A stretch of 64,000 nt of DNA from a virus, in IMG/VR virus record IMGVR_UViG_3300044988_000363. The stretch is one strand, 5' to 3'. Both the position numbers and the translations under genes were made by a program. The notes beneath the pieces were generated by a model. That model worked only from the letters and a program-made list of their open reading frames with translations. It had not been told where the DNA came from and searched no databases. This document shows positions 1 to 64,000 of this stretch, one piece after another (position 1 is the stretch's first letter; each line of letters opens with the position of its first letter).

Positions 1-807
1 GAACAGCATCATCCTGGTTCTGCTCATAACGATGGGTTGGCAATTGATATTAATGCTCCTGGTAGTATAACTGAAGCCAGTGATCCGGTTTGGGGCAAGA
101 GATTTGATGAATTGGCAAAACAAATTCAAGCTGCAGGATATACTGTTCTTTGGAGAACCAAAGGTCACGATAACCATATTCACGCTCAAATAGGTGGCAA
201 AGGTATCAAAGGTGGTCAATCTATAATTGGCGGTCAAACAACTCCCGGATCTGAACCATCAGCAACAACTCCAGGATCAAGTTCTCCGATGATGCCAACA
301 GCAACTCCAGTTGCAATGACACAGGCAATGCCAGGAGCAGCCGCAGGATTAACTCCTGAACAAATGACAATGATGATGACAGGAATGAATCCTATGGCTG
401 CGGCTGCAGCATCAGCAATGATGGGCCAATTACAATCAGCTCAAGACGAAGCTGCAGCAATTGCTCCGCAGCAACAAGCAGAACAGCCACAATCACAACA
501 GTTATCTAGTACACAAATATTAGAACAATTGAGTAGATCTACAGAAAACACTCAAACTCTTAAACAGGCAGCTGTATCAAACCAAGTTCAACAAGAAATT
601 GCGCAACAGGAACCAATATCTGAAATACTTGCTTCTATATTTGGTCAACAATCTGGTTCGTCATCTACAGTTGTCAATAACAACAGCAATGTTAGTGCTG
701 GCGGCTACAATGGCACATATGATGTTGGCTGGCCTGATTGGGCTGAAATGATTGGTGGCAATCATTGGAAAGAAATGAAGAATTACAAAAAGAACATGTG
801 GGGATAA
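1..807 (+). CDS. C-terminal part of a probable virion/tail-associated protein with a peptidase M15-like (LAS) domain and a low-complexity tail; starts upstream of the window
   Basis: Frame is open from base 1 (EQHHPGSAHNDGLAID...HDNHIH), a H-x6-D...HxH zinc-peptidase pattern, followed by a Q/A/S/M-rich region. Confidence 0.55.
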   Translation, partial: EQHHPGSAHNDGLAIDINAPGSITEASDPVWGKRFDELAKQIQAAGYTVLWRTKGHDNHIHAQIGGKGIKGGQSIIGGQTTPGSEPSATTPGSSSPMMPTATPVAMTQAMPGAAAGLTPEQMTMMMTGMNPMAAAAASAMMGQLQSAQDEAAAIAPQQQAEQPQSQQLSSTQILEQLSRSTENTQTLKQAAVSNQVQQEIAQQEPISEILASIFGQQSGSSSTVVNNNSNVSAGGYNGTYDVGWPDWAEMIGGNHWKEMKNYKKNMWG

Positions 808-810
808 TAA

Positions 811-838
811 AAAAGGGAGCCAAAAGGCTCCCTCTTCA
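811..838. terminator. Intrinsic terminator between convergent genes
   Basis: GGGAGCC-aaaa-GGCTCCC hairpin with an A-run on the left. Confidence 0.8.
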
Positions 839-840
839 TT

Positions 841-1743
841 TTATTCATTAGCAAGCTTCTTAAAGAACTCCAATGACTCATCGTCATCTTCGTCATCACC
901 AGAATACTTCGGCGCATGAGTCGCCTTAAATGCCGGAGCAGAATCTTCTTCCTGCCATGGGACTTCTGTATTCTCAGCAGCCTTACGCTTTGCTGCAGGT
1001 GAATCTTCAGCAAGAACCTTGGCCAGACGAGCACGTAGCTCTTCTTCTGACTTGAAGTTCTTAGGATCTAGGAATTCCTTAAGCGAATGCTCACTCTTCC
1101 AGATCTGCTCTAGTTCCTTATCGTTATCAGACAGAGGCTCTGGCTTACCAAACTCTGACTTATCGTAATTACGATAACCTTCGACCTGACGAATCTTTAG
1201 CTTGAATGGTGCACCTGCCCAAAGATCGAATGGGTTGATTGCTTCCTCGTCAGCAAACTGAGGCTCCATTGCTTCCTTGAGCTTATCAAAGATCTTCTTA
1301 CCATACTTGTAAAGAAAAACCTTACCCTCATTGGCAGGATTACCTGGATCGCTGATAACATGAATATTGCTGATGAAGTGAAGACGACGCTTCTGCTTAC
1401 GAGCAATTTCCTTGTTAGCTTCAATACCCGAATTCCATAGCTTAGAATTATACTCAGAAACTGGATCGCTCTTACCAAGAGTTGTTAGTGAGTTCTCGAT
1501 ATACCATCCGCCTGGACCCTGGAAACCATGATCAAAGATACGAACGAAGGGAACATCCTCGCCAGCTGGCGGAGGGAGGAAACGAATAACAGCATAACCA
1601 TTACCAGCCTTATCGACTGTTGGCGTCCAGAAGCGATCGTCGGCACCCTTGCCTTCGCCGCCTGATAGCTTATTGAGTTCTGATGTTAGGGATTCGAGAG
1701 ACTTCTTACCAGAAGCTGCCTTGAGGGACTTAAAATCTACCAT
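841..1743 (-). CDS. gp32: T4 gp32-like single-stranded DNA-binding protein
   Basis: DDRFW..DKAGNGYAVIRFLP, HGFQGPGGWYIENSLTTLG, NPFDLWAGA, YRNYDKSEF and an acidic C-tail; start taken at MVDFK. Confidence 0.95.
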   Translation of the reverse strand: MVDFKSLKAASGKKSLESLTSELNKLSGGEGKGADDRFWTPTVDKAGNGYAVIRFLPPPAGEDVPFVRIFDHGFQGPGGWYIENSLTTLGKSDPVSEYNSKLWNSGIEANKEIARKQKRRLHFISNIHVISDPGNPANEGKVFLYKYGKKIFDKLKEAMEPQFADEEAINPFDLWAGAPFKLKIRQVEGYRNYDKSEFGKPEPLSDNDKELEQIWKSEHSLKEFLDPKNFKSEEELRARLAKVLAEDSPAAKRKAAENTEVPWQEEDSAPAFKATHAPKYSGDDEDDDESLEFFKKLANE

Positions 1744-1803
1744 GTATATTCTCCGTATAACAGTGTATGACAATTGTATGATGGGTATTTGTATCACCCA
1801 ACA

Positions 1804-2379
1804 TTATTTAGTATACCCCATATCGCTCATTATGTCAAGCATTACCTGCTTGATTTTCTCAATATCATATTTTATAAATGGAGTATATTTCACAACCTTC
1901 AATCGGACTTCTTCCCATATCGGGTCGTATTCAAGTTTAGAGTCCCACTGAGCCATCGCTTTAGTCATTTTAATAAAGACACAGAGAGACTCTAAACTGA
2001 TCTCGTTGCCAAGATATAACCTCAAAGCAGCAGGATGATGCTGCCCTCCTGATTCTTGTAGGATTTTCTTAAAATCATTTTTGAAATTGTAGGTGAGGGA
2101 CTGATTACGCTTTTTCCAATTTTGGTATGTTAATTGGGCGGTCTCAGAATATGCAATATCTCGTATCCATAACTTTGGATTATCGCTAAGATTAGCAACA
2201 AGAAACTCGTGATAATTCTCATTCTTAGCAAGTTTTTCAAAGAATATCTTATCCTTACGCTTCTCGAAAGAAGTATGTTTCAGACCTGTCTTTCCGTTGT
2301 ATTTAATGTAGTCGTAATCAGTTTTGGTGAAGTGGTTTTTTAAAGCCACGTATTCTTTATATGCTTCAAAGGCTGACAT
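1804..2379 (-). CDS. gp59: T4 gp59-like helicase loader
   Basis: YVALKNHF..YDYIKYNGK..FEKRKDKIFFEKL; adjacent to gp32 as in T4-like phages. Confidence 0.85.
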   Translation of the reverse strand: MSAFEAYKEYVALKNHFTKTDYDYIKYNGKTGLKHTSFEKRKDKIFFEKLAKNENYHEFLVANLSDNPKLWIRDIAYSETAQLTYQNWKKRNQSLTYNFKNDFKKILQESGGQHHPAALRLYLGNEISLESLCVFIKMTKAMAQWDSKLEYDPIWEEVRLKVVKYTPFIKYDIEKIKQVMLDIMSDMGYTK

Positions 2380-2389
2380 GTCAAAATAC

Positions 2390-2466
2390 CTAAATAAAGA
2401 TGTCCGTCACGAGTTGGCGCTCTACGGACTCTACACCTGTTAAAGAGGTCCAGCATGAATATTTAT
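2390..2466 (+). promoter_or_regulatory. Conserved two-hairpin leader, copy 1
   Basis: CTAAATA..GTCCGT-cac-GAG-ttggcg-CTC-t-ACGGAC-TCTA-c-ACCT-gttaaag-AGGT-c-CAGC-ATGAATATTTAT; three other copies in the window. Confidence 0.8.
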
Positions 2467-2928
2467 TACGTATACGCATATATCCGAGCATCAGACAACT
2501 CCCCATATTATATCGGCAAGGGCAAAGGTCGAAGAGCCTTTAATAAATCTCATAGCGTATCAGTTCCCAAAGACAAATCAAAAATAATATTTCTTGAAAC
2601 TAATCTAACCAACGTTGGTGCTTGCGCTATTGAACGACGTTTAATACGTTGGTATGGAAGAAAAGATTTAAACAATGGTATTCTCCATAATCGCTCGGAT
2701 GGTGGCGAAGGACCAGATGGAGCAACCGTCTGGAACAAAGGAAAAACTGGAGTCTACTCAGAAGAAACTATTCAAAAGTTACGATCGAAAGCATCTGGCA
2801 AAAAACAATCAAAAGAAACAATCGAAAAAAGAATACAAAAAACAAAAGGCAAAACCAGAAGCGAAGAATTCAAACGACAACAATCCGAAAAAATTAAAGA
2901 ATGGTGGCGTTTGAAGAAGCAATCTTAG
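2455..2928 (+). CDS. GIY-YIG family homing endonuclease with NUMOD3-like C-terminal repeats
   Basis: YYVYAY...PYYIGKG..R...E...N pattern; SEET/SKET/SEEF repeats; antisense to neighbours. Confidence 0.85.
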
Positions 2929-3445
2929 GTTGTTTCTGTGGAGCCATAATCTTTATACGCTTCGAAGGCTGACATTTTATTTCAGGTTCTCCCTCTCTCA
3001 TATAATTTATGAATTTAAAATAAAGTCCTTTCTCTCGGCCATAAGCCTCGATTTCCCAAGGACATTCCCAATAATCCATCTCTTCGTGGAGGTATTTTTC
3101 ACCCTGCCATTTGACCATGCGTACTGGCTTCCAAATGTCTTTCATTTCACCTTTAGCATATTGCTTTAGGTGGACCATTTCATGAGCTAAAGCTAGTAAT
3201 GTTTCTTTCTTGTTAAGAGCTCTATCTACGCCTATAGTAAATTCTCTTTTCTGCTGACTGTCGTCAGTCCAGTCGCAATAAGCGTAGTCTCCGTCGATAT
3301 GATCCATTTTCTCAAATTGGATAGTCAACTTTAAGTTGTTGTAAAGTTTACCCCCTCCAATGAGATATTTTCCATAAAAATTCGCCGCCTTCTTGACTAT
3401 TGGCAGGGATATATGTGAGGGTTTACCGATTGTTTTTATGCGCAT
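2894..3445 (-). CDS. HExxH zinc metallopeptidase-like protein
   Basis: [10 protein letters not shown] and PWEIEAY motifs; start taken at MRIKT. Confidence 0.65.
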
Positions 3446-3475
3446 ATTAGCCTCCAACAATGGTTCACCCACTAT

Positions 3476-3694
3476 TTATATCGGCAATCTAGCCCCACGT
3501 TTCAGAACATTAAGGTTTTCAGCCTCCAATTGAATCTTAGACTTCATTACTGGGTCTTTTCGTATCCAATACGCCGCAGTCTCTATTTCTAGATTATTTT
3601 TCTCGCACCAAAAAACTACGGCGTCAATATATTCAATATTTTTATCTTGACAGAGTTTTTCTACTTCTTCTATGAAGCCTGAATTTTTAAGCAT
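3476..3694 (-). CDS. gp33: T4 gp33-like late-transcription coactivator
   Basis: IEYIDAVV.WCEKNNLEIETAA...KSKIQLEAENLN; lies upstream of gp59-gp32. Confidence 0.8.
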   Translation of the reverse strand: MLKNSGFIEEVEKLCQDKNIEYIDAVVFWCEKNNLEIETAAYWIRKDPVMKSKIQLEAENLNVLKRGARLPI

Positions 3695-3859
3695 TGTTTT
3701 TCATATTCCTTCAATTCGGCTATTCGTCGTTCAAGATATTGTTGTATATGACTATCGTTCAATCTTCGAGCCTTATGTCTGTTCAACTCCTGTTGTAATG
3801 ACCACATTACAGTGCTAGCATGAGAGTATGCATAAGTCTCTTTGATTGTGTCCATAGAA

Positions 3860-4261
3860 CTAATCCTTGATTGTGATTGTCGTAGATTCACCTTTGGTCA
3901 TATTGTAAAGAGTGTAAGCGTTATTTGGACTCAACCGAACGCATCCGTGACTAGCAGGTCGACCCAAATTGCCCACGTGAGGGGTAGCATGAATAGCATA
4001 ACCACCAGAAAAGAATATAGAGTGCGGCATGGGAGCATTGTCATATTTCTTTGAATAATGTATAGGCTGATAAGAATAAGGGCGGAAAGTTCCAGTTGGC
4101 GTATAATATCCCTTCCGGGCTGTAGATACTGGCCAACGTTCAATTAACTCTCCATCCTCGTAAATTGTCATTGACTGGCTGCGTTTCGAAACTACTATAT
4201 CATAGTTTGCTAGAGCAGAGGTAGAGAATAGAACTAATGCAGAGATCAGTAGTTTGTTCAT
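3860..4261 (-). CDS. Secreted L,D-transpeptidase (YkuD family)
   Basis: Signal peptide; WPVSTAR, YAIHAT..LGRPASHGCVRL catalytic motif. Confidence 0.9.
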   Translation of the reverse strand: MNKLLISALVLFSTSALANYDIVVSKRSQSMTIYEDGELIERWPVSTARKGYYTPTGTFRPYSYQPIHYSKKYDNAPMPHSIFFSGGYAIHATPHVGNLGRPASHGCVRLSPNNAYTLYNMTKGESTTITIKD

Positions 4262-4743
4262 TCTGAATCCTCAATTTGATCGAGCTTTTCTCTTACAAAT
4301 ACAGCAAACTCTGGATCTTCCTTGAGATGCTGCTCTAACTGAGCAGTAGTCATCTGTTCAGACATAAAGCATTCCCAAAGCAATTCATAATTATTCATGA
4401 TAGATATCCTAGGATAGAACCAACAGGGCCAACAAAAACACCAATACAGCGAAGAATAAACTTAGCGGTTACAGGATTGTCCATTGTATTCCAGATAGCA
4501 ATAATGTTCATCACCCATCCAACAAAAAAGACAAGCCATATTACAGTTAGAGTAATGTAATATGCTAGGCCATGATCTTCTTCACGATAATTTGCCATAA
4601 TATATTCTCCAGATTAGCGACCTGACTGTTTACGCCAAATCCATGATGAAAGGTTTAGAAGCGTTTGATGAAATTTGTCTACCAAAGAACTGTTCCAGAA
4701 CCAATGAAGCTTACGGTTTGACATTTTGTTCTCCGTTAAGAAA

Positions 4744-4820
4744 TGGCGATCCCGGCACGATTCGAACGTGCGACCCACAGATTAGAAGTCTGTTGCTCTA
4801 TCCAGCTGAGCTACGGGACC
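4744..4820 (-). tRNA. tRNA-Arg(UCU)
   Basis: GGTCCCG acceptor, AGCTCAGCTGGATAGAGC D-arm, ACAGA-CTTCTAA-TCTGT anticodon arm, GTTCGAATC T-loop, encoded CCA. Confidence 0.95.
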
Positions 4821-4829
4821 ATTGTTAGT

Positions 4830-4858
4830 ATTATACGCTGATCCGAATGGAAAAGCAA
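4830..4858 (-). promoter_or_regulatory. sigma70-like promoter for tRNA-Arg
   Basis: TTGCTT-17-TATAAT on the minus strand just upstream of the tRNA. Confidence 0.7.
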
Positions 4859-5074
4859 GTTGTTTATACAAACATTCCAAAAATGCCAGAAAGAACAAAG
4901 AACGTAATTGCAGAAGCCAATGTGATCTCAATTACGCCTGTCGCCCAATAACCCAGAATAGCTCCCAGAAATAGACCTGCAACGGCGCAGATATAGACAT
5001 TAGTACTGAGAGCAAAGTTGAACTCACGCATACCCGTATATTTGTCTTTGTTACTCATAATATATCCTTTCAAA

Positions 5075-5235
5075 ATGAAAATGCGACTGTTCTGTTTCTA
5101 GGTCAGTCGCCAACCCAATGAGGATTAAGCTGCTAGAGCGTAACCTTCAAATGATGCATCATTATCGTTTGCATCTACGTTTCGCCTTTGGTCTCCTCGA
5201 AGCCTTAATGTAGATAATCGAGCCTATACACCCCC
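5075..5235 (-). ncRNA. ssrA: Two-piece (permuted) tmRNA, coding piece
   Basis: 5' end GGGGGTG; tag frame GCAAACGATAAT...GCAGCTTAA = ANDNDASFEGYALAA*; terminal GCGACTG/CAGTCGC hairpin; 3' boundary approximate. Confidence 0.92.
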
Positions 5236-5236
5236 A

Positions 5237-5701
5237 TCATAAACTGACATATGGATTCGTTTTTTTCATAACAGATTTTAATCTACCACGAACCCAATCT
5301 TTAGGATAATCCTCTAAAGAGAACTGTCCTTCGGAAACGCCATCATTGAACCAATATCTCTTGTTTCTAATTTTTCTGCCATCTGTTCCTTTTTCATAAG
5401 GAGAAGGAACGCCTGATCTTATCCATTTACCAGTGGCAGATTTCTTACCATTTCCCCATCTAATAGCATTGGTTATTGCAGCGCCTTTTTTTGCTCCTTC
5501 ACGAATTGCTATAAAAGTGCATTCGTCAGAAGTAAGAAGACCTAACAAACCTTTCCAAGCCAATAAATCTTGCCAGTGACCATGTGTTTCATATAAAACT
5601 CTATGGGCTTCGGCATGTTCTTCAATAGTAAGTTCTATCAAGTTATTTGGTTCATCTGTTCCGCCTAAATGTTTGGGAACAATATGATGTATGTGTTTCA
5701 T
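5237..5701 (-). CDS. HNH homing endonuclease inside the tmRNA intervening segment
   Basis: HIHHIVPKHLGGTDEPNNLIELTIEEHAEAH HNH motif; C-terminal WFNDG...WVRGR module. Confidence 0.85.
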   Translation of the reverse strand: MKHIHHIVPKHLGGTDEPNNLIELTIEEHAEAHRVLYETHGHWQDLLAWKGLLGLLTSDECTFIAIREGAKKGAAITNAIRWGNGKKSATGKWIRSGVPSPYEKGTDGRKIRNKRYWFNDGVSEGQFSLEDYPKDWVRGRLKSVMKKTNPYVSL

Positions 5702-5703
5702 TT

Positions 5704-5745
5704 AATCCTCCTGTCAATCATACTTATTTATAATAGACAGGATTT
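5704..5745 (-). promoter_or_regulatory. T4-type late promoter in the loop of an RBS-sequestering hairpin
   Basis: Minus strand CCTGTC-tatTATAAATAagtatgatt-GACAGG(AGG); the right arm contains the Shine-Dalgarno of the HNH gene. Confidence 0.8.
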
Positions 5746-5755
5746 TATCAGTTTA

Positions 5756-5825
5756 TGGTGGAGGTGAGGGGATTCGCACCCCTGTCTTACCAACCTATAT
5801 GCTAAGTCTCAACGACCTCGGCAAA
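5756..5825 (-). ncRNA. ssrA: Two-piece tmRNA, acceptor piece
   Basis: AGGGG-TGCGAAT-CCCCT T-arm then CACCTCC-A-CCA; pairs with GGGGGTG at 5235 including the G3:U70 alanine determinant; 5' boundary approximate. Confidence 0.9.
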
Positions 5826-5886
5826 CTTTATTTATTCTTTTGGAATTTCGTTTTCAAATTCTTCAATTAGGGGATGTGGTGGTTCT

Positions 5887-6794
5887 TTAGTGGCACGGTC
5901 TGTTAGAACTGTCCCGTACAATGCACTTACCGACGGTCGCCAACTCAGCGCAGCCAGCAACACCCAGACTAAGACACACCATTGCTATTGCTATATAAAC
6001 CTTTTTCATTCTTATCCTCCGGATTATAATCGTGCTTTTCAGTTTCATGAAGAGCAACAGAAAACCATTCAGTAGAACCTTCACGTTGATACTGAAGATC
6101 CTGCATTGGAACCATTACCATTTCCTTAGTCTGAGGATGAACCATCATCTTAGGAAACATTACCATACGAAAATCTACAATCGGCTTTTTCTTATCAACG
6201 CCTCCCGTTGGGAGACTGCTAGCAGCAATTGCACCATCTGGTCCAAGAATACTCATGTCTTTTGTCCTTTTACCTTTTCAAGCAACTGACCTAGATATTC
6301 AATCGCTTTATCATTAAATGTAACGTCGTCTAAAACACCAACAACGCAATATTGCTTTGCTGCCATTGCATTTCCATCCGAAGACTTATCGTATTCAATG
6401 ATAAACAGATGCCGATCTTTGGACATCATAACTTCATTCATCTTATCATTCTTTATACCATTATAAAGAGTAACAAGAGCTTTATCATCAATCATCTTCA
6501 TAAATTCTTTATTTTCATAACACTTCAATTCTGACTCTGCTGATAAAGCAGAGCCAGTTAACATTGAAGAGATAATCACACCATACATGATATTCTTCAT
6601 CATCACTTCCTTGTGGTTACTTCCTGAACCTTTTGAGCAACCTTTTGATAATCAATCTTACCAAAATTGGTTGGACGCTTTGGAGGTAGAGGAACTTCAA
6701 CATACTTTGTAACTGGAGGCGCAATAACGTCGCCAGCAATTGCACTACCACCCATAAGCATGGCAGCGATAGTCGATAAGATAATCTTATTCAT
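5887..6794 (-). CDS. Run of four small hypothetical proteins, several with signal peptides or a lipobox
   Basis: Abutting ORFs 6603-6794, 6253-6606, 5969-6256 and 5887-~6008, three with hydrophobic N-termini. Confidence 0.55.
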
Positions 6795-6968
6795 CTTATT
6801 TCCTTTCGGTATTATTTACGATGTTCTTAAGCAAAGCAACATCGTAATTTGTGATACGAGAAAAAGCATTCAACGCTTCTTCCCTTGATACTCCTTCTTT
6901 TTCGAGAAGGAACTTTGCTACGATCTTTATATCATTAAAGTCTTCGTAGAATTCTACATCTTTAGTGT

Positions 6969-8096
6969 TCATTGAACCACCCTCAACAAAATCGTGTTCT
7001 CGTTGATACGATACGCAAGAGGCTTTTCTGTCTTGAGATCATCAAGGACTTTTCGTAGAACAAGTTTACCACCCTCAAGTATGCGCTTGAGAAAATCGTT
7101 CGGTTCTTTCCTGCCCACAGAGCGGGAAATAGAACTACTTTCGTCATAGTTCGTAATGCTAGTTCCCTTGACCTGTAGCCCACCACGATCAATCGCTGTA
7201 AGCCTCGTAATCGTCTTATACTTTGTATTGAAAGTCCAGAGTTCCATTGCACCGATGATTTTTTCCGGTGACACTGAAGCAATTTTATAAGTTGCATCTT
7301 CCTTTTGGAACTTGAGACCCTTGATCTTCTTCTCAACTGATACTGCTCGTGGCTTGCGAGCCGTTCTAACTTTCTTCGTATTTGAAGAATATCTCTCCGC
7401 ATCTTCGATGAGGGTGTTGTAGAACGAGACGAGTTTCTTGATTTCTGTCTTTTTAAGGTGACGATAACCTTCTTTAAGCTGATCATCTTTTCCCTCATAC
7501 GCTTCAAGCAATTCGTCGAGCACTGGGGAAAATTTAGCAATGATTGAAGTAGCATAGGCTGCAGGAATATTGTTGCTCTGCAGCCACTCATACATCGAAA
7601 ACTCTACATTCTCGTAGATGTAATCGTCAATCAATCCTTCAATCTCTCCCAAAATATCATGAGTTTTCTCACGCATACGATCCTGGATAGAAATCCTCGG
7701 AGTTTCTGATTCCTCCTTGGGTTCTTCCTTCGCCTTGTCCCACATATTTAGGATCTTAGAACTGAAAAACTGCATCGTAGTTCCCGATGGCTTATGACCA
7801 CGAGAGATCATACGTGCAATCCAAGCAGCAGTCAAAGGAATATCTACGTCGGAGATCCTCGAAAGCTTCTTGGCTAGGTCTGGCTTACCAGTGTTCTTGA
7901 AATATTCCTTTAGATAATCACGAGCATCATTGGCAGTGCACATGTAGTTATACCATGTGAAACACTGACCCTCGTTGACATCCTGGGTCATAAGAGGCTC
8001 GTCGCCCAGATATTTCTTGTTCACAATATACTGTTCGGATCGAGAGACCCGAATAGTCTTTGGTTTACGCTTAATGAGTGCTGGGCGACGAGCCAT
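6969..8096 (-). CDS. Hypothetical phage protein (~375 aa)
   Basis: Long ORF with an AAGGAG RBS before MARRP; no family recognised. Confidence 0.7.
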   Translation of the reverse strand: MARRPALIKRKPKTIRVSRSEQYIVNKKYLGDEPLMTQDVNEGQCFTWYNYMCTANDARDYLKEYFKNTGKPDLAKKLSRISDVDIPLTAAWIARMISRGHKPSGTTMQFFSSKILNMWDKAKEEPKEESETPRISIQDRMREKTHDILGEIEGLIDDYIYENVEFSMYEWLQSNNIPAAYATSIIAKFSPVLDELLEAYEGKDDQLKEGYRHLKKTEIKKLVSFYNTLIEDAERYSSNTKKVRTARKPRAVSVEKKIKGLKFQKEDATYKIASVSPEKIIGAMELWTFNTKYKTITRLTAIDRGGLQVKGTSITNYDESSSISRSVGRKEPNDFLKRILEGGKLVLRKVLDDLKTEKPLAYRINENTILLRVVQ

Positions 8097-8150
8097 GAAT
8101 ATCTCCTTCAATCGTATACATATTATACTTTATATAAGGGTCAAAGACAA

Positions 8151-8228
8151 CTAAATATTATTGTCCGTCACGAGTTGGGAGCTCTACGGACTCTAACGCT
8201 AAGAAGGAGCATCAGCATGGATATTTAT
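8151..8228 (+). promoter_or_regulatory. Conserved two-hairpin leader, copy 2
   Basis: CTAAATA..GTCCGT-cac-GAG-ttgggag-CTC-t-ACGGAC-TCTA-ac-GCT-aagaagg-AGC-at-CAGC-ATGGATATTTAT. Confidence 0.8.
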
Positions 8229-8645
8229 GATCCAATCGGTAAAGCATTAGGTCTCGAACCTATCGAATTTAATTATGATATAAAAACCTATTGTCCAGAC
8301 CAAGAAATTATTCCTTGGAACAAAGGTTTGACAAAAGAAGATCCTTACGTCGCTGAAATAGGCAAAAGAATTTCTCAAGCAAAACAAAATAATCCTACCA
8401 AACCTTGGAACAAAGGTTTGACAAAAGAAGATCAACGTGTAAGAGAAAACTCTATAAAGGCAGCTAATACTAAAAAACAGCAGGGGTTTTATAAAGATTG
8501 CGGAAAATATCTCCCTAAACTCATAGGAGATAAAAATCATATGAAGTCTTCAGAACATAGAAAACGTATGTCTGAATTAGCTTCTAGAAGATATAAAAAA
8601 TGGAACGAGGACGGTAGCTGGACTTGGGGCTACCGTCCTCTGTAA
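8217..8645 (+). CDS. NUMOD-like DNA-binding-repeat protein with no recognisable nuclease domain
   Basis: PWNKGLTKED twice, SEHRKRMS; antisense to neighbours; start at MDIYD after the conserved leader. Confidence 0.6.
   Translation: MDIYDPIGKALGLEPIEFNYDIKTYCPDQEIIPWNKGLTKEDPYVAEIGKRISQAKQNNPTKPWNKGLTKEDQRVRENSIKAANTKKQQGFYKDCGKYLPKLIGDKNHMKSSEHRKRMSELASRRYKKWNEDGSWTWGYRPL
8313..8433 (+). repeat. 31-bp exact direct repeat (8313-8343, 8403-8433)
   Basis: CCTTGGAACAAAGGTTTGACAAAAGAAGATC x2. Confidence 0.95.
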
Positions 8646-8646
8646 C

Positions 8647-9627
8647 TTATGCCGCTTGTTCGGCCATTTCTACTGCAAGCTCAAGAGCCTTAGTCTTGAG
8701 ACCCTTGTTGTAGCCATACCAAGCCGACTGCATTCGAGTGTCAGCCGTACGACCGAGAACGTGATCGGTCATAAACGTAACAGCGTTAAAAGGCTGCCAC
8801 CAGCTGCCCTGAGCGAATTCGCTACCAGGCTGAGTGTCGAGAATACCGAGAGCCATATTGGCATTCTTCGAACGCTTACCCTCAACCTTATCTTCCGAAG
8901 TAGCACCAGCCAGCGGGAAGATACGCTCGAAGTACTCGACGATCGTTTCAGTCTTGGCCTTCTTCGAACCAAGGAACTGAGCCATCTCCTTATACTTCTG
9001 GAGCTTGTCGGTTGCAATGCCAAGCATATCCTTCACGTTAGCAGGGTTAAACTGCTTACGATGGGAAATCTTGACCATACGCTCTACCTTCGAACTGAGC
9101 GAGAGCGAGAGCGTATTGTTGCAAACGACTCGGATCGGCGTAAACCGAACGTCAGTAGAGAAACCATACTTGTGGAAATTAGAAAATAGAAGATAAGAGT
9201 CAATTTGATCTCCTTTGAAAAGCTCGAAAGATTCCTTGATCTTTGCGAGACCCCAAACGATCTGACCTCCCTTTAGCGAACCAGCGGTATGCATCTCCAT
9301 ATCGCCAGCCATCACAAACTCATTAAAGAAGTCGAACGCCTCTGCATTCTGCACGGGGTTCCAGTCGTCAGAGACAACGTCAAGCATCTTCTTGTCCTTC
9401 ATACGAACAAGAGCAGACTGACCTGTCTCCATTACACTATCCGGATCGTTTTCATCCAGAATAGCAAAAGTAGGAAACTTCTGGACTTCCCAATTGAGAC
9501 CAGCAGCTTCCAACATCTGTTCCGGGGTGAGATCCCCGAGAACCTTAACACCAAGACCATGCCACGGAACATCGCCAGCATAAGCCATCTGAGCGACACC
9601 ATCAACGAATTCGATTTCATGAGCCAT
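8647..9627 (-). CDS. DUF932/DUF945-type phage/plasmid protein
   Basis: MAY.G..PWHGLG, PVQNAEAFDFF, TAGSL.GG, FTPIRVVCNNTL, W..FNAVT motifs. Confidence 0.85.
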   Translation of the reverse strand: MAHEIEFVDGVAQMAYAGDVPWHGLGVKVLGDLTPEQMLEAAGLNWEVQKFPTFAILDENDPDSVMETGQSALVRMKDKKMLDVVSDDWNPVQNAEAFDFFNEFVMAGDMEMHTAGSLKGGQIVWGLAKIKESFELFKGDQIDSYLLFSNFHKYGFSTDVRFTPIRVVCNNTLSLSLSSKVERMVKISHRKQFNPANVKDMLGIATDKLQKYKEMAQFLGSKKAKTETIVEYFERIFPLAGATSEDKVEGKRSKNANMALGILDTQPGSEFAQGSWWQPFNAVTFMTDHVLGRTADTRMQSAWYGYNKGLKTKALELAVEMAEQAA

Positions 9628-9661
9628 TTTACTTCTCCTTCACATCAACCATCATATACAT

Positions 9662-9690
9662 AGTATAGCTCGATATTTTAAAAAAGTCAA
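9662..9690 (-). promoter_or_regulatory. sigma70-like early promoter
   Basis: TTGACT-17-TATACT followed by a GGTTGATG..AAGGAG leader. Confidence 0.8.
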
Positions 9691-12600
9691 GCGATCTTTT
9701 TGGCTTCGAGAGAGTCCTGAAAACCCTGATGGAACCCAGCATACCACTCTCGTTCACGATAGTGTTCCGACTGAACTAGCCTCTCGTTGCTCTGATCTAC
9801 GGAAAGATAATTATAGGGACAATCCTTTATAGACCCTCCCTCTACATAATGCGTTTTACCTTCGAGAAAAAATTGATTAGTATACTGCCATTCATTCATG
9901 TCGTTTATCCTTGACTTGAATCCAACAATTTTTAGGGTCATCGTGACACTGGACTTCCATTAAGGTGCCAGAGTCCTTCATCTTCTGTGTTATATATATT
10001 GCATCGAAATATGGGATAATCAAATATCCGCACATGAGCAATAATTCTAACCAAATTCTTTTTTTTCTCAGTCATGATGAGAACGAGTAATATGCATCAA
10101 TAATCTTTTGAAGTGGTCGCTCAAGACTATCATAATGTTCTTTATCTAAAATACCGCAAAGAATATCTTGATAATCTTCTGGTTCAAGAAACTGTTTTAG
10201 AATGTTTTGATATTGTTGACGAGTTTTTGGCTCTTCTACAGGAACACCCATTACATTAGGTACATCGTATTGCTTCATTTCTTCGGCAATACTACGTGCA
10301 ATGATAGTCTTTGCCTTACTGACAAAGTCTTTCATAGTTTCTAACTCTAACTGCTTTTTGGTTTTAGGAAAAGGTATAACTTCAGCGCTCACGACTCATA
10401 TCCCTTGGAACACATTTCACTTTGACATAAAAGATATCGCCTTGCCTCGGAGCAAGAGCACTCTTTGCTATTCTTTCATAGCCTTCTTTTGCACAACTCA
10501 TTGGAGTGTTTTGTATTTCTCCCATGATAATTGTTGTATCTCGACCACCTTCTTTACATTCAAAATCGGAAAGCATAGAATTACAAATTAATATGACTGG
10601 TATATATTGAATCATCCCTGACAACGTATACCAAATTTAGCTTCAGCCCCCATTACTTTACCATGTAGAGGACCAATCTTACATGCTTTAGATTCAATTT
10701 CTACATGTTGCTCGGTACACATTCCCGCAATGCACATATAGACAATAGCTGCAACGAGTTTCATTTTCGCTCCTTATACAAAAAAGGCATGCCAATTATG
10801 ATATAGAAACCAACCAGCCAATAGAGCAAAAGCTGCTCGAGGCTGAAAGGTGCCCACTAGTAGTAAAACAACTACAACAAGCTTTGGGTCAAAAAACATA
10901 TTATATCCTTTATGCTGCCTTCTTAACCTCAACAAAATGTTTCTTGAGATTGTCAGAAGCTTTGTTTAAAATTTCTCCAGAAACGCCAATACGAATAAGA
11001 TTAGACAACTCAATAATTTCTTCTTCTGAAATATCATTGGCTGGCTTAAACTCGAACAAATTAGACTGATTATATTTTTTAGTTGCCTTTGCCATACGAG
11101 TTCCTTTTAAATCTTTTGTAGGGTTGAATTCGTTTCTATAATTTCCATCTCACTGAGGGGTACGTATTCATTTGAATTTAGGCTAGAAAAAATCTGTTTA
11201 GCTGATTCTGCTTCTTCTATTGAAGAATAGAAACCAAGAACCAAACCCTTTTTCTTATGCATTAAAACATAATAATGAGCGTTTGTCATTTACTATTCCT
11301 TATGTTTAAGATTGAGTTTTATACATAACATATGATGCGGAAAACCCTAATAGAGAAATTAGAGCACACATAAAATTTACAGTAGGATAATCTGCAACAT
11401 ACATTAGCAATGCATTACACAATACAAAGAAACCATTAATCCACATCATCCAAAGATGGAACTTTTTACTAAAAATAAAATCACTCATTATATAGGCTTT
11501 CGCTGTTTAAAGAGACGGTCTACTTATTTACACTCCGAAGAAACTCCAGATACTTAGAAAGAGAAATATACCCATGGATCATAAGCATTTCCATAGCAGC
11601 GATCTTAGCTTCAATCTTTTCGTTATCAGTCATAGCTTAATCCAATCTCTACGTTTCTTTAGTTTATTCACTTTAACCTTAATATACCCTCTATTCATAC
11701 AGAAGGCAATAAGTTCAGTTACGTTCGAAGGAACCTTCTTCGAAATCTCCAAAGAAGCGGTTTGACAAACAGCCAAACCGTCCGAAATAGTTACCGGATC
11801 CTCCGACACGAATTCGTATTCTCTGGTATCCTCAAAGGAGATCATAGCGATTCAAGACCACGTTTATGGCATTCATCGACACAAGCCCAGTATTCCTTTT
11901 CATTGGCTCCACGAGCAGCAGCCTCTTGATTCCAATTACCTTCAGCAGCCATATAATACATATGCTGGCGCCAGAGACGATCCATTTCCTCGGTTAGTTG
12001 TTTATCAGTAAGCGTAGTAAAATCAGTCATGCCATTCTCCATCATCACATTCATAGAACACTCGCCCAAAATAAGTTTTGGGCATCACCATTTTAAGAGA
12101 TACGTCATATTCCATGACGGTGCGATCGGGATTTCGATGAATAACCTTACAATGTTGATCAAGCCATTCCTGCCGATCACCGCCAATGGTAATGACAAAA
12201 GTCATTATTATTGCAATAGCTATCGCTCCAATAACGATAACTACTAACTCTCTATCCATTACTCATACCCTTGACGAGTTTCTGCCCATATTCAATACGA
12301 TCACGGATGGCCTGTAGCTTACGCTTATGACCGTCCCCAGCAGTATAGTGTTCGGCCAGAGTTTCATATGCACCACAGACAGCAGCATTGTGTAGAACAT
12401 CTTCTGCAAGATATTCATAACGTGCTGGATCTCGAGCCATTTTATTACTATCTTCAACAAACGAATAGTAACAGGCTTCATATCCTTCATAGAGCATCTG
12501 AAGGAAGGCATCATCATAGGCTTCATAATTTAATTCTAAAGATAGTTTCATCACTTATAGATCTCCTCTAGTACACGTTCTAGAAAGCGAATAGGTTCTG

Positions 12601-13307
12601 AGTCATAGGCACCATATTTACTAAACTTCTTCATAATATCATGCATACCACTAAGAGTCTCTTGTATGGTATAGCCATTATTGACATAGTCTTCTAGTTC
12701 ATTGTTCAGTCTATTTGCTATGGACTCAATTTCATCCCGAGGGAAAGACATTGTAAACAGTTCCCACTGATCGGCTGAGAAGTCAGCCTTAATGGTAGGA
12801 GACTTTATGATTGTAAGATTGTGCATCACTTATCCTCCGTCCATCGCTTTCCACAATCAGGACATTCATATTCAAACCATTGACGATCCATAGAGGGATC
12901 ATAATTCCCGCTGGAAGACTTATAGGTCTTAGTAGCATTTATATGGGGACAAAGTTGCTGCAGGCTATTAAGATCAGACTCAAGATCCGATATCTGTGCT
13001 TCAATCTCAATACGATCTGCACGAATGCCCTTACATAATAGTTGGTCCTTTGTCATTATGATCTCTCGATCTTATCAATGCGACGTCGCATTGACGATCG
13101 ATCGATCTTATCAATGATTCCCTGCAGAAATTCGATCTCTTCTCGAACTGCATTCAATTCGCCGTCATTAAGTCCCCCATCATAGGGGTCAAATGCAACG
13201 TGCTTCTTGAGACGTTCTGCATATTCCTTGGCTTCCTGCAGTCGGGTATAAAGATCTTCTCTGATCTCAATCCACCGATCCGTGGTGTCTCGTGAATAGA
13301 ATTCCAT
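9687..13307 (-). CDS. Dense run of small hypothetical early-type ORFs (about 50-105 aa)
   Basis: Abutting or overlapping minus-strand ORFs with RBSs; no families recognised. Confidence 0.6.
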
Positions 13308-13451
13308 TTAGTCCTCCAGTGTTCCCGGAACAATCCAATAAGAGTGATCGGTGCTCTCATCATAGGGAGCCATATCCTGTTCGGTGAAATAAAAGGCATG
13401 ACCAAACATGCCAGGACAGATATACACCGACTGCCAATAAACGACAATCAT
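13308..13451 (-). CDS. 47-aa protein, VPGTLED family copy A
   Basis: MIVVYWQS...SYWIVPGTLED; paralogues at 13453 and 14456. Confidence 0.7.
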   Translation of the reverse strand: MIVVYWQSVYICPGMFGHAFYFTEQDMAPYDESTDHSYWIVPGTLED

Positions 13452-13452
13452 C

Positions 13453-13581
13453 TTAGTCCTCCAACGTCCCGGGAACTGCCCAGTAGGAGATATCAGCTTC
13501 GTCGCAGATGCACTCGCTAAGATAACGAATGAACGAGATATTTCGAGTGTTGTCATACCAATACGAATAAAAGACTGTCAT
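13453..13581 (-). CDS. 42-aa protein, VPGTLED family copy B
   Basis: MTVFYSYW...SYWAVPGTLED; own promoter and GAGGAG RBS. Confidence 0.7.
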   Translation of the reverse strand: MTVFYSYWYDNTRNISFIRYLSECICDEADISYWAVPGTLED

Positions 13582-13606
13582 CTCACTTCTCCTCAACCAT
13601 AGAATA

Positions 13607-13635
13607 ATTATACCACTCTTTTGATAAGAAGTCAA
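13607..13635 (-). promoter_or_regulatory. sigma70-like early promoter
   Basis: TTGACT-17-TATAAT. Confidence 0.85.
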
Positions 13636-14455
13636 GCTCGAACTTTAAAAGTCAAAAAATTTTGTTGCGGATTTTTTTAAAATCCATTCGGTAAAGTCAG
13701 TGTGACCTTTTGAGGTGTGTGGTTGACCTTTTGGGCATGTCGGGGTGTGTGGAGATAATACTAGGCTCCGGGTCCCCCGCACGAACATCAACCGATTTTC
13801 TAAAGGTGCGACTCACTTACGCCAACGTCGCCGGTAGCGCACCATGTCCACATACAACTCGATCCAGATGCCATATGCGAAACCAAGCGTGAACAGAGCC
13901 ACACAATCTCCAATCAGCTTCCAATCCATCTTCGTCTCCTAGTGATCCGTATTAAACCCTTCATACCCATCATACCACCAATACTTGCCCAAGTCAAGCA
14001 GAGTTTTCTCGGTGGCGATACCTTTCCTCTGACAATCCATCAGTGTCCGCCAGAGGAGATAATGAGAGAGATGATCCGCCATTATCTCTTCTCCAGAACA
14101 ACCGTATACTTTCCATCACTCCACTGCTTAGTCTTAACAATAGAGTAGCCAGCATGAACCCATTCTCTGGTCAGTCGGCGAACGTAGCGTAGATCGCCAG
14201 ATATGATCTTCTTGGGCTTATCCATAATCAATCCTCCAACTGATAAGAACCATGTTCCTCAATAACAGCATATGCTGCCCGGATCACATATTCATCCCTT
14301 GCATCATACTGTTCTTTTCGCATAAACAGTTCGACGATGGCCATCTTATGTGCTGTGGTTCGGTTTGTGTTCTTAGCCACTATTTCACCAAGAACGTTCT
14401 TGATGGCGTTATCCAAATCTTTCAGAGTGATGTTGAAAGTTCGGAACGTAGCCAT

Positions 14456-14599
14456 TTAATCCTCCAACGTTCCAGGAACAATCCACCATGAGCGATCGGC
14501 ATCACTGACAGGATACATTTCAGCTTCAGTCTCGTAACGAGCATACGACCATGAACCGATCGGATCGAGACACGTTGATTGCCAATAAACAACAACCAT
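14456..14599 (-). CDS. 47-aa protein, VPGTLED family copy C (absent from the ORF track)
   Basis: MVVVYWQSTCLDPIGSWSYARYETEAEMYPVSDADRSWWIVPGTLED, read manually. Confidence 0.7.
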   Translation of the reverse strand: MVVVYWQSTCLDPIGSWSYARYETEAEMYPVSDADRSWWIVPGTLED

Positions 14600-14946
14600 T
14601 ATGCAGCCTCCTGATCATATTCACCGTAGGCACGAGCACCGATTACTCGACTTTCGATCGAGTAGCTATCGAATGCGAGTATACCCTGTTTGTTGATATA
14701 CACCTCTTTGTGAAACTCAGCATCCTCTTGCGTGTGATAAACGCCCAGGAGCATCGTGTCTTCATATTCGATGTGTCCGAGCAGAACATAGACTTCCATG
14801 ATCAATCCTCCTCATCAACCTATATTCTTACTCTACGCCCATTCTGGATAAAAGTAAAGCTGAGACTGTGCTGTAACGTCAACTTTTTTTAAAAATAATG
14901 CCTGGACGAACCTAGAGCTCCGCAGAGACAATGATCCGCCCAGGAC

Positions 14947-14975
14947 TTGACTTTTAGGTGATAAAATGGTATACT
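14947..14975 (+). promoter_or_regulatory. sigma70-like promoter with no convincing downstream ORF
   Basis: TTGACT-17-TATACT. Confidence 0.7.
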
Positions 14976-15083
14976 TAGAAATTGTCTAACAGTGGGATGG
15001 ACTATCAGCTCTCGACGTCCCAGTCACTAATAGTCCATCCCTATCCTCAGAGCCACAGGATCAAGAGCCTGCACTCGGAGAGA

Positions 15084-15599
15084 TTAGACCAGAGCCTTAA
15101 CCTGGTCCATATTCAGGAACGTCGGAGCCTTGAAGGACTCAAGATCATTCGTGACAGCTTCAACATAAGCACGAGCCTCGTCAGCATCGAAGTTCTCGAC
15201 ACCAGTGGCCTGCGGTTCGGCATACTGTCCCTTGGCATACTTACGGCCAACAGCCTTCAGACGAGCAAGGTTCTTCGCACGAATGTCGGCGATTTCCTCG
15301 GCAGTCTTGGTCTTACCGAGCTTGGCCTTCTCGGCCTGTTCCTTGTCGCCAGCAACACGAGGAGCCGGAACCTTCTGGATCTTGCTCTTCGGAGCCTTAG
15401 CAGCCTTCGGAGCAGCCGAGCGAGTAGCCTTCTCGACAGTGCCGAGCGACGGATCAGCCTTGACACGGAGAGCATACGCTGCACGAGCGTTCTTCTCGGT
15501 CCAACCGAACTCCGCCTGCAGCAACGGCAGGACATCAGCCATCGCCTTACCAGCGTTTTCCTTCATAATGCGAATCACGATTTCAGTCTTCGTAGCCAT
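15084..15599 (-). CDS. Ala/Lys-rich basic early protein
   Basis: GAAGGAG RBS; AAPKAAKAPKSK region; higher-GC codon usage. Confidence 0.75.
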   Translation of the reverse strand: MATKTEIVIRIMKENAGKAMADVLPLLQAEFGWTEKNARAAYALRVKADPSLGTVEKATRSAAPKAAKAPKSKIQKVPAPRVAGDKEQAEKAKLGKTKTAEEIADIRAKNLARLKAVGRKYAKGQYAEPQATGVENFDADEARAYVEAVTNDLESFKAPTFLNMDQVKALV

Positions 15600-15997
15600 C
15601 TGCAGATCTCCTTCATCAACCTATATACGTATTCTACCCCAGATTTCGATATTCGTAAAGCCCCAAAAGTCAAATTTCTGAAGAAAAATGACTTTACCGT
15701 TCCAGATCAATAGCTTGTCAACGAAACATGATCCTCCACGTCATAGCCATAGAATTCGGGGAATTCTTGGAAGTACTGCAGGTAGGACTTGACTGCTACC
15801 CGAGATATGTTATAATAGGCTCTGTCAAAGCCATCGAAATAGAGGATCAGATTGAACGTATCGATCACTGGATCACCTCGAGGATCTGAACCAGAACAAT
15901 GAATACAGCCAAGCCAACGGTCATCAGTCCGAGGCCAATTACGTTCTGCATATCTTGGGTTCTCATCAGCAGTTCTCCTTTCAACCTTACATATATG

Positions 15998-16026
15998 ATT
16001 ATACCCAGTTTCGGAAAATTCGTCAA
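15998..16026 (-). promoter_or_regulatory. sigma70-like early promoter
   Basis: TTGACG-17-TATAAT. Confidence 0.8.
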
Positions 16027-16510
16027 GCGAAAAATGACTCTCTCGGCAACTTTTTTTGAGCTTGGTCTGTGCTGTAAGGAACACCTGCCCCGCCCAATAC
16101 CACTCCCTAGAGTATACTCCATTTTTGAGAAAAAGGCAAGCTAGGCTGTAGGGCTACCGCTAAAATAAATTTGCTCGTTACAGCACAGTCTCAGCTTGCC
16201 TTATAAGGGGATCAGCGGTAATATAATAATGGTAACTGAAGGAGAAACTCATGAAAGCGATTTATTTTCCCTTTAAAGGTTCAAATAATTGGGCTTTTAT
16301 TAATTCGTGGGTTAATTCATGCGGCCCAATTGGGGTTATATATTATGGGGAAAATGAAATGATGATCCCGGTATTAGCGACCGAATTAAATACCTATAAT
16401 AAAAAGCCTTTAGATTTTTATAAAAATTCGCCTAAGTTTAATAAACGACGGGGGTATAATGCCCCTTATTAATAATTAAAAAAACTTAGTAATTCTTGGC
16501 TAATTGTTAA

Positions 16511-16590
16511 TGCTCTTGGTTGTGTGTGGGTTTATAATAAGTTCAACAACCAAGAGCACCAACACGCATTAGCACGCATTAGCAAGCATA
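16511..16590. repeat. 12-bp inverted repeat followed by a 10-bp tandem repeat
   Basis: TGCTCTTGGTTG (16511) / CAACCAAGAGCA (16547); CACGCATTAG x2 from 16563. Confidence 0.8.
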
Positions 16591-17351
16591 TACGCCTCGA
16601 ATAGCGCAGAGATAAAAAAAAGGGGATTTTTTATACCCCTAAATATATTCCCTTATTATTATTCTTTAATCTCTAGGTATTCCCTATATTTCTCTCTTAG
16701 GAGTTGCCTATCCTCTATTAACATATGGGTTAGCGTTCCCATTAAATCATATTCCCTTCGGTATTCTTTTAATTGGCGTAATTGGTAGTATCTTAGGTAT
16801 AACTGGCCTATTATTGATTCTATTTCTAATTCTATATCCTCTACGGTTTTATTTTCCATTAAACCATTCCTTTCGCATTTCGCCTATTATATTAATAAAC
16901 CATTCAGGACCGAATATTAATACGCCTATTGCTAGTAATATAGAGCCGAATGATAGTATTAGACGGGCGGCGATATTTGATAGTAGTTTCATTTTATTCC
17001 CCCTCAATCTTAATATTCTTCCAATCCGGGAGTAATTCGAATAATACGCCTTTAATTTCTTTTAATACTCTACCCTCTACTATTTCCTCTACTCTGTATA
17101 TTTGATTATGATTATAATAAGCGGCGATTAATCTATAATAATTACCGTTCTTCTCTTTGATGATTCGCTTAGTCATTTCGTTTTCTCCTACTATTCCTAT
17201 TCTACGCCTTTCCGGAAAAAAGGCAAGCGCTGACTCTGCTGTAAGGCCAAGAAATTATTTTAAAAAAAATGACCCCATATGGTCTAGCTGGCGCTTGCCT
17301 TTTTCGGCGAAACGGGTATACTAAGAATATGGTTGATTGAAAGGAACTGAT

Positions 17352-18089
17352 ATGACTACGTTTACCTACCCGACTCAAGCTGAACTGTTGATCCTTATTG
17401 CTAAGACCGAGTTTAAGCCGTTCGATAAAATGGATTGGGACGCCTTTGCGGGTTGTGAAAGCGATAATCCGTTTATCGGCTATTCCGACGAGTTTACTAT
17501 CGTTCTTGACGGTCATCTTATTAATATTATTCATTCCGAAGATAGCTATGGCGGTCAGTTATTTGAATTGAATAAACTGGCCTAATATAGTATAATATTA
17601 ATATAATAAGAGGAGAGTTAATATGGATAATATTAACGAGAATTGGCTTATCCGCACCGACGAAATGGCCTATAAATTCGAACAGGGCGATCTAACCGTA
17701 GATAAGTTTACGGACGATCAATTAACCTATTTGATATACTGGAACTTCGGAGTTTCTGGTGTATCTATTATGAAAGAAACTAAACTCGCCGAAGAAGAAT
17801 TAATTCGCCGAGGTAATCCCTATTCCGAGGATTACGCCGATGAATTAAATGCTAAGACGGAGGATTATCTATGATTTATGATATATCTAAATGGTCGACC
17901 GAACAATTGGTTGACTTATTAAATCATTCAGGTTATAGTAGCGATGATATAGTTTCTTGTTACTATAAACAAACGCTGTCCGAGGGTCATATAGTCTTTA
18001 ATATAGACTACGAGAACCTAGATGGCGAATTAGAATCAGGTAATGTCTTTGTATTCATTCGCGATGGTAAACTGGTCGCTGAGTTCTAA
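17352..18089 (+). CDS. Three small acidic hypothetical proteins
   Basis: ORFs 17352-17585, 17623-17874 and 17871-18089 with RBSs, downstream of TTGCCT-16-TATACT at 17295-17322. Confidence 0.65.
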
Positions 18090-18090
18090 G

Positions 18091-18145
18091 TTGGTCGCAG
18101 CGTAGGTCAGCGAGTTGGTCCTTCACTTGGTCAGGAGATAGGTCA
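18091..18145 (+). repeat. 12-bp-period WGGTC array, 5 units
   Basis: GGT starts at 18093, 18105, 18117, 18129, 18141. Confidence 0.9.
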
Positions 18146-18450
18146 TGTCTTTTAGAGTTACAAATAACTTCGCCGATGCGAATATGACTGGTCTGGTTGG
18201 TTATGTTAATACAACCTACGCAGATCTGGTCGAGGCGTTCGGTCAGCCCCAGCAAGGCGGCGATAAGACTAATTCAGAATGGATTATTAAGTTCTCTGAC
18301 GGTCAGGTAGCGACTATCTATGACTGGAAAGAACCTATGACGCCGACCGATGATTATGACTGGCATATTGGCGGTAAACGCTCGGTCGTTGTTGAGCGTA
18401 TTGCTAATATTCTAGGTGTCGGTAATAACTGTTGGTCGACCGATAGGTAA
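18145..18450 (+). CDS. Hypothetical phage protein flanked by the periodic arrays
   Basis: AGGAG RBS; TYADLVEAFGQP...GDKT..EW....ATIYDWK...WHIGG. Confidence 0.75.
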   Translation: MSFRVTNNFADANMTGLVGYVNTTYADLVEAFGQPQQGGDKTNSEWIIKFSDGQVATIYDWKEPMTPTDDYDWHIGGKRSVVVERIANILGVGNNCWSTDR

Positions 18451-18587
18451 TCACTTAGGTCAGACGATAGGTCAACCCGCTGGTCATTAAGTTGGTCAGC
18501 GGGTTGGTATTGTCGTAGGTAACTGCGTAGGTAGGTCAGTTGGTCACATCATAGGTAAACCAGTAGGTGAGTCAGATGGTCAACAAA
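18432..18587 (+). repeat. 12-bp-period WGGT array, 13 units
   Basis: GGT starts every 12 bp from 18434 to 18578 without exception; spacers all different. Confidence 0.92.
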
Positions 18588-18873
18588 CATAATAGCGGCC
18601 AGCGCATAGATTAATCCGGCGAATAATCCTATTGCTAGGGTTTTACTCATCTTCCTCTCCCATATACTTGTCCCATTCCGCCGCCGTAATTCCGCTCTTA
18701 ATAAACTCTCTGGCGTCGGAGGACAACTCGGGGAATGCCTCTTGAATTAACTTCTCTCCTCGACGCCAAGCTAATAGGCGTAACTCGAACTCGTCCTGAT
18801 CATAGGCGGCAAACTCCATTGTATGCAGCTTGTTCGTGAATGGACTAGTCTTAGTAATTCTTGCTGTCATATA

Positions 18874-19509
18874 TCACCTAAATGATGGTCCGGCAACCCA
18901 CATAACCAAAGAGTTTCTTATTCCCTTTGTTACTGGTGTCACTTCGTGAATAGTAAATGATGGAAATAATAATACAGAGCCTCTTGTTGGTCTAATCTTA
19001 AAATCACGTGCATAAGGAAAACGTAGCTCGCCTCCTTCAAACTCATCTGGGTCTGAAAGTAATACAGTCAATGATAGCTTTCTTGCTATTGTATTATAAT
19101 CTCTATCCGAGTGAGCAATATAATGCTGCTCATCGTTGCCGTTATATTCCAGGAATTGCATAGGCTCTACGGGACCAGTCAAATCGAAATGAAAATGTCT
19201 TTGATTGGCCGTGACTACTACTTCTCTGATCCTCTCGATTACAAAAGCCAAATTCTCTTTTTGTTGTTCGGGCGACGCCTGATAAACCGTGCAGTTTCTT
19301 ACGCTCTTGTCAACATTTCCCTCGCCAACAGAAGAAACATTCGGCGTAGTGTTGTTCTTATAATAATCAATAATATCGTTACACTCTTTGGCGTCGAATA
19401 CCTTATGATAAATTGCGAACTCTTCTATATTGTCTCGATGTACTCCGGGAATATCAAAAATACTAGGTATCTTGATTTCATTTTGATCATCACCAGTATC
19501 AATAATCAT
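18874..19509 (-). CDS. 2OG-Fe(II) oxygenase
   Basis: HSD...RKLSLTVLLSDP.EFEGGEL...HEVTPVTKG.RNSLV.W. Confidence 0.9.
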   Translation of the reverse strand: MIIDTGDDQNEIKIPSIFDIPGVHRDNIEEFAIYHKVFDAKECNDIIDYYKNNTTPNVSSVGEGNVDKSVRNCTVYQASPEQQKENLAFVIERIREVVVTANQRHFHFDLTGPVEPMQFLEYNGNDEQHYIAHSDRDYNTIARKLSLTVLLSDPDEFEGGELRFPYARDFKIRPTRGSVLLFPSFTIHEVTPVTKGIRNSLVMWVAGPSFR

Positions 19510-19512
19510 TTA

Positions 19513-20160
19513 TCACTCCGGAATTTTAGGATCTTTAATAGGCGGAAATGGTTTGGCTTTCCCAGTTTTGTTAGGAACAAAATTAAACCATCCTGTAAGA
19601 ATATACTTCTCTTGCGTTGGAGATACTACACCACGATGGAAATGAGTCCAGTCGACTGGCCATATCATGGTCAATCCCTTCTCTGGGCGTAGATTAATAC
19701 GTTGATGATAGAATTGCGTTCCGCCTCGATCAGTAACGTCATTAAGATATGTCATAAACGCCAGATGACGAGATACTCCTGGCTCAACACAACTTAGACG
19801 TTCGGAATGCCAAATTTTAAATCCGCCACCCGGAGGATAATATTGAATATTTGGTGGGCTAAGAACATCTACATCATCACCATACGCTGACAAAGGATAT
19901 ACCTTTTGATACTCATTCATTATGTCATGCAAATGAGCATAATACTCTTTTAGAATTGTATCGTCGCTTAAATGACAATCAACGGAGTCTTTAATTGATT
20001 TGTTAACAACTCTCTGGCCAAACTCGTTATGAATAATTCCAGCACTCTTATCTGAGTTATTATTAAACCATTCAATAACTCTATCGCAGAAACTGGTGTC
20101 TTTCATATACCATCCCAGGATGAAATTACCTGGGATTGGATTTAGTATATGTGATTTCAT
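19513..20160 (-). CDS. 2OG-Fe(II) oxygenase (prolyl-hydroxylase-like)
   Basis: YPPGGGF..WHSE...FMTYLNDV..GGT.F...WTHFHRG...KYILTGW. Confidence 0.88.
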   Translation of the reverse strand: MKSHILNPIPGNFILGWYMKDTSFCDRVIEWFNNNSDKSAGIIHNEFGQRVVNKSIKDSVDCHLSDDTILKEYYAHLHDIMNEYQKVYPLSAYGDDVDVLSPPNIQYYPPGGGFKIWHSERLSCVEPGVSRHLAFMTYLNDVTDRGGTQFYHQRINLRPEKGLTMIWPVDWTHFHRGVVSPTQEKYILTGWFNFVPNKTGKAKPFPPIKDPKIPE

Positions 20161-20429
20161 CTATTAACTCATGGAGTTAATAAGATCTTGGCGTATGTTA
20201 TTTGTAATCTCTTCCATATCTTCGTCAAAGCCAACAGTAAAGCCTGACATAGTACGAACAAAGAAAACATATTTTGGAGACTCTAGATTATTTTCCTCGT
20301 TTGGTTCTACATACTGAACTGGGGAAACGAATTCAATATAAGCAGTATTAATTACACCAGAATTTGGACATCTGAAAAGCATACTATTCTCCTTGTTACT
20401 TTCAAGTCATATATGTATATAGTCGATTA

Positions 20430-20729
20430 TTATTCGTGGACTTCAAACACATGCCAAACGTGAATTGAACCCATCATATTACGCCGCTGAACCGTTGCAA
20501 CGTAATCATAATGCTTCTTTTCGTAATCATACATCTCGAAGCCAGTTCCGAACACATGAAATACGTATTTACGTTTTTCTCTCTTTGGGTTTACAATAGC
20601 CCAAATAACAGGAAAATTACCTTGAGCCTGAATTGTTAGGATCTTGGCGCCACGTGGCATCTCAATCTCGTATACCGCATTGTGATGAATGTCGTCACCA
20701 AGCGGATACTTATAAATCATTTTCGTCAT
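20430..20729 (-). CDS. Hypothetical phage protein
   Basis: IYKYPL...MPRGAKILT.Q.Q....WA.V...GTG...VWHVFE; start taken at MTKMI. Confidence 0.6.
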   Translation of the reverse strand: MTKMIYKYPLGDDIHHNAVYEIEMPRGAKILTIQAQGNFPVIWAIVNPKREKRKYVFHVFGTGFEMYDYEKKHYDYVATVQRRNMMGSIHVWHVFEVHE

Positions 20730-21115
20730 GCTGCCTCCATTACCTCTTGAACGTGGGAACAACTCTTCCGGTAGCCAAACCCCATGCAATTGCAGCGTAG
20801 AGAAATACCCCCATCGGCCAGACTAACAATATAAGACTTTCCATTTGATCGGGATGGGACAGAAATTGATATCGGATCAGGCAATTTAGAATTGCTTGAA
20901 ACAGTCCAGCCACATATGATCCGGTCTTTATCCAAAACACGAAGTTCTGATTCATCGGTGCCAGTGTCCATCATAAACTGATCTTCGGAAAGCCACTTGG
21001 GCTTGGGCGAAATAATCTCGCCCTCATACTCGTGATACTCTGGTATCTGCATATAGCTCGCATATGTATGGCGATAACGATACATAGGATTGCTGACACG
21101 AATTCGAAGGCGCAT
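20726..21115 (-). CDS. Protein with a C-terminal SWIM-type zinc finger
   Basis: CNCMGFGYRKSCSH (CxC...CxH). Confidence 0.7.
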   Translation of the reverse strand: MRLRIRVSNPMYRYRHTYASYMQIPEYHEYEGEIISPKPKWLSEDQFMMDTGTDESELRVLDKDRIICGWTVSSNSKLPDPISISVPSRSNGKSYIVSLADGGISLRCNCMGFGYRKSCSHVQEVMEAA

Positions 21116-21617
21116 AACAATCTCCTAGAGGGGAGCGAATTTATATATCTTACCCTCTTTGGTGTATAAAGTCAAGCCCGACACGTAATGACACGAATCA
21201 GTCTTTGGAATAACCCAGTGATAGCCAGCTGGAACATTTCGATATACCTCGAAGTCGCCGCATTCTCCGCCGTTCAATAATACTCTCGTAACAGTTACGT
21301 TTACTTTAAAATTGCAATGAACCTGGAAGTCCGAAGGCTTCTTGGCGCATTCGATATCGTCCTTGGCAAAAGCTATTGACGGAATTAATAGAATGGTATA
21401 TAATAGTTTCTTCATTCGTCTGCTCTTACAAATAAATCATCAGGGAATGTTCTGTTGTATGGCTTACCTTCGAGCGTAACTACTCCGGCAACAGCCAACA
21501 TTTTATCTACAACATAGATTACACCAGGAGTTAGTTCCAATGTGTCAAGAAACGGGTGATCAGGAATAACTCTTACCCGATCACCCGCCTTAAACGTAGC
21601 GAAATCTGTTCGCACCA

Positions 21618-22058
21618 TCAGAAGTCCCCCGGAGACACCTGAAGGCAACGAAGACCCGCCGAACGCCACATCTTAACCACTCGATCACGATCTTCGAGAA
21701 CGAGCACAGGCTCATATCCCGCTTCATAGATCTGCTCGAGCAATTCGAACTTTACGATATCGTCATCACGACGATCTCCTAACTTACGCATATAAAGAGC
21801 ATGATAAGGAATATCATTCTCAGTAAGCCAGTCTAGAGTATCCTGACGACACTTCTCGTCACGAGCAGTGCAAAGGACAATCTTAATATCGTAGTCCGTC
21901 GCCATATCTAATAGGGCGACGACTTCCTCGATAGGCTCGTCCTTATGGGCATTCGAATGCCATGCATTCCAGTCTTTATGCCCATTGGTTATATAATGAA
22001 TACGATGCTCTGTATTAGCAATCGTGCCATCGATATCAACAATCCAACATTTCGTCAT
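21618..22058 (-). CDS. HAD phosphatase resembling the 3'-phosphatase domain of T4 PseT
   Basis: DIDGT motif, TAR, LYMR..GD.R.D..VK, EDRDRVV.MWR; start taken at MTKCW. Confidence 0.85.
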   Translation of the reverse strand: MTKCWIVDIDGTIANTEHRIHYITNGHKDWNAWHSNAHKDEPIEEVVALLDMATDYDIKIVLCTARDEKCRQDTLDWLTENDIPYHALYMRKLGDRRDDDIVKFELLEQIYEAGYEPVLVLEDRDRVVKMWRSAGLRCLQVSPGDF

Positions 22059-22065
22059 TATATCC

Positions 22066-22878
22066 TCACTTGCAGCAAGTAACCTTACAAACCTTTTCCC
22101 AATTTCCGTTATTGTTAGTCTTACGAATAGAGGCAACCTTCAACGCCATACGCAGCGACAGTTCACGGAGGCTATCGGCATACGCTTCGATAAACGTAAG
22201 CACATCAACCTGCTCATCGATATCGAGATGCGAGAGCAATCCCTGAGCAACTACCTGACGAATACGCACCAGATAATCACGGCGAGTCTTCATCGCCAGA
22301 TCGAGATAATGAGCACGAGAAACCATCGCCTGAAGATGCGGAGCCAGCTTATGACCCTTATCAATCATGGCGTCAAAGTCATAATTCGAGATGAAGATAA
22401 TGGATCCTTCGAACACGAAAGACCTGGGAACGAGTTCACCAGTATCTTCATCAAGCAGTTTACCCTCGGACAACCACGACACGACACGACGCTCTGTCGT
22501 ATCTGTAACAGCCTTCAAAAGATTAAGGCTGATGTCGTCAAAGAAAATAGCGTCAGCATCGTCAAACACGAGCACCTGTCCTGCCTCACGATAGGCATAC
22601 AGCAGCTTTACGAGACCAGTCGCACGGACATATCCCTTGGTGATGGCGTAGTTATTACCCGACGGATCCCACTGTTCGAGTTTACGCTCGACGGTGTAGG
22701 ATTTACCAAGACCAGCGGGACCAGACACAATAAGAGCACGACTGTCGCCAGAGACGCAGCTGTCGGTAAGCATCTCGAGAATATCAAAACGCTCGGCGAT
22801 ACGAGCCTCGATCTGATCCTCGCTCTCGTTAGAGGAAGGCAGCGGTATAACATTATCAATCTTACGGGCACGAGCCAT
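22066..22878 (-). CDS. P-loop (AAA-like) ATPase
   Basis: Walker A GPAGLGKS, Walker B VLVFDDAD, IFISN; promoter TTGACT-17-TATAAT at 22905-22933. Confidence 0.85.
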   Translation of the reverse strand: MARARKIDNVIPLPSSNESEDQIEARIAERFDILEMLTDSCVSGDSRALIVSGPAGLGKSYTVERKLEQWDPSGNNYAITKGYVRATGLVKLLYAYREAGQVLVFDDADAIFFDDISLNLLKAVTDTTERRVVSWLSEGKLLDEDTGELVPRSFVFEGSIIFISNYDFDAMIDKGHKLAPHLQAMVSRAHYLDLAMKTRRDYLVRIRQVVAQGLLSHLDIDEQVDVLTFIEAYADSLRELSLRMALKVASIRKTNNNGNWEKVCKVTCCK

Positions 22879-23736
22879 CAGTTCTCTCCTCATCGTATAT
22901 ACATATTATACCGCTGTTTTTGAAAAAAGTCAAGCCGCTTCTTCGTCGTCTTCGATCTCTTCTTCGAGGTCAAAGTAGCGATTGATATGATCCGCGACCC
23001 GACTAGACTCGCTAGAATAGAATACAAAATCGCCCATCTCTCGGCGATGATCCTTGTCTACGTACTCGAAACCACCGTAGTATTCTAGAGTCCCAGCTTT
23101 AAACTTATCGACAGCGATATACTCTTGATTAATATAGATCATACCACAGCGATTGTCGAGACCTATATTATCTCGACCAGCGTGAACCAGTTCGAACTCG
23201 TCGTTAATATGCTGTTCGACTTTACGAGCCATCTCATACAGAAAATCATCAGTACTCATTGTCAAGATCCTCTTCAGATGCAACGATACGGATACGATCA
23301 GCCCAGATTAGTGCCTCTCCGACACGCTCTAGGGATCTATTATCTAAACTAGTCCCGCCTTGGCTGAGATACTCCCAGATTAGGGCGGAGACTTCTCTCG
23401 CTTCCTCGCGAGTGATAGACCATTCCTCTTTCATTAGACTCTCTTCAGCAACGAGCCAGAGACTTTCCACTGCGATGTCGGCGTATTCACCGTCACAGTT
23501 TTCTGATTGATACGAGCCACAGTACCCGTAATAGTCTCGCCAGAGCGAGTCTCGAACTTAACTTTATCGCCCTTAGCAAAGCGGACAGTCGCGACTCTCT
23601 GCATCTCTTTGAATTTAATAGAGACAGCCTGAGAGATAGAACGGATCTCCTCGGCAGAGAAAGAACCAGCGAGGATAGCGGCATTAATCTGACTAACGGT
23701 CTTCATTTCGATTTCCCTTTCATCAACCATATTCTA

Positions 23737-23837
23737 AGTATACCCTAATCCATGGAAAAAGCAAGCGTCAGCTTGACCATACCAGGATCTTTTTTTAAAA
23801 TATTAGGGCTTGACTTTTTTGTCGAACCCAGTATAAT
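23737..23837. promoter_or_regulatory. Divergent sigma70-like promoter pair at the main strand switch
   Basis: Minus TTGCTT-16-TATACT; plus TTGACT-16-TATAAT; dominant gene orientation flips here. Confidence 0.7.
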
Positions 23838-23969
23838 AGACATTGTCAGGATGAAAGGTAGATCGATGAAACAGTTTAACCCTATTGCTTTCGAGTTACG
23901 CTCAGGCAAATATAAACAGCGTATTATTAAGAATAAAAAGAAATACGATCGTAAACGAATGAAAAAGGA

Positions 23970-25245
23970 TTGGTGATGAATATTCATAATGAGTGCACAT
24001 TCCTTAAACCAGAGGGAATTGCTAAGATAGAGAACATGTATAATGCCAAGTATGTGTTCGAGTCATGTCTTAAAACTCGAACTGATGGCTGGAGTAATTA
24101 TCCCGTAGCTATTTTCTATACGGAACAAGCGCATCCTAGGGGATCGAATTATATGGGACTGTATGTTGATGAATACGGTCGATTATTGATTACCGACGGG
24201 ATCGCTGCTACTGAACCATTTGATGCTTTACAAATTGGCGAGGATATTATATACTCTCGGTATCGTCATGACTATCGTGAATTTAAAGGAGCGATGGTTG
24301 ATGGCGGGCGAGATTACTTCAAGCGTAGCGCCGATCGTGGTGTGCCTGTAAAGCTGAAGGTTGTTGGTGATCATTTGGAGGTGGTAGAAAATGCTGCTTA
24401 GTCAAAGCTCAGAGTTCTTCTATTTGTTCTTACTCCCATTGGGTATATTGGTATGGGGTGCTGTGATTTGGATCCTCTCAATGTTCGTTTATCTAATAAA
24501 GGATAATCTCCGTGACCGATGACCTTGTAAAACGAATATTGGAACAAGCCAATGCAGAGGGTGATATTGTCTGTGGTGATGATGGTTATTATGTATATTG
24601 GCCTCGGCGCACAGGAGCCTATCCTTCCTATCATCTGCGAGCCCTTGCTGATGAATTAGATCGGCGCAATGAGGTCTGGGATAAAGAGTTGGATGAGTAT
24701 TTTGATAACCTTGCCAAGAAACAGGAACCTCTAGGTGAGGATGATATGGATAAGACCATTGAAGACATCCTGGCTGAAGAAATACAGGCAGAAATAGATC
24801 GTGAGATACTTGAAACTGTTAAAATGACCTGCGATGGTTGGGTGTCAGTAGATTATCCAGATGGTATTGGCTTTATAGAACATTGTGGAATTAAGGATTG
24901 GGTAGAAGAAAACATTAAAGGTCCAAATAAACTAATTCATACTAAATGGTGGTTTAAGGATCCAAAAGATAAAGTATTATTCTTGTTGAGGTGGGGAGTT
25001 TGAAAAAGTCCTGTATAATAACCTTGATGACCTATATGTGAGGGATGATGACTGAATTTCTAACAAAGAATGCAGATGTTGCATTGGTAGAAGTAAAAGA
25101 GAAGCTGTATGAACGACTGCGTAATAGAACCAATTACGCTGCACAGGATCCATTGAAGGATCCATATTACAAAGGACTACAAAAAGGTGCATTGTCCGAA
25201 GTAGAGTTTCTGAAGGGACTGTTGGATATTATCGAGAGGTCATAA
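23970..25245 (+). CDS. Hypothetical proteins (23970-24401, 24512-25003, 25045-25245)
   Basis: Co-oriented ORFs; YSRYRHDY..VDGGRDY motif in the first; the last is a paralogue of 13056-13307. Confidence 0.6.
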
Positions 25246-25404
25246 TGATTACTGACGAACTACGCCAGATTGCATACAATGAAGGTTGTCAGGCTTTCGC
25301 TGATGATGTAAATCTTATGGATAATCCATATAATGGCGTTTCACATACTCTCAAAGTATTTTGGAGCCATGGTTGGTGGGCTATGTTTTACGACGAGAAC
25401 TAAG

Positions 25405-25740
25405 ATGAAATATAAACTCTATCTGGATGACCTGCGTTATCCTGACCTGCATCCCGATTGGAGGATTGCTCGTAACTACCATGATGCTGTGTGGATGGTT
25501 ACGAACTATGGACTGCCATATTATATCTCCTTTGATCATGATCTGAACGATTTTGCTGACTTCTATACTCATCGAATGGAGTTCACTGGCTATGACTTTG
25601 CCAAATGGTTCTGTAATTGGGTGATGGATAATGATGTATGTCTGAATGATTTTGATTACTGGGTTCACTCTGCTAACCCTGTCGGTGCAGAGAACATCCG
25701 CCGCTATATGGCCAACTTTCTAAGGGATCGTTATGTCTAG
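25405..25740 (+). CDS. Cyclic-phosphate-processing receiver-like domain protein
   Basis: LYLDDLR.P, ISFDHDL, TGYD, VHSANPVGAENI. Confidence 0.75.
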   Translation: MKYKLYLDDLRYPDLHPDWRIARNYHDAVWMVTNYGLPYYISFDHDLNDFADFYTHRMEFTGYDFAKWFCNWVMDNDVCLNDFDYWVHSANPVGAENIRRYMANFLRDRYV

Positions 25741-26092
25741 TCTTGAAGCATTTATGGAACAAGAGACAGTTGTTGAGGGAGAATGGCAAAAGACTGACAA
25801 AGGTTGGTCGCATATTCCTCAACAAATGAAATGGGAGAGCATACTACAATGGCAGGTAGAAATGTTCTTCTATTCTTGTTATCTGTACTATGTTCTTGAC
25901 AATCCAAAACTGGACGATGCTGGATTTGACCGCATCGTAGAGATTCTAGAAAATCATTTCAACGAATTGCCTGAACGTATTACGCATACAGTAGGTCCAG
26001 GACAGATTAAAGCCAACGCTCATCTGTTCGCTCATGATTTAACAGAAAAAGAAAAAGAAAACGCTTTACTTTGGAAAAATAACGAACTATGA
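25733..26092 (+). CDS. Stand-alone domain resembling the N-terminal (Ia) domain of NAD-dependent DNA ligase
   Basis: YLYYVLDNPKLDDAGFD resembles the YY..D.P..SD..YD pattern. Confidence 0.55.
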   Translation: MSSLEAFMEQETVVEGEWQKTDKGWSHIPQQMKWESILQWQVEMFFYSCYLYYVLDNPKLDDAGFDRIVEILENHFNELPERITHTVGPGQIKANAHLFAHDLTEKEKENALLWKNNEL

Positions 26093-26318
26093 TATAAATA
26101 CGTGACCTTAACAACACCAAGGAGGGTGTAATGATTAGAATATCATATACAATCAAGAATATTGACGGACTATTGGTTGACAAAACCCAAGTCTTCAATA
26201 CGCTCTCCGAGTTAACCATGTTTATAGCACATCTCAGAGCGTCAGGACAGTTAGTAGGAAAGCCAACTATCTCCTAAATAGGGTTGCCTTCGGGCAATTC
26301 TTTCGAAAGGAGATTATT

Positions 26319-26552
26319 ATGAGCGGTTATAAGACGTATTTAATGGCTCTAATTGTAGGCATTTTACCATTGGCTACAGAAAAGATTGGAGCTATAGACT
26401 GGAATGCATTGCTTTTGGGCTTGGGTGTTCCTGATAATTACGTAGTTCCTGCTGCTACTGCAGTCAGTGCTATTGTTATGATTATCATGCGAATGATCAC
26501 ACAAGTTACAACAGTTAAGACTGCTTTGGAGACACCTCCACCAGCTGAATAA
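26319..26552 (+). CDS. Small two-TM membrane protein, possible holin
   Basis: Two hydrophobic segments; CTAAATA late-like promoter upstream; convergent with spanin-like genes. Confidence 0.45.
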   Translation: MSGYKTYLMALIVGILPLATEKIGAIDWNALLLGLGVPDNYVVPAATAVSAIVMIIMRMITQVTTVKTALETPPPAE

Positions 26553-26555
26553 GAT

Positions 26556-26582
26556 AAGGGCGCTTTATGCGCCCTTTTTTAT
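26556..26582. terminator. Intrinsic terminator between convergent genes
   Basis: AAGGGCGC-tttat-GCGCCCTT-TTTT. Confidence 0.8.
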
Positions 26583-26846
26583 TGTTTTATCTGCATCGTT
26601 TAAGAATTTTCTAATACTTTCAATGGAGCTCTTACATGTCAAATTGTTCTTTTGAAGTTGGATTAACAGCTTCGCAACCTGAGAATCAGTCAGAGTCTGC
26701 CATTTCGGAAACTGTTTCACCACAGGACAATAATACATTGCCTCGGCAGGATGTGCGACCATATATTTGTAAGATGTTACAATCTGAGTCTGATCATTAC
26801 AACTCGCCAGTGCAATTGCGATTGCCAATAGAATAATCTTTTTCAT
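26565..26846 (-). CDS. o-spanin-like lipoprotein
   Basis: Lipobox LASC after a signal peptide; overlaps the i-spanin-like gene. Confidence 0.65.
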   Translation of the reverse strand: MKKIILLAIAIALASCNDQTQIVTSYKYMVAHPAEAMYYCPVVKQFPKWQTLTDSQVAKLLIQLQKNNLTCKSSIESIRKFLNDADKTIKKGA

Positions 26847-27223
26847 TCACTTAACCTTTTTATAGTTTCTTTAAGGATATCCGAAGATGGACGATCGTTA
26901 CCCTTCCCGACCTCCACATCAACATGAGATTCTATTGCTTTTAGCTTATTTTCTAATGCTTGTTTCTGGCTTTCTAATTTCTCTACTGCTTCATCTCTAT
27001 TTTTAAATATAGTTTGCTGATGTTCGATGAACAAATCTTTGTCCTTGACATTTTGTTCTAATTGGTTTATATTATACTGTTGTAATGCTACTTGTTTTTC
27101 TAAATTTACTATTTGACGATGTTTCATGTAAAGACCAGAAACTAGTCCACCAACTAATATAAGTATTGACAGCCATTTTAAGGCTCCAGATGAGATTAGG
27201 GATAATAGTATGTTCATGGGCAC
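26843..27223 (-). CDS. i-spanin-like protein
   Basis: N-terminal TM segment followed by a coiled coil. Confidence 0.65.
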   Translation of the reverse strand: MPMNILLSLISSGALKWLSILILVGGLVSGLYMKHRQIVNLEKQVALQQYNINQLEQNVKDKDLFIEHQQTIFKNRDEAVEKLESQKQALENKLKAIESHVDVEVGKGNDRPSSDILKETIKRLSE

Positions 27224-27667
27224 ACCTCTCTTTCCGCAATATTTATTTCATAGATATCGCAGAAAACACCCACATCGCAAATTCTCAGCAACGAGAAGAC
27301 GATTACCAGGATTAGCAGGCTGGTGGGTTAGAGATTCGTATTCTCATCTTTTTGAGAAAGTTAACAAAAGGAGAAAATTATGTTTAAGATCACAGAAGAA
27401 ACCAAAGCTGAAGCAGTGGAAGCTATGAGAGCAATTCTTGGCGATGCTCCTACAGACGCACAGCTAGATGAAGCATTTGAAGCAGCAGTTGCTATTGTAA
27501 AGAAACAGTTTGGTATGTAAGATGGATAAGTGGGAGGAATTAAAGTTATTAATGAAAGCGGACATTTCACATGCTGTTCACTATTCTTCTGATAAAGATT
27601 ACGAGCATGGTATGACCAAGCGTTATCTCGAAATGATGGATTATTTAGAGAAGAAGGAAAAAGAGCA

Positions 27668-29338
27668 ATGCAATACAAAGCACCAGTAGAATCGACAACA
27701 TTTCTTCTTCGTGACGTTCTGAAGTTTGATAATGAATTAACAGAACCTATTCTAGAAGAAATTGCAAAGTTATGTGAAGAAACAATTGCTCCCACTAATC
27801 AAATAGGAGATATTGAAGGCTGTAAGTATGTCAAAGAAGAAAGTAAAGTTAAAACTCCAGCAGCGTTCAAAGAAGCGTATAAAGCGTTTGCCGAAGGAGG
27901 CTGGGTGGGTCTTTCGGTTCCTGAACGCTATGGTGGTCAGGGCTTACCGTTTACACTTGCGGTTGCTGCAAACGAATTTGTATCCTCATCTAACATGGCT
28001 TGGTCTCTTTATCCTGGCATTTCTCGTGGAGCGATCCAGGCACTCTTAGTTTCTGCATCAGACGCACAGAAAGAAACATTCATTCCTTGGCTAGTTCGTG
28101 GCGAATGGACAGGAACAATGTGTCTTACTGAACCACATTGCGGAACTGATCTTGGTTTGCTCAAGACTAAAGCAGTAGATAAACAGAACGGATCATATGA
28201 GATTACTGGCCAGAAGATTTTTATTTCTGGCGGCGAACATGATCTGACAGATAACATTTTACATCTTGTTCTTGCAAGAGTTGAAGGCGATCCAGAAGGC
28301 GTCAAAGGTATTAGTTTGTTTGCTGTGCCAAAAGTTTTGCCTGATTTCTCACGCAACAAAGTTTTTGCTGGTGCTATTGAAGAAAAGATGGGCATTCATG
28401 GTTCACCAACTTGCGTTATGAACTTTGATGGTGCTACTGGATTTTTAATTGGTGAACGTTGCCGTGGTTTACAGGGCATGTTTATTATGATGAATGAACT
28501 TAGATTAGGATGTGCCATTCATGGATTATCTCAGTCGGAACTCGCATTTCAAAATGCATTACAATACGCCAAAGACAGAATCCAAAGCAAATCGCTTGTC
28601 AATGTTAGCGGTCCTAGTGTCTCTATTCTTGCACATCCTGATATTAGGCGTATGCTTATGGATGTTAAGTGTATTAACGAAGCTGCCCGTCTATTAATTC
28701 TAGAAGCAGCCACATTGGTTGATAAGGGCGGTGAAAAAGCAGAAGATCTTCTTGGTCTTATGACTCCTGTTCTCAAAGGTGTTATTACAGATTATGGCGT
28801 TGAGAACGCTATCAAGATGCAGCAAGTATGGGGCGGTCATGGTTATGTCCGTGACAATGGCATGGAACAAATTGTCCGTGATGCTCGTATTGCTATGATA
28901 TATGAAGGCGCTAATGGTATTCAGGCGCTTGATTTAGTAGCAAGAAAACTTCCTAAAAATATGGGTCGTGCTGTTATGCGTTTCTTCAAAGATACTGAAA
29001 CATTCCTAACAAGTTCTTATGAACACGATATCAACCATATCGTTCAGCCAATGACACAAGCCGTAAGCGAACTAAAGCAAGCAACTGAATGGTTAGCAGC
29101 AAATGGTATGAAGAATCCTAATGATGTTGGTGCAGCAAGTTATCCATATATGAAAATGTTTGGATTGGTTTTGTTAGGATTGGCGCATATTCGTATTTGT
29201 TTGGCAACCGACGACAAAGCAAGACATACTACCGCAACTTATTTTATGGAGAATGTCTTGCCAGAAGCCAGTTTCTTACTGAAAAAGATTCGTCAAGGAT
29301 CACAAACAATGATGGCACTAACTCCAGACGAGTTCTGA
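27668..29338 (+). CDS. Acyl-CoA dehydrogenase
   Basis: TGTMCLTEPHCGTDLG, GQKIFIS.GEHDL, EEKMGIHGSPTC, QVWGGHGY, IYEGANGIQALDL. Confidence 0.95.
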   Translation: MQYKAPVESTTFLLRDVLKFDNELTEPILEEIAKLCEETIAPTNQIGDIEGCKYVKEESKVKTPAAFKEAYKAFAEGGWVGLSVPERYGGQGLPFTLAVAANEFVSSSNMAWSLYPGISRGAIQALLVSASDAQKETFIPWLVRGEWTGTMCLTEPHCGTDLGLLKTKAVDKQNGSYEITGQKIFISGGEHDLTDNILHLVLARVEGDPEGVKGISLFAVPKVLPDFSRNKVFAGAIEEKMGIHGSPTCVMNFDGATGFLIGERCRGLQGMFIMMNELRLGCAIHGLSQSELAFQNALQYAKDRIQSKSLVNVSGPSVSILAHPDIRRMLMDVKCINEAARLLILEAATLVDKGGEKAEDLLGLMTPVLKGVITDYGVENAIKMQQVWGGHGYVRDNGMEQIVRDARIAMIYEGANGIQALDLVARKLPKNMGRAVMRFFKDTETFLTSSYEHDINHIVQPMTQAVSELKQATEWLAANGMKNPNDVGAASYPYMKMFGLVLLGLAHIRICLATDDKARHTTATYFMENVLPEASFLLKKIRQGSQTMMALTPDEF

Positions 29339-29988
29339 TGTTGTTTGGAGTTTAGATGTTGATTCCAGTTGTGTTGTCCTTTTATATCACGATTACAGCA
29401 TGAGCAATGAAACACAGGAGCAGTTTGGAAATACTTCTTTCGTCTTTCCGACTGCTCTTGTCTCTTTTTAGGGTCAGACCATGTTTCTTTATGCTTCTTT
29501 GATAATGCTTCTCTTTTGGCAGTATTGGACCAAACCTTTGAACTTATCTTTGATCTTTCTTCCAAGTATTCAGGAGAGTTTCTAATGGCCACCATGTTAT
29601 CACGAAACTCTGGATCATCCCATTGTCTTTTTAGATTATCTGACCTTAGTTTTCTTATCTCAGGAGCGTTATTGATTTCTAACATTCTGGCATAGTATTC
29701 GGGATCAGACCATCTTTCGTTATTCAACTTGGTGGCAAAGTCAGAGATTTCTTGTTGGGACATTTTGAGTTTTTGAGATATTCTCAAACAAGCGTATGTG
29801 TCGTTCTGGGAAAAATGAATATCGTAATGTTCCTGTATAGAAACACACTGGAGATTATCTATATGATTATTGGAATGATTACCGTCGATGTGATGGATTT
29901 CATACGATCTTCCTTGTTCGTCTTTAGGAATAGGACCGTTGAAATGTTCCCAGATTTTGCGGTAGTTGGTTGTAGTATAAATATCCAT
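29293..29988 (-). CDS. HNH homing endonuclease with helical repeats and a C-terminal zinc finger
   Basis: EIHHIDGNHSNNHIDNL..VSIQEH; WSDPE/WDDPE repeats; CSCC...HLNSKQH; start at MDIYT. Confidence 0.85.
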   Translation of the reverse strand: MDIYTTTNYRKIWEHFNGPIPKDEQGRSYEIHHIDGNHSNNHIDNLQCVSIQEHYDIHFSQNDTYACLRISQKLKMSQQEISDFATKLNNERWSDPEYYARMLEINNAPEIRKLRSDNLKRQWDDPEFRDNMVAIRNSPEYLEERSKISSKVWSNTAKREALSKKHKETWSDPKKRQEQSERRKKYFQTAPVFHCSCCNRDIKGQHNWNQHLNSKQHQNSSGVSAIIVCDP

Positions 29989-30054
29989 GCTGGACCTCCG
30001 ATCAGGTTTAGAGTAGGTGAGGATTCCCGTCCTGCGACCTACACTTCTATTTAG
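29977..30054 (-). promoter_or_regulatory. Conserved two-hairpin leader, copy 3
   Basis: CTAAATA..GTAGGT-cgc-AGGA-cgggaa-TCCT-c-ACCTAC-TCTA-a-ACCT-gatcgg-AGGT-c-CAGC-ATGGATATTTAT. Confidence 0.8.
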
Positions 30055-30222
30055 TATTCCGAGGTTTTGATGAAATCGTGGAAAGAACTTGACTTCCGAG
30101 AGCAAATAGAGTATATTAGACAGGCTGAGTATCTCCAAGAAAAAGGATACTTTCCTGGAATAGATCCTTTTGTAGTTGCGGAAATGTTGTATCGGAAAAG
30201 GAAGTCAAGAAAGGATTGAAAC

Positions 30223-30645
30223 ATGGGTCTTGATATGTATCTCTACGGTAATAAGTGTTCTTTTTCCAAAGAACAAAAGGTCGATGGATTTCCTGTTTCG
30301 TCTGTGTTACTTGAAATGGGTTATTGGAATAAACGTGTCAACCTTCATGGATTTATCGTTGAAGCCTTTGCTGCCGGATTTGATGATGGCCAGAAGATCG
30401 ATCTAGATAAAGATGACCTTGATTATATTATTAATGTATGGGAGAATGATAGCCATTATGATGAACTTGTAACAGGTTTTTTCTTTGGTAAGGCTTATTT
30501 CACAGAGGAAAAAGACGAATACGATCCTCATGAGGAACAGAAGGCTCGTGATATAGAACTATTCACGAAGGCTAAAAACTGGCTAACTGAAGAACATTCT
30601 AAGGATGAATATCGTTCTATCTATTACGAAGCATCGTGGTTATGA
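30223..30645 (+). CDS. Hypothetical phage protein
   Basis: MGLDMYL...YW.K...LHGFIV...GFFFG...YEASW. Confidence 0.7.
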   Translation: MGLDMYLYGNKCSFSKEQKVDGFPVSSVLLEMGYWNKRVNLHGFIVEAFAAGFDDGQKIDLDKDDLDYIINVWENDSHYDELVTGFFFGKAYFTEEKDEYDPHEEQKARDIELFTKAKNWLTEEHSKDEYRSIYYEASWL

Positions 30646-31176
30646 GGAGATTGTAGAATGACAGCGTTTGAAGCAATATTATGGTTAGAATCAACGTCAC
30701 AGTATTTCAGCAAACGACCAACAAACGGTGAAGATCAAGCATATTGGTCTAATGTGTATAACTCTGAAAACTGTTTGAAGATTGCCGAACTAATAAGAGA
30801 ATTATGTAAAGATGACTGACGATAAGGACAGACACAATACCGCAGAATATTTTATGAACCGTATTCTACCAGAAACATATATGCTACTGAACCGCATCAA
30901 AGCTGGTAGCGATACAATGATGGTAGCAGAATTATGAGTAAAGAATTAATAGATCAACTTAACGGATTTGCTGATTGGTTAGAAAAGAACAATAATGTTC
31001 ATTGTTTCTCTGTTCCACGAAGAGCAGCAATTACAATTGAAAGATTAGAAGAAGAAAATCGTCAGATGCGTTTGCAACTTAATAAACGTGATTTGTATTT
31101 GTCAGACTACCTCAACAGAGCAATAGGATTTGTTTTGTTTACTATATACAAAATAAAGAAGAAATGGAAAAAGTAA

Positions 31177-31463
31177 TGTATGAGTATCAAGCAAAAATTC
31201 TAAGAGTTGTAGATGGTGATACAGTGGAAGCTGAAGTTGATTTGGGTTTTCACATTAAAATGAATATGACAATTAGATTAGCTGGTATAAATGCACCGGA
31301 AATGAAAACTGTTGAAGGCAAAAAGACAAAAGCTGAGTTGATAACTTTATTAGAAAATAAGACAGTAACCATTTTAACTCTCAAAGACAAACAAGAAAAG
31401 TATGGTAGATATTTGGGAATTATAATGAAGGGCAATCAAAATATCAACGAATGGTTGGTATAA
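31177..31463 (+). CDS. Thermonuclease (SNase-like) protein, apparently truncated by a premature stop
   Basis: RVVDGDT...DLGF..IRLAGINAPE...KYGRYL; the frame continues QKMAVRYYV after TAA at 31461. Confidence 0.75.
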
Positions 31464-31773
31464 CAGAAAATGGCGGTAAGGTATTATGTATGATGAACTA
31501 TTTGATCTTGATCTTAATGGTGGCATTCCACACGGCGGCTAATGCAGCAGCTGTTAATGATGGACCATTGAACGTATATCATTCATTAAGCGATAATCCT
31601 ACTGGCGAAACTCCTACGTATAGTTGGCAAAGAACTCCAACTCCAATGGGTAATGCTGCTAGTAGAGGTTATGCACCAATTGGAGGAGCATCAACTATAG
31701 GCACAGTAGGTGCGGGTTCGACAAGAATAATAATTCTTGAACCTGATGTTCCTGTAGAATAAAGGAACAATAA

Positions 31774-32139
31774 ATGAATCTATTTCAAGAAGGAAACTTT
31801 ATATCCCATGCTGGACACGAGTTAAATTGGAAAATTGAGTGTGATGCATTAACTGAAGAAGACTGGGATTGTTTAGCAAGGATTATACATGAGCGTACTA
31901 GGTTTGGTAGTGTTTACGGTATTCCTCGTGGCGGCGTTAAACTGGCGTTAGCTTTAGAAAAGTATATTACTCCAGGACATCCATTGCGTTTGGTTGTTGA
32001 TGATGTATATACTACAGGCAAGTCGATGAAAGAAGTAATGAAAGATGATGATTTAGGCTTCGTTGTATTTGCTCGTAATCGTATTCCATTTGATTGTAAT
32101 AATTACATTCGTGCTATCTTTACCATGGACATTATATGA
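31774..32139 (+). CDS. Short phosphoribosyltransferase-fold protein (PyrE-like)
   Basis: FISHAG..L.WKIECDAL, GIPRGG, LVVDDVYTTGKS PRPP-binding loop. Confidence 0.75.
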   Translation: MNLFQEGNFISHAGHELNWKIECDALTEEDWDCLARIIHERTRFGSVYGIPRGGVKLALALEKYITPGHPLRLVVDDVYTTGKSMKEVMKDDDLGFVVFARNRIPFDCNNYIRAIFTMDII

Positions 32140-32940
32140 ATGAACTGGATGAAATTTTATTAGACCAATATCATGCAGCAAAAAGAACTATGAGAGTGAT
32201 AAAAACATTTAAAATATTATTTCCTGAAAGCAAAGAAGTTCTACAAGCAGAAGAAGATAATAAACTTAGACAAAAATTCTTCGAAAACATGATAGAAAAT
32301 AAAAGTCTACTCAATAAAAAAATAAAGAAAAAACGTAAACAAAAATCTCAAGATATTTTGGATAAAAATCCTATATATTATGTCTACAGAAATACTATCA
32401 TGGCAGCAGTTTTTAGTTATATGTTTTTCTCTGGCTCTGCTCGAAAGTATTGGAAACAATTTAGAAAAAATAAAAATGAAAAAACCTAACGTGGATAATA
32501 TGATAGAAATATCAGAAAATGTAATGAGACAAGCTGTCCAATTTATTCCTGAAGAAGAAGAGTCTGGTATCAGAACAGTTTTGAAAGCTGCCGATGAATT
32601 CAAGGCAGCTAACATGACTCCCATGTTTATTATGGATAGACATAGCATGTCGATATATGTGGTTGCTAAGGAGACTTTTGGTAAAAAACTACATTAGAGG
32701 TATCTCATGAGTAGATCATACAGAAAACATCCAGGATTTGGTATTACTACAGCATCTAGTGATAAACCTGGAAGAAAAATGGATCATCGTCGTTACCGAC
32801 ACTATTATAAAGATAGAATTCGTCATGAAGAATATGACGACATAGAACCACCAAATTACAAAGAAAATCCATGGAGTTGGCCAAAAGACGGTAAACAATA
32901 TTGGTTAGATGCTACTGATCGTGATATGAGAAAATAGTAT

Positions 32941-32971
32941 TTGACTTTTAAATGGGGTTATAGTATAAATA
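32941..32971 (+). promoter_or_regulatory. Overlapping sigma70-like and T4 late promoters for pmoC
   Basis: TTGACT-17-TATAAA, where the -10 box lies within a perfect TATAAATA. Confidence 0.7.
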
Positions 32972-33051
32972 ATACCAAGAGTGGCAGTTGACTGTCACCA
33001 ATGACGAAACTACTGACCACTTGATTTTTATCTCTTAATGGAGAATTATAT

Positions 33052-33813
33052 ATGAGTACAGTAACTACTACTGCAGTTGCAGATAAGGCAGACGTCGTCG
33101 ATCTCCGTGGAATGTGGATTGGCCTAGCCCTTCTAAACACATTCTATCTCATTGTCCGTATCTATGAACAGGTTTATGGCTGGCGTGCCGGACTTGATTC
33201 ATTTGCTCCAGAGTTTCAGACATATTGGATGTCTATTCTTTGGACAGAGATTCCTCTTGAGCTAGTTTCAGGACTTGCTCTTGCTGGTTATCTTTGGAAG
33301 ACAAGGGATCGTGCCGTTGATAGCGTAACTCCTCGTGAGGAAATGCGTCGCCTCGTAGTTCTAGTTCAGTGGCTTGTTGTTTACGCAGTAGCAATCTACT
33401 GGGGAGCATCATTCTTTACTGAACAGGATGGAACCTGGCACATGACAGTTATTCGTGATACTGACTTTACTCCAAGTCATATCATCGAGTTCTACATGAG
33501 CTATCCAATTTACTCAATCATCGCAGTTGGCGCATTCTTCTATGCTAAGACTCGTATTCCATACTTTGCTCATGGATACAGCCTAGCATTCTTGATTGTT
33601 GCTATCGGACCATTTATGATTATCCCTAACGTCGGTCTAAACGAGTGGGGTCATACATTCTGGTTCATGGAAGAGCTGTTCGTTGCTCCGCTTCACTGGG
33701 GCTTCGTGTTCTTCGGCTGGATGGCACTTGGTGTATTTGGTGTTGTTCTCCAGATCCTAATGCGTATTTCTGCTCTCCTTGGTAAGGAAGGCAGAGCACT
33801 ACTAGCTGACTAA
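33052..33813 (+). CDS. pmoC: Particulate methane monooxygenase subunit C
   Basis: GWRAGLDSFAPEFQTYW, WGASFFTEQDGTWHMTVIRDTDFTPSHIIEFY, PNVGLNEWGHTFWFMEELFVAPLHWGF; resembles type II methanotroph PmoC. Confidence 0.97.
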   Translation: MSTVTTTAVADKADVVDLRGMWIGLALLNTFYLIVRIYEQVYGWRAGLDSFAPEFQTYWMSILWTEIPLELVSGLALAGYLWKTRDRAVDSVTPREEMRRLVVLVQWLVVYAVAIYWGASFFTEQDGTWHMTVIRDTDFTPSHIIEFYMSYPIYSIIAVGAFFYAKTRIPYFAHGYSLAFLIVAIGPFMIIPNVGLNEWGHTFWFMEELFVAPLHWGFVFFGWMALGVFGVVLQILMRISALLGKEGRALLAD

Positions 33814-33819
33814 AAAAGT

Positions 33820-33847
33820 AAGGGGGAGGTATTGACTTCCCCCTTGT
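33820..33847 (+). terminator. Hairpin after pmoC
   Basis: AAGGGGGAG-gtattga-CTTCCCCCTT. Confidence 0.7.
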
Positions 33848-33918
33848 TCTATATTATATTATAAATGTATCGCCGTAAGGGATACAAATCTAAAACTCGC
33901 TTAACAGGAGAAATAAAA

Positions 33919-34365
33919 ATGAATGAACCATTTTCTTTCAATACAGGTAACATCGACAAGTGGTTTGTTGGCGCTGATAGAATGTTAAAGAACATTGCTA
34001 ACGCACAAGAAACCTACGCAAAAGCAACCAACTGGCCTCCATATAATATCGTAAAGACTGACGACAATCATTATACTATTGAACTTGCAGTGGCTGGTTT
34101 CGGTAAGCACAATCTCGACATTGAACTAGCTAATAACACCCTTGTAGTAAAGGGTGGTTTGACTGTTGATGATATGACTGAAGAATCAGTCAATCCTGTC
34201 CAATATCTATGGAAGGGAATTGCTGATCGAGTATTTACCCGCAAGTTTACTCTTGCTGATTCAGTTGAAGTGAAAAATGCTGAATATATTAATGGTATGC
34301 TAAAGATTTTCCTAGAGAATGTTGTTCCTGAGGAAAAGAAAGCAAAGAAAGTAGACATTAAGTAA
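33919..34365 (+). CDS. hsp20: Small heat-shock protein (Hsp20/IbpA family)
   Basis: WPPYNIVK, IELAVAGF, YLWKGIADRVFTRKFTLAD, NGML.I.L. Confidence 0.95.
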   Translation: MNEPFSFNTGNIDKWFVGADRMLKNIANAQETYAKATNWPPYNIVKTDDNHYTIELAVAGFGKHNLDIELANNTLVVKGGLTVDDMTEESVNPVQYLWKGIADRVFTRKFTLADSVEVKNAEYINGMLKIFLENVVPEEKKAKKVDIK

Positions 34366-34375
34366 TCTTCTAAAT

Positions 34376-34402
34376 AAGGGAGGGCTTCGGTCCTCCCTTT
34401 TA
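34376..34402 (+). terminator. Intrinsic terminator
   Basis: AAGGGAGGG-cttcgg-TCCTCCCTTTT. Confidence 0.8.
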
Positions 34403-34419
34403 TTATTAGGAGATATACA

Positions 34420-35085
34420 ATGGCTACATTTAAAGAAGCGTTCGCTGCTGCGAGAAAAGCTGGCAAAGAAACATTTGTTTACGATGGTAAACTATACACT
34501 ACAGACGTTGCTGTTAAGGAAGCAGACGAAACAAAGTTCGTAACTGTTACTAACACTGTTAAAGATTCAAGCGTTCCTTCCGTATCTAAGCTCAAGAAAA
34601 ACGTATGGCCTCTACAGTCAGAGTTGCGTAAGAAGTTTGGTGTTCCAGATTATGGCGGAACATTTAAAAAGAATATGGTCCAGGTAAATCTACCATACAC
34701 AATGTGGATGGATGATATTAAAATTACTAAAACTTGGATGAACAAGCTTTGTGCTGATTCTCTAATTCGTGTTTTGACTCATGTTTGGGATGCAAACGAA
34801 AGAGATTACGATAAAATCAAAGCGCAACAACTACATATATTTTCAGGTTCATGGAACATTCGTAACATGCGTGGTGGTCATTCTCTTTCCACTCATGCTT
34901 TTGGCCTTGCAATTGATATTGCTGCTCCATACAATATGCTAGGCAAAAAGCCAGGTTATAATAAATTCTCTTTCACAGAAAATTCTGTAATCGTCAAAGC
35001 ATTCGAAGCTGAAGGATGGGTATGGGGCGGGCGTTGGGATAAACGTCCGGACGGTATGCATTTCCAGGCTGCAAGAGTTGGATAA
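34420..35085 (+). CDS. Peptidase M15-family peptidoglycan hydrolase (endolysin-like)
   Basis: R.MRGG..LSTHAFGLAIDI...GWVWGGRW..PDGMHFQ. Confidence 0.88.
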   Translation: MATFKEAFAAARKAGKETFVYDGKLYTTDVAVKEADETKFVTVTNTVKDSSVPSVSKLKKNVWPLQSELRKKFGVPDYGGTFKKNMVQVNLPYTMWMDDIKITKTWMNKLCADSLIRVLTHVWDANERDYDKIKAQQLHIFSGSWNIRNMRGGHSLSTHAFGLAIDIAAPYNMLGKKPGYNKFSFTENSVIVKAFEAEGWVWGGRWDKRPDGMHFQAARVG

Positions 35086-35147
35086 TTTGACTTATATAGT
35101 GAAACACTATATAATTAATTCGATTGTATAGTAGAAAGGTAGTAATT

Positions 35148-36947
35148 ATGGATTGGAGAAAGCTAACTCCTTGGGTTCTATTAATGCTTGCAGGTTTAAC
35201 TCTGTTTGCAATTTGGAACGATACGGCAACTCAAAGAAAACACTCTCTAGAAGTTAGTTTCAGTGATTTAGTTACTGAAATTGCTGAAGGTAGAGTTCAT
35301 GATATTACAATTTCAGGAAATGAAGTTGTAGGTCGATTTAATGACAATCGTTCGTTTGAAACTTATGTTCCTTCTGTAACTACATTCTTACAAAAGATAG
35401 AAGGTAAAAAAGTTCAGATCAATGCAAAAGCTCCTGAAGAATCCGGATTGTTGATGAGTATTTTTATCAACCTTCTACCTATTCTAGTATTCTTTGGTCT
35501 TTGGATCTGGATCTCCCGTCGTGCTGTAGGGCGTGGAATGGGCGGAGCCATGGGCATGGGCAAGTCAAAGGCAAAGTTACTTAATCCAGAAGAGATTAAA
35601 ATAACATTCGAAGATGTTGCTGGTGTTGATGAAGCAAAAGCAGATCTAGAAGAAGTTGTAGAATTTCTTGAAGATCCGCATAAGTTCGAACGTCTTGGTG
35701 GTAAAATTCCACGTGGTGTTCTACTTGTTGGCCCTCCAGGAACTGGTAAGACTTTGCTTGCCAAAGCAGTTGCTGGCGAAGCAGGTGTTCCTTTCTTCCA
35801 TCTATCAGGTTCAGACTTCGTTGAAATGTTTGTTGGCGTAGGCGCATCTCGTGTGCGTGATATGTTTGAACAAGCAAAGAAGAATGCTCCTTGTATTATC
35901 TTCGTTGACGAAATTGATGCTGTTGGTCGTAACCGTAATGGCGGAAGCTTCGGCGGTGGTAACGATGAACGTGAACAAACCCTTAATGCATTACTTGTTG
36001 AAATGGATGGATTTAATGACAATGAAGGTATCATCATTATTGCAGCCACAAACCGTGTGGATGTGCTTGATCCTGCCCTTCTTCGTCCTGGCCGTTTTGA
36101 TAGACAAGTTACTGTATCCAATCCAGACATTACAGGACGTGAGAAAATTCTTAAAGTCCATACTCGTAATGTTCCTTTGGGGGCAGACGTAGATCTAAAG
36201 GTTGTTGCTCGTGGGACTCCTGGATTTTCAGGCGCTGATTTAGCAAATCTTATCAACGAAGCAGCACTAATGGCAGCAAGACGTTCAAAGCGTATTGTCA
36301 CTGCTCTTGAGTTTGAAGACGCACGTGATAAAATTCTAATGGGTGCTGAACGTAGAACGCTTCTCATGACTGATGAAGAAAAGAAGATGACTGCTTATCA
36401 TGAAGGCGGACATGCTCTTGTATCTCTCAAGATGGAAGGTTCTATTCCAATTCATAAGGCAACAATTATTCCTCGTGGCCGAGCACTGGGTATGGTTCAA
36501 TCTCTACCAGAGCGTGACCAAATCTCTCAGTCATACAAGGAAATGATTGCTCATTTAGCAATGGCAATGGGCGGACGTGCAGCAGAAGAATTAGTCTTTG
36601 GGTCAGAAAACGTAACTTCTGGCGCTGCAGCTGATATTCAGCAAGCATCAAAAATTGCTCGTGCTATGGTTACACAGCTTGGGTTTTCTGCCAAGCTTGG
36701 CAAGGTGGCATACACTGAACCAAACTCAGATGTATTCCATGGTCCAAAGGTTGCAGAAGAAACACAAAAGACAATTGATGATGAAGTAAGAGGCATTCTG
36801 GATGATGCTTATTATACTGCATATACTATTCTAAAGAAAAATAGAAAAGAACTAGACACTCTTGCTAAGGGTCTACTAGAATACGAGACTCTTTCAGGTC
36901 AGGAAATTCTTGATCTATTAGATGGAAAAGTACCGCTGAGAGACTAA
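35148..36947 (+). CDS. ftsH: ATP-dependent zinc metalloprotease FtsH
   Basis: Two TM segments, [44 protein letters not shown]. Confidence 0.97.
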
Positions 36948-37125
36948 AAAAGATTGGCTCCCTCCTCTTAGGTCTAAGAGTCTAACGAGAGCGCTGGATT
37001 ACCAGGTGTCTATAGTTGAGTGCGCATTATCTATAGATGGAGCCTTTACTTTTCAATAGAAGTAGTTTATAATACTATGTTTGCATCTGTGGGACTATGT
37101 CCGGATTGCGTTTATTGGAGGATGG

Positions 37126-39609
37126 ATGTTTTATACAAATGTGTTTCAACGTGGAAACCGCATGTATGTGCGGGGATTTGATAAGGGTTTAAGATATACT
37201 GACATTGTAAATTATAAACCATATTTGTTTATTGCTAAACAGAATGGTAAATATAAGACTCTTGATGGAAAGCCAGTAGAAAAACTAGAATTTGATTCTA
37301 TTGCTGATGCTCGTGATTTTATTGGCCGTTATGATCAAGTTTCTAATATGGAAATCTATGGTCTAACAACGTTCCCATATTTGTATATCTTTGATGCATT
37401 TAAAGGCGATATTGACTATGATCCAAAGATTGTCAACATTGCAACGATAGATATTGAGTGTGCTGCTGATGAAGGTTTCCCGGATATTCAAAAGGCTGAT
37501 AAGCCACTTACCGCAATTACTTTGCGCAGCCGTAATCGTAATTACGTATTTGGTTGCGGAGAATTTAACAGTGACGACCCAAATACATTTTACACCCAGT
37601 GCAAAGACGAATACGAACTCATCCAACAGTTTCTCCACTGTTGGGAAGGATTAGACATAGACATTATCACTGGATGGAACATTGAGTTCTTTGATATTCC
37701 GTATATTGTTAATCGTATTAAAAATCTCTTTAATGAAAGAGAAGCTAAACGCTTATCGCCATGGCGTATTCTCGACGAAAAGATTGTCGAGTTCAGAGGG
37801 AAGGAAAACCAGTCTTATAATCCTGCTGGAATATCCGTTCTTGATTATTACCAACTATATCGTAAATTTATGTTTGGCAATCAAGAGTCATATAAACTGG
37901 ACTTTATTGCTCAGGTTGAACTCGGCGAAAAGAAGATTGACTATTCGGAATATGGTAACCTTCTTGAGCTCTACAAAAATAACTACCAAAAGTTTATTGA
38001 ATATAATATTCACGATTGTATTCTTGTTGATCGTCTAGATGATAAGTTAAAGTTCCTTGAACAAACTATGGCATTGTCTTATGACGCCAAGGTTAATTAC
38101 CCTGATGTTATGACAACTGTTCGTCCATGGGATATCATTATTCATAACTATCTTCTAGAAAAGAATATTGTTATTCCACCATTGAAGCGACAGCTTATGG
38201 AAGGTTCTCTAATCGGCGGTCACGTTAAGGAACCTAAGATCGGATTAAGTAAGTGGGTTGTATCTTTTGATTTGAATAGTCTGTATCCGCATTTGATCAT
38301 GCAGTATAACATTAGTCCAGAAACATTCGTAACTAGAATTCCGTTTTCTTCAGTTGATGAATTGTTGCGTGGAACTTTTGAAGTTGATAAGTTCAATAAA
38401 GATTATTCTCATGCAGCTAATGGTTGTTTATATCGTAAAGACGAACAAGGTTTCTTGCCTGCTCTGATGGAACGTATGTATAATGACCGCACCAAGTATA
38501 AAAAGTTGATGCTTGAAGCAAAGCAGAGATATGAGAACAATCCTAACGCTGAAGATGAAAAGCTAGTTGCTCGCTATCATAATATGCAAATGGCCAAAAA
38601 AATTCAGCTAAACTCGGCTTATGGTGCATTGGCTAATCAGTTCTTCCGTTGGTTCAGTTTCGATCACTCTGAAGCAATTACAATGTCCGGTCAGCTTTCG
38701 ATTCGTTGGATTGAAAAGAAGATGAACTGGTATATGAATAAACTTCTTAATAATCATAATGTAAAAGATATAGATTTTGTTATTGCATCAGATACAGATT
38801 CTATTTACGTTGAAATGGATCATTTGGTAGCTCACCTAGATACTACTGATGAATTGAAAATTGTCGCAGCAATTGATCAATTCTGTGAACAAAAAATTCA
38901 ACCATATCTTGATAAGTGTTATGCAGAGCTTGCAGAATATATGAACGTTTATCAACAAAAGATGCAAATGAAGAGGGAAACAATTGCAAATAAAGGGATC
39001 TGGCGTGGCAAGAAGATGTATATCCTCAATGCTTGGAATGTTGAGGGTGTTCAATATTCGGAACCGAAACTCAAGCTCCAAGGTATTGAGGCGGTACGTT
39101 CAAGCACTCCAAAAGCGTGTCGAGAGAACATTAAAAAGGCTCTAGGTATAATTATGAACGGATCTCAAGACGAGCTTCAAAAGTTCATTGAAAAGTTTCG
39201 TGAAGAATTTATGCAGTTACCTTTTGAAGATGTAGCCTTTCCACGTGGTGTTAAGGGCATGTGGAAATATAACAAGGATAAGTCTCAGATTTATGACAAA
39301 GGATCTCCGATTCATGTCAAGGGAGCATTAATCTTTAATCATCTATTGATTAAAAACAAAATTAACAGCATTCCTAAGATTCAGGATGGTGATAAGATCA
39401 GGTTTGCGTATTTGAAGATACCTAATCCTGTCAGAGAATCAGTTATTGCTGTCCCTGATGAGATCCCTAGAGAGTTAGCCTATATAAATGATTACATAGA
39501 TCGTGACGTTCAATTTAATAAATCATTTCTAGAACCTCTCAATTCAATTACTGACGTAATTGGTTGGGCTACAGAGAAAAGATCCACTCTGGATGACTTT
39601 TTTGCATAA
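37126..39609 (+). CDS. gp43: Family B DNA polymerase (T4 gp43-like)
   Basis: ExoI DIE, GWNIEFFDIPY, SFDLNSLYPH, KIQLNSAYG, SDTDS; GGAGG RBS before MFYTN. Confidence 0.97.
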   Translation: MFYTNVFQRGNRMYVRGFDKGLRYTDIVNYKPYLFIAKQNGKYKTLDGKPVEKLEFDSIADARDFIGRYDQVSNMEIYGLTTFPYLYIFDAFKGDIDYDPKIVNIATIDIECAADEGFPDIQKADKPLTAITLRSRNRNYVFGCGEFNSDDPNTFYTQCKDEYELIQQFLHCWEGLDIDIITGWNIEFFDIPYIVNRIKNLFNEREAKRLSPWRILDEKIVEFRGKENQSYNPAGISVLDYYQLYRKFMFGNQESYKLDFIAQVELGEKKIDYSEYGNLLELYKNNYQKFIEYNIHDCILVDRLDDKLKFLEQTMALSYDAKVNYPDVMTTVRPWDIIIHNYLLEKNIVIPPLKRQLMEGSLIGGHVKEPKIGLSKWVVSFDLNSLYPHLIMQYNISPETFVTRIPFSSVDELLRGTFEVDKFNKDYSHAANGCLYRKDEQGFLPALMERMYNDRTKYKKLMLEAKQRYENNPNAEDEKLVARYHNMQMAKKIQLNSAYGALANQFFRWFSFDHSEAITMSGQLSIRWIEKKMNWYMNKLLNNHNVKDIDFVIASDTDSIYVEMDHLVAHLDTTDELKIVAAIDQFCEQKIQPYLDKCYAELAEYMNVYQQKMQMKRETIANKGIWRGKKMYILNAWNVEGVQYSEPKLKLQGIEAVRSSTPKACRENIKKALGIIMNGSQDELQKFIEKFREEFMQLPFEDVAFPRGVKGMWKYNKDKSQIYDKGSPIHVKGALIFNHLLIKNKINSIPKIQDGDKIRFAYLKIPNPVRESVIAVPDEIPRELAYINDYIDRDVQFNKSFLEPLNSITDVIGWATEKRSTLDDFFA

Positions 39610-39618
39610 GAGGAAAAT

Positions 39619-40733
39619 ATGTCAGTAACATTAAACGAAGATGATGATTTTGGCTTTTCTCTAGTTTCAGAAGAGGAACTAAAAGCCAAAGAAGCAGAAC
39701 TTCAGGCAAAACTATTAGAACAATCACAGGTTGTTCAGGAAGTGGTAAAACAAGCTTCTCAGACAGAGGCTACTGTGACAGAATATAAAGATAAGTTAAA
39801 TGGATTACGTAACATGGTTATGCCATTGTTAAATAATCTAGCAAAAGATCCAACAAAGACTTATGTTTTCTGGCCTGACCGTGCTACTAAAATTAAAGCA
39901 TTCATTATGAAAGTCAACGCATACGTTGATGGTGCATAATGATTAATTATATCGCATTAGCAACAGCCTTGACACTATCTTTAGTGTCAGGGTTTTATTC
40001 TGTTTATGGATTAACAACATTGTTTGCCGCAGCGTTCTGGCCAGTTGTGTTTATGGGCGGAGCGTTGGAGATTGGCAAACTTGTGACAGCCTCTTGGCTT
40101 TATAATAACTGGGAAGATACTCCTAGGGTTTTAAAATACTATCTAACATCTATTGTTATAATACTAATGTTCATAAGTTCGATGGGCACTTTTGGATTTT
40201 TATCGAAAGCTCATATTGAACAATCTATCAAACTTTCTAATACTGCAGACGCAAGCCAGCTTGAAATTATTAATTCGAAAATTAATTTCGAAAAAGAGTA
40301 TGTTGCAGATTTAGATAAGCAGATATCTCAGATCGACTCGGCTATTTCGAAACTTACTGAGACTGGTAAGGCGGCGAGCTCTCTGAAAGCTGCTAACCAG
40401 GAAAGGCAGAATAGAGATAAACTTATTCTGAAAAAAGAAGAACATGTCAAAAATATATCCACACTTACCTCCGACAGAATCCGAGCAGAAGGAGATATTA
40501 AAAAGATCGAAGCCGAAGTCGGTCCTGTCAAATATGTTGCAGAACTCATTTATGGTAACCAAGCTCAAGACCATATGGACAATGCTGTTCGGGCGGTAAT
40601 TATTTTATTAGTATTAGTATTTGATCCTCTTGCTGTTATGTTATTAATTGCAGCAAATGTTGGATTGTCAAAAAACAAGTTGACTACTAACAAGTTTGGG
40701 CGTATACTAAAGGAAATGCTTGATAAGAAATAA
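39619..40733 (+). CDS. Two hypothetical proteins (39619-39939; membrane plus coiled-coil protein 39939-40733)
   Basis: Second has several TM segments, a coiled coil and VGPVKYVAEL/VFDPLAV motifs. Confidence 0.65.
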
Positions 40734-40811
40734 ATTATGCTTTGGGATGATATAATATTTTTGTCGGAAGCAGAGTTTCTGAAATATAATATAAATGAGA
40801 AAGGTTTGTTT

Positions 40812-41861
40812 ATGTCGTTAAAAGAACGTTTGATTAAAAATTCAACAATTGACTATACATCTACTCTTACAGATAGTAAGATCTATACCAAAAAGGATAT
40901 GATCCAGACTCCAGTGCCAATGATTAACGTGGCTTTGTCTGGAACTATTGATGGTGGAATTACTCCTGGATTGACAATGCTTGCCGGTCCATCGAAGCAC
41001 TTCAAGACTGGCTTTGCTCTGCTTTTAGCATCTTCGTTCCTTAAGAAGTATCCTGATGGTGTTATTCTATTTTATGATTCAGAGTTTGGCACACCACAGT
41101 CATACTTTACTAAGTTTAAGATTCCTCTTGACTCGGTTGTTCATACGCCAATCACTGACGTTGAAGAACTAAAGTTTGACATTATGAAGCAGCTAAAAGA
41201 AATTAATCGTGACGATCAGGTTCTAATTATTGTTGACTCGATTGGTAATCTTGCTTCAAAGAAGGAAGTTGAAGATGCTATGAATGAGAAGTCGGTTGCT
41301 GATATGTCTCGTGCAAAACAGCTAAAGTCTCTGTTCCGTATGATTACTCCACATCTTACATTGAAGGATATTCCTCTTGTGGCGGTCAATCATACATATA
41401 TGGAAATCGGTATGTTCCCCAAGGCAGTAGTTGGTGGTGGAACTGGCGCTTATTATGGCGCTGATAATATTTGGATTCTAGGTAGACAGCAGGATAAGGA
41501 TGGTGCAGAAATTGCAGGTTACCACTTTGTTATCAATGTGGAAAAGTCTCGTTACGTACGTGAGAAGTCTAAGATCCCAGTTACTGTTAGTTATGAGGGC
41601 GGCATTAATCGTTGGAGCGGTTTGCTCGATATTGCCGTCGAAGGCGGTTATGTGGCTAAACCAAAAGTGGGCTGGTATGCCAAGGTGGATCGTTCGACTG
41701 GGGAAGTGGATGGAAAGAATTTCCGAGCAGGTGATATTGTGGACAGTAAAGAATTTTGGATGACAATGTTCCAAGAGACTGACTTCGCTGCATATATCAA
41801 GCGCAAGTATTCACTTGACACTGAAGGGACTTTAGTTTATGATGAGGATGAAGAAGTTTAA
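40812..41861 (+). CDS. uvsX: UvsX RecA-like recombinase
   Basis: AGPSKHFKT, LFYDSEFG, DSIGNLASKKE, DMSRAK.LKSLFR. Confidence 0.95.
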   Translation: MSLKERLIKNSTIDYTSTLTDSKIYTKKDMIQTPVPMINVALSGTIDGGITPGLTMLAGPSKHFKTGFALLLASSFLKKYPDGVILFYDSEFGTPQSYFTKFKIPLDSVVHTPITDVEELKFDIMKQLKEINRDDQVLIIVDSIGNLASKKEVEDAMNEKSVADMSRAKQLKSLFRMITPHLTLKDIPLVAVNHTYMEIGMFPKAVVGGGTGAYYGADNIWILGRQQDKDGAEIAGYHFVINVEKSRYVREKSKIPVTVSYEGGINRWSGLLDIAVEGGYVAKPKVGWYAKVDRSTGEVDGKNFRAGDIVDSKEFWMTMFQETDFAAYIKRKYSLDTEGTLVYDEDEEV

Positions 41862-41994
41862 GAATGTAATGGCCATATTAGCCAACGATGGCGTATGGTG
41901 GTGTTATTCTCACGATGATCATCCTGATTGGGGCGTTCATCGTTATGAGGATACTCATTGGTTTAATTATATGTTTAAGAGGTAATAAATATTC

Positions 41995-43401
41995 ATGAGT
42001 ATTGAAAGAACAATTTTATCTAATTTATTGTTCAACGACGAGTATGGTCGTAAGGTTATTCCATTCCTGAAACCAGAATATTTTCAGGATTATAATGAAA
42101 AGATTGTATTTGACCTAATTGATGATTATGTAAAGAAGTATAATTCATTTCCTTCTATTGAGGCGTTAGCCATTGACCTGTCTAATAAGGAAGGTCTAAA
42201 CGAACAGACGTTCAAGATTGCTAAAGAAATTGTCTCGAGTCTTGAACATGATTCTAACACTAAGCTGGACTGGCTACTAGATCAGACTGAAAAGTTTTGT
42301 CAAGATAAAGCATTGTATCTTGCGATCATGCGGTCCATACAAATTATGGATGAGAAAAATGGATCAATCTCCAAAGGAAATATACCGACAATTCTTACTG
42401 ACGCTCTCGGTGTCTCTTTTGACACCCATATTGGTCATGACTTTCTTGGTGATAGCGACGAGAGATATGAGTTCTACCACCGTAAAGAGAAAAGAATTCC
42501 TTTCGATCTTGACTACTTCAATACCATCACCAACGGTGGTCTCCCTAACAAAACTCTCAACATCGCACTTGCCGGTACTGGCGTTGGTAAGTCCCTCTTC
42601 ATGTGTCACTGCGCCGCAGCAAATCTTGCCAAGGGACATAACGTCTTGTATATCACACTTGAAATGGCAGAAGAAAGGATTGCGGAGCGCATCGATGCAA
42701 ACCTACTAGATACTGCTGTTGATGAGTTAGAACTTATGCCCAAGCAGTCGTATGATACTAAGATTAATCGACTGAAGGAAAAGTTCACTGGTAAGTTGAT
42801 TATCAAAGAATATCCGACTGCTTGCGCTGGTTCAGCAAACTTTCGTCATCTATTGAACGAACTACGTATTAAAAAGAACTTTGAACCAGATATTATATAT
42901 ATTGATTATCTGAATATTTGTTTGTCATCGAGGATTAAGCATGGAGCCAACGTCAATTCTTATACCCTTGTCAAAGCAATCGCAGAAGAGCTCCGTGGGT
43001 TGGCAGTTGAGTACGACGTCCCTATCGTCTCAGCAACTCAAACAACTCGAGGAGGCTATTCGAACTCAGACGTGGGACTGGAAGATACATCGGAATCCTT
43101 TGGACTACCAGCCACAGCTGATTTTATGTTTGCCCTCATTAGCTCAGAAGAACTTGAAAGTCTCAGCCAAATCATGGTTAAACAGCTCAAGAATCGTTAC
43201 TCTGATCCTGGGAGTAATCGTAGGTTTGTGCTTGGCATTGATCGCAGCAAAATGCGACTATACGATGTGGAACAATCTGGTCAAGATGGATTGGTTGATG
43301 ATCGCCCAGTGATGGATAAGGGCAAGTTCATGGAGGAAGAAAATGAACGAGGAAGACCAAAATCAAAGTTCGACCGAAGTAAGTTCGACGGCTTTAAGTG
43401 A
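41995..43401 (+). CDS. gp41: T4 gp41-like replicative helicase
   Basis: LAGTGVGKS, YITLEMAEE, IDYLNI, SATQTTR, SESFGLPATAD, QLKNRY. Confidence 0.96.
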   Translation: MSIERTILSNLLFNDEYGRKVIPFLKPEYFQDYNEKIVFDLIDDYVKKYNSFPSIEALAIDLSNKEGLNEQTFKIAKEIVSSLEHDSNTKLDWLLDQTEKFCQDKALYLAIMRSIQIMDEKNGSISKGNIPTILTDALGVSFDTHIGHDFLGDSDERYEFYHRKEKRIPFDLDYFNTITNGGLPNKTLNIALAGTGVGKSLFMCHCAAANLAKGHNVLYITLEMAEERIAERIDANLLDTAVDELELMPKQSYDTKINRLKEKFTGKLIIKEYPTACAGSANFRHLLNELRIKKNFEPDIIYIDYLNICLSSRIKHGANVNSYTLVKAIAEELRGLAVEYDVPIVSATQTTRGGYSNSDVGLEDTSESFGLPATADFMFALISSEELESLSQIMVKQLKNRYSDPGSNRRFVLGIDRSKMRLYDVEQSGQDGLVDDRPVMDKGKFMEEENERGRPKSKFDRSKFDGFK

Positions 43402-43546
43402 TAAAGAGCATACATTACAAATGGCAGAGCATGTCTGGTTGAAGGTAAAGGGATACCCTATTCCAGACTGCTATTCTGAAAAGGATAGGCTCGAGATATT
43501 TGAGCGTTATTATCATCGTGCAGTATCTCAATCACAGGGGGAATAA

Positions 43547-43732
43547 TTGATAGTCTGTTCTTGTAACTACATAGACACAGCCGACATTAAGGCTGTTCTA
43601 AATTATGCTACAGAGCCAAACGAACAGCAGGTGTTAAATATGCTTGCCTGGACGCCAGAATGTGCTTATTGTAAAGATCTGATTACCAACGAAATCCGTA
43701 GATGTATTAAGGAGATGACTGATGGCGCTTGA
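43547..43732 (+). CDS. Bfd-like [2Fe-2S] ferredoxin
   Basis: MIVCSCN...CAYC (CxC...CxxC) in 61 aa. Confidence 0.75.
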   Translation: MIVCSCNYIDTADIKAVLNYATEPNEQQVLNMLAWTPECAYCKDLITNEIRRCIKEMTDGA

Positions 43733-43897
43733 TTATAAGGTTGTGAAGGTTGAAAATTCTTACGTTGTTGAGGAAAGATTGACAGGGTATCAGATCAAGA
43801 GCTTTACAGATCAGAATGAAGCCAAAAAATATATGAAATTTTTGAATCTTGGCGGAGGTTTTTCTGGTTTTACACCATCATTTATACTAAATAAAAA

Positions 43898-44046
43898 TAG
43901 CAAAAATATGTAGGATGCCTTGAGCATCAGCGGCACGAGCCACAATAGAAGGGCCACGGAATAGTCGGGAGTAAATGGTGGGGTTCCACCCGACACATAT
44001 TGCGCTAGAAGAAATTCGGAGGGTAGGTTCGCCTACCCTCTTTTTT
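43898..44046 (+). ncRNA. Candidate structured small RNA with its own terminator
   Basis: Closing stem TAGC..AATATGT/ACATATT..GCTA, internal hairpins, upstream CTAAATA, downstream GAGGGTAGG-ttcg-CCTACCCTC-T6. Confidence 0.5.
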
Positions 44047-44059
44047 GTAGGTATTTCTC

Positions 44060-44102
44060 GGGGCGAGTCTGAAAAGGCTTGCCCTTTTTCGTATTATAAA
44101 TA
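44060..44102 (+). terminator. Second terminator followed by a late promoter
   Basis: GGGCGAGTC-tgaaaa-GGCTTGCCC-TTTTT; TATAAATA at 44095-44102. Confidence 0.75.
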
Positions 44103-44132
44103 TGATAAATGTTTTGTTCTAAGAGGTCTATA

Positions 44133-45380
44133 ATGCTATCTTTTTCCAATTATTTGACTGAAGCTAAAAAGAAAATTGATTCTTCCGAAACTGAAATCGA
44201 GCCAGATACAGATAAAATTAATAGTAACACTGCTCTTGGTGTGGCGTTCGAGACCCTTACAGCTTTGCATCTTCATGATAGAACAGACTCCTCGAAAAAT
44301 AAAGATCCAGAACATTTAAAGAGAATTGAAGAGATTAGAGCAAAACATCAAAAGGCTCTCGCTTTCCTTACTCCAGAAAAAAGAGCAAAAGTTTTAAAAG
44401 GCGCAGACAGAGCAGCTACTGCATATCTTGAAAGTTTAGGTAATCAAGGCATCAAACCAACAGACATTCACGAAGTGCATCATACAAGCACTGGCATTGA
44501 TAAAGTTTTTGGTTCAAAAGTCAGTCAATCTCAGAACCCACATGATATTGTTGTAAGAACAAAAAGACCACATCCATCAGCATTCGGTCCAAATAACGAT
44601 CTTCATGGAACTTCCTTGAAGCTAACACAGGGAACTTTGAGTAACAATGGTGTTGGCGAAATGGATAAAGTGGCTGCTAGTCATGGTATGAAATTGAATA
44701 TGGGCGACATCTGGAATAAAGGTTACAAAGACACTGTTGGTGATATGCCTAAAAAAGAAGTGAAGAAAATAAGAGATAGAGAAGATGTTGCTGGTGGTTA
44801 CCTAAAAACTAGAGATAAAGTTCTGAAACATTATCAGAATGCGTTTAATAGCCCTGAAGGTGCAACTCCGGAAGAAAAATTAGAAAACCAGAAAAAACAT
44901 TTGGCATATTTAATGAAATCAAATCCAGATATGAATTATGATTACACTAATGCTGAAAAGGGTTATTCAAAACCAGTTTCGGATCTAGATCATGTAAAGG
45001 CTGTGCAGGCTGCTAGATCGTTTAGTACAAGAGTAACAGATAGTATGATGCATATTTACGATCACGAAGGTAAACATATTCTTTCTGTTGAACATAGAGC
45101 TACACATGGTCCATGGTCGTCAATTCAAGTAAACGCTAAACTTGGATCAATGAAAGCGACGGGTCAACCAGCAAAGGCGCATCCAGCAGCTGCTGTAAAT
45201 CCTCCAGAAAATAAAGCTCCTCCTGTCCCAGTTCAAGCACCACCAGCACAAAGACCAGATTCAGGTGGATTTGGACAACACAGAGGCGATGGACCAAATA
45301 TTGGAAAACAATTGCCTAAACATTATCAAGGATATGTTGACAGATCGAGTTATATGGGTCACAAGGATAACGGGCAATGA
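44133..45380 (+). CDS. Late hypothetical protein with a capsid-targeting-like N-terminus
   Basis: MLSFSNYLTE start; P.DIVV...GTSLK weakly suggests a PD-(D/E)xK fold. Confidence 0.6.
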   Translation: MLSFSNYLTEAKKKIDSSETEIEPDTDKINSNTALGVAFETLTALHLHDRTDSSKNKDPEHLKRIEEIRAKHQKALAFLTPEKRAKVLKGADRAATAYLESLGNQGIKPTDIHEVHHTSTGIDKVFGSKVSQSQNPHDIVVRTKRPHPSAFGPNNDLHGTSLKLTQGTLSNNGVGEMDKVAASHGMKLNMGDIWNKGYKDTVGDMPKKEVKKIRDREDVAGGYLKTRDKVLKHYQNAFNSPEGATPEEKLENQKKHLAYLMKSNPDMNYDYTNAEKGYSKPVSDLDHVKAVQAARSFSTRVTDSMMHIYDHEGKHILSVEHRATHGPWSSIQVNAKLGSMKATGQPAKAHPAAAVNPPENKAPPVPVQAPPAQRPDSGGFGQHRGDGPNIGKQLPKHYQGYVDRSSYMGHKDNGQ

Positions 45381-46606
45381 GAATAGATTTTAAAACCTAC
45401 TTAAACGAACAAGCTGCTGCAACAGAAGGCAAAGCACTAAAGCATCTTCGTCATATTGAAGATTATGCTATTCATGGTGGTCATGATGGTGTCGCAGCCG
45501 CCGATGAACATCTTCGTGGTATGCATGATATGTTGCTTGGTAAAAAATCAAGTTTACATGCTTCTACAAAATACGACGGTGCGCCTTCAATTGTATTTGG
45601 ACAGCATCCAGAAACTGGACAGTTTTTCGTAGCTTCTAAGTCTGCTTTCAATAAAACTCCAAAGATTAATTACACTGACGAAGACATTGAAAAGAATCAC
45701 GGACATGCTCCTGGATTAGTTACCAAACTAAAAGCTGCATTGAAACATCTTCCTGGTGTTATGCCACGTGAAGGCGGAGTGTATCAAGGCGACTTAATGC
45801 ACACTGAAGGCGATGCTGTTTCAAAAGGTGGTAAAACTTCTGTAACTCCTAACACTCTTACATATTCTGCACCAAGTAATTCGCCTGAAGGCAGAAATAT
45901 GAAAAAGAAATTAGGTGTAGTTGTTCATACAAAATATACTGGTCGTGGTGGTTTACAAAGTATGTCAGCTCAACCACTTGATGCTAAGACACGTGCTAAG
46001 TTTAAAGATCATCCTGACGTTAATAATATTGATCCTACTATAGATGTTAATCCAGCTAACTATTCTCCTGAAGAACAAAAAGCATTCCTTAATCATATGG
46101 ATAAAGCAAAAAGAGCTTATGCTTCTATGAAACCAGAAGCTATGGATGCTATTGCTGGGCATGGTGAACAACTAGAAGCTCATGTTAATAATATGATTAG
46201 AACTGGTGGTAATGCTTCTGTTCAAGGATATATGGATCATTTGACTGCTCGTCATCAGAAAGATCTTGAGAAAGTTAAGACAGATGCAGCCAAACAAAAA
46301 AGAATACAGGCGCATGGTGAATTACTTTCTCATATTAGTAACAACAGAGATCATTTCGATAAGTTATTGAAGGTTCATGGGCATTTGCAAGACGCTAAGA
46401 ATGTATTGACTAATGTTCTAGCAAAGAACTCTCCATACGAACATAGTGTTGCTGGTGAACACACTGGACCAGAAGGAACAGTTGTTGTTGATAAGAAAGG
46501 CAATGCTTCTAAATTTAATAACAGAAGAGAATTCAATCGCCTAAATTTCTTGAAGGGCGCATTCCAGAAACAGCAGGTAGCAAATGCAGAAGATCAACTT
46601 CAGTAA
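45377..46606 (+). CDS. Conserved myovirus protein with ligase/nucleotidyltransferase-like motifs
   Basis: HL.HIED, TKYDGAPSIVFG, FFVASKS.FNKTPKINY, QGDLM, PEG.VV. Confidence 0.65.
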   Translation: MRIDFKTYLNEQAAATEGKALKHLRHIEDYAIHGGHDGVAAADEHLRGMHDMLLGKKSSLHASTKYDGAPSIVFGQHPETGQFFVASKSAFNKTPKINYTDEDIEKNHGHAPGLVTKLKAALKHLPGVMPREGGVYQGDLMHTEGDAVSKGGKTSVTPNTLTYSAPSNSPEGRNMKKKLGVVVHTKYTGRGGLQSMSAQPLDAKTRAKFKDHPDVNNIDPTIDVNPANYSPEEQKAFLNHMDKAKRAYASMKPEAMDAIAGHGEQLEAHVNNMIRTGGNASVQGYMDHLTARHQKDLEKVKTDAAKQKRIQAHGELLSHISNNRDHFDKLLKVHGHLQDAKNVLTNVLAKNSPYEHSVAGEHTGPEGTVVVDKKGNASKFNNRREFNRLNFLKGAFQKQQVANAEDQLQ

Positions 46607-47507
46607 TTTTTTAATTGAATCCGATCGTTCAACTCATGTAATGACGTTCATGAGAGCCAATCCGCCAACGATTGGTCATGAACGAGTTGTCAATCATGTT
46701 ACAGATCTTGCTAAAAATTTAGATGCAGGTCATAGCATTGTTTTATCTCATTCGCATGATGGTGATAAGAACCCATTAACTGCTGAACAAAAGCTAAGAC
46801 ATGCTAAATTGGCATTTCCCGGAGCCAATGTATCAACTTCTTCTCCTGAACGCCCTAATATCATGAATCAAGTTTCTAATCTTTATGGTAAAGGTGTGAG
46901 AAACTTACATGTTGTAGTTGGTCAAGATAGAGTTGATCAGTTTGATAAATTGCTAAATCAATATAAAGGCGTTGAAGGTGCACATGGTCATTATGGCACT
47001 GATATGAACATTACAGTTCATTCAGCTGGTGGTAGAGATCCAGACGCTGAAGGAATTGAAGGTGTATCTGGAACTGGTCAAAGAGTTCACGCAAGAAATA
47101 ATAATTTTGAAGGATTCCGTGCAGGCGCACCAAGTCATATGACTGACGAGCAAGCAGCTTCGCTTATGAATGATATTCGTAATGCTAAACCACCAGAGAA
47201 ACCAGTAAAACCAACTAAGAAAAAACTAAAAGAAGAAACAGTTGCTGGTGGCGAAATGGTAAGAGGGTTTGGTGATGTTTCTGGTAATCCAGCAGTTCAG
47301 AACGATCCTTTGCAACAATATATTGGTGCCAATGCTTTAGCAAAAGATCAACAAAACGGCGCTTTGATGAAAATGATGAAAGACAGTCAATATAATTTGA
47401 TTGGGTTTAAAGAGTTTAATCCACGCACTGTTACTAGAGATAAATCATTAGAGTATTGGAACTCTGATGAAAATGGCGACTTCTTAAAATCTAGAAAGAA
47501 AAAATAA
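46584..47507 (+). CDS. Cytidylyltransferase-like (HIGH-superfamily) nucleotidyltransferase
   Basis: RANPPTIGHE, KNPL..EQK, VVGQDRV, SAG.RDPDAEG..G.SG. Confidence 0.8.
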   Translation: MQKINFSNFLIESDRSTHVMTFMRANPPTIGHERVVNHVTDLAKNLDAGHSIVLSHSHDGDKNPLTAEQKLRHAKLAFPGANVSTSSPERPNIMNQVSNLYGKGVRNLHVVVGQDRVDQFDKLLNQYKGVEGAHGHYGTDMNITVHSAGGRDPDAEGIEGVSGTGQRVHARNNNFEGFRAGAPSHMTDEQAASLMNDIRNAKPPEKPVKPTKKKLKEETVAGGEMVRGFGDVSGNPAVQNDPLQQYIGANALAKDQQNGALMKMMKDSQYNLIGFKEFNPRTVTRDKSLEYWNSDENGDFLKSRKKK

Positions 47508-48820
47508 TGGCACAGTTTCGTAAAGATACACATCAATATTTGCCTGATAATAAAACATTATTTGAAGTTGTTATGCTCGCCGATCAATATGGTAATCAAG
47601 TTGGACCAGCAAACCCAACAGGAACTGCTGTTGATGCTTTTGGTAGAGCCAGAGTATCAAGCCCACTAACTCTTTTTGATTCTTCTCACCGTTATCGTGA
47701 CAACAATCTATGGACCACTTCTAATACTGCTGGTGGAACTTATGCGTTTTCTGAAAATGAAGGTCTTGTAAATCTTAATTTAACAACCGCCAACAATGCA
47801 GAAATCATTCGTGAGACAACTAAGGTTTTCTCTTATCAACCAGGCAAGTCTTTACAAATTTTACAAACATTTGTCATGCAGCCTAAGACTAATGTTCGTC
47901 AGCGTGTAGGTTATTATGGCGCCAACAATGGCATTTATCTTGAGGTGGCAAATAATACAGCATATTTGGTTGAAAGGTCTTTATCATCAGGAGTAATGCA
48001 AGAAACGAGAGTAGCGCAGTCTAATTGGAATTATGATACTCTATTAGGCGCTGATACTTCGAGTCCATCTGGTATCACTTTAGATTTATCAAAATCGCAG
48101 ATTATGTTTATTGATATTGAATGGCTTGGTTTGGGAACAGTAAGATGCGGTTTTATTATTGATGGTAGAATAATTCACTGTCATTCATTTCACCATGCTA
48201 ATTATATCACGTCAACATATATGACTACAGCTTCTCTACCTTTGAGATATGAAATAAAGAATACAGGCGTAACTGCAAGTAATACAACTCTAAAACAAGT
48301 ATGTTCCACTGTTATTTCTGAAGGCGGATATGAACTAAGAGGTCTTCAACAAGCTGTTGGAACTGCTATTGGGACGCCAAGAGATTTGACAACAGTTAAT
48401 ACATACTATCCAGTTATCTCAATTAGATTGAAGGCTTCTCCTAATAGACTTGATGCTATTGTTATTCTTACTGCGCTATCATTAATGGGTATTACTAATA
48501 ATGCTAATTATAATTGGCGAGTTGTAGCATCAGGCACAAGTACTGGTGGAACTTGGAATAGCGCAGGAACTGATTCTGCTGTTGAATATAATCTTACAGG
48601 AACAAGTTTTGCGGACGGTAGAATTTTGGCTTCCGGATGGACCACTGGTTCTAATCAGGGTTCAAGTCCTGTTGATATTTTAAAAGAAGCACTATTTAAG
48701 TTTCAGCTGGAAAGAAATGGACTTACTTCCTCTCCTTATGAGTTAACATTAGTTGCTGCAACAGATTCTGCAGGCGCTGATATATACGCTTCTATGGACT
48801 GGGAAGAGATCTCAAGATAA
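47507..48820 (+). CDS. Probable virion structural protein (beta-rich)
   Basis: DAFGR.RVS.P.TLFDS, YQPGKS, EWLGLG.VR.GF; T/S/N/G-rich. Confidence 0.6.
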   Translation: MAQFRKDTHQYLPDNKTLFEVVMLADQYGNQVGPANPTGTAVDAFGRARVSSPLTLFDSSHRYRDNNLWTTSNTAGGTYAFSENEGLVNLNLTTANNAEIIRETTKVFSYQPGKSLQILQTFVMQPKTNVRQRVGYYGANNGIYLEVANNTAYLVERSLSSGVMQETRVAQSNWNYDTLLGADTSSPSGITLDLSKSQIMFIDIEWLGLGTVRCGFIIDGRIIHCHSFHHANYITSTYMTTASLPLRYEIKNTGVTASNTTLKQVCSTVISEGGYELRGLQQAVGTAIGTPRDLTTVNTYYPVISIRLKASPNRLDAIVILTALSLMGITNNANYNWRVVASGTSTGGTWNSAGTDSAVEYNLTGTSFADGRILASGWTTGSNQGSSPVDILKEALFKFQLERNGLTSSPYELTLVAATDSAGADIYASMDWEEISR

Positions 48821-48827
48821 TATTTTT

Positions 48828-48835
48828 TATAAATA
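48828..48835 (+). promoter_or_regulatory. T4-type late promoter
   Basis: TATAAATA upstream of 48907. Confidence 0.75.
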
Positions 48836-48906
48836 AACAGTCAGTGCGAGTATAAAAGGGTACGCCAGACCTCGCATATATAAGGAAAGCCCAAGGGAAA
48901 CTCCAG

Positions 48907-51042
48907 ATGAAAAAGTTTACTACATTTGAAACTCAGCTAGGCGAGTCTGTCGTACTCACTGACAAGGCCAAATTATCTCTTTATAAAAAATCCTCAAATT
49001 CAGGCATCTCCACGGATATACTAGAAGAAGTGTATCGTAGAGGTTATTCAATCTGGAACGAAGCCTTTGGCGGAACTCCGGATTCATTTGCATTTGACCG
49101 AGTAAATTCATTTATCGCTGATGGTTTTGCTGCCCAGCTTGATGAAGACCTAAAGAAAGCATGCTGGAAGGGCTATGAAGCCATTGGCATGAAGAAGAAA
49201 AATGGTAAGACCGTTCCTAATTGCGTTCCAGTTAAGGAAGAAGAATTAAACAAGCCAGTCATGACTCCTGCCCAACTTGCTGATAAGCACGGGGTTTCAG
49301 TTGAGTCAATTGACAAGGCTCTTAAAGCAGGCATTAAGGTTGAGAAAGAACACACAACCCATTCAGCTGATGCCAAAAGAATTGCTTTAGCCCACCTCGG
49401 CGAAAAGCCAGATTATTATAAGAAATTAGATAAAGCTGGACTGGAAGAAAATGCTGAGAAGCATTCCAAAAATCCAGACGATCCGGCTTCAAGATTTATA
49501 GGGAGCAATGAATTGGTAGACATTTATAAGAAAGAAACTCCTGGTCAGCTTATCAAGCGTGTTGTAAGAGAATGCCTTGAAGAAGGCGATGTTATTCATA
49601 CTAAGTTTGCTGTGAAAAATTTACAGAAGCGTGGCATCGAAGGTCCGCATAAAGCTGGCGCTCAAGATTTGATGCGTAACTGGGCTAAACATCCATTTGA
49701 TTGGGAAGCCGATGATAAAGTTTCTTATCATGGAACAACTGCACGTATTCATAAAGATGGAAAGCACATAGACGTAGACGCTGGTGCACATGGAATAGAT
49801 CCTGATATTAAAACAAAAATAATTAGAAAACAGGCTGCAAAGAAAACTGGCAACGTTGTAAAGATTAAAGAAGCTGCAATGCAGGCAACAACTGCTCCTG
49901 CTCCAACTGCTGCTGATATGGGTCCTAAAAGACTCAGTAGATATCAGACAACTCAGCAGACAAGCACTATTGGTAATCAGGGTTTTAATCGTTCTGGTCC
50001 AATGGGAACTCATATCAATCCTTCGTCGCCAACTACACCAAGAGGCGTGAGATCAATGACCTCTGGTTCAACTCAGGCAACAGCAAAAACATTAACACCA
50101 CAGCGTGTTTCTGCCAATCAACCAGCACCAAAGACAGCTTCTGCTCCAGCATCTGCTCCAAAGCCATCAGCCAGTTTCGGTTCTTCTTCAAGACCAACTA
50201 CTGTTAGTGCAACATCTGGTGGGATGGAAAAGAGTGGCGGATATAAACTATCATCAGGAATGAGCGATGCTGTTAAGGCTAAAGTAAAGCCAGCTGCACC
50301 AGTTCAGATTCCTGCAGGCGCTGGCAAAGCAGTAAACGTTCTAAGTAAAGTAGCTAAGTTTGCTGGACCAGTTGGTGCAGCTATTGGATTGGTTGCTGAC
50401 GCCAAGCCATTGAACAAGGGCGAAGATGAATTTGCTCGACAGAAGTCACTAGGAATTACTAAGCCAAACGTAACTCCTGGTATGGGAAGCACAAAGAACA
50501 TTGAGCCTGTTAAGGGCGGAGCAATTACAACTAAGGCTCCTGACTATTACAAGGGTAAGGTTGGCGATTACACTGTAAAAGCTGGTGATACTCTTTCTGG
50601 TATTGCTTCAAGAACAGGTCAATCAGTTTCAGATCTAGCAAGCAAGAATAAGTTTGATAGCGAAAACAAGATTGCCGCTGGATCTAAGCTATTTACTGGT
50701 AGCGTTCCAACACCACCATCAAGACCAGAAACTGAATCAGGTTCAACTAAAAAGAAAATTAAAGAAGCGATTTCAGAAGCCACATATAAGGGAAAGAAAG
50801 TTCCTTTGAATAAGCCAATGGCTGGCGATGTTAAGAAATCAAAAGTTTTCGTTGATCCTGATGGCGATGGTAAGGCGCAGAAGGTAAACTTCGGTGACAA
50901 AAGCATGTCTATCAAAAAAGATCAGCCTGCTCGTAAGAAATCATATTGCGCAAGATCTTCAGGTCAGGGTAATCTAACAGATAAAACCAGTGCTAATTAT
51001 TGGTCAAGAAGAGCCTGGAATTGCGAAGAGACTGAGGAATAA
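48907..51042 (+). CDS. Modular late protein with a LysM domain
   Basis: YTVKAGDTLSGIA..G.SV..LA..N LysM; CWKGYE..VPNCVP, GIKVEKEH..DYY and KVNFG..YCARS modules. Confidence 0.75.
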   Translation: MKKFTTFETQLGESVVLTDKAKLSLYKKSSNSGISTDILEEVYRRGYSIWNEAFGGTPDSFAFDRVNSFIADGFAAQLDEDLKKACWKGYEAIGMKKKNGKTVPNCVPVKEEELNKPVMTPAQLADKHGVSVESIDKALKAGIKVEKEHTTHSADAKRIALAHLGEKPDYYKKLDKAGLEENAEKHSKNPDDPASRFIGSNELVDIYKKETPGQLIKRVVRECLEEGDVIHTKFAVKNLQKRGIEGPHKAGAQDLMRNWAKHPFDWEADDKVSYHGTTARIHKDGKHIDVDAGAHGIDPDIKTKIIRKQAAKKTGNVVKIKEAAMQATTAPAPTAADMGPKRLSRYQTTQQTSTIGNQGFNRSGPMGTHINPSSPTTPRGVRSMTSGSTQATAKTLTPQRVSANQPAPKTASAPASAPKPSASFGSSSRPTTVSATSGGMEKSGGYKLSSGMSDAVKAKVKPAAPVQIPAGAGKAVNVLSKVAKFAGPVGAAIGLVADAKPLNKGEDEFARQKSLGITKPNVTPGMGSTKNIEPVKGGAITTKAPDYYKGKVGDYTVKAGDTLSGIASRTGQSVSDLASKNKFDSENKIAAGSKLFTGSVPTPPSRPETESGSTKKKIKEAISEATYKGKKVPLNKPMAGDVKKSKVFVDPDGDGKAQKVNFGDKSMSIKKDQPARKKSYCARSSGQGNLTDKTSANYWSRRAWNCEETEE

Positions 51043-51044
51043 TC

Positions 51045-51491
51045 ATGATTGGTAAGATCGAACCATACGACGCATTGAAGGTTGCATTAGCAGACACTTA
51101 CGTATTCAGCGTAAAGGTTCAGGGTTATCATTGGAATGTAACAGGTCCACATTTCTCTGAATACCATAAGTTCTTTGGCGAATTGTATTCAGAAGTAAAT
51201 GACGCTGTTGATGTCATTGCCGAATCTATTAGAACATTTGATGCATTTTCTCCTGGTTCTATGAAAAGATTTTTAGAACTAACAACTATTGAAGAAGCAA
51301 CTAATATTCCTGATGGTCTAGTTATGATCAGCAAGCTTGCTTCTGATAACGAAAGAGTTATTGCTTCTCTTACTTCTGCATACGAATTATGTGAAAAGCA
51401 TAAACATTACGCTGTATCAAATATGTTACAGGATCGTCTAACTGCTCATCAGAAGCATGGTTGGATGCTAAGATCGTTTATAAAGGCATAA
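51045..51491 (+). CDS. dps: Dps-family ferritin-like protein
   Basis: HWNVTGPHFSEYHKFFGELY...D.IAE.IR...HQKHGWML. Confidence 0.92.
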   Translation: MIGKIEPYDALKVALADTYVFSVKVQGYHWNVTGPHFSEYHKFFGELYSEVNDAVDVIAESIRTFDAFSPGSMKRFLELTTIEEATNIPDGLVMISKLASDNERVIASLTSAYELCEKHKHYAVSNMLQDRLTAHQKHGWMLRSFIKA

Positions 51492-51494
51492 CAA

Positions 51495-53244
51495 ATGAGA
51501 AGTTTAGAACACATCATCAGAGATATAAGAGAGGGCAAGGCTTCTAAGGGCAAAAAGAGTAGCCTAGAACACTCTATTCGTAAAGTTGTATCAAAAGAAT
51601 ACGAATCTTCATTCGGCGCTAAAGATAGCAAGCCAGTTGATGAAGATGTCGGTGGATTGGCTGGCAGCGGCACTGGTGGTGAACCTAAACTTCATACAGA
51701 AGACGGAAAGAAAAAGAAAACTGATGAAGCAGTTGGTGCTATTGGTACAGACAAGTTTCAAGGTAATGAATTTAAATCAATAAGAACTACAACACCTCAT
51801 ATTAAGCCACCAGCTGGCGAAGGAAGTCATTCACAGGCTCCCGAAAACGCTTCAAGACAAAGATCTATTGCTAAAGAAAGAGCAGGCATTAATAGAGTTA
51901 GCGAATCAAAACTTGATTTCGCTGATCCAATAGCAAAAAACGCTGCAGAATTGCTACTTAAAGTAGCTCCAGAAGCTAAACTTCCTGCTATTTTCAGACC
52001 AAAAGGAATGCCAGCTAAACCAAAAGCTGGAGTTCCGGAAGTTATACCACCAAAGAAAGCTGAAGTTCCAGCTAAGGTTGAACCCAAGACTGTTGTTGAA
52101 CCTAAGACTGAAGTCCCAGCAAAAGTTGATACTAAAACTGAACCAAAATTAGCAGCACCTGAAAAGGTAGACACTAAAACTGAACCAAAATTGGTTTCGC
52201 CAGAAAAGGTAGATACTAAACTTGCTGCACCTGGTAAAGAAGATGTTAAACTTGCTGACCCTGATGTTAAAACATCGCCAAAACTTGCAGCTGTTGAACC
52301 AGCCGTAAAGGCAGCTATTCCAGGAATAGCAAAAACTGCTGGAAAATTGGCACCATTTATTCCTCCATTTATCGGAGGCATGGGTTCAATGCCAACAAAA
52401 GACGCTTTTGATTTCAGATCAAAAAAAGTGCCAGTAGCTTCTCACATTCATCACGCAAAAAGACATATGAAAGAAGAAGTTGCTTCTGAATTGAGAAAGA
52501 AGATTCAGAACATGCCAAGAAAAGATGCTGGAGATCGTAAGTCAATTGAATATGTTGGTCGTATGGATTCTGATCCTAAGTCTGCTAAAGAAAAGACTTC
52601 AAGATTGGCAATAATCAAAAATGTAATTGATGAAGCCAAAAAAGAAAAGGCAATGAAGCCAAGAGTTGAAACTGAAAGCGGTATGGGTAAAGAAAAAAAG
52701 TTTATTTATCCAAATGATACTGAAGTTGTTATTGGTCCAAACCCAAAGAACAATTTTCTAGATGTAGAAACAAGGAAAATGCCAAATGACAACCAATAAA
52801 GATTTCAAAGATTTCATCAATGATATGAAAAATTCACGTCAAGAAAATCTTGATGAAGGTGTTTGGGACGTTGTTAAGGGTGCTGCTAAAACTGTTGGTA
52901 GATTTTTAGGGCCAGCTGCAACAGCAATTCAAGGCTATGACGCTTATCAAAAATATCAAAAAGGAGATTATCCAGGCGCTGCATTGTCAGCAGCTGGAGC
53001 AGTTCTTCCTGGGCCATTGGGTTGGGCGGCTACTGGTGCTAGTATTGCTCGCGATCAACAAAAAGACGATGAACCAGAGACGCCAAAGGCTCCAGAAACA
53101 CCAAAACCAGCAGAGCCTGAAACACCAAAAGCTCCAGAACCAACTTCTGAACCTTTGAATTATAGAAAGGTTAAAACCACTATTGAAAAAGAAAGTGGTG
53201 GTAAAAAGATTAAATCTTTTAAACAATTTCATAAAAATAAATAG
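51495..53244 (+). CDS. Two K/P/E-rich late proteins (51495-52799, 52786-53244) with internal peptide repeats
   Basis: KVDTKTEPKL repeats; PETPKA repeats. Confidence 0.65.
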
Positions 53245-53268
53245 TTGAAATAATTCAGAGGATCTAAA

Positions 53269-55653
53269 ATGTCTGACAAAAAAACAATTCAAGAAGCTCT
53301 TGCTGAAGTTCAAAGAAATGCAGAACTTATGGAAGCGCCAAACGTTTTTAAGCTATTTGGTCGTGGTGCAGCAAAAGTTCCAAAATCAGCACCAATACGC
53401 CCTATGCCGCATGGCGGAGAAGATCTGGTTGGTAAAGCAAAACAGGCTCCAAAGGAACCACCAACAATTGATCTTAAGGCAGAAAAGCCAAAAACAACAA
53501 CACCTAATGTCCCTGAAGCTCCAAAATCAACTATCAAAGATTTTGGTAAAGCTGTTGCTGGAGCTGGACTTGCAGCTGGTGCAGGTTATGCTGGTTATAA
53601 TGCATTCACTAAAGGAGCAGTCAATCCTCCTACTGAAAAGTTTACAAAGGACGAGCCGAAAGCAGAAAAGCCAAAGGCAGCTGAAACACCAAAAGCTCCA
53701 GAAGCTGCAAAACCACAAACTTTTGGTCAGGCGTTTGCTGCTGCTCGTAAGGCTGCTGAAGCAAAAGGCGCAAAGACATCTGGTCAGTTTGAATTCCAAG
53801 GTAAGAAATATCAGACAAACCTTCAAGGAACAGGAACTACTAAAAAGCCACAAGAAAAATATGTTTCTATGAGCAAACAGACAAAGGTTGACGTAAGTGC
53901 GCCAAAGGCAGCAGCAACTCCTACAGTCACAAAAACACCTGAAACTCCAAAGCCAGCTGAAACATCAAAGGCTCCAGAAGCATCACAAACTTCCCCAGCA
54001 CCAAAGGCTCCAGAAGCTCTAGGTAAAACTATTGGTTCTTTGATGAGAGGAAATGTCTCTAGAGCAGGAGAAGGTGCTAAGGAATGGGTTTCAGCTGTTT
54101 CAACAAGCAGTAGCAGAGCTTGGAACAAAACAGCAGACGCCTTCGATCCAAAGGGCGCAGAATCAGAAAGCGGATATTCTAAAAAAGGAAAAACTAAAAT
54201 GTCAGAAGAAAACGAAATTAATGAAGCAATGCCTTTACCACCACGTCGTCCAGGGCAAACTGGTAGCTCTATGATCCAGAGAGGAGATACTTTATCTTCT
54301 CTTAGTAAGAGATCTGGACTTTCTGTTGCTGATATTATGAAACAAAACCCAAATATCAAAGATCCTAACAAAATTAGTGCTGGCGCTTCAATTAACTTAC
54401 AGAAGCCAGAGCAAAAAACTGTTTGGAAAGATCCAGTTTCTGCTGGTTATGATAAACCAGCACAAACAACTACTACAAGCCCAAATACAACTAAGTCTTG
54501 GGATTCTGATATTCCAAAAATTGATAAAGGGCCAACTACTTCTGCAGCGCCCACACCAACACCTGCTCCATCCACATCAAGTAGTTCATCAATGCTTTCT
54601 GGAACTCCAGTAGCACAACAGAGAACACTAGAAAAAGAAAGTGGTGGTAAGAAAAAAGTGGCAGAAGAAAATAGCCCACTAATTGCAGCATTCCTAGACC
54701 TACAGGCTAAGAACCCAGCAAACATGTTCGAAGCTGCTAAGAAGGCTAAGAAAGACTATGACCGTGACGGCAAGGTAGAGTCACCAAAGGACGAAGTTTG
54801 GGGTTCACGTTTCCGTGCTGCTAAGGCAGCTGGTAAGATGGCGGAAGGCGTAAAGGCTGATCCAAACGATCCTTCATATCAGGGTGGTGGTGATGTAACA
54901 TCTACACCTGAAAAGAAAACTTCTATGCCAAAGCCAACTGCTCCTAAGACTGATTCATCAGTTCAGGGTTCAGGCGATGTCACTATGAATGGCAAGCCAA
55001 CAAGAGTTAAGGAAGAAGTTACTTTCTCACAGGCAGAAATCGACCATATTAACTCTTTTTTTCTTGAAGCCTCTGTAGCACCAAATAGACCTGAAGTCGC
55101 TATAGGGGCAGATTCTACTTCAGATAAGATGTCACAGAACGATGTTACTGCGACAGCTGAAAGTGGTAAGAAAATCAGAAAAGAAGAAGTTGAAGTTGAT
55201 GAAGGATACGGAAACACTCCTTCTGTTCGTTCATTTGGTCATGATCCGCTTTCAGGCGGTCGTGGTCGTCCAAGAACAGATGTTGCCACTAAAGGCGAAA
55301 GAAAGGGTATGGTAAAAAAGTCCACTCAGGATTCAATGAAGCGTAGAATTGCTGACCGTCTTGGTTCGCATGCTAAGGCAAATCTACCAGAAGAAACTCT
55401 TGAAGAAGGTCGCCCAAAGAAGAACCCAACACCTGAAACAACTGAGCGTGATCCACGCAAGCATATTCAGGTAGAGGCAGGGCGTGCTGCTGCTGGTAAC
55501 GTTGTTGACTTTACTCACAATGATGGTTCGAGATCAAAGATTACACCAGCAATGGGTAGAAAAATTGTTTCTCATCTTCAGGGTCTAAAGCCAGCTGACC
55601 GTCAGTCTGCTGTTAATAAGATGCATGATAGTGCTGAAGGACTAAAAGTTTAA
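53269..55653 (+). CDS. Large low-complexity late protein with a LysM domain
   Basis: IQRGDTLSSLSKRSGLSVADIMKQNPNIKDPNKISAG LysM; KKDYDRDGKVES motif. Confidence 0.75.
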   Translation: MSDKKTIQEALAEVQRNAELMEAPNVFKLFGRGAAKVPKSAPIRPMPHGGEDLVGKAKQAPKEPPTIDLKAEKPKTTTPNVPEAPKSTIKDFGKAVAGAGLAAGAGYAGYNAFTKGAVNPPTEKFTKDEPKAEKPKAAETPKAPEAAKPQTFGQAFAAARKAAEAKGAKTSGQFEFQGKKYQTNLQGTGTTKKPQEKYVSMSKQTKVDVSAPKAAATPTVTKTPETPKPAETSKAPEASQTSPAPKAPEALGKTIGSLMRGNVSRAGEGAKEWVSAVSTSSSRAWNKTADAFDPKGAESESGYSKKGKTKMSEENEINEAMPLPPRRPGQTGSSMIQRGDTLSSLSKRSGLSVADIMKQNPNIKDPNKISAGASINLQKPEQKTVWKDPVSAGYDKPAQTTTTSPNTTKSWDSDIPKIDKGPTTSAAPTPTPAPSTSSSSSMLSGTPVAQQRTLEKESGGKKKVAEENSPLIAAFLDLQAKNPANMFEAAKKAKKDYDRDGKVESPKDEVWGSRFRAAKAAGKMAEGVKADPNDPSYQGGGDVTSTPEKKTSMPKPTAPKTDSSVQGSGDVTMNGKPTRVKEEVTFSQAEIDHINSFFLEASVAPNRPEVAIGADSTSDKMSQNDVTATAESGKKIRKEEVEVDEGYGNTPSVRSFGHDPLSGGRGRPRTDVATKGERKGMVKKSTQDSMKRRIADRLGSHAKANLPEETLEEGRPKKNPTPETTERDPRKHIQVEAGRAAAGNVVDFTHNDGSRSKITPAMGRKIVSHLQGLKPADRQSAVNKMHDSAEGLKV

Positions 55654-55924
55654 TGCCTATCTTTGCTAAGAATATTATTGTTGGGGCAGAAAAAAAGGAA
55701 GAACCAAAAGTTCTTCCTGCCTCCAGCACCAATTCCTTTGACAATTTACGTTCAAAAATAGTTAGAACTATTCCTTTTCAAGAAAAGGTTGAAGAAAAAA
55801 CACATTATGAAATTGTCAAAGAAGGCGATTTAATTAAACACCACAATACCAAATCTCACTATCTTAATGATATGACAGGATTTGGGAATTAATAAATAAA
55901 ATAAATTCTTTAGGAGGAATACAA

Positions 55925-56828
55925 ATGCCATTATGGGGTAATCAAGACACTGCTTCTAATTCAACTATCTTTGCGCCAACAAGCGTAAAGCTAGCACCAA
56001 ACAGTGCAAACAGAGACAATCTTTTCGGTAACACAACAGCTAACGCTTTTATTGATGGCGTAACAGTTGGTCAATTTGGTGTTGATGGTAACGAAGTTGC
56101 TGCCAATCCAGGAATCACCCACACTGGTTGGGTTCTTCGCACTGCAGGTTCAGGAGGACGTGCTGGTCGTGTTATGACAGAAGTTCTAGTAGCTGGTGGT
56201 ATTACTACTGATGCTTCGGACGACGTATCAATGCCTGATTACGTTATTCTTGTTAACACACAGCCTGTTAATACAACAATTAATGCAACTTCAAACGTAA
56301 ATAACACTGGTGTTATCTTTACTGTTGCTGCAACAAGACCAGCTGGCGGAACAATTTCTTATCGTTGGCAAGCTAATACAGGTTCTGGCTTCGTTAACGC
56401 TGCTGCAGGAACAACTGGCAATACAACAGCCAATCTTACTGTCCATGCTAATAGCTTCACAACTGGCGCACAGTTCCGTGTTCTTCTTCAGGCAACTGGA
56501 GCAGCAAACGTCACTTCAAGCGTTGCTACACTAACTGTTAATACTTAATAGGTGATATATGACAGATAACAGCAAAAAAGTTTCGCAATTACCAACTGCT
56601 GCTAATGTAGCTTCTTCAGATAGAGTCTTAGTCCTCCGAGATCCTTCTGGAGCTCCATCTGTTCGCACAGTAAATGCAAACATTTTTGCTGCTAATCTAG
56701 TAACAGGAACTGTTCCGGCAACTGCTAATACAACAGGTATTGCCGGAACTATTCGTTATAACGATTCTTATATCTATGTGTGCGTTGCTAATAACACATG
56801 GAAAAGAGCAGCACTTAGCACCTGGTAA
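55925..56828 (+). CDS. Two probable structural proteins (55925-56548 with Ig-like C-terminus; 56559-56828)
   Basis: TQP...FTV.A......SYRWQ...FRV..TSSVATLTV; YIYVCVANNTWKR. Confidence 0.6.
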
Positions 56829-57217
56829 TGAATGAAAATTTGACTGATAAAAATTTTTTATTATATTGCGCTTCACATTATGATAACGCAAGATATGTTT
56901 CTACTGAAGATTTTTTAGAAGATCTTAATAGATTAAAATATATTAAAAAATTAATTACAAGATATACTGAATATGGTGAGTTGAAAGAACGTTTGATACT
57001 TAACCATATTATTATTTTAAATAATTGTTTTGGACCTGAGGTTCTTTGTAAAATTTTATATTTAAAAATGAAACCTCAGATGAAATACATCAAACCTTTT
57101 TTGATAATGCTTAACATATTACCAGATTATATTTACAATGTAAATAATGAAAAAACAATTGACACAAATTTAATTGAAATGGATGCAAAAATTGTCGCAA
57201 AACTAAGGGAAGTTTAA
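56828..57217 (+). CDS. Conserved T4-like hypothetical protein
   Basis: F.EDLNR.KYIKKL..RY...GELKERLILNHIIIL.N.FG. Confidence 0.7.
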   Translation: MNENLTDKNFLLYCASHYDNARYVSTEDFLEDLNRLKYIKKLITRYTEYGELKERLILNHIIILNNCFGPEVLCKILYLKMKPQMKYIKPFLIMLNILPDYIYNVNNEKTIDTNLIEMDAKIVAKLREV

Positions 57218-57783
57218 TGCAAAGTATAATAAAACAATTAGAAAACTTTGTAAAGTTTGCGGCAAAAGAAATAAACCTTACAAAACTACCAAAGATTCAT
57301 TTCGTAGGTAAGTCACAAAATTCAAAAGCAGCCTTCGGTCATTCTAATGGCAACGAAATATATGTTCGTATAACAGAGCGCCATCCTGGCGACATTATGC
57401 GCACTATTGCCCACGAGCTTATTCATATTAAGCAAACACAGATGGGTAAAAAAGGTGAACAATACAGAGAAGACGAAGCTAACGCTATAGCAGGAAGAGT
57501 AATGAGAAAATTTAATACAACCTACCCTAGCGTATTTAATCAAAAACCAACTTCATCAAACATCGCAGAGACTGAATCTCTTATGCCAGCCAACGTAATG
57601 GGATCCGGTGGTCCAGGTGCTGGTATTCAAACCTATAGTCCATTGATTGATATGGACAGAGGCAATAAAAAATTCAACCCTATGTCAGCTCTATACAAAA
57701 AGAAAAAGCTAAGAGACATTGTTGGTCTTAAAGCTGCGTTCAAGAGAGAACGTAGAGCAGAAACAAGGAAAGATCAGAACTAA
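57217..57783 (+). CDS. HExxH metallopeptidase-like protein
   Basis: DIMRTIAHELIHIKQ...EDEANA.AG. Confidence 0.65.
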   Translation: MQSIIKQLENFVKFAAKEINLTKLPKIHFVGKSQNSKAAFGHSNGNEIYVRITERHPGDIMRTIAHELIHIKQTQMGKKGEQYREDEANAIAGRVMRKFNTTYPSVFNQKPTSSNIAETESLMPANVMGSGGPGAGIQTYSPLIDMDRGNKKFNPMSALYKKKKLRDIVGLKAAFKRERRAETRKDQN

Positions 57784-58169
57784 TGGACGAGAAGACTTGC
57801 AACAATCTAGAATTGAAACAAAATAAACTAGAAGATGCTATCTCTAAATTAACTGATATATCTGCTGATCTTAATAAAATGATCGCAGTTCATGAACTAC
57901 GTTTGACTCAACAAGAGAAAATTACTGATAGCTTAGAAATTATTTTAGAAAAAAGAAGAGATGAATTTGATACTCGTGAAGAGAAAATTTATGAAACAAT
58001 TGAAAAAGAAGACGCTAAAATTAGCGAAAAGCTAGATGAATGTTTTGATAAATTTTCTAAAAAGATGAATGATCTAGAAAAAATGATGTGGGTGTATGGC
58101 GGCGGATTTGCCCTTGCTGCTTTTATTTTGGCCAATTGGGGCGATGTTATGAAATTGATGGCTCGTTAA
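57783..58169 (+). CDS. Coiled-coil protein with a C-terminal TM segment
   Basis: Heptad-rich sequence, MIAVHE.RL, hydrophobic C-end. Confidence 0.55.
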   Translation: MDEKTCNNLELKQNKLEDAISKLTDISADLNKMIAVHELRLTQQEKITDSLEIILEKRRDEFDTREEKIYETIEKEDAKISEKLDECFDKFSKKMNDLEKMMWVYGGGFALAAFILANWGDVMKLMAR

Positions 58170-58234
58170 AAAACAGTTTGCCTTTTTTGAAAATGCCAGT
58201 ATAATCATATATGAGGTCATTATGAGGATAGATT

Positions 58235-59257
58235 ATGGATTGGCTGGCTCACAAGTATATCGGTATTATTTCTACTCGTTTAGAAAAGTTTAAACGTAAG
58301 GGTCCAAACCTTTACAACTTCCGCTGTCCTGTATGCGGGGATTCCGAAAGTCATCAGAATAAAGCACGAGGATACATCTACCAGAAGGATGGCAAGATGT
58401 TGTTCCATTGTCACAACTGTAATGCTACAATGGGAATTCCCAACTTTATTAAGATGCTTGATGTCAACTTATATAATGAGTATCAGTTAGAAAAGCTGGC
58501 TGATAAGAAAACGCCTGAGCAAGATGATTACGAAAAGTTCGTAGAGAAAATGCGGAAGCCAGTTTATATGACTTCCGGACCATTGAAAGGATTGAAGAAA
58601 GTATCTCAGCTTTCGCCATTTGATCCAATCAAAAAGTTTGTTGTGGAGAGAAAGATACCTAATGTATATCACGCCAAGTTATTTGCATGTCCTAATTTTA
58701 AGCATTTTACTAATAATTTGGTTCCCAACAAGTTTTCAGCTGAGTCTCTGGCTAAAGATGAGACAAGACTTCTTATCCCTTTTCTTGATAGTAATAAGAC
58801 TGTTCATGCCTTCCAAGGGAGAACGTTGGGATCTTCAACAGTTAAATATATTACAATTGTTCTTAATCAATCAATACCTAAACTTTATGGCTTGGACACT
58901 GTTGATCGTAACAGAATTATTCCTGTCCTTGAAGGTCCGATTGACAGTATGTTTGTTCCTAATAGCATTGCTACTGCTGGAGGTGATCTCGTTAGTGCAG
59001 TAACAGATTTCGATAAATCTAGGTTGACAATTGTGTATGATAATGAGAAATATTCTAAAGAGACCGTTAAGAAAATGGAAAAGGCTATTCTTAATGGTTA
59101 CTCTGTGTGTATTTGGCCCGATAATTTAGATCAAAAAGATATTAACGATATGGTTTTATCTGGTATGAGTTCTGAATTTATTGAACATATTATCAAAACT
59201 AACACCTATCGTGATTTACCGGCACAATTAAGGTTGAATCAGTGGAAGAGAGTTTAG
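58235..59257 (+). CDS. gp61: T4 gp61-like DNA primase
   Basis: [10 protein letters not shown]...FHCHNC zinc finger; [25 protein letters not shown] motifs. Confidence 0.95.
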
Positions 59258-59720
59258 ATTTCTTTGATGCTGAGATTTTTGCTTTATGTTCTTCGGACAT
59301 AGGACCACGAGGGCCAGTTTTTACGCCTTTGTTCCAAGCAGGTCTTCCTTTCATTCGAAGCGAGTGAGCAGGATTTTTGCCTCTTCTAGAAGCGTATTTT
59401 TTAATACGATCTTCTATGCTATACGGACCATATGGACCCACAGGACCGGATCTGACAGGCGGCATATCTCCTCCTTCAGTTTTATTATGGAGAACACCAT
59501 TGTTTAAATCTTTTCTGCCATACCATCTGATATATCTGCGTTCTAATGCTAAGGCGCCAATTTCTGTTAAATTGCTCTCTAAGAATACAATTTTGGATTT
59601 GTCTTTTGGAACAGAAACACCATGTTGTTTGGAGAAAGCTCTTTTATCTTTTCCCTTACCAATGTAATATGGAGTATTATCTGATGATCTTAGGTAGGCG
59701 TATACGTAATAAATATTCAT
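59199..59720 (-). CDS. GIY-YIG family homing endonuclease, paralogue of 2455-2928
   Basis: [24 protein letters not shown]...[19 protein letters not shown]; different C-terminal tail. Confidence 0.85.
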
Positions 59721-59787
59721 GCTGTCGCTCCTCTTTAGCGGTAGAGTAGGTAGAGACTGCAATCTCGTGACCTACGCTTTATTTATA
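59709..59787 (-). promoter_or_regulatory. Conserved two-hairpin leader, copy 4
   Basis: TATAAATA..GTAGGT-cac-GAGA-ttgcag-TCTC-t-ACCTAC-TCTA-c-CGCT-aaagagg-AGCG-a-CAGC-ATGAATATTTAT. Confidence 0.8.
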
Positions 59788-59818
59788 AAACTTGACTTTT
59801 AACAATGGAGAATATATA

Positions 59819-60076
59819 ATGAAAGTTCGTAAGAAGCCAGTTGATGTAGAAGCACATCAACTAACAGAGGATAATGCTGGAGTATTATCAGATTGGTGTG
59901 GTGGTTTACTTATTCTTCGTGATGATAATTTCGAACCAACAAAGATTAAAATTCTTACACTTGAAGGCATTATGACAGCACGTGTTGGAGATTATATTAT
60001 TAAGGGAATTGCTGGTGAGTTTTATCCTTGCGCTCCTGCTATTTTTGATCAGACCTATGAGGTTATTGTACCATGA
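59819..60076 (+). CDS. Conserved small phage protein
   Basis: RKKPV.VEA.Q...TLEG.M.A..GDYIIKG..GEFYPC. Confidence 0.75.
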   Translation: MKVRKKPVDVEAHQLTEDNAGVLSDWCGGLLILRDDNFEPTKIKILTLEGIMTARVGDYIIKGIAGEFYPCAPAIFDQTYEVIVP

Positions 60077-60511
60077 CAAAATATCTTGTCGATGTAAAAG
60101 TTGCTGGATGGAAGACGTATCTTATTGATGTTCCAGAAGGCGAAGACTTGTATGATAGCATTTATGAACAGTTAGAGTCAGATTTACTCGATCCAATTAT
60201 TGATGACACTTATGACGAATTGATGGGTGATCCAAAGGAATATAAGAAATGACCGATGAAGAAACAAATAAGCTAAAGAAGATTCTTTTTGTCTTAACTC
60301 TTATTAAAAATAAAGAATCTGATGAACGCAAGCTTGCATACTTAGAAGCAATTGAAGAAGCAATTGAACATGCAAAAGAACTTTTGGGAATAAAAGTTAA
60401 ATTGTGAGACAATTAATGAGCGAAGAACAGTTTGTCAAATGTTATGTTGTTTTTGGCTGTGTATTTCTGATCTTAATAGTGATGGATATGTTTGGATTAT
60501 GGGGGAACAGT

Positions 60512-61157
60512 GATGAATGACATTCATCAGCAGCAATTGAAGCAAGTAAGAGAAAGCGTATATGAGGAAAATCTGCGGCTTCGTGCCGAACTCGCCGCAG
60601 CCAATGAGTTTAAGAAGCATTACACTGATTTGATTTCAGTCAATGCTGAACTAATGGGAGCACCTAATGACGGATCGATTACAGACTCAGTAGTTCAAAT
60701 AGAGAAACTTGTAAAGAAACTTCGTGCCGACCTCGATGCCGCTAATGAGGAAGTCGAAAAATTACGGGAACGCCTTGGTCCACATGGACTAGTCGTCGTA
60801 GACATAGACAAGACGGGGCATTACGTGTCTGAGAAAGTTGCCGACGAAATCACCCGCCTCCGTACCGACCTTGCCGTAGCCAATGAGCGATGTGAGATGC
60901 TGACAAAGGAAGTCGTAGAGTGGCGTAGTCGCCCCGATGCTTTGCGGGCTGACAAAGCCGAAGCCGACCTCGATGCCGCCATTTCAGAGCGTAATGGCCA
61001 TTACGCTACATTGAAGCATGTGGCTAAAGAGCGTGACGAAGCCTTGCGTAATCAAGCAGAAACTCAATCTAAACTAGATGCTCTTGAAAAACTGTTTCAG
61101 ATGACCTGTCAACAGTTTGAAGAAAAGCGCCAGCGTATTCTAGAGGTTCTTGACTAA
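60512..61157 (+). CDS. Coiled-coil protein with internal repeats
   Basis: LRAELAAANE / LRADLDAANE / LRTDLAVANE; start approximate. Confidence 0.6.
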
Positions 61158-61988
61158 TGACGAAGCATTGTGTATATTTTTAGTGGAAAGGAGCCTACAC
61201 ATGACCAAGAATAAAGCAGAATCGGAGTATGTTATGATAAGGCGAAAGTGTGAAGATTCGGATATGGCAGAGTTAACATTCGCTAAGAATAACGAAAAAC
61301 TTGACCTGACAGATTATAGGTGTATCCGAATGTTTTCAGAGACCACAGAGGAATGGGTTCATAAAGATGAATACGAGCATTTCTATGAAGAGTATCGCAA
61401 ATTCAATGGTCTGATGATGAGGCATGGTGCGATACTATCATATATAAGTGAACCGTGTGAAGAAAAGGCTGTCACCACTTTCTTGAGGATGAAGGCGAAA
61501 GACTGATGACCTATACGTGGAGTAAGTATCCTGATGCCAAACCTAACCGATCTGGATACTATTACACATACTATTTCAATAACGAAATGAATGATTGTTT
61601 TTACAAAGCGATATACTATAATACTTCCGCAGACGAGTGGATCGGGTGGAGAAGAGGTATAGAACCTAAAGTTATAGGATATGTAGATAAGACGTATGCG
61701 AAGTTCTATGTTCCTTGTTTAGATTTGGTAACGCCAGACATAGGGAGTTTCTTGGAATGAGTGAAGATATTGTGAAGCGACTGCGTGAACCATGCTTTTT
61801 CAATGGATACGATCAGCAAACTTCTGAAGAAGCCGCTGATGAAATCGAGCGTCTTCGTAAGTATGAACAACTAGTCAATTTCATTGCTACGGACTATGTT
61901 GAACTCTCGCATGATAAGGTTCAAAATGAATATCTTCTTATCATAAAGAAGTGCCGAGAGTTGGTTAAGGACCATCCTTAGATTTATG

Positions 61989-62058
61989 AGACCGTTAGCT
62001 CAATGGTAGAGCACCGCATTGTAGTGGTAGGTTCGAGGTTCGATTCCTCGGCGGTCCA
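61989..62058 (+). pseudogene. Degenerate tRNA-like element
   Basis: Intact TAGCTCAATGGTAGAGC D-arm and CGAGG-TTCGATT-CCTCG T-arm, 6-bp acceptor, irregular anticodon arm. Confidence 0.6.
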
Positions 62059-62806
62059 ATTGAAAAGAGAAACGATATGATTGATCCAAAAGTGCTTAGA
62101 GACGCATCGGAATACCTAAAAGAAATTTATAGTGAACCAGATAGAAAGTGTTTAGACATTTTGTATCAGTTTACAAAAGGATCGAATGATGATAGAACCA
62201 TGATTATCATTCACAAAAGATATGATAAGAACTGGGGTCAACCAACATCTTATAGTTATCTTGATTTGGCAATATGTGCTGATACATATAGAAGGAAACT
62301 TGTCTAATGAGTAAAGACCTTGTAGAACGACTGCTTCATGTATGATGGAATAGTGCTAGTGTTTCACAATGATCGTTATGACCATTGTTGGGACAAACAG
62401 TTTACAATAGAAAACTAGTGAGAAAATAATGAAACACACGATTGAACTTGACCATGACCAAAGTGATGCTATTGTCATTGATTCTCTAAAGGAGGCGTAT
62501 CGACTCAATGCTGATCCGCTCCCCGACGAAGGTGGAGAGAAATGGGTTGATGTCGAGTTTCTGGCTGCTATAGATCATGTCCTAGAATATTATCATAACT
62601 ATGAGCAGAAGAAGTTATGGATTGTTGAAAAAGAATCGTTTAATAATGGAAAGAGTAACAAATGAACAACGCTAAGATTGAAGAACTTGCAAAATGGGCT
62701 GCTAACAAACTAAACGGTGGCAACTGGTATGATGAAAAATTCTATCAGTTCGGACACAAAGAAGCATGGATGAATATGATCAAAGAATTGATTGAAAGGT
62801 TAGAAG

Positions 62807-63601
62807 ATGAACGACGCTAAAATTATTGCTATTACACAACCAACGATAACACTTCCGCCAAGCGATGAATTGTTTGGACAAATCCGCCCTATGACTGCCG
62901 AAGAGTTTATCTGTTATACAGCAAGAGTTTCTAATCCATCTAATCAGAATAACACACTAACTGCACCTAAACTTCTAAAGTATCTGATTGAGCATAAGCA
63001 CTGGAGTCCTTTTGAGATGGTGTCTATCACAATGGAAATCAATACAACCCGTGATATCTCGCATCAGATCATTCGTCACCGTTCATTCTCATTCCAAGAG
63101 TTCTCACAGCGTTATGCTGATCCGACCAAGGACATGGCATTCGTAACGAGAGAAGCACGATTGCAGGATGCTAAGAACCGTCAGAATAGTATTGAGATTA
63201 CAGGTGATAATGCGGATGATAATGAAGTGAAGAATCTTTGGGGTTTCTGGCAAAGAGAAGTCACACAGAAATCAAAAGAAGCATACAAAGAAATGATTGT
63301 GATGGGTCTGGCAAAAGAGCAAGCCAGAGCAATTCTTCCAGAAGGTCTAACTTCTACTCGTCTATATATGGCAGGGACGCTTCGTTCGTGGATTCATTAC
63401 ATTGATGTTCGTGCAGAAGAAGGCACACAAAAGGAACATCGTGAGGTTGCACTAGCAGCACAGCAAGAGATTCTAAAGCACTTCCCATCATTGGAAGAAT
63501 ATTGGTATCCGACTCCTCCAACACCAGAAGAGTTAGAAGCGACATACGGTGTTGAAAAAATTGAACAACTCTGTAAAGAACCTTGGTGGAGGTTTTGGTG
63601 A
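62807..63601 (+). CDS. thyX: Flavin-dependent thymidylate synthase
   Basis: HWSPFE, QIIRHRSFSFQEFSQRY (RHRx7S), EQAR..LP, LRSWIHY..R..TQKEH. Confidence 0.95.
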   Translation: MNDAKIIAITQPTITLPPSDELFGQIRPMTAEEFICYTARVSNPSNQNNTLTAPKLLKYLIEHKHWSPFEMVSITMEINTTRDISHQIIRHRSFSFQEFSQRYADPTKDMAFVTREARLQDAKNRQNSIEITGDNADDNEVKNLWGFWQREVTQKSKEAYKEMIVMGLAKEQARAILPEGLTSTRLYMAGTLRSWIHYIDVRAEEGTQKEHREVALAAQQEILKHFPSLEEYWYPTPPTPEELEATYGVEKIEQLCKEPWWRFW

Positions 63602-63896
63602 TGAGTAAAATAGTTCTCGTTGAAACCGTGTCTATGTTCAGGCATATATATGCTGTGGAACTTACTGATAATGATCCACCAGAATATGCACTTGATGATG
63701 TCATTGACTCTTTAAATCAGGAAACTAAATTAGAAGAGTTTGCGCAAGAACACATTGAGGAGAATATTTTTTCACACCGTGTTATTACAGAAGAAGAATA
63801 TCTACAATTATTTGATCAGCATCATCCATATGCTGCTCCATTATGGACGAACGAAGAAAAGAAAAAATATATTTTTAAGAACAAAGAGGCAGTAGA

Positions 63897-64000
63897 ATGA
63901 CAGACATGAACGTTTACCAGCAGTATATACATAAGAGCCGCTACGCTAGATTCCTTCCAGAAAAGAATCGTCGAGAACATTGGAACGAAACTGTTCAACG
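63897..64000 (+). CDS. N-terminus of a probable class II ribonucleotide reductase (partial)
   Basis: MTDMNVYQQYIHKSRYARFLPEKNRREHWNETVQR resembles the start of NrdJ-type enzymes; follows thyX. Confidence 0.7.
   Translation, partial: MTDMNVYQQYIHKSRYARFLPEKNRREHWNETVQ

Follow-up and report, generated by a model that had tools for sequence, protein, structure and literature searches.

A repeated two-hairpin module with facing late-promoter-like motifs heads homing endonuclease genes of uncultured T4-like phages and may specify an antisense RNA

Results

The window analyzed here, a 64-kb stretch of DNA from an uncultured T4-like phage, contains exactly four copies of a module of ~80 bases, each of which heads a homing-endonuclease-type open reading frame (ORF). 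Read toward the ORF, the module comprises a late-promoter-like (N)TAAATA located 58-59 nt 5′ of the ATG in all four copies, a 6-bp outer stem, a C-R-C bulge, an inner hairpin and TCTA, followed by a second hairpin that carries the SD, CAGC, and ATG RAT ATT TAT. A degenerate pattern of the module matched the window four times against 0.00 expected matches, CAGCATGRATATTTAT matched four times against 0.22 expected, and a covariance model run with filters off returned the same four copies only (76-90 bits, E 1e-15 to 1e-18), the best non-module match reaching 15 bits. These searches confirmed the number, sites and layout of the copies given in the original prediction, as well as its placement of the late promoter 5′ of both hairpins. 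The stems also read as it had described them: GTCCGT/ACGGAC in two copies and GTAGGT/ACCTAC in two for the outer stem, GAG/CTC, AGGA/TCCT or GAGA/TCTC for the inner stem, and ACCT/AGGT or GCT/AGC for stem 2, with the stems of copies within one genome assorting independently.

Copies 1 and 2 are on the + strand, and all four matched both the pattern and the covariance model. Copy 1 (2389-2467; 76.4 bits, E 4.5e-15) consists of CCTAAATA at 2389-2396, hairpin 1 at 2402-2429, TCTA at 2430-2433, hairpin 2 at 2431-2453 with the SD in its loop and 3′ arm, CAGC at 2451-2454, the ATG at 2455 and TATTTAT at 2460-2466. Within codons 2-5 of its ORF the - strand carries a facing late-promoter-like motif, AATAAATA (2460-2467), from which antisense transcription is predicted to begin (+1) at the G that pairs with C2454. 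In copy 2 (8150-8229; 76.3 bits) the corresponding elements are ACTAAATA at 8150-8157, hairpin 1 at 8163-8191, TCTA at 8192-8195, hairpin 2 at 8193-8215, CAGC at 8213-8216, the ATG at 8217 and TATTTAT at 8222-8228, faced by CATAAATA on the - strand (8222-8229). Copy 3, on the - strand (29976-30055; 78.9 bits), has ACTAAATA at 30055-30048, hairpin 1 at 30042-30013, TCTA at 30012-30009, hairpin 2 at 30011-29990, CAGC at 29992-29989, the ATG at 29988 and TATTTAT at 29983-29977, with TATAAATA facing it on the + strand (29976-29983). Copy 4, also on the - strand (59708-59787; 90.5 bits), has TATAAATA at 59787-59780, hairpin 1 at 59775-59746, TCTA at 59745-59742, hairpin 2 at 59744-59722, CAGC at 59724-59721, the ATG at 59720 and TATTTAT at 59715-59709; its facing motif, AATAAATA on the + strand (59708-59715), lies 103 nt 5′ of the ATG of the neighboring gene 59819-60076(+).

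The ORFs behind the four copies are of the types originally named. Copies 1 and 4 head GIY-YIG/Seg-like homing endonucleases of 157 aa (2455-2928, +) and 173 aa (59199-59720, -), which match phrog_314 and phrog_15526; copy 2 heads a protein of 142 aa with two PWNKGLTKED (NUMOD3-like) repeats and without a nuclease domain (8217-8645, +), and copy 3 an I-TevIII-like HNH_3 homing endonuclease of 231 aa with a C2H2 zinc finger (29293-29988, -). All four cassettes are reverse-oriented, with opposite-strand neighbors at 1804-2379(-), a gp59-like helicase loader, and 2894-3472(-) for copy 1, at 6969-8096(-) and 8647-9627(-) for copy 2, at 27668-29338(+) for copy 3, and at 58235-59257(+), a DNA primase, and 59819-60076(+) for copy 4. 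In two of them the start region (RBS/ATG) of a neighbor, at 2379(-) and 59819(+), lies 22-43 nt past hairpin 1′ of the antisense strand.

Beyond the window, more than 113 IMG/VR loci carry the module, with 3-13 copies per large phage genome, and a search of 596 Gb of cellular genomes returned only five full copies, all on MAG contigs. Among 87 downstream ORFs we found NUMOD3 (28), GIY-YIG (14), HNH (8) and HNH_3 (6) domains, and 53 matched the homing endonuclease family phrog_314; the module is therefore not bound to one nuclease family, as had been proposed from the window. Cassettes opposite to both neighbors outnumbered co-oriented ones by 49 to 23 (binomial p=0.003). Rfam 15 gave no match at the four window sites at the gathering score, nor at E<=1 in four loci with eight module copies, in line with the view that this is not a named motif, and no description of the module was found in the literature searched.

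Codons 2-4 of the ORFs read TATTTAT, whose reverse complement is the late-promoter motif NATAAATA, directed toward the promoter of the gene itself. This motif agrees with the consensus for late promoters in T4-like cyanophages (PMC2984593). It is read by 66 of 71 antisense 8-mers and lies, on the opposite strand, 5 nt from GCTG and about 70 bp from the sense start; within the window, AATAAATA also occurs 25-26 nt 5′ of structural genes. In a sample of 107 copies picked without regard to either promoter, the facing motif was exact in 71 and the sense TAAATA was present in 99. Base 1 of the antisense 8-mer is mostly A or G; sense promoters prefer T. The facing motif was retained in 20 of 23 co-oriented but 30 of 49 reverse-oriented cassettes (Fisher p=0.03).

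The original prediction remarked that the first four codons (M-N/D-I-Y) are shared. Codon usage points to the nucleotide motif and not to a protein feature: the wobble base of codon 2 is T in 63 of 63 copies that encode 10 different residues there (background third-position T, 34%), Ile at codon 3 is ATT in 46 of 52 cases (background 41%), Tyr at codon 4 is TAT in 54 of 57, and a few copies keep TATTTAT in another reading frame. These counts indicate that the shared M-x-I-Y codons are a product of nucleotide-level selection. One third of copies have TATATAT or TACTTAT and still code for x-Y, and a protein-level or ATG-linked constraint may also act on TATTTAT, because where the ATG is shifted by 1-2 nt the motif mostly shifts along with it.

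Covariation was counted at 19 pairs over 101 distinct copies and compared with shuffles and slid controls. Paired cells made up 87.6% against 66.4% in shuffles, a value reached by 0 of 500 shuffles, and the covariation score was 0.543 against 0.149 in shuffles and 0.04-0.11 in slid controls; the RNAalifold consensus showed double changes in 10 of 14 pairs, and the invariant TCTA and CAGC pair with one another. The covariation predicted from four copies thus proved strong in the larger alignment. Folded one sequence at a time, the sense hairpins showed no exceptional stability (z between -1.4 and +0.2), and the argument for structure is one of covariation, not energy.

The strand on which the structure forms could be assessed from the mismatches. 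Standard pairs reached 97.3% on the antisense strand against 87.6% on the sense strand. In the sense reading A.C was found 204 times and G.U 18 times (103:18 without the invariant pair 63/96), with pair 30/53 being GC in 53 copies, AU in 21, AC in 27 and GU in none; among 45 clusters at 80% identity, A.C occurred in 37 and G.U in 13. The RNAalifold energy was -22.48 kcal/mol for antisense and -14.74 kcal/mol for sense, and the MFE was lower for antisense in 101 of 101 copies. The bias was alike in both orientations (co-oriented, 26 A.C and 3 G.U; reverse-oriented, 50 and 9). The SD sits in the loop and 3′ arm of a sense stem of only 4-5 bp, often with A.C mismatches. These comparisons indicate that the conserved fold is favored on the strand opposite the ORF and, for that reason, that the module probably does not serve chiefly as a leader for the endonuclease mRNA. 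In the folding models, the pairing, the MFE values and the RNAalifold consensus are each consistent with a stable antisense RNA kept folded by selection.

Discussion

The module is probably an undescribed antisense RNA brake and not an ordinary mRNA leader. From the observed architecture, covariation, strand bias, selection on the nucleotides of TATTTAT and linkage to homing endonuclease genes (HEGs), we infer two transcripts, their ends, and repression of the endonuclease. Of the readings considered, we lean toward one that we hold at slightly less than an even chance, in which a cis-antisense RNA, from the facing promoter or from read-through of a flanking gene, restrains the endonuclease; that uncultured T4-like phages use the module as a portable cassette to control the expression of free-standing HEGs seems to us nearly as likely to hold as to fail. 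The limits of the cassette would be the two late-promoter motifs, face to face at a distance of about 70 bp. On the left, (T)ATAAATA would give the HEG mRNA, starting at or just inside hairpin 1, and the right motif, TATTTAT (NATAAATA on the other strand), an antisense RNA starting at the G of GCUG. The latter is predicted to form two adjacent hairpins, one of 8 bp with an anti-SD loop and one of 11 bp with two invariant bulged G's, followed by an A/U-rich tail that is the reverse complement of the HEG promoter. With full complementarity to the HEG mRNA across the 5′ end, SD and AUG, it may block translation and/or lead to duplex cleavage, and the facing promoters may add transcriptional interference.

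For reverse-oriented cassettes inside a transcription unit of the host phage, as in all four copies here, read-through from the flanking gene would yield the same antisense RNA, and the facing motif is kept best in co-oriented cassettes, which have no alternative source of antisense transcription. Several observations weigh against this reading: the facing motif is exact in fewer copies than have the sense TAAATA, the first base of the antisense 8-mer is mostly not the T that sense promoters prefer, and TATTTAT mostly moves along with a shifted ATG. The same holds for termination. The tail UAUUUA(U) begins 3-6 nt after the stem of antisense hairpin 1′, with its first 3 nt usually not U, and a simple terminator scan did not call hairpin 1′ and the tail, which makes a poor canonical terminator; in two window copies the RBS of the neighbor lies so close past the hairpin that termination there would not be efficient.

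An alternative that we regard as unlikely assigns the opposite-strand fold to the mRNA of the adjacent phage gene. The late promoter in HEG codons 2-4 would then restore transcription to a gene cut off from its operon by a reverse-oriented cassette, and the two 5′-terminal hairpins would stabilize or insulate the neighbor's mRNA, making the insertion harmless or hard to lose. The excess of reverse-oriented cassettes fits this idea, the neighboring ATGs at 2379(-) and 59819(+) leave no space for a promoter of their own, other late-promoter-like motifs in the window (26273, 34369) have a hairpin directly 3′, and T4 HEGs carry embedded promoters for downstream genes (PMC2988022). However, retention of the facing motif is higher in co-oriented cassettes, where it is directed at no gene, co-oriented copies show an equally strong bias toward the antisense fold, and the neighbors 1804-2379 and 58235-59257 are replication genes, whose expression a late promoter would mistime.

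Control on the sense strand in the manner of T4, which comes near the original prediction, is given an equally low probability. Hairpins 1 and 2 would be the 5′ end of a late HEG mRNA, a stabilizer followed by an SD in a weak hairpin, while in read-through RNA UAAAUA would pair with UAUUUA of codons 2-4 (helix P0) and mask the start region; late transcripts, without the 5′ arm of P0, would be translated. The same logic has been shown for I-TevI, I-TevII, I-TevIII, segB and mobE (PMC2988022). The near-universal sense promoter agrees with it, as does the higher retention of TATTTAT in co-oriented cassettes, where read-through exists, and P0 shows a slight excess of inward extension (1.07 vs 0.75 bp, P=0.002, uncorrected for phylogeny). 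Yet P0 is all A-U, with a mean predicted pair probability of 0.23 that exceeds 0.5 in 15 of 71 copies, and CTAAATA promoters occur without a compensating change in TATTTAT. Sense control also leaves unexplained the better antisense fold of every copy and the excess of A.C over G.U, and the sense hairpins have unexceptional z-scores.

A strand bias of the kind observed would also arise from antisense-strand ssDNA, G.T being the most tolerated mismatch in DNA too, and this counts against the antisense RNA reading. Hairpins formed by one of the DNA strands while it is replicated, recombined or engaged in homing might mark a recombination hot spot or cassette boundary behind which nuclease bodies are swapped, a shuffling that the PeSL cassettes of T4-type phages reportedly mediate (attributed to Arbiol et al. 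2010), and to which the independent assortment of stems, the head common to unrelated ORFs and loops found in both orientations (CGCCAA/TTGGCG, TTGCCG/CGGCAA) would correspond; we nevertheless consider such a signal very improbable, as homing by GIY-YIG and HNH enzymes does not depend on a hairpin signal, expression control is suggested by the conservation of the asymmetric bulges and by the SD/promoter/ATG geometry, and the data nowhere demand DNA over RNA.

Returning to the antisense reading, the original interpretation stands for a portable, covarying, structured module that is not bound to one nuclease family, and is not supported where it read the structure mainly as a leader of the gene. 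Its suggestion of an element end is borne out only in that conservation ends exactly at the two facing promoter-like motifs. An RNA partner of the nuclease or an autoregulatory operator is unlikely, because the module is common to nucleases that are unrelated and to one protein without a nuclease domain.

A functional parallel is RNA-OUT/RNA-IN of IS10/Tn10, an antisense control of transposase. There, too, promoters (promoter-like motifs in our case) stand face to face at the 5′ end of the enzyme gene of a multicopy mobile element, the antisense one a short way into the coding region, and a stable folded antisense RNA, in our case a predicted one, spans the start of the mRNA with its SD and AUG. 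The module shares no sequence or structure homology with IS10; its promoter motifs are of the phage late type, its putative antisense RNA has two hairpins, its gene is a homing endonuclease and not a transposase, and its antisense control is a prediction from sequence. PeSL (promoter-early stem-loop) elements, which Arbiol et al. 2010 are said to have described as mobile regulatory cassettes of T4-type phages, are likewise short, repeated combinations of promoter and stem-loop scattered in T4-type genomes that flank accessory genes and recombine with one another. They consist of a sigma70-type early promoter and a terminator that acts efficiently, and are not known to be associated with HEGs, whereas the module has late-promoter motifs, two covarying hairpins, an RBS and a start codon.

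T-even HEGs are subject to several layers of negative control, and those of I-TevI, I-TevII, I-TevIII, segB and Aeh1 mobE resemble the module in a T4-type late promoter directly 5′ of the HEG, RNA structure around the SD, promoters inside the coding region, and a selfish nuclease kept low and late (PMC2988022). In T4, however, a single sense hairpin has the promoter in its 5′ arm and the hairpins are gene-specific, while the module has its promoter 5′ of hairpins 1 and 2, a covariation that favors the opposite strand, a second, facing promoter motif in codons 2-4, and one form common to more than 100 unrelated HEGs. An antisense RNA over a free-standing HEG has been shown experimentally in a T4-like phage: in cyanophage S-PM2, CfrI, of about 225 nt, overlaps F-CphI and links psbA to the HEG (work of Millard et al. 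2010 as related in PMC2984593 and PMC5931967). The module's antisense RNA is a predicted one, and the two appear not to be homologous, because model R1 found no match at E<=10 in the S-PM2 genome (AJ630128), the same search having found 3-13 copies in five IMG/VR genomes as a positive control.

The comparative evidence is sufficient for a new RNA family to be defined, and the strand bias is a caution for annotation, since what is labeled a "structured leader" can be a feature of the opposite strand. Among the selfish elements of large phages, homing endonucleases are the main ones and, to our knowledge, how their genes stay harmless is known only from a few T-even cases with gene-specific hairpins. 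Here a single conserved module is common to GIY-YIG, HNH and nuclease-less genes. More tentatively, the parts taken jointly may describe a family of two-hairpin cis-antisense RNAs with a late promoter in codons 2-4, acting as the common HEG brake in a large clade of uncultured T4-like phages, in which the invariant bulged hairpin would be a protein-recognition site and any nuclease body could insert either way without harm to the host phage. If the antisense reading is true, the module would be a compact case of a promoter encoded within the first codons of a gene, and the first system to place phage HEGs under general antisense control, parallel to IS10 RNA-OUT.

Distribution of the Module in the Window and in Other Phage Genomes

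Re-reading of the sequence bore out the layout proposed for four sites in the window. The copies at 2389-2467(+), 8150-8229(+), 30055-29976(-) and 59787-59708(-) align over about 80 nt, with the module ATG starts at 2455(+), 8217(+), 29988(-) and 59720(-). A degenerate pattern comprising the promoter, stem 1 and TCTA had exactly four matches in the window while 0.00 were expected by chance, and CAGCATGRATATTTAT had four matches against 0.22 expected. With filters off, R1, a covariance model of the module, scored the four known copies at 76-90 bits, and a search for divergent further copies in the window gave nothing else above 15 bits. The downstream ORFs were also as predicted: two are GIY-YIG/Seg-like, one is I-TevIII-like HNH_3, and one encodes a 142-aa protein in which PWNKGLTKED occurs twice and a nuclease domain is lacking. 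Three reverse-oriented homing endonuclease gene (HEG) ORFs run at their 3′ end into the 3′ end of the convergent neighbor, with overlaps of 35-59 nt (2894-2928, 29293-29338, and 59199-59257), and the cassettes occupy the whole intergenic space.

The module pattern was found at no fewer than 113 IMG/VR loci. Among the IMG/VR matches listed, the two free stem positions were complementary in 119/123, and nearly all of the complementary matches shared the downstream layout, which was no part of the search pattern. In five large IMG/VR genomes, R1 found 3, 7, 8, 8, and 13 copies per genome. Across bacterial and archaeal genomes totaling 596 Gb, the same pattern gave 89 matches, only 5 of which had the full architecture; all 5 are on MAG contigs and may represent mis-binned phage DNA. 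Among 87 complete downstream ORFs, 53 matched phrog_314, annotated as "homing endonuclease," and others matched HNH families; the Pfam domains detected were NUMOD3 (28), GIY-YIG (14), HNH (8), and HNH_3 (6).

Comparison with Rfam gave no match at the gathering score or at E ≤ 1. When one module copy was used as a blastn query, 50,697 phage records yielded only a chance 25-nt match, and a full-text literature search found no description of the module. None of the cultured cyanophages S-SRM01, MA01, S-CREM2, and S-PM2 gave a match to R1, whereas the same model found copies in IMG/VR genomes; the module-less cultured cyanophages do nevertheless have related GIY-YIG genes. In S-SRM01 (L114 1370-1490) and MA01 (L115 1395-1482) the head of these genes is unlike the module, having two tandem late-promoter motifs with a terminator-like hairpin between them. 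Part of the first short predicted transcript there is complementary to the leader of the gene (in S-SRM01, TGTGTTCGCA vs. TGCGAACACA).

Phage Context of the Window

The window derives from an uncultured T4-like phage and encodes a gp43-type DNA polymerase, a DnaB-like helicase, UvsX, a primase, a helicase loader, and virion proteins. Identity of its DNA polymerase to cyanomyovirus polymerases does not exceed about 50%, and megablast and tblastn searches with other parts of the window gave no match to cultured phages. T4-type late-promoter motifs also precede ordinary genes here, with AATAAATA located 25-26 nt upstream of structural genes. At 26273-26310(+) and 34369-34412(+), CTAAATA motifs are directly followed by a G+C-rich UUCG hairpin, a T-rich run, and then the SD (ribosome-binding motif) and ATG of ordinary genes, an arrangement resembling an overlap between a terminator and the late promoter of the next gene.

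We also identified a two-piece (permuted) tmRNA gene at 5125-5817(-), with an Rfam RF04321 score of 52.8 bits (gathering score 47), in which the acceptor piece ends in CCA and the tag frame ends in ...YALAA. Permuted tmRNAs are typically found in alphaproteobacteria, cyanobacteria, and some betaproteobacteria, and the type may be a hint to the phage host. The pieces are separated by about 490 nt containing a fifth HEG, an HNH ORF at 5237-5701(-) that starts MKHIHHIVPKHLGG and has its own TATAAATA (5732-5725) and SD without the two-hairpin module. A tRNA-Arg(TCT) gene and a second tRNA-like gene are present at 4744-4820(-) and 61989-62058(+), the second having an abnormal anticodon loop (ARAGORN) and an Rfam tRNA score of 39.6 bits.

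Covariation and the Strand Favored by the Fold

The covariation proposed from four copies held in A2, a larger alignment of 101 distinct copies. In the RNAalifold consensus, hairpin 1 is built from a 6-bp outer stem, a 4-bp inner stem, and a bulge region and is followed by hairpin 2; double compensatory changes occur in 10 of 14 pairs. Extending the structure to 19 pairs gave 87.6% paired cells compared to 66.4 ± 0.6% in shuffles, none of 500 reaching the observed value, and the covariation score was 0.543 compared to 0.149 in shuffles and 0.04-0.11 in slid controls. Of the six outer-stem pairs, four were dictated by the search pattern and are uninformative; the two free pairs occur as AU/CG/GC/UA and GC/AU/CG/UA. 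The invariant TCTA pairs with CAGC (C-G, U-A, then A.C), forming the base of hairpin 2. The six-base loops of hairpin 1 include reverse-complement pairs of similar frequency (CGCCAA/TTGGCG, TTGCCG/CGGCAA, CTGCAA/TTGCAG, and CGGGAA/TTCCCG), and these sequences give the impression that the loop is inverted in some copies relative to others. GTCAA/TTGAC lies near all four window copies, but in the wider set it was present in just 16/60 and 3/35, and a GTCAA flank in 19 of 99 copies elsewhere; because of this rarity it is not considered part of the module.

The original prediction described the module as a leader, a reading that is only partly right. On the sense strand (that of the HEG), non-Watson-Crick cells were A.C in 204 cases and G.U in 18, or 103:18 without the invariant pair 63/96; pair 30/53, for instance, was GC in 53 copies, AU in 21, AC in 27, and GU in 0. 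When sequences were clustered at 80% identity, 37 of 45 clusters carried A.C and 13 carried G.U. Since a sense A.C is an antisense G.U, pairing reaches 97.3% on the antisense strand vs. 87.6% on the sense strand. The RNAalifold consensus energy was -22.48 kcal/mol for antisense and -14.74 for sense, and the single-sequence MFE was lower on the antisense strand in 101/101 copies (means -19.96 vs. -15.05). The antisense element comprises two hairpins one nucleotide apart, one of 8 bp with the complement of the SD as its loop and one of 11 bp with two invariant single-G bulges around one R-Y pair. The antisense bias of the fold was equal in co-oriented cassettes and in those opposite to both neighbor genes.

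The Facing Motif and Cassette Orientation

The first four codons are shared, as originally noted, but mainly as a nucleotide motif, TATTTAT, with residue 2 varying over ten amino acids. This follows from the third base of codon 2 being T in 63/63 copies with the ATG directly after CAGC (background third-position T, 34%), from the use of ATT in 46/52 Ile codons at codon 3 (background 41%) and TAT in 54/57 Tyr codons at codon 4, and from the retention of TATTTAT in another reading frame in a few copies. As a caution, the motif usually moves along with an ATG displaced by 1-2 nt. Its opposite strand reads NATAAATA in 66/71 cases, a sequence published as the consensus late promoter of T4-like cyanophages (PMC2984593). 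Conservation of the module in A2 ends exactly at the two motifs that face each other; in a sample picked without regard to either promoter, the sense TAAATA was present in 99/107 and the facing TATTTA in only 71/107. By T4 late-promoter geometry, antisense transcription is predicted to start at the G of GCUG, which would leave a single base ahead of the first hairpin of the antisense RNA.

Orientation was called crudely, from ORFs, giving 49 cassettes opposite to both neighbors vs. 23 co-oriented (binomial p = 0.003); the four window copies all belong to the reverse-oriented class. The facing motif was present in 20/23 co-oriented vs. 30/49 reverse-oriented cassettes (Fisher p = 0.03). These data fit antisense transcription across the module as a selected trait. 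The antisense tail following the hairpin fits a canonical terminator poorly, and it owes its U-richness solely to complementarity with the HEG promoter. The start codon of the neighbor is 22-43 nt beyond the hairpin at 2379(-) and 59819(+), and transcripts must therefore read through the hairpin there. Three of the four modules adjoin a sigma70-like promoter on the neighbors' strand, at 8122-8150(-) (TTGTCT-17-TATAAT), 2356-2384(-) (TTGACA-17-TATAAA), and 59803-59831(+) (TTGACT-17-TATAAT), although use of these promoters is doubtful because two of them overlap the start codon of the neighbor.

Candidate Mechanisms and Related Systems

The likeliest mechanism, which we hold with somewhat less than even confidence, is cis-antisense restraint of the nuclease by the predicted antisense RNA. 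The source of antisense transcription through the module would be either the built-in facing promoter or read-through of flanking genes. We consider it unlikely that the module instead acts as a host-strand adaptor. A T4-style sense mask, in which the promoter would pair with codons 2-4 in read-through sense transcripts, also seems improbable: flank extension is weakly above that of shuffled partners, but the helix is thermodynamically marginal (mean pair probability 0.23), and CTAAATA promoters occur without a compensating change in TATTTAT. A signal in ssDNA is very improbable, and the lack of relationship among the downstream proteins led us to reject the proposals of an RNA guide for the nuclease and of a common operator.

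Restraint by antisense RNA would have its closest mechanistic analog in IS10 RNA-OUT/RNA-IN. PeSL cassettes, which are mobile regulatory cassettes in T4-type phages, offer a parallel case. HEGs of T-even phages have late promoters inside an RBS-sequestering hairpin, operators, and embedded promoters for downstream genes, and segD is antisense to its neighbors (PMC2988022); the presumed purpose and the late promoter are common to these genes and the module, while geometry and strand differ. CfrI of S-PM2 (PMC2984593; PMC5931967) is the one antisense RNA known to have been demonstrated across a phage HEG; it is not homologous to the module, as R1 has no match in S-PM2. Taken as a whole, the module is a genuine and widespread RNA/DNA cassette of phage homing endonucleases, probably regulatory and previously undescribed.

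Follow-up and report, generated by a model that had tools for sequence, protein, structure and literature searches.

The tmRNA locus and its intervening segment

The window, by which we mean the whole 64,000-nucleotide stretch of DNA analysed here (IMG/VR record IMGVR_UViG_3300044988_000363), is, judged from its sequence, part of a freshwater (lake-water) T4-like myophage with an alpha-type, circularly permuted two-piece tmRNA. The acceptor piece lies upstream of the coding piece, as in permuted (two-piece) tmRNA, and an intervening segment (IVS) that holds an HNH gene separates the two. The features of the locus are as follows.

5829..5836 (-): T4-type late-promoter-like motif AATAAATA, upstream of the acceptor piece
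5756..5822 (-): tmRNA acceptor piece (3' half of the tRNA-like domain), from the fold and the RF04321 alignment, which starts at 5817; the 5' limit 5822 is estimated by aligning relatives
5783-5767 (-): T-arm, 5 bp with a 7-nt loop
5766-5760 (-): acceptor 3' strand CACCTCC, pairing with GGGGGTG
5759 (-): discriminator A73
5758-5756 (-): encoded CCA
5236..5755 (-): IVS, exactly 520 nt, aligned by RF04321 as an insertion
5746..5755 (-): 5' arm of the basal IVS helix (trailer after CCA), pairing with 5240-5249
5709..5742 (-): regulatory hairpin of the HNH cassette, RNAfold -15.1 kcal/mol
5711-5707 (-): HNH ribosome-binding site GGAGG
5237..5701 (-): HNH homing-endonuclease gene, 154 aa, catalytic core residues 3-33
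5236..5249 (-): 3' arm of the basal helix plus TGAT leader, encoding the last HNH codons and stop
5080..5235 (-): tmRNA coding piece, from RF04321, RF01849 (5246..5080) and the ARAGORN tag
5235 (-): G1
5235-5229 (-): acceptor 5' strand GGGGGTG
5172-5125 (-): tag frame GCA..TAA, encoding ANDNDASFEGYALAA (ARAGORN)
5110-5083 (-): terminal hairpin, then a T-run, in the coding piece
4744..4820 (-): tRNA-Arg(TCT) downstream of the tmRNA, part of the same conserved tmRNA-tRNA module

The original prediction had placed on the minus strand an acceptor piece ending CACCTCC-A-CCA (5756), a coding piece beginning GGGGGTG (5235) with its tag, and, in a spacer of about 520 nt, a complete HNH gene whose stop codon ends 1 nt before G1. 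All of these are present, the stop codon TGA occupying 5239-5237 and being followed by T5236 and then G1. The acceptor stem comprises 7 bp with a G3.U70 pair (T at position 70), and in the ARAGORN reading the tag frame opens with a GCA resume codon and closes with ..ALAA and a stop. A tRNA gene likewise lies 3' of the tmRNA in many related loci.

The Rfam model RF04321 (tmRNA_permuted) matches 5817..5125 on the minus strand, spanning the insert over the full model (1-213), with 52.8 bits (E 1.8e-7) and a gathering cut-off of 47 bits. RF01849, the alphaproteobacterial-type model, matches the coding piece alone at 28.5 bits, below its gathering cut-off of 50, because the 520-nt insert breaks the model; it scores 52-135 bits in relatives, with the HNH-bearing alleles L119, L108 and L121 at 56-99 bits. 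ARAGORN found no tmRNA in the intact locus and detected none of 24 intact HNH-bearing alleles. When the interior of the IVS was removed, a check that had been proposed with the original prediction, ARAGORN reported a permuted tmRNA with the tag above in five of five constructs. Its misses are a limit of the tool, explained by the HNH-bearing IVS arrangement, and no evidence that a tmRNA is absent. By the model of two-piece tmRNA maturation, the IVS would be missing from the mature RNA. No Rfam intron family, group I included, reached the gathering threshold anywhere in the window, and 4950-5950 gave no intron match even with E allowed to rise to 0.1; a group I ribozyme core was not recognised.

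Upstream of the acceptor piece, NATAAATA occurs 64-70 nt before the CCA in 48 of 66 unique alleles, the background of TAAATA in related loci being 0.69 per kb. The AATAAATA/NATAAATA motif is a putative promoter.

The HNH protein

The HNH protein matches phrog_655 'homing endonuclease' (E 6.8e-14) and scores 21.0 bits against Pfam HNH (PF01844), marginally below the gathering cut-off of 21.4. The His/Asn/His catalytic motif of HNH (beta-beta-alpha-metal) endonucleases is conserved: H5, H6 and N20 are invariant in 13 clade members; among 52 members N20, H29 and H33 are invariant and H5 and H6 nearly so. A profile of the clade matches PDB HNH domains at E 6e-6 to 6e-4, and over 34-39 columns the core of an AlphaFold2 model (pLDDT 85) superposes to 0.9-1.1 A on pyocin, colicin and Cas8-HNH domains. 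Foldseek searches of the PDB returned no full-length match and aligned the HNH core alone, the shortness of the match keeping the E-values weak; for the C-terminal two thirds of the clade there is no clear solved or named relative. The HNH ORFs are intact, with a median dN/dS of 0.30, and the protein is evidently under purifying selection.

The nearest annotated relatives are MobB-like homing endonucleases of phages VR7 and Cronus, at 29-34% identity over about 90% of the protein. A tblastn search of 50,697 phage records found no cultured-phage member of the clade, its best full-length matches being Mob-like genes of that same 29-34% identity at other sites.

Distribution of the cassette among related phages

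A survey of phage permuted ssrA genes for ORF-bearing spacers, also suggested with the original prediction, yielded 65 unique related alleles. In 41 of them the IVS is 23-117 nt long and has no ORF, compared with 520 nt in the window; 23 (24 including the window) have an IVS of 464-531 nt with this HNH gene, and the IVS of L023 holds an unrelated 68-aa ORF. Of 23 unique alleles in which the ORF could be scored, 19 have a single nucleotide between the HNH stop codon and the RNase P site. Seven homologues (44-75% identical) were traced by protein identity, and every one lies in a tmRNA IVS, as do 30 of 35 IMG/VR loci with a near-full-length HNH match; two more such loci lie directly upstream of a tmRNA, the position of the cassette in L097 and L116. 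Taken together by sequence, the whole HNH clade is tied to tmRNA genes.

The syntenic loci of relatives contain a tmRNA by ARAGORN in 62 of 80 cases and by Rfam in 10 more, and the HNH cassette is present in one of the 80 besides the window. The exact HNH protein occurs in 108 collection blocks, where a representative place and eight similar ones share a genomic context. Neither two pattern scans of metagenome contigs, aimed at HNH-free alleles that share the window's acceptor piece, nor an exact-pattern scan of viral contigs with its T-arm and acceptor sequence returned a match. With this single context and no isogenic HNH-free allele found, the cassette looks fixed in the window's phage lineage. 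Two RNA-library runs touch the locus with one contig each (5754-5835 and 5756-5867); both contigs contain the acceptor piece only and continue into HNH-free-type trailers, marking them as HNH-free alleles, and as assembled contigs their coverage says nothing on transcription, RNA ends or processing.

An ancestral helix joins the ends of the IVS

The trailer and leader of the IVS extend the acceptor stem by 12 positions with one C.A mismatch, and the leader arm consists of the last HNH codons; the original description is right on both points. In the minimum free energy fold of a 555-nt precursor segment, the basal helix and acceptor stem form 20 end-to-end pairs, and the eight pairs of 5755-5748 with 5240-5247 have probabilities of at least 0.996.

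This helix had been proposed to be a clamp that co-evolved with the nuclease gene, a claim that stands in part. The helix is real and is kept at least as well in HNH-bearing alleles, where 10.83 of 12 positions pair, but its origin with the HNH gene is rejected: 41 HNH-free alleles have the same helix, likewise with covariation and with ..TGAT ahead of G1, which makes it an ancestral feature of these precursors. In these HNH-free alleles, pairing of the two arms averages 9.98 of 12 within an allele versus 8.00 across alleles, and none of 10000 permutations reached the own-allele value; covariation is seen across the set of 65 alleles. A leader with a terminal TGAT occurs in 33 of the 41 alleles that lack the HNH gene and in 21 of the 23 that have it, and the HNH stop codon is the TGA of this conserved ancestral leader. 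The sequences of the helix arms are inherited with the cassette, as the whole IVS including the helix is replaced between the related alleles L101 and L040. Lengthening the acceptor stem by 12 bp might impede RNase P instead of aiding it.

A hairpin over the HNH ribosome-binding site

Within the IVS, the stem of the regulatory hairpin (5742-5736 with 5715-5709) covers the first bases of the HNH ribosome-binding site, and its loop carries TATAAATA at 5732-5725, in the same orientation as the gene and about 25 nt before the ATG. Around 20 other HNH-bearing alleles have a hairpin at the same position, with compensatory changes in the stem; in most of them TAAATA lies in the loop, and in most the ribosome-binding site abuts or overlaps the 3' arm. 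A late promoter combined with a hairpin that sequesters the ribosome-binding site is how T4 homing endonucleases, including I-TevI and segB, are regulated (PMC2988022). The hairpin described here, with TATAAATA in its loop and the HNH ribosome-binding site predicted to be partly buried, is new and matches that T4 arrangement.

Mosaic flanks and the mobility of the cassette

L101 (with HNH) and L040 (without) are a closely related pair with flanks that are 90-97% identical; between these flanks, a compensatory exchange has replaced the IVS from end to end, the two strands of the acceptor stem and the pair that closes the T-stem. The tmRNA of the window is itself a mosaic: its acceptor piece and the first 40 nt of its coding piece are 89% and 92% identical to L081 versus 75% and 63% to the HNH-free L004, whereas the 120 nt that follow in the coding piece match L004 better (86%) than L081 (78%). 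The window's acceptor piece and the 5' end of its HNH gene are 88% identical to L028, with which its backbone gene shares 68% identity, as against 81% with L001. T-stem changes between the window and L028 or L081 are compensatory. From such comparisons HNH DNA identity does not track tmRNA identity, the values being 75% and 64%, respectively, between the window and L084. The first 40 nt of the coding piece showed no consistent difference between HNH-bearing and HNH-free alleles of the kind expected of target-site immunity changes. Mosaicism of the co-conversion type in the flanks, combined with discordance with the host genome, is suggestive of homing, though recombination unrelated to the nuclease could also cause mosaic flanks.

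Proposed mechanism and alternative explanations

We consider it very probable, from these sequence comparisons, that a free-standing HNH homing-endonuclease cassette occupies the IVS of the phage two-piece tmRNA and spreads by homing, the latter being the mechanism we infer. The nuclease would cut or nick HNH-free phage tmRNA genes during co-infection, and repair would carry over the IVS in full along with short tracts on either side; as both strands of the acceptor stem border the IVS, they would be co-converted together and stay complementary. The IVS would be removed in any case by tRNA-type processing, with RNase P cleaving at G1 and 3' trimming to the CCA, so that the HNH gene would cost the phage little, and the ancestral basal helix would still join both ends across 520 nt. 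When transcription starts at the upstream tmRNA promoter, the hairpin would partly bury the HNH ribosome-binding site, and the late-promoter-like TATAAATA in the loop would start transcripts that lack the hairpin's 5' arm and are thus translatable. The original idea of a homing endonuclease lodged without splicing in a discarded tmRNA segment is supported by the HNH-free alleles, the IVS site shared by divergent phages, the mosaic flanks and the lack of an intron match.

Removal of the IVS as one unit is the step that a split gene would dispense with. Under that arrangement, which we regard as rather unlikely, each tmRNA piece would have a transcript of its own, one started at the upstream NATAAATA and bearing the acceptor piece, the other started at the internal TATAAATA and bearing the HNH gene with the coding piece, and the pieces would assemble in trans. 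The position and orientation of the internal motif ahead of the ATG fit this arrangement, and with the HNH stop 1 nt before G1 any HNH mRNA runs into the coding piece. However, no terminator-like element lies 3' of the acceptor piece, so upstream transcripts should read through, and folding in cis is the simplest explanation for a basal helix that HNH-bearing alleles keep with covariation. The two routes may also operate side by side, which makes the split gene a complement more than an alternative.

The low Rfam score of the window, far below the 75-131 bits of its relatives, and a D-loop-like element reading CTCGAT in place of the usual TTCGAC might be taken to mean that the insertion inactivated the tmRNA and that the locus is a decaying gene with a lodged nuclease gene. 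This seems most improbable, as the score is mainly an insertion penalty and no helix is damaged, G3.U70, the CCA and the tag frame being intact as well. Furthermore, the 13 different acceptor-stem sequences among HNH-bearing alleles all have T at position 70 (their full pairing carries no weight, as it was a condition of the scan behind them), ARAGORN reads an intact tag in 16 of 24 HNH-bearing alleles and inspection by eye in two more, and the T-stem changes noted above are compensatory. Purifying selection on the HNH protein, its tightly conserved position and its apparent fixation in a widespread lake phage would also fit a domesticated phage factor, serving for example in tmRNA precursor handling, DNA packaging or inter-phage competition, in place of a selfish homing gene. 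We think this very unlikely: the cassette is patchy among close relatives (one of 80 syntenic loci besides the window), it also sits upstream of the tmRNA in L097 and L116, its flanks are mosaic, and its nearest named relatives are the T4 MobB-like mobile endonucleases.

Relation to known systems

The literature searched contains no description of an HNH homing-endonuclease gene inside a phage tmRNA IVS, and the only unusual contents given for permuted IVSs are a tRNA-Ala gene and a repetitive element (PMC11915505). T4 SegB is a free-standing GIY-YIG homing endonuclease in a tRNA gene cluster (reviewed by Edgell, Gibb and Belfort, PMC2988022), and both it and the cassette described here are nuclease genes of T4-like phages in non-mature spacer DNA between stable-RNA genes that ordinary tRNA processing removes or, for the cassette, would remove; SegB, however, lies between two separate genes, whereas the HNH gene lies inside a single RNA gene with halves that must pair. 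The Mob-type free-standing HNH enzymes (the MobB-like proteins of VR7 and Cronus, and MobE) share the compact N-terminal HNH core but differ in having protein-coding targets and other insertion sites, which for the MobB-like genes is annotated as the interval from gene 2 to gene 3. The T-loop of tmRNA genes can hold group I introns, a part of which carry LAGLIDADG homing-endonuclease genes (PMC11915505); these introns likewise interrupt a tmRNA gene without destroying it; unlike these elements, which self-splice with religation, the HNH cassette is predicted to be removed by processing that any two-piece tmRNA already needs.

Intervening sequences of bacterial 23S rRNA are excised without religation, leaving a fragmented yet functional RNA. 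Those that bear an ORF, such as the Coxiella burnetii IVS with S23p (PMC4990558), resemble the present case as ORF-carrying selfish elements within a stable-RNA precursor, but they are found in rRNA, are excised by RNase III and have an ORF that is not a known nuclease. In 'fractured genes' a free-standing homing-endonuclease gene lies between the halves of a split-intein gene (PMC2677866); there, too, a nuclease gene parts two halves and the product is reassembled afterwards, by protein trans-splicing rather than by the base pairing of two naturally separate RNA pieces. Two-piece tmRNA genes are also known from marine T4-like phages, namely Melnitz and pelagimyophages (PMC9004378), which share with the window a phage-borne alpha-type permuted ssrA near a late-transcription co-activator gene. 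That paper does not contain the words HNH or homing and therefore reports no homing-endonuclease gene in an IVS, and its tmRNAs were detected with ARAGORN, which finds 0/24 HNH-bearing alleles here.

Implications for tmRNA genes and homing

Homing-endonuclease genes are thought to persist in introns, inteins or between genes. The clade described here hides within one essential-type RNA gene, in a spacer that tRNA-processing enzymes of the cell already discard, and for that reason the cassette needs no ribozyme. The arrangement is a natural experiment on the distance that can separate the two halves in the precursor of a two-piece tmRNA. It also suggests that tRNA-like domains spread among aquatic phages through co-conversion driven by the nuclease, and it points to a compact HNH enzyme with a probably long, conserved predicted target in ssrA.

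It is possible, if doubtful, that the IVS of phage two-piece tmRNAs is a general, splicing-free safe harbour for mobile genes and that homing there actively reshapes the tmRNA. More than one kind of cargo may use it, given the HNH clade and the unrelated ORF in L023. Were this so, each homing event would swap the IVS and both acceptor strands, and nuclease traffic would move tRNA-like domains between phages. Furthermore, with 1 nt between the HNH stop and the RNase P site, cleavage by that enzyme would yield an HNH mRNA with almost nothing beyond its stop codon; termination on it might be poor and trans-translation might take it up, in which case the host RNA would limit its own parasite.

An HNH gene fills the intervening segment of a permuted tmRNA

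The Rfam model tmRNA_permuted (RF04321) matches the minus strand of the window over 5817..5125 with 52.8 bits (cut-off 47), the loop insertion state of the alignment taking up ~500 nt, which bears out the permuted two-piece tmRNA of the original prediction. The older alpha_tmRNA model recovers the coding piece only (28.5 bits). When run on the intact window, ARAGORN reports a tRNA-Arg(TCT) only and no tmRNA at the locus. With the interior of the intervening segment (IVS) deleted, the check that had been proposed, it calls a permuted tmRNA with tag ANDNDASFEGYALAA in 5/5 constructs, each deleted differently. The locus is read as follows.

Features of the tmRNA locus of the window
5836-5829, minus strand: NATAAATA upstream of the tmRNA (motif scan of alleles)
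5783-5767, minus strand: T-arm (direct reading)
5766-5760, minus strand: acceptor 3' strand CACCTCC (direct reading)
5759, minus strand: A73 (direct reading)
5758-5756, minus strand: CCA (direct reading)
5755-5236, minus strand: IVS, 520 nt (direct reading)
5235, minus strand: G1, start of the 5' strand GGGGGTG, giving G3.U70 (direct reading)
5172-5125, minus strand: tag frame (direct reading)
4820..4744, minus strand: tRNA-Arg(TCT) (ARAGORN)

The sole ORF of the IVS (5701..5237, minus strand, 154 aa) is preceded by a ribosome-binding site, GGAGG, and by an in-frame TAA close 5' of its ATG, and its TGA stop (5239-5237) is separated from G1 by 1 nt. The spacer does hold the complete HNH gene first proposed. 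The protein matches phrog_655 'homing endonuclease' (E 6.8e-14) and reaches 21.0 bits against Pfam HNH, where the cut-off is 21.4. Its AlphaFold2 model has a pLDDT of 85, and solved relatives were found for the HNH core only (~1 A over 34-39 residues). Among named proteins, the nearest relatives are free-standing endonucleases of the MobB-like kind from phages VR7 and Cronus (~30% identity). An L,D-transpeptidase gene (3860-4261, minus strand; YkuD, E 7e-23), situated downstream of the tmRNA-tRNA module, encodes a signal-peptide-like N-terminus and is conserved in the related loci L081-L083 and L179.

Phage-borne two-piece tmRNAs are known from Melnitz and pelagimyophages (PMC9004378). A 2025 tmRNA database paper places homing-endonuclease genes only within T-loop group I introns, and names a tRNA-Ala gene and a repetitive element as unusual contents of permuted IVSs (PMC11915505). 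In full-text searches on two-piece tmRNA with homing endonuclease and on related terms, no paper was found to describe a nuclease gene within the IVS. The closest known parallels are SegB, which lies in the T4 tRNA cluster, the HNH endonucleases of the Mob family, rRNA intervening sequences that contain ORFs (PMC4990558) and 'fractured genes' (PMC2677866).

Linkage of the HNH clade to tmRNA genes

Related loci were retrieved from IMG/VR with the 380-aa protein encoded upstream (6969..8111) as query; among these 80 loci, ARAGORN found a syntenic permuted tmRNA in 62 and Rfam added 10. Scanning all loci fetched for a T-arm, acceptor 3' strand and CCA with a complementary GGG.. strand turned up 65 unique alleles, the window not among them. 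Forty-one are HNH-free: their IVS is 23-117 nt long and contains no ORF. Another 23 carry the HNH gene in an IVS of 464-531 nt (24 counting the window), and a single allele, L023, has a 242-nt IVS. These phages conserve the tmRNA gene, mostly in alleles whose IVS is short. The L023 IVS owes its length to other cargo at the same site, an ORF of 68 aa (6011-6217, plus strand) that has a ribosome-binding site of its own and lies directly 3' of CCA and 5' of an otherwise normal IVS hairpin; this ORF had no PHROG match.

A protein search returned 335 relatives of the window's HNH protein. Seven of these (44-75% identical), looked up by exact identity, all lie inside a permuted tmRNA IVS, in differing T4-like genomic contexts and with differing acceptor stems and tags, from samples that include freshwater and TARA ocean metagenomes. 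An IMG/VR profile scan gave 80 loci, 35 of them with a near-full-length match; 26 of the 35 span a scan-detected acceptor pair, and a further four are spanned by Rfam tmRNA matches of 670-800 nt. The HNH clade is thus tied to tmRNA genes. In two more of the 35 (L097 and L116) the cassette sits immediately upstream of an intact short-IVS tmRNA, not inside it; in L097 (1490-1975) a leader fragment is duplicated and the start codon shifted.

The clade's ORFs are intact and give pairwise dN/dS values that mostly fall at 0.1-0.5 (median 0.30), and H5, H6 and N20 are invariant in 13 members, as are N20, H29 and H33 in 52. Relatives with only the N-terminal HNH core in common, whose C-terminal domains are different, mostly do not adjoin a tmRNA, and therefore the C-terminal part probably carries the site specificity of the clade.

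Two further arrangements were seen. In locus L025, a 158-aa endonuclease (2210-2686, minus strand; phrog_655, E 1.1e-23) with the same HNH core and a different, Cys-rich C-terminus lies between a short-IVS tmRNA and a tRNA-Arg, in opposite orientation and overlapping the 3' end of the tmRNA gene. In locus L130 (1093-1448, minus strand), a beta-type permuted tmRNA (RF01850, 122 bits) adjoins a gene that has the clade's N-terminal HNH core in common; nucleases linked to a tmRNA may therefore extend beyond alpha-type genes.

The basal helix is shared by HNH-free alleles

Folded to minimum free energy, the segment 5783..5229 (555 nt) forms its T-arm and 7-bp acceptor stem together with a continuous extension. 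The end-to-end pairs number 20, with a single C.A mismatch, and eight of them (5755-5748 with 5240-5247) have a probability of at least 0.996. IVS positions 1-12 were compared with positions -16 to -5 before G1, within each allele and across alleles. Mean pairing was 9.98/12 within HNH-free alleles vs 8.00 across them, and 10.83/12 vs 7.37 for HNH-bearing alleles; in both sets the observed pairing was reached in 0/10000 permutations, and most helix positions show several pair types. The pairing proposed as a co-evolved clamp for the HNH insertion is real, but alleles without the HNH gene have it as well.

TGAT closes the leader in 33/41 HNH-free and 21/23 HNH-bearing alleles, so that the HNH gene takes its stop from the TGA of an ancestral leader. 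Of the 23 unique alleles whose ORF could be scored, 19 place the end of that stop 1 nt before G1; the ORF of four alleles reaches 7-27 nt into the coding piece. HNH-bearing alleles have in common a TAA..TTA signature at the base of the helix, which a minority of HNH-free ones also show; this is consistent with a helix that travels with the cassette, as in the pair of loci described next.

Mosaic alleles support cassette movement

The closely related loci L101 (with HNH) and L040 (without) have flanks 90-97% identical, whereas their entire IVS differs (514 vs 73 nt), basal helix included. The acceptor 3' strand is CTGGTCC in L101 vs CGCCTCC in L040 and its partner GGGCCAG vs GGGGGCG, so that both acceptor strands, together with the closing T-stem pair, are altered compensatorily. 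A homing event with a short co-conversion tract around it would leave this pattern.

The tmRNA of the window is likewise mosaic when compared with an HNH-bearing locus (L081) and a backbone relative (L004).

Identity of the window's tmRNA to L081 and L004
Acceptor piece: 89% to L081, 75% to L004
Coding piece, first 40 nt: 92% to L081, 63% to L004
Coding piece, next 120 nt: 78% to L081, 86% to L004

Its upstream backbone gene is 81% identical to that of locus L001 and only 68% to that of L028, a locus sharing the window's cassette (94% protein identity over 34 residues, up to the contig end), while its acceptor piece and HNH gene 5' end are 88% identical to L028. HNH DNA identity does not parallel tmRNA identity, at 75% and 64% for the window vs L084, and 75% and 62% for L093 vs L095. 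These mosaic patterns support homing and do not prove it.

Pattern scans of metagenome contigs with the window's acceptor piece found no isogenic HNH-free allele of the window's phage. A 228-nt RNA-library contig (run X19) is 100% identical to that piece (5754-5835) and runs on into a trailer of the HNH-free type (TAGATACACC..), which means that an HNH-free allele sharing this upstream 'exon' exists.

A hairpin and promoter-like motifs

Between the helix arm and the ATG, a hairpin (stem 5742-5736 with 5715-5709, -15.1 kcal/mol) holds TATAAATA (5732-5725) in its loop, and its 3' arm overlaps the start of the HNH ribosome-binding site. The hairpin recurs at the same place, with compensatory stem changes, in ~20 other HNH-bearing alleles, most of which have TAAATA in the loop, 27-36 nt before the ATG end, and a ribosome-binding site abutting or overlapping the 3' arm. 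This arrangement has been described in a T4 review for I-TevI, I-TevII, I-TevIII, segB and Aeh1 mobE, in which the ribosome-binding site is buried in long transcripts and late transcripts starting inside the hairpin are translatable (PMC2988022). Such putative hairpin regulation of the HNH cassette is new in this analysis. In 48/66 alleles, NATAAATA precedes the tmRNA at a constant distance from CCA (64-70 nt), and from sequence we infer promoter activity for both motifs. The fixed spacing suggests that these phage tmRNAs are late transcripts with a 5' end near the start of the mature acceptor piece.

The phage and its distribution

Among the T4-like functions encoded in the window are a T4-type DNA polymerase, which has ~49-50% identity to polymerases of marine T4-like phages, a single-strand DNA-binding protein and a DnaB-like helicase. 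Metagenome runs of lake water and fresh water, dated 2016 to 2025, contain the exact stretch. The exact HNH protein occurs in 108 indexed blocks of the assembly collection, where one place and eight similar ones share a single genomic context.

A tRNA-like gene at 61989-62058 (plus strand; 39.6 bits against Rfam tRNA) has an abnormal anticodon loop according to ARAGORN ('tg' at position 32). Within 8151-8645 (plus strand), a small ORF (ATG ~8218) encodes two PWNKGLTKED repeats of the NUMOD3 type, and is another endonuclease-like insert of the same phage; its leader consists of CTAAATA, then hairpins, then a ribosome-binding site, and its orientation opposes that of its neighbours.
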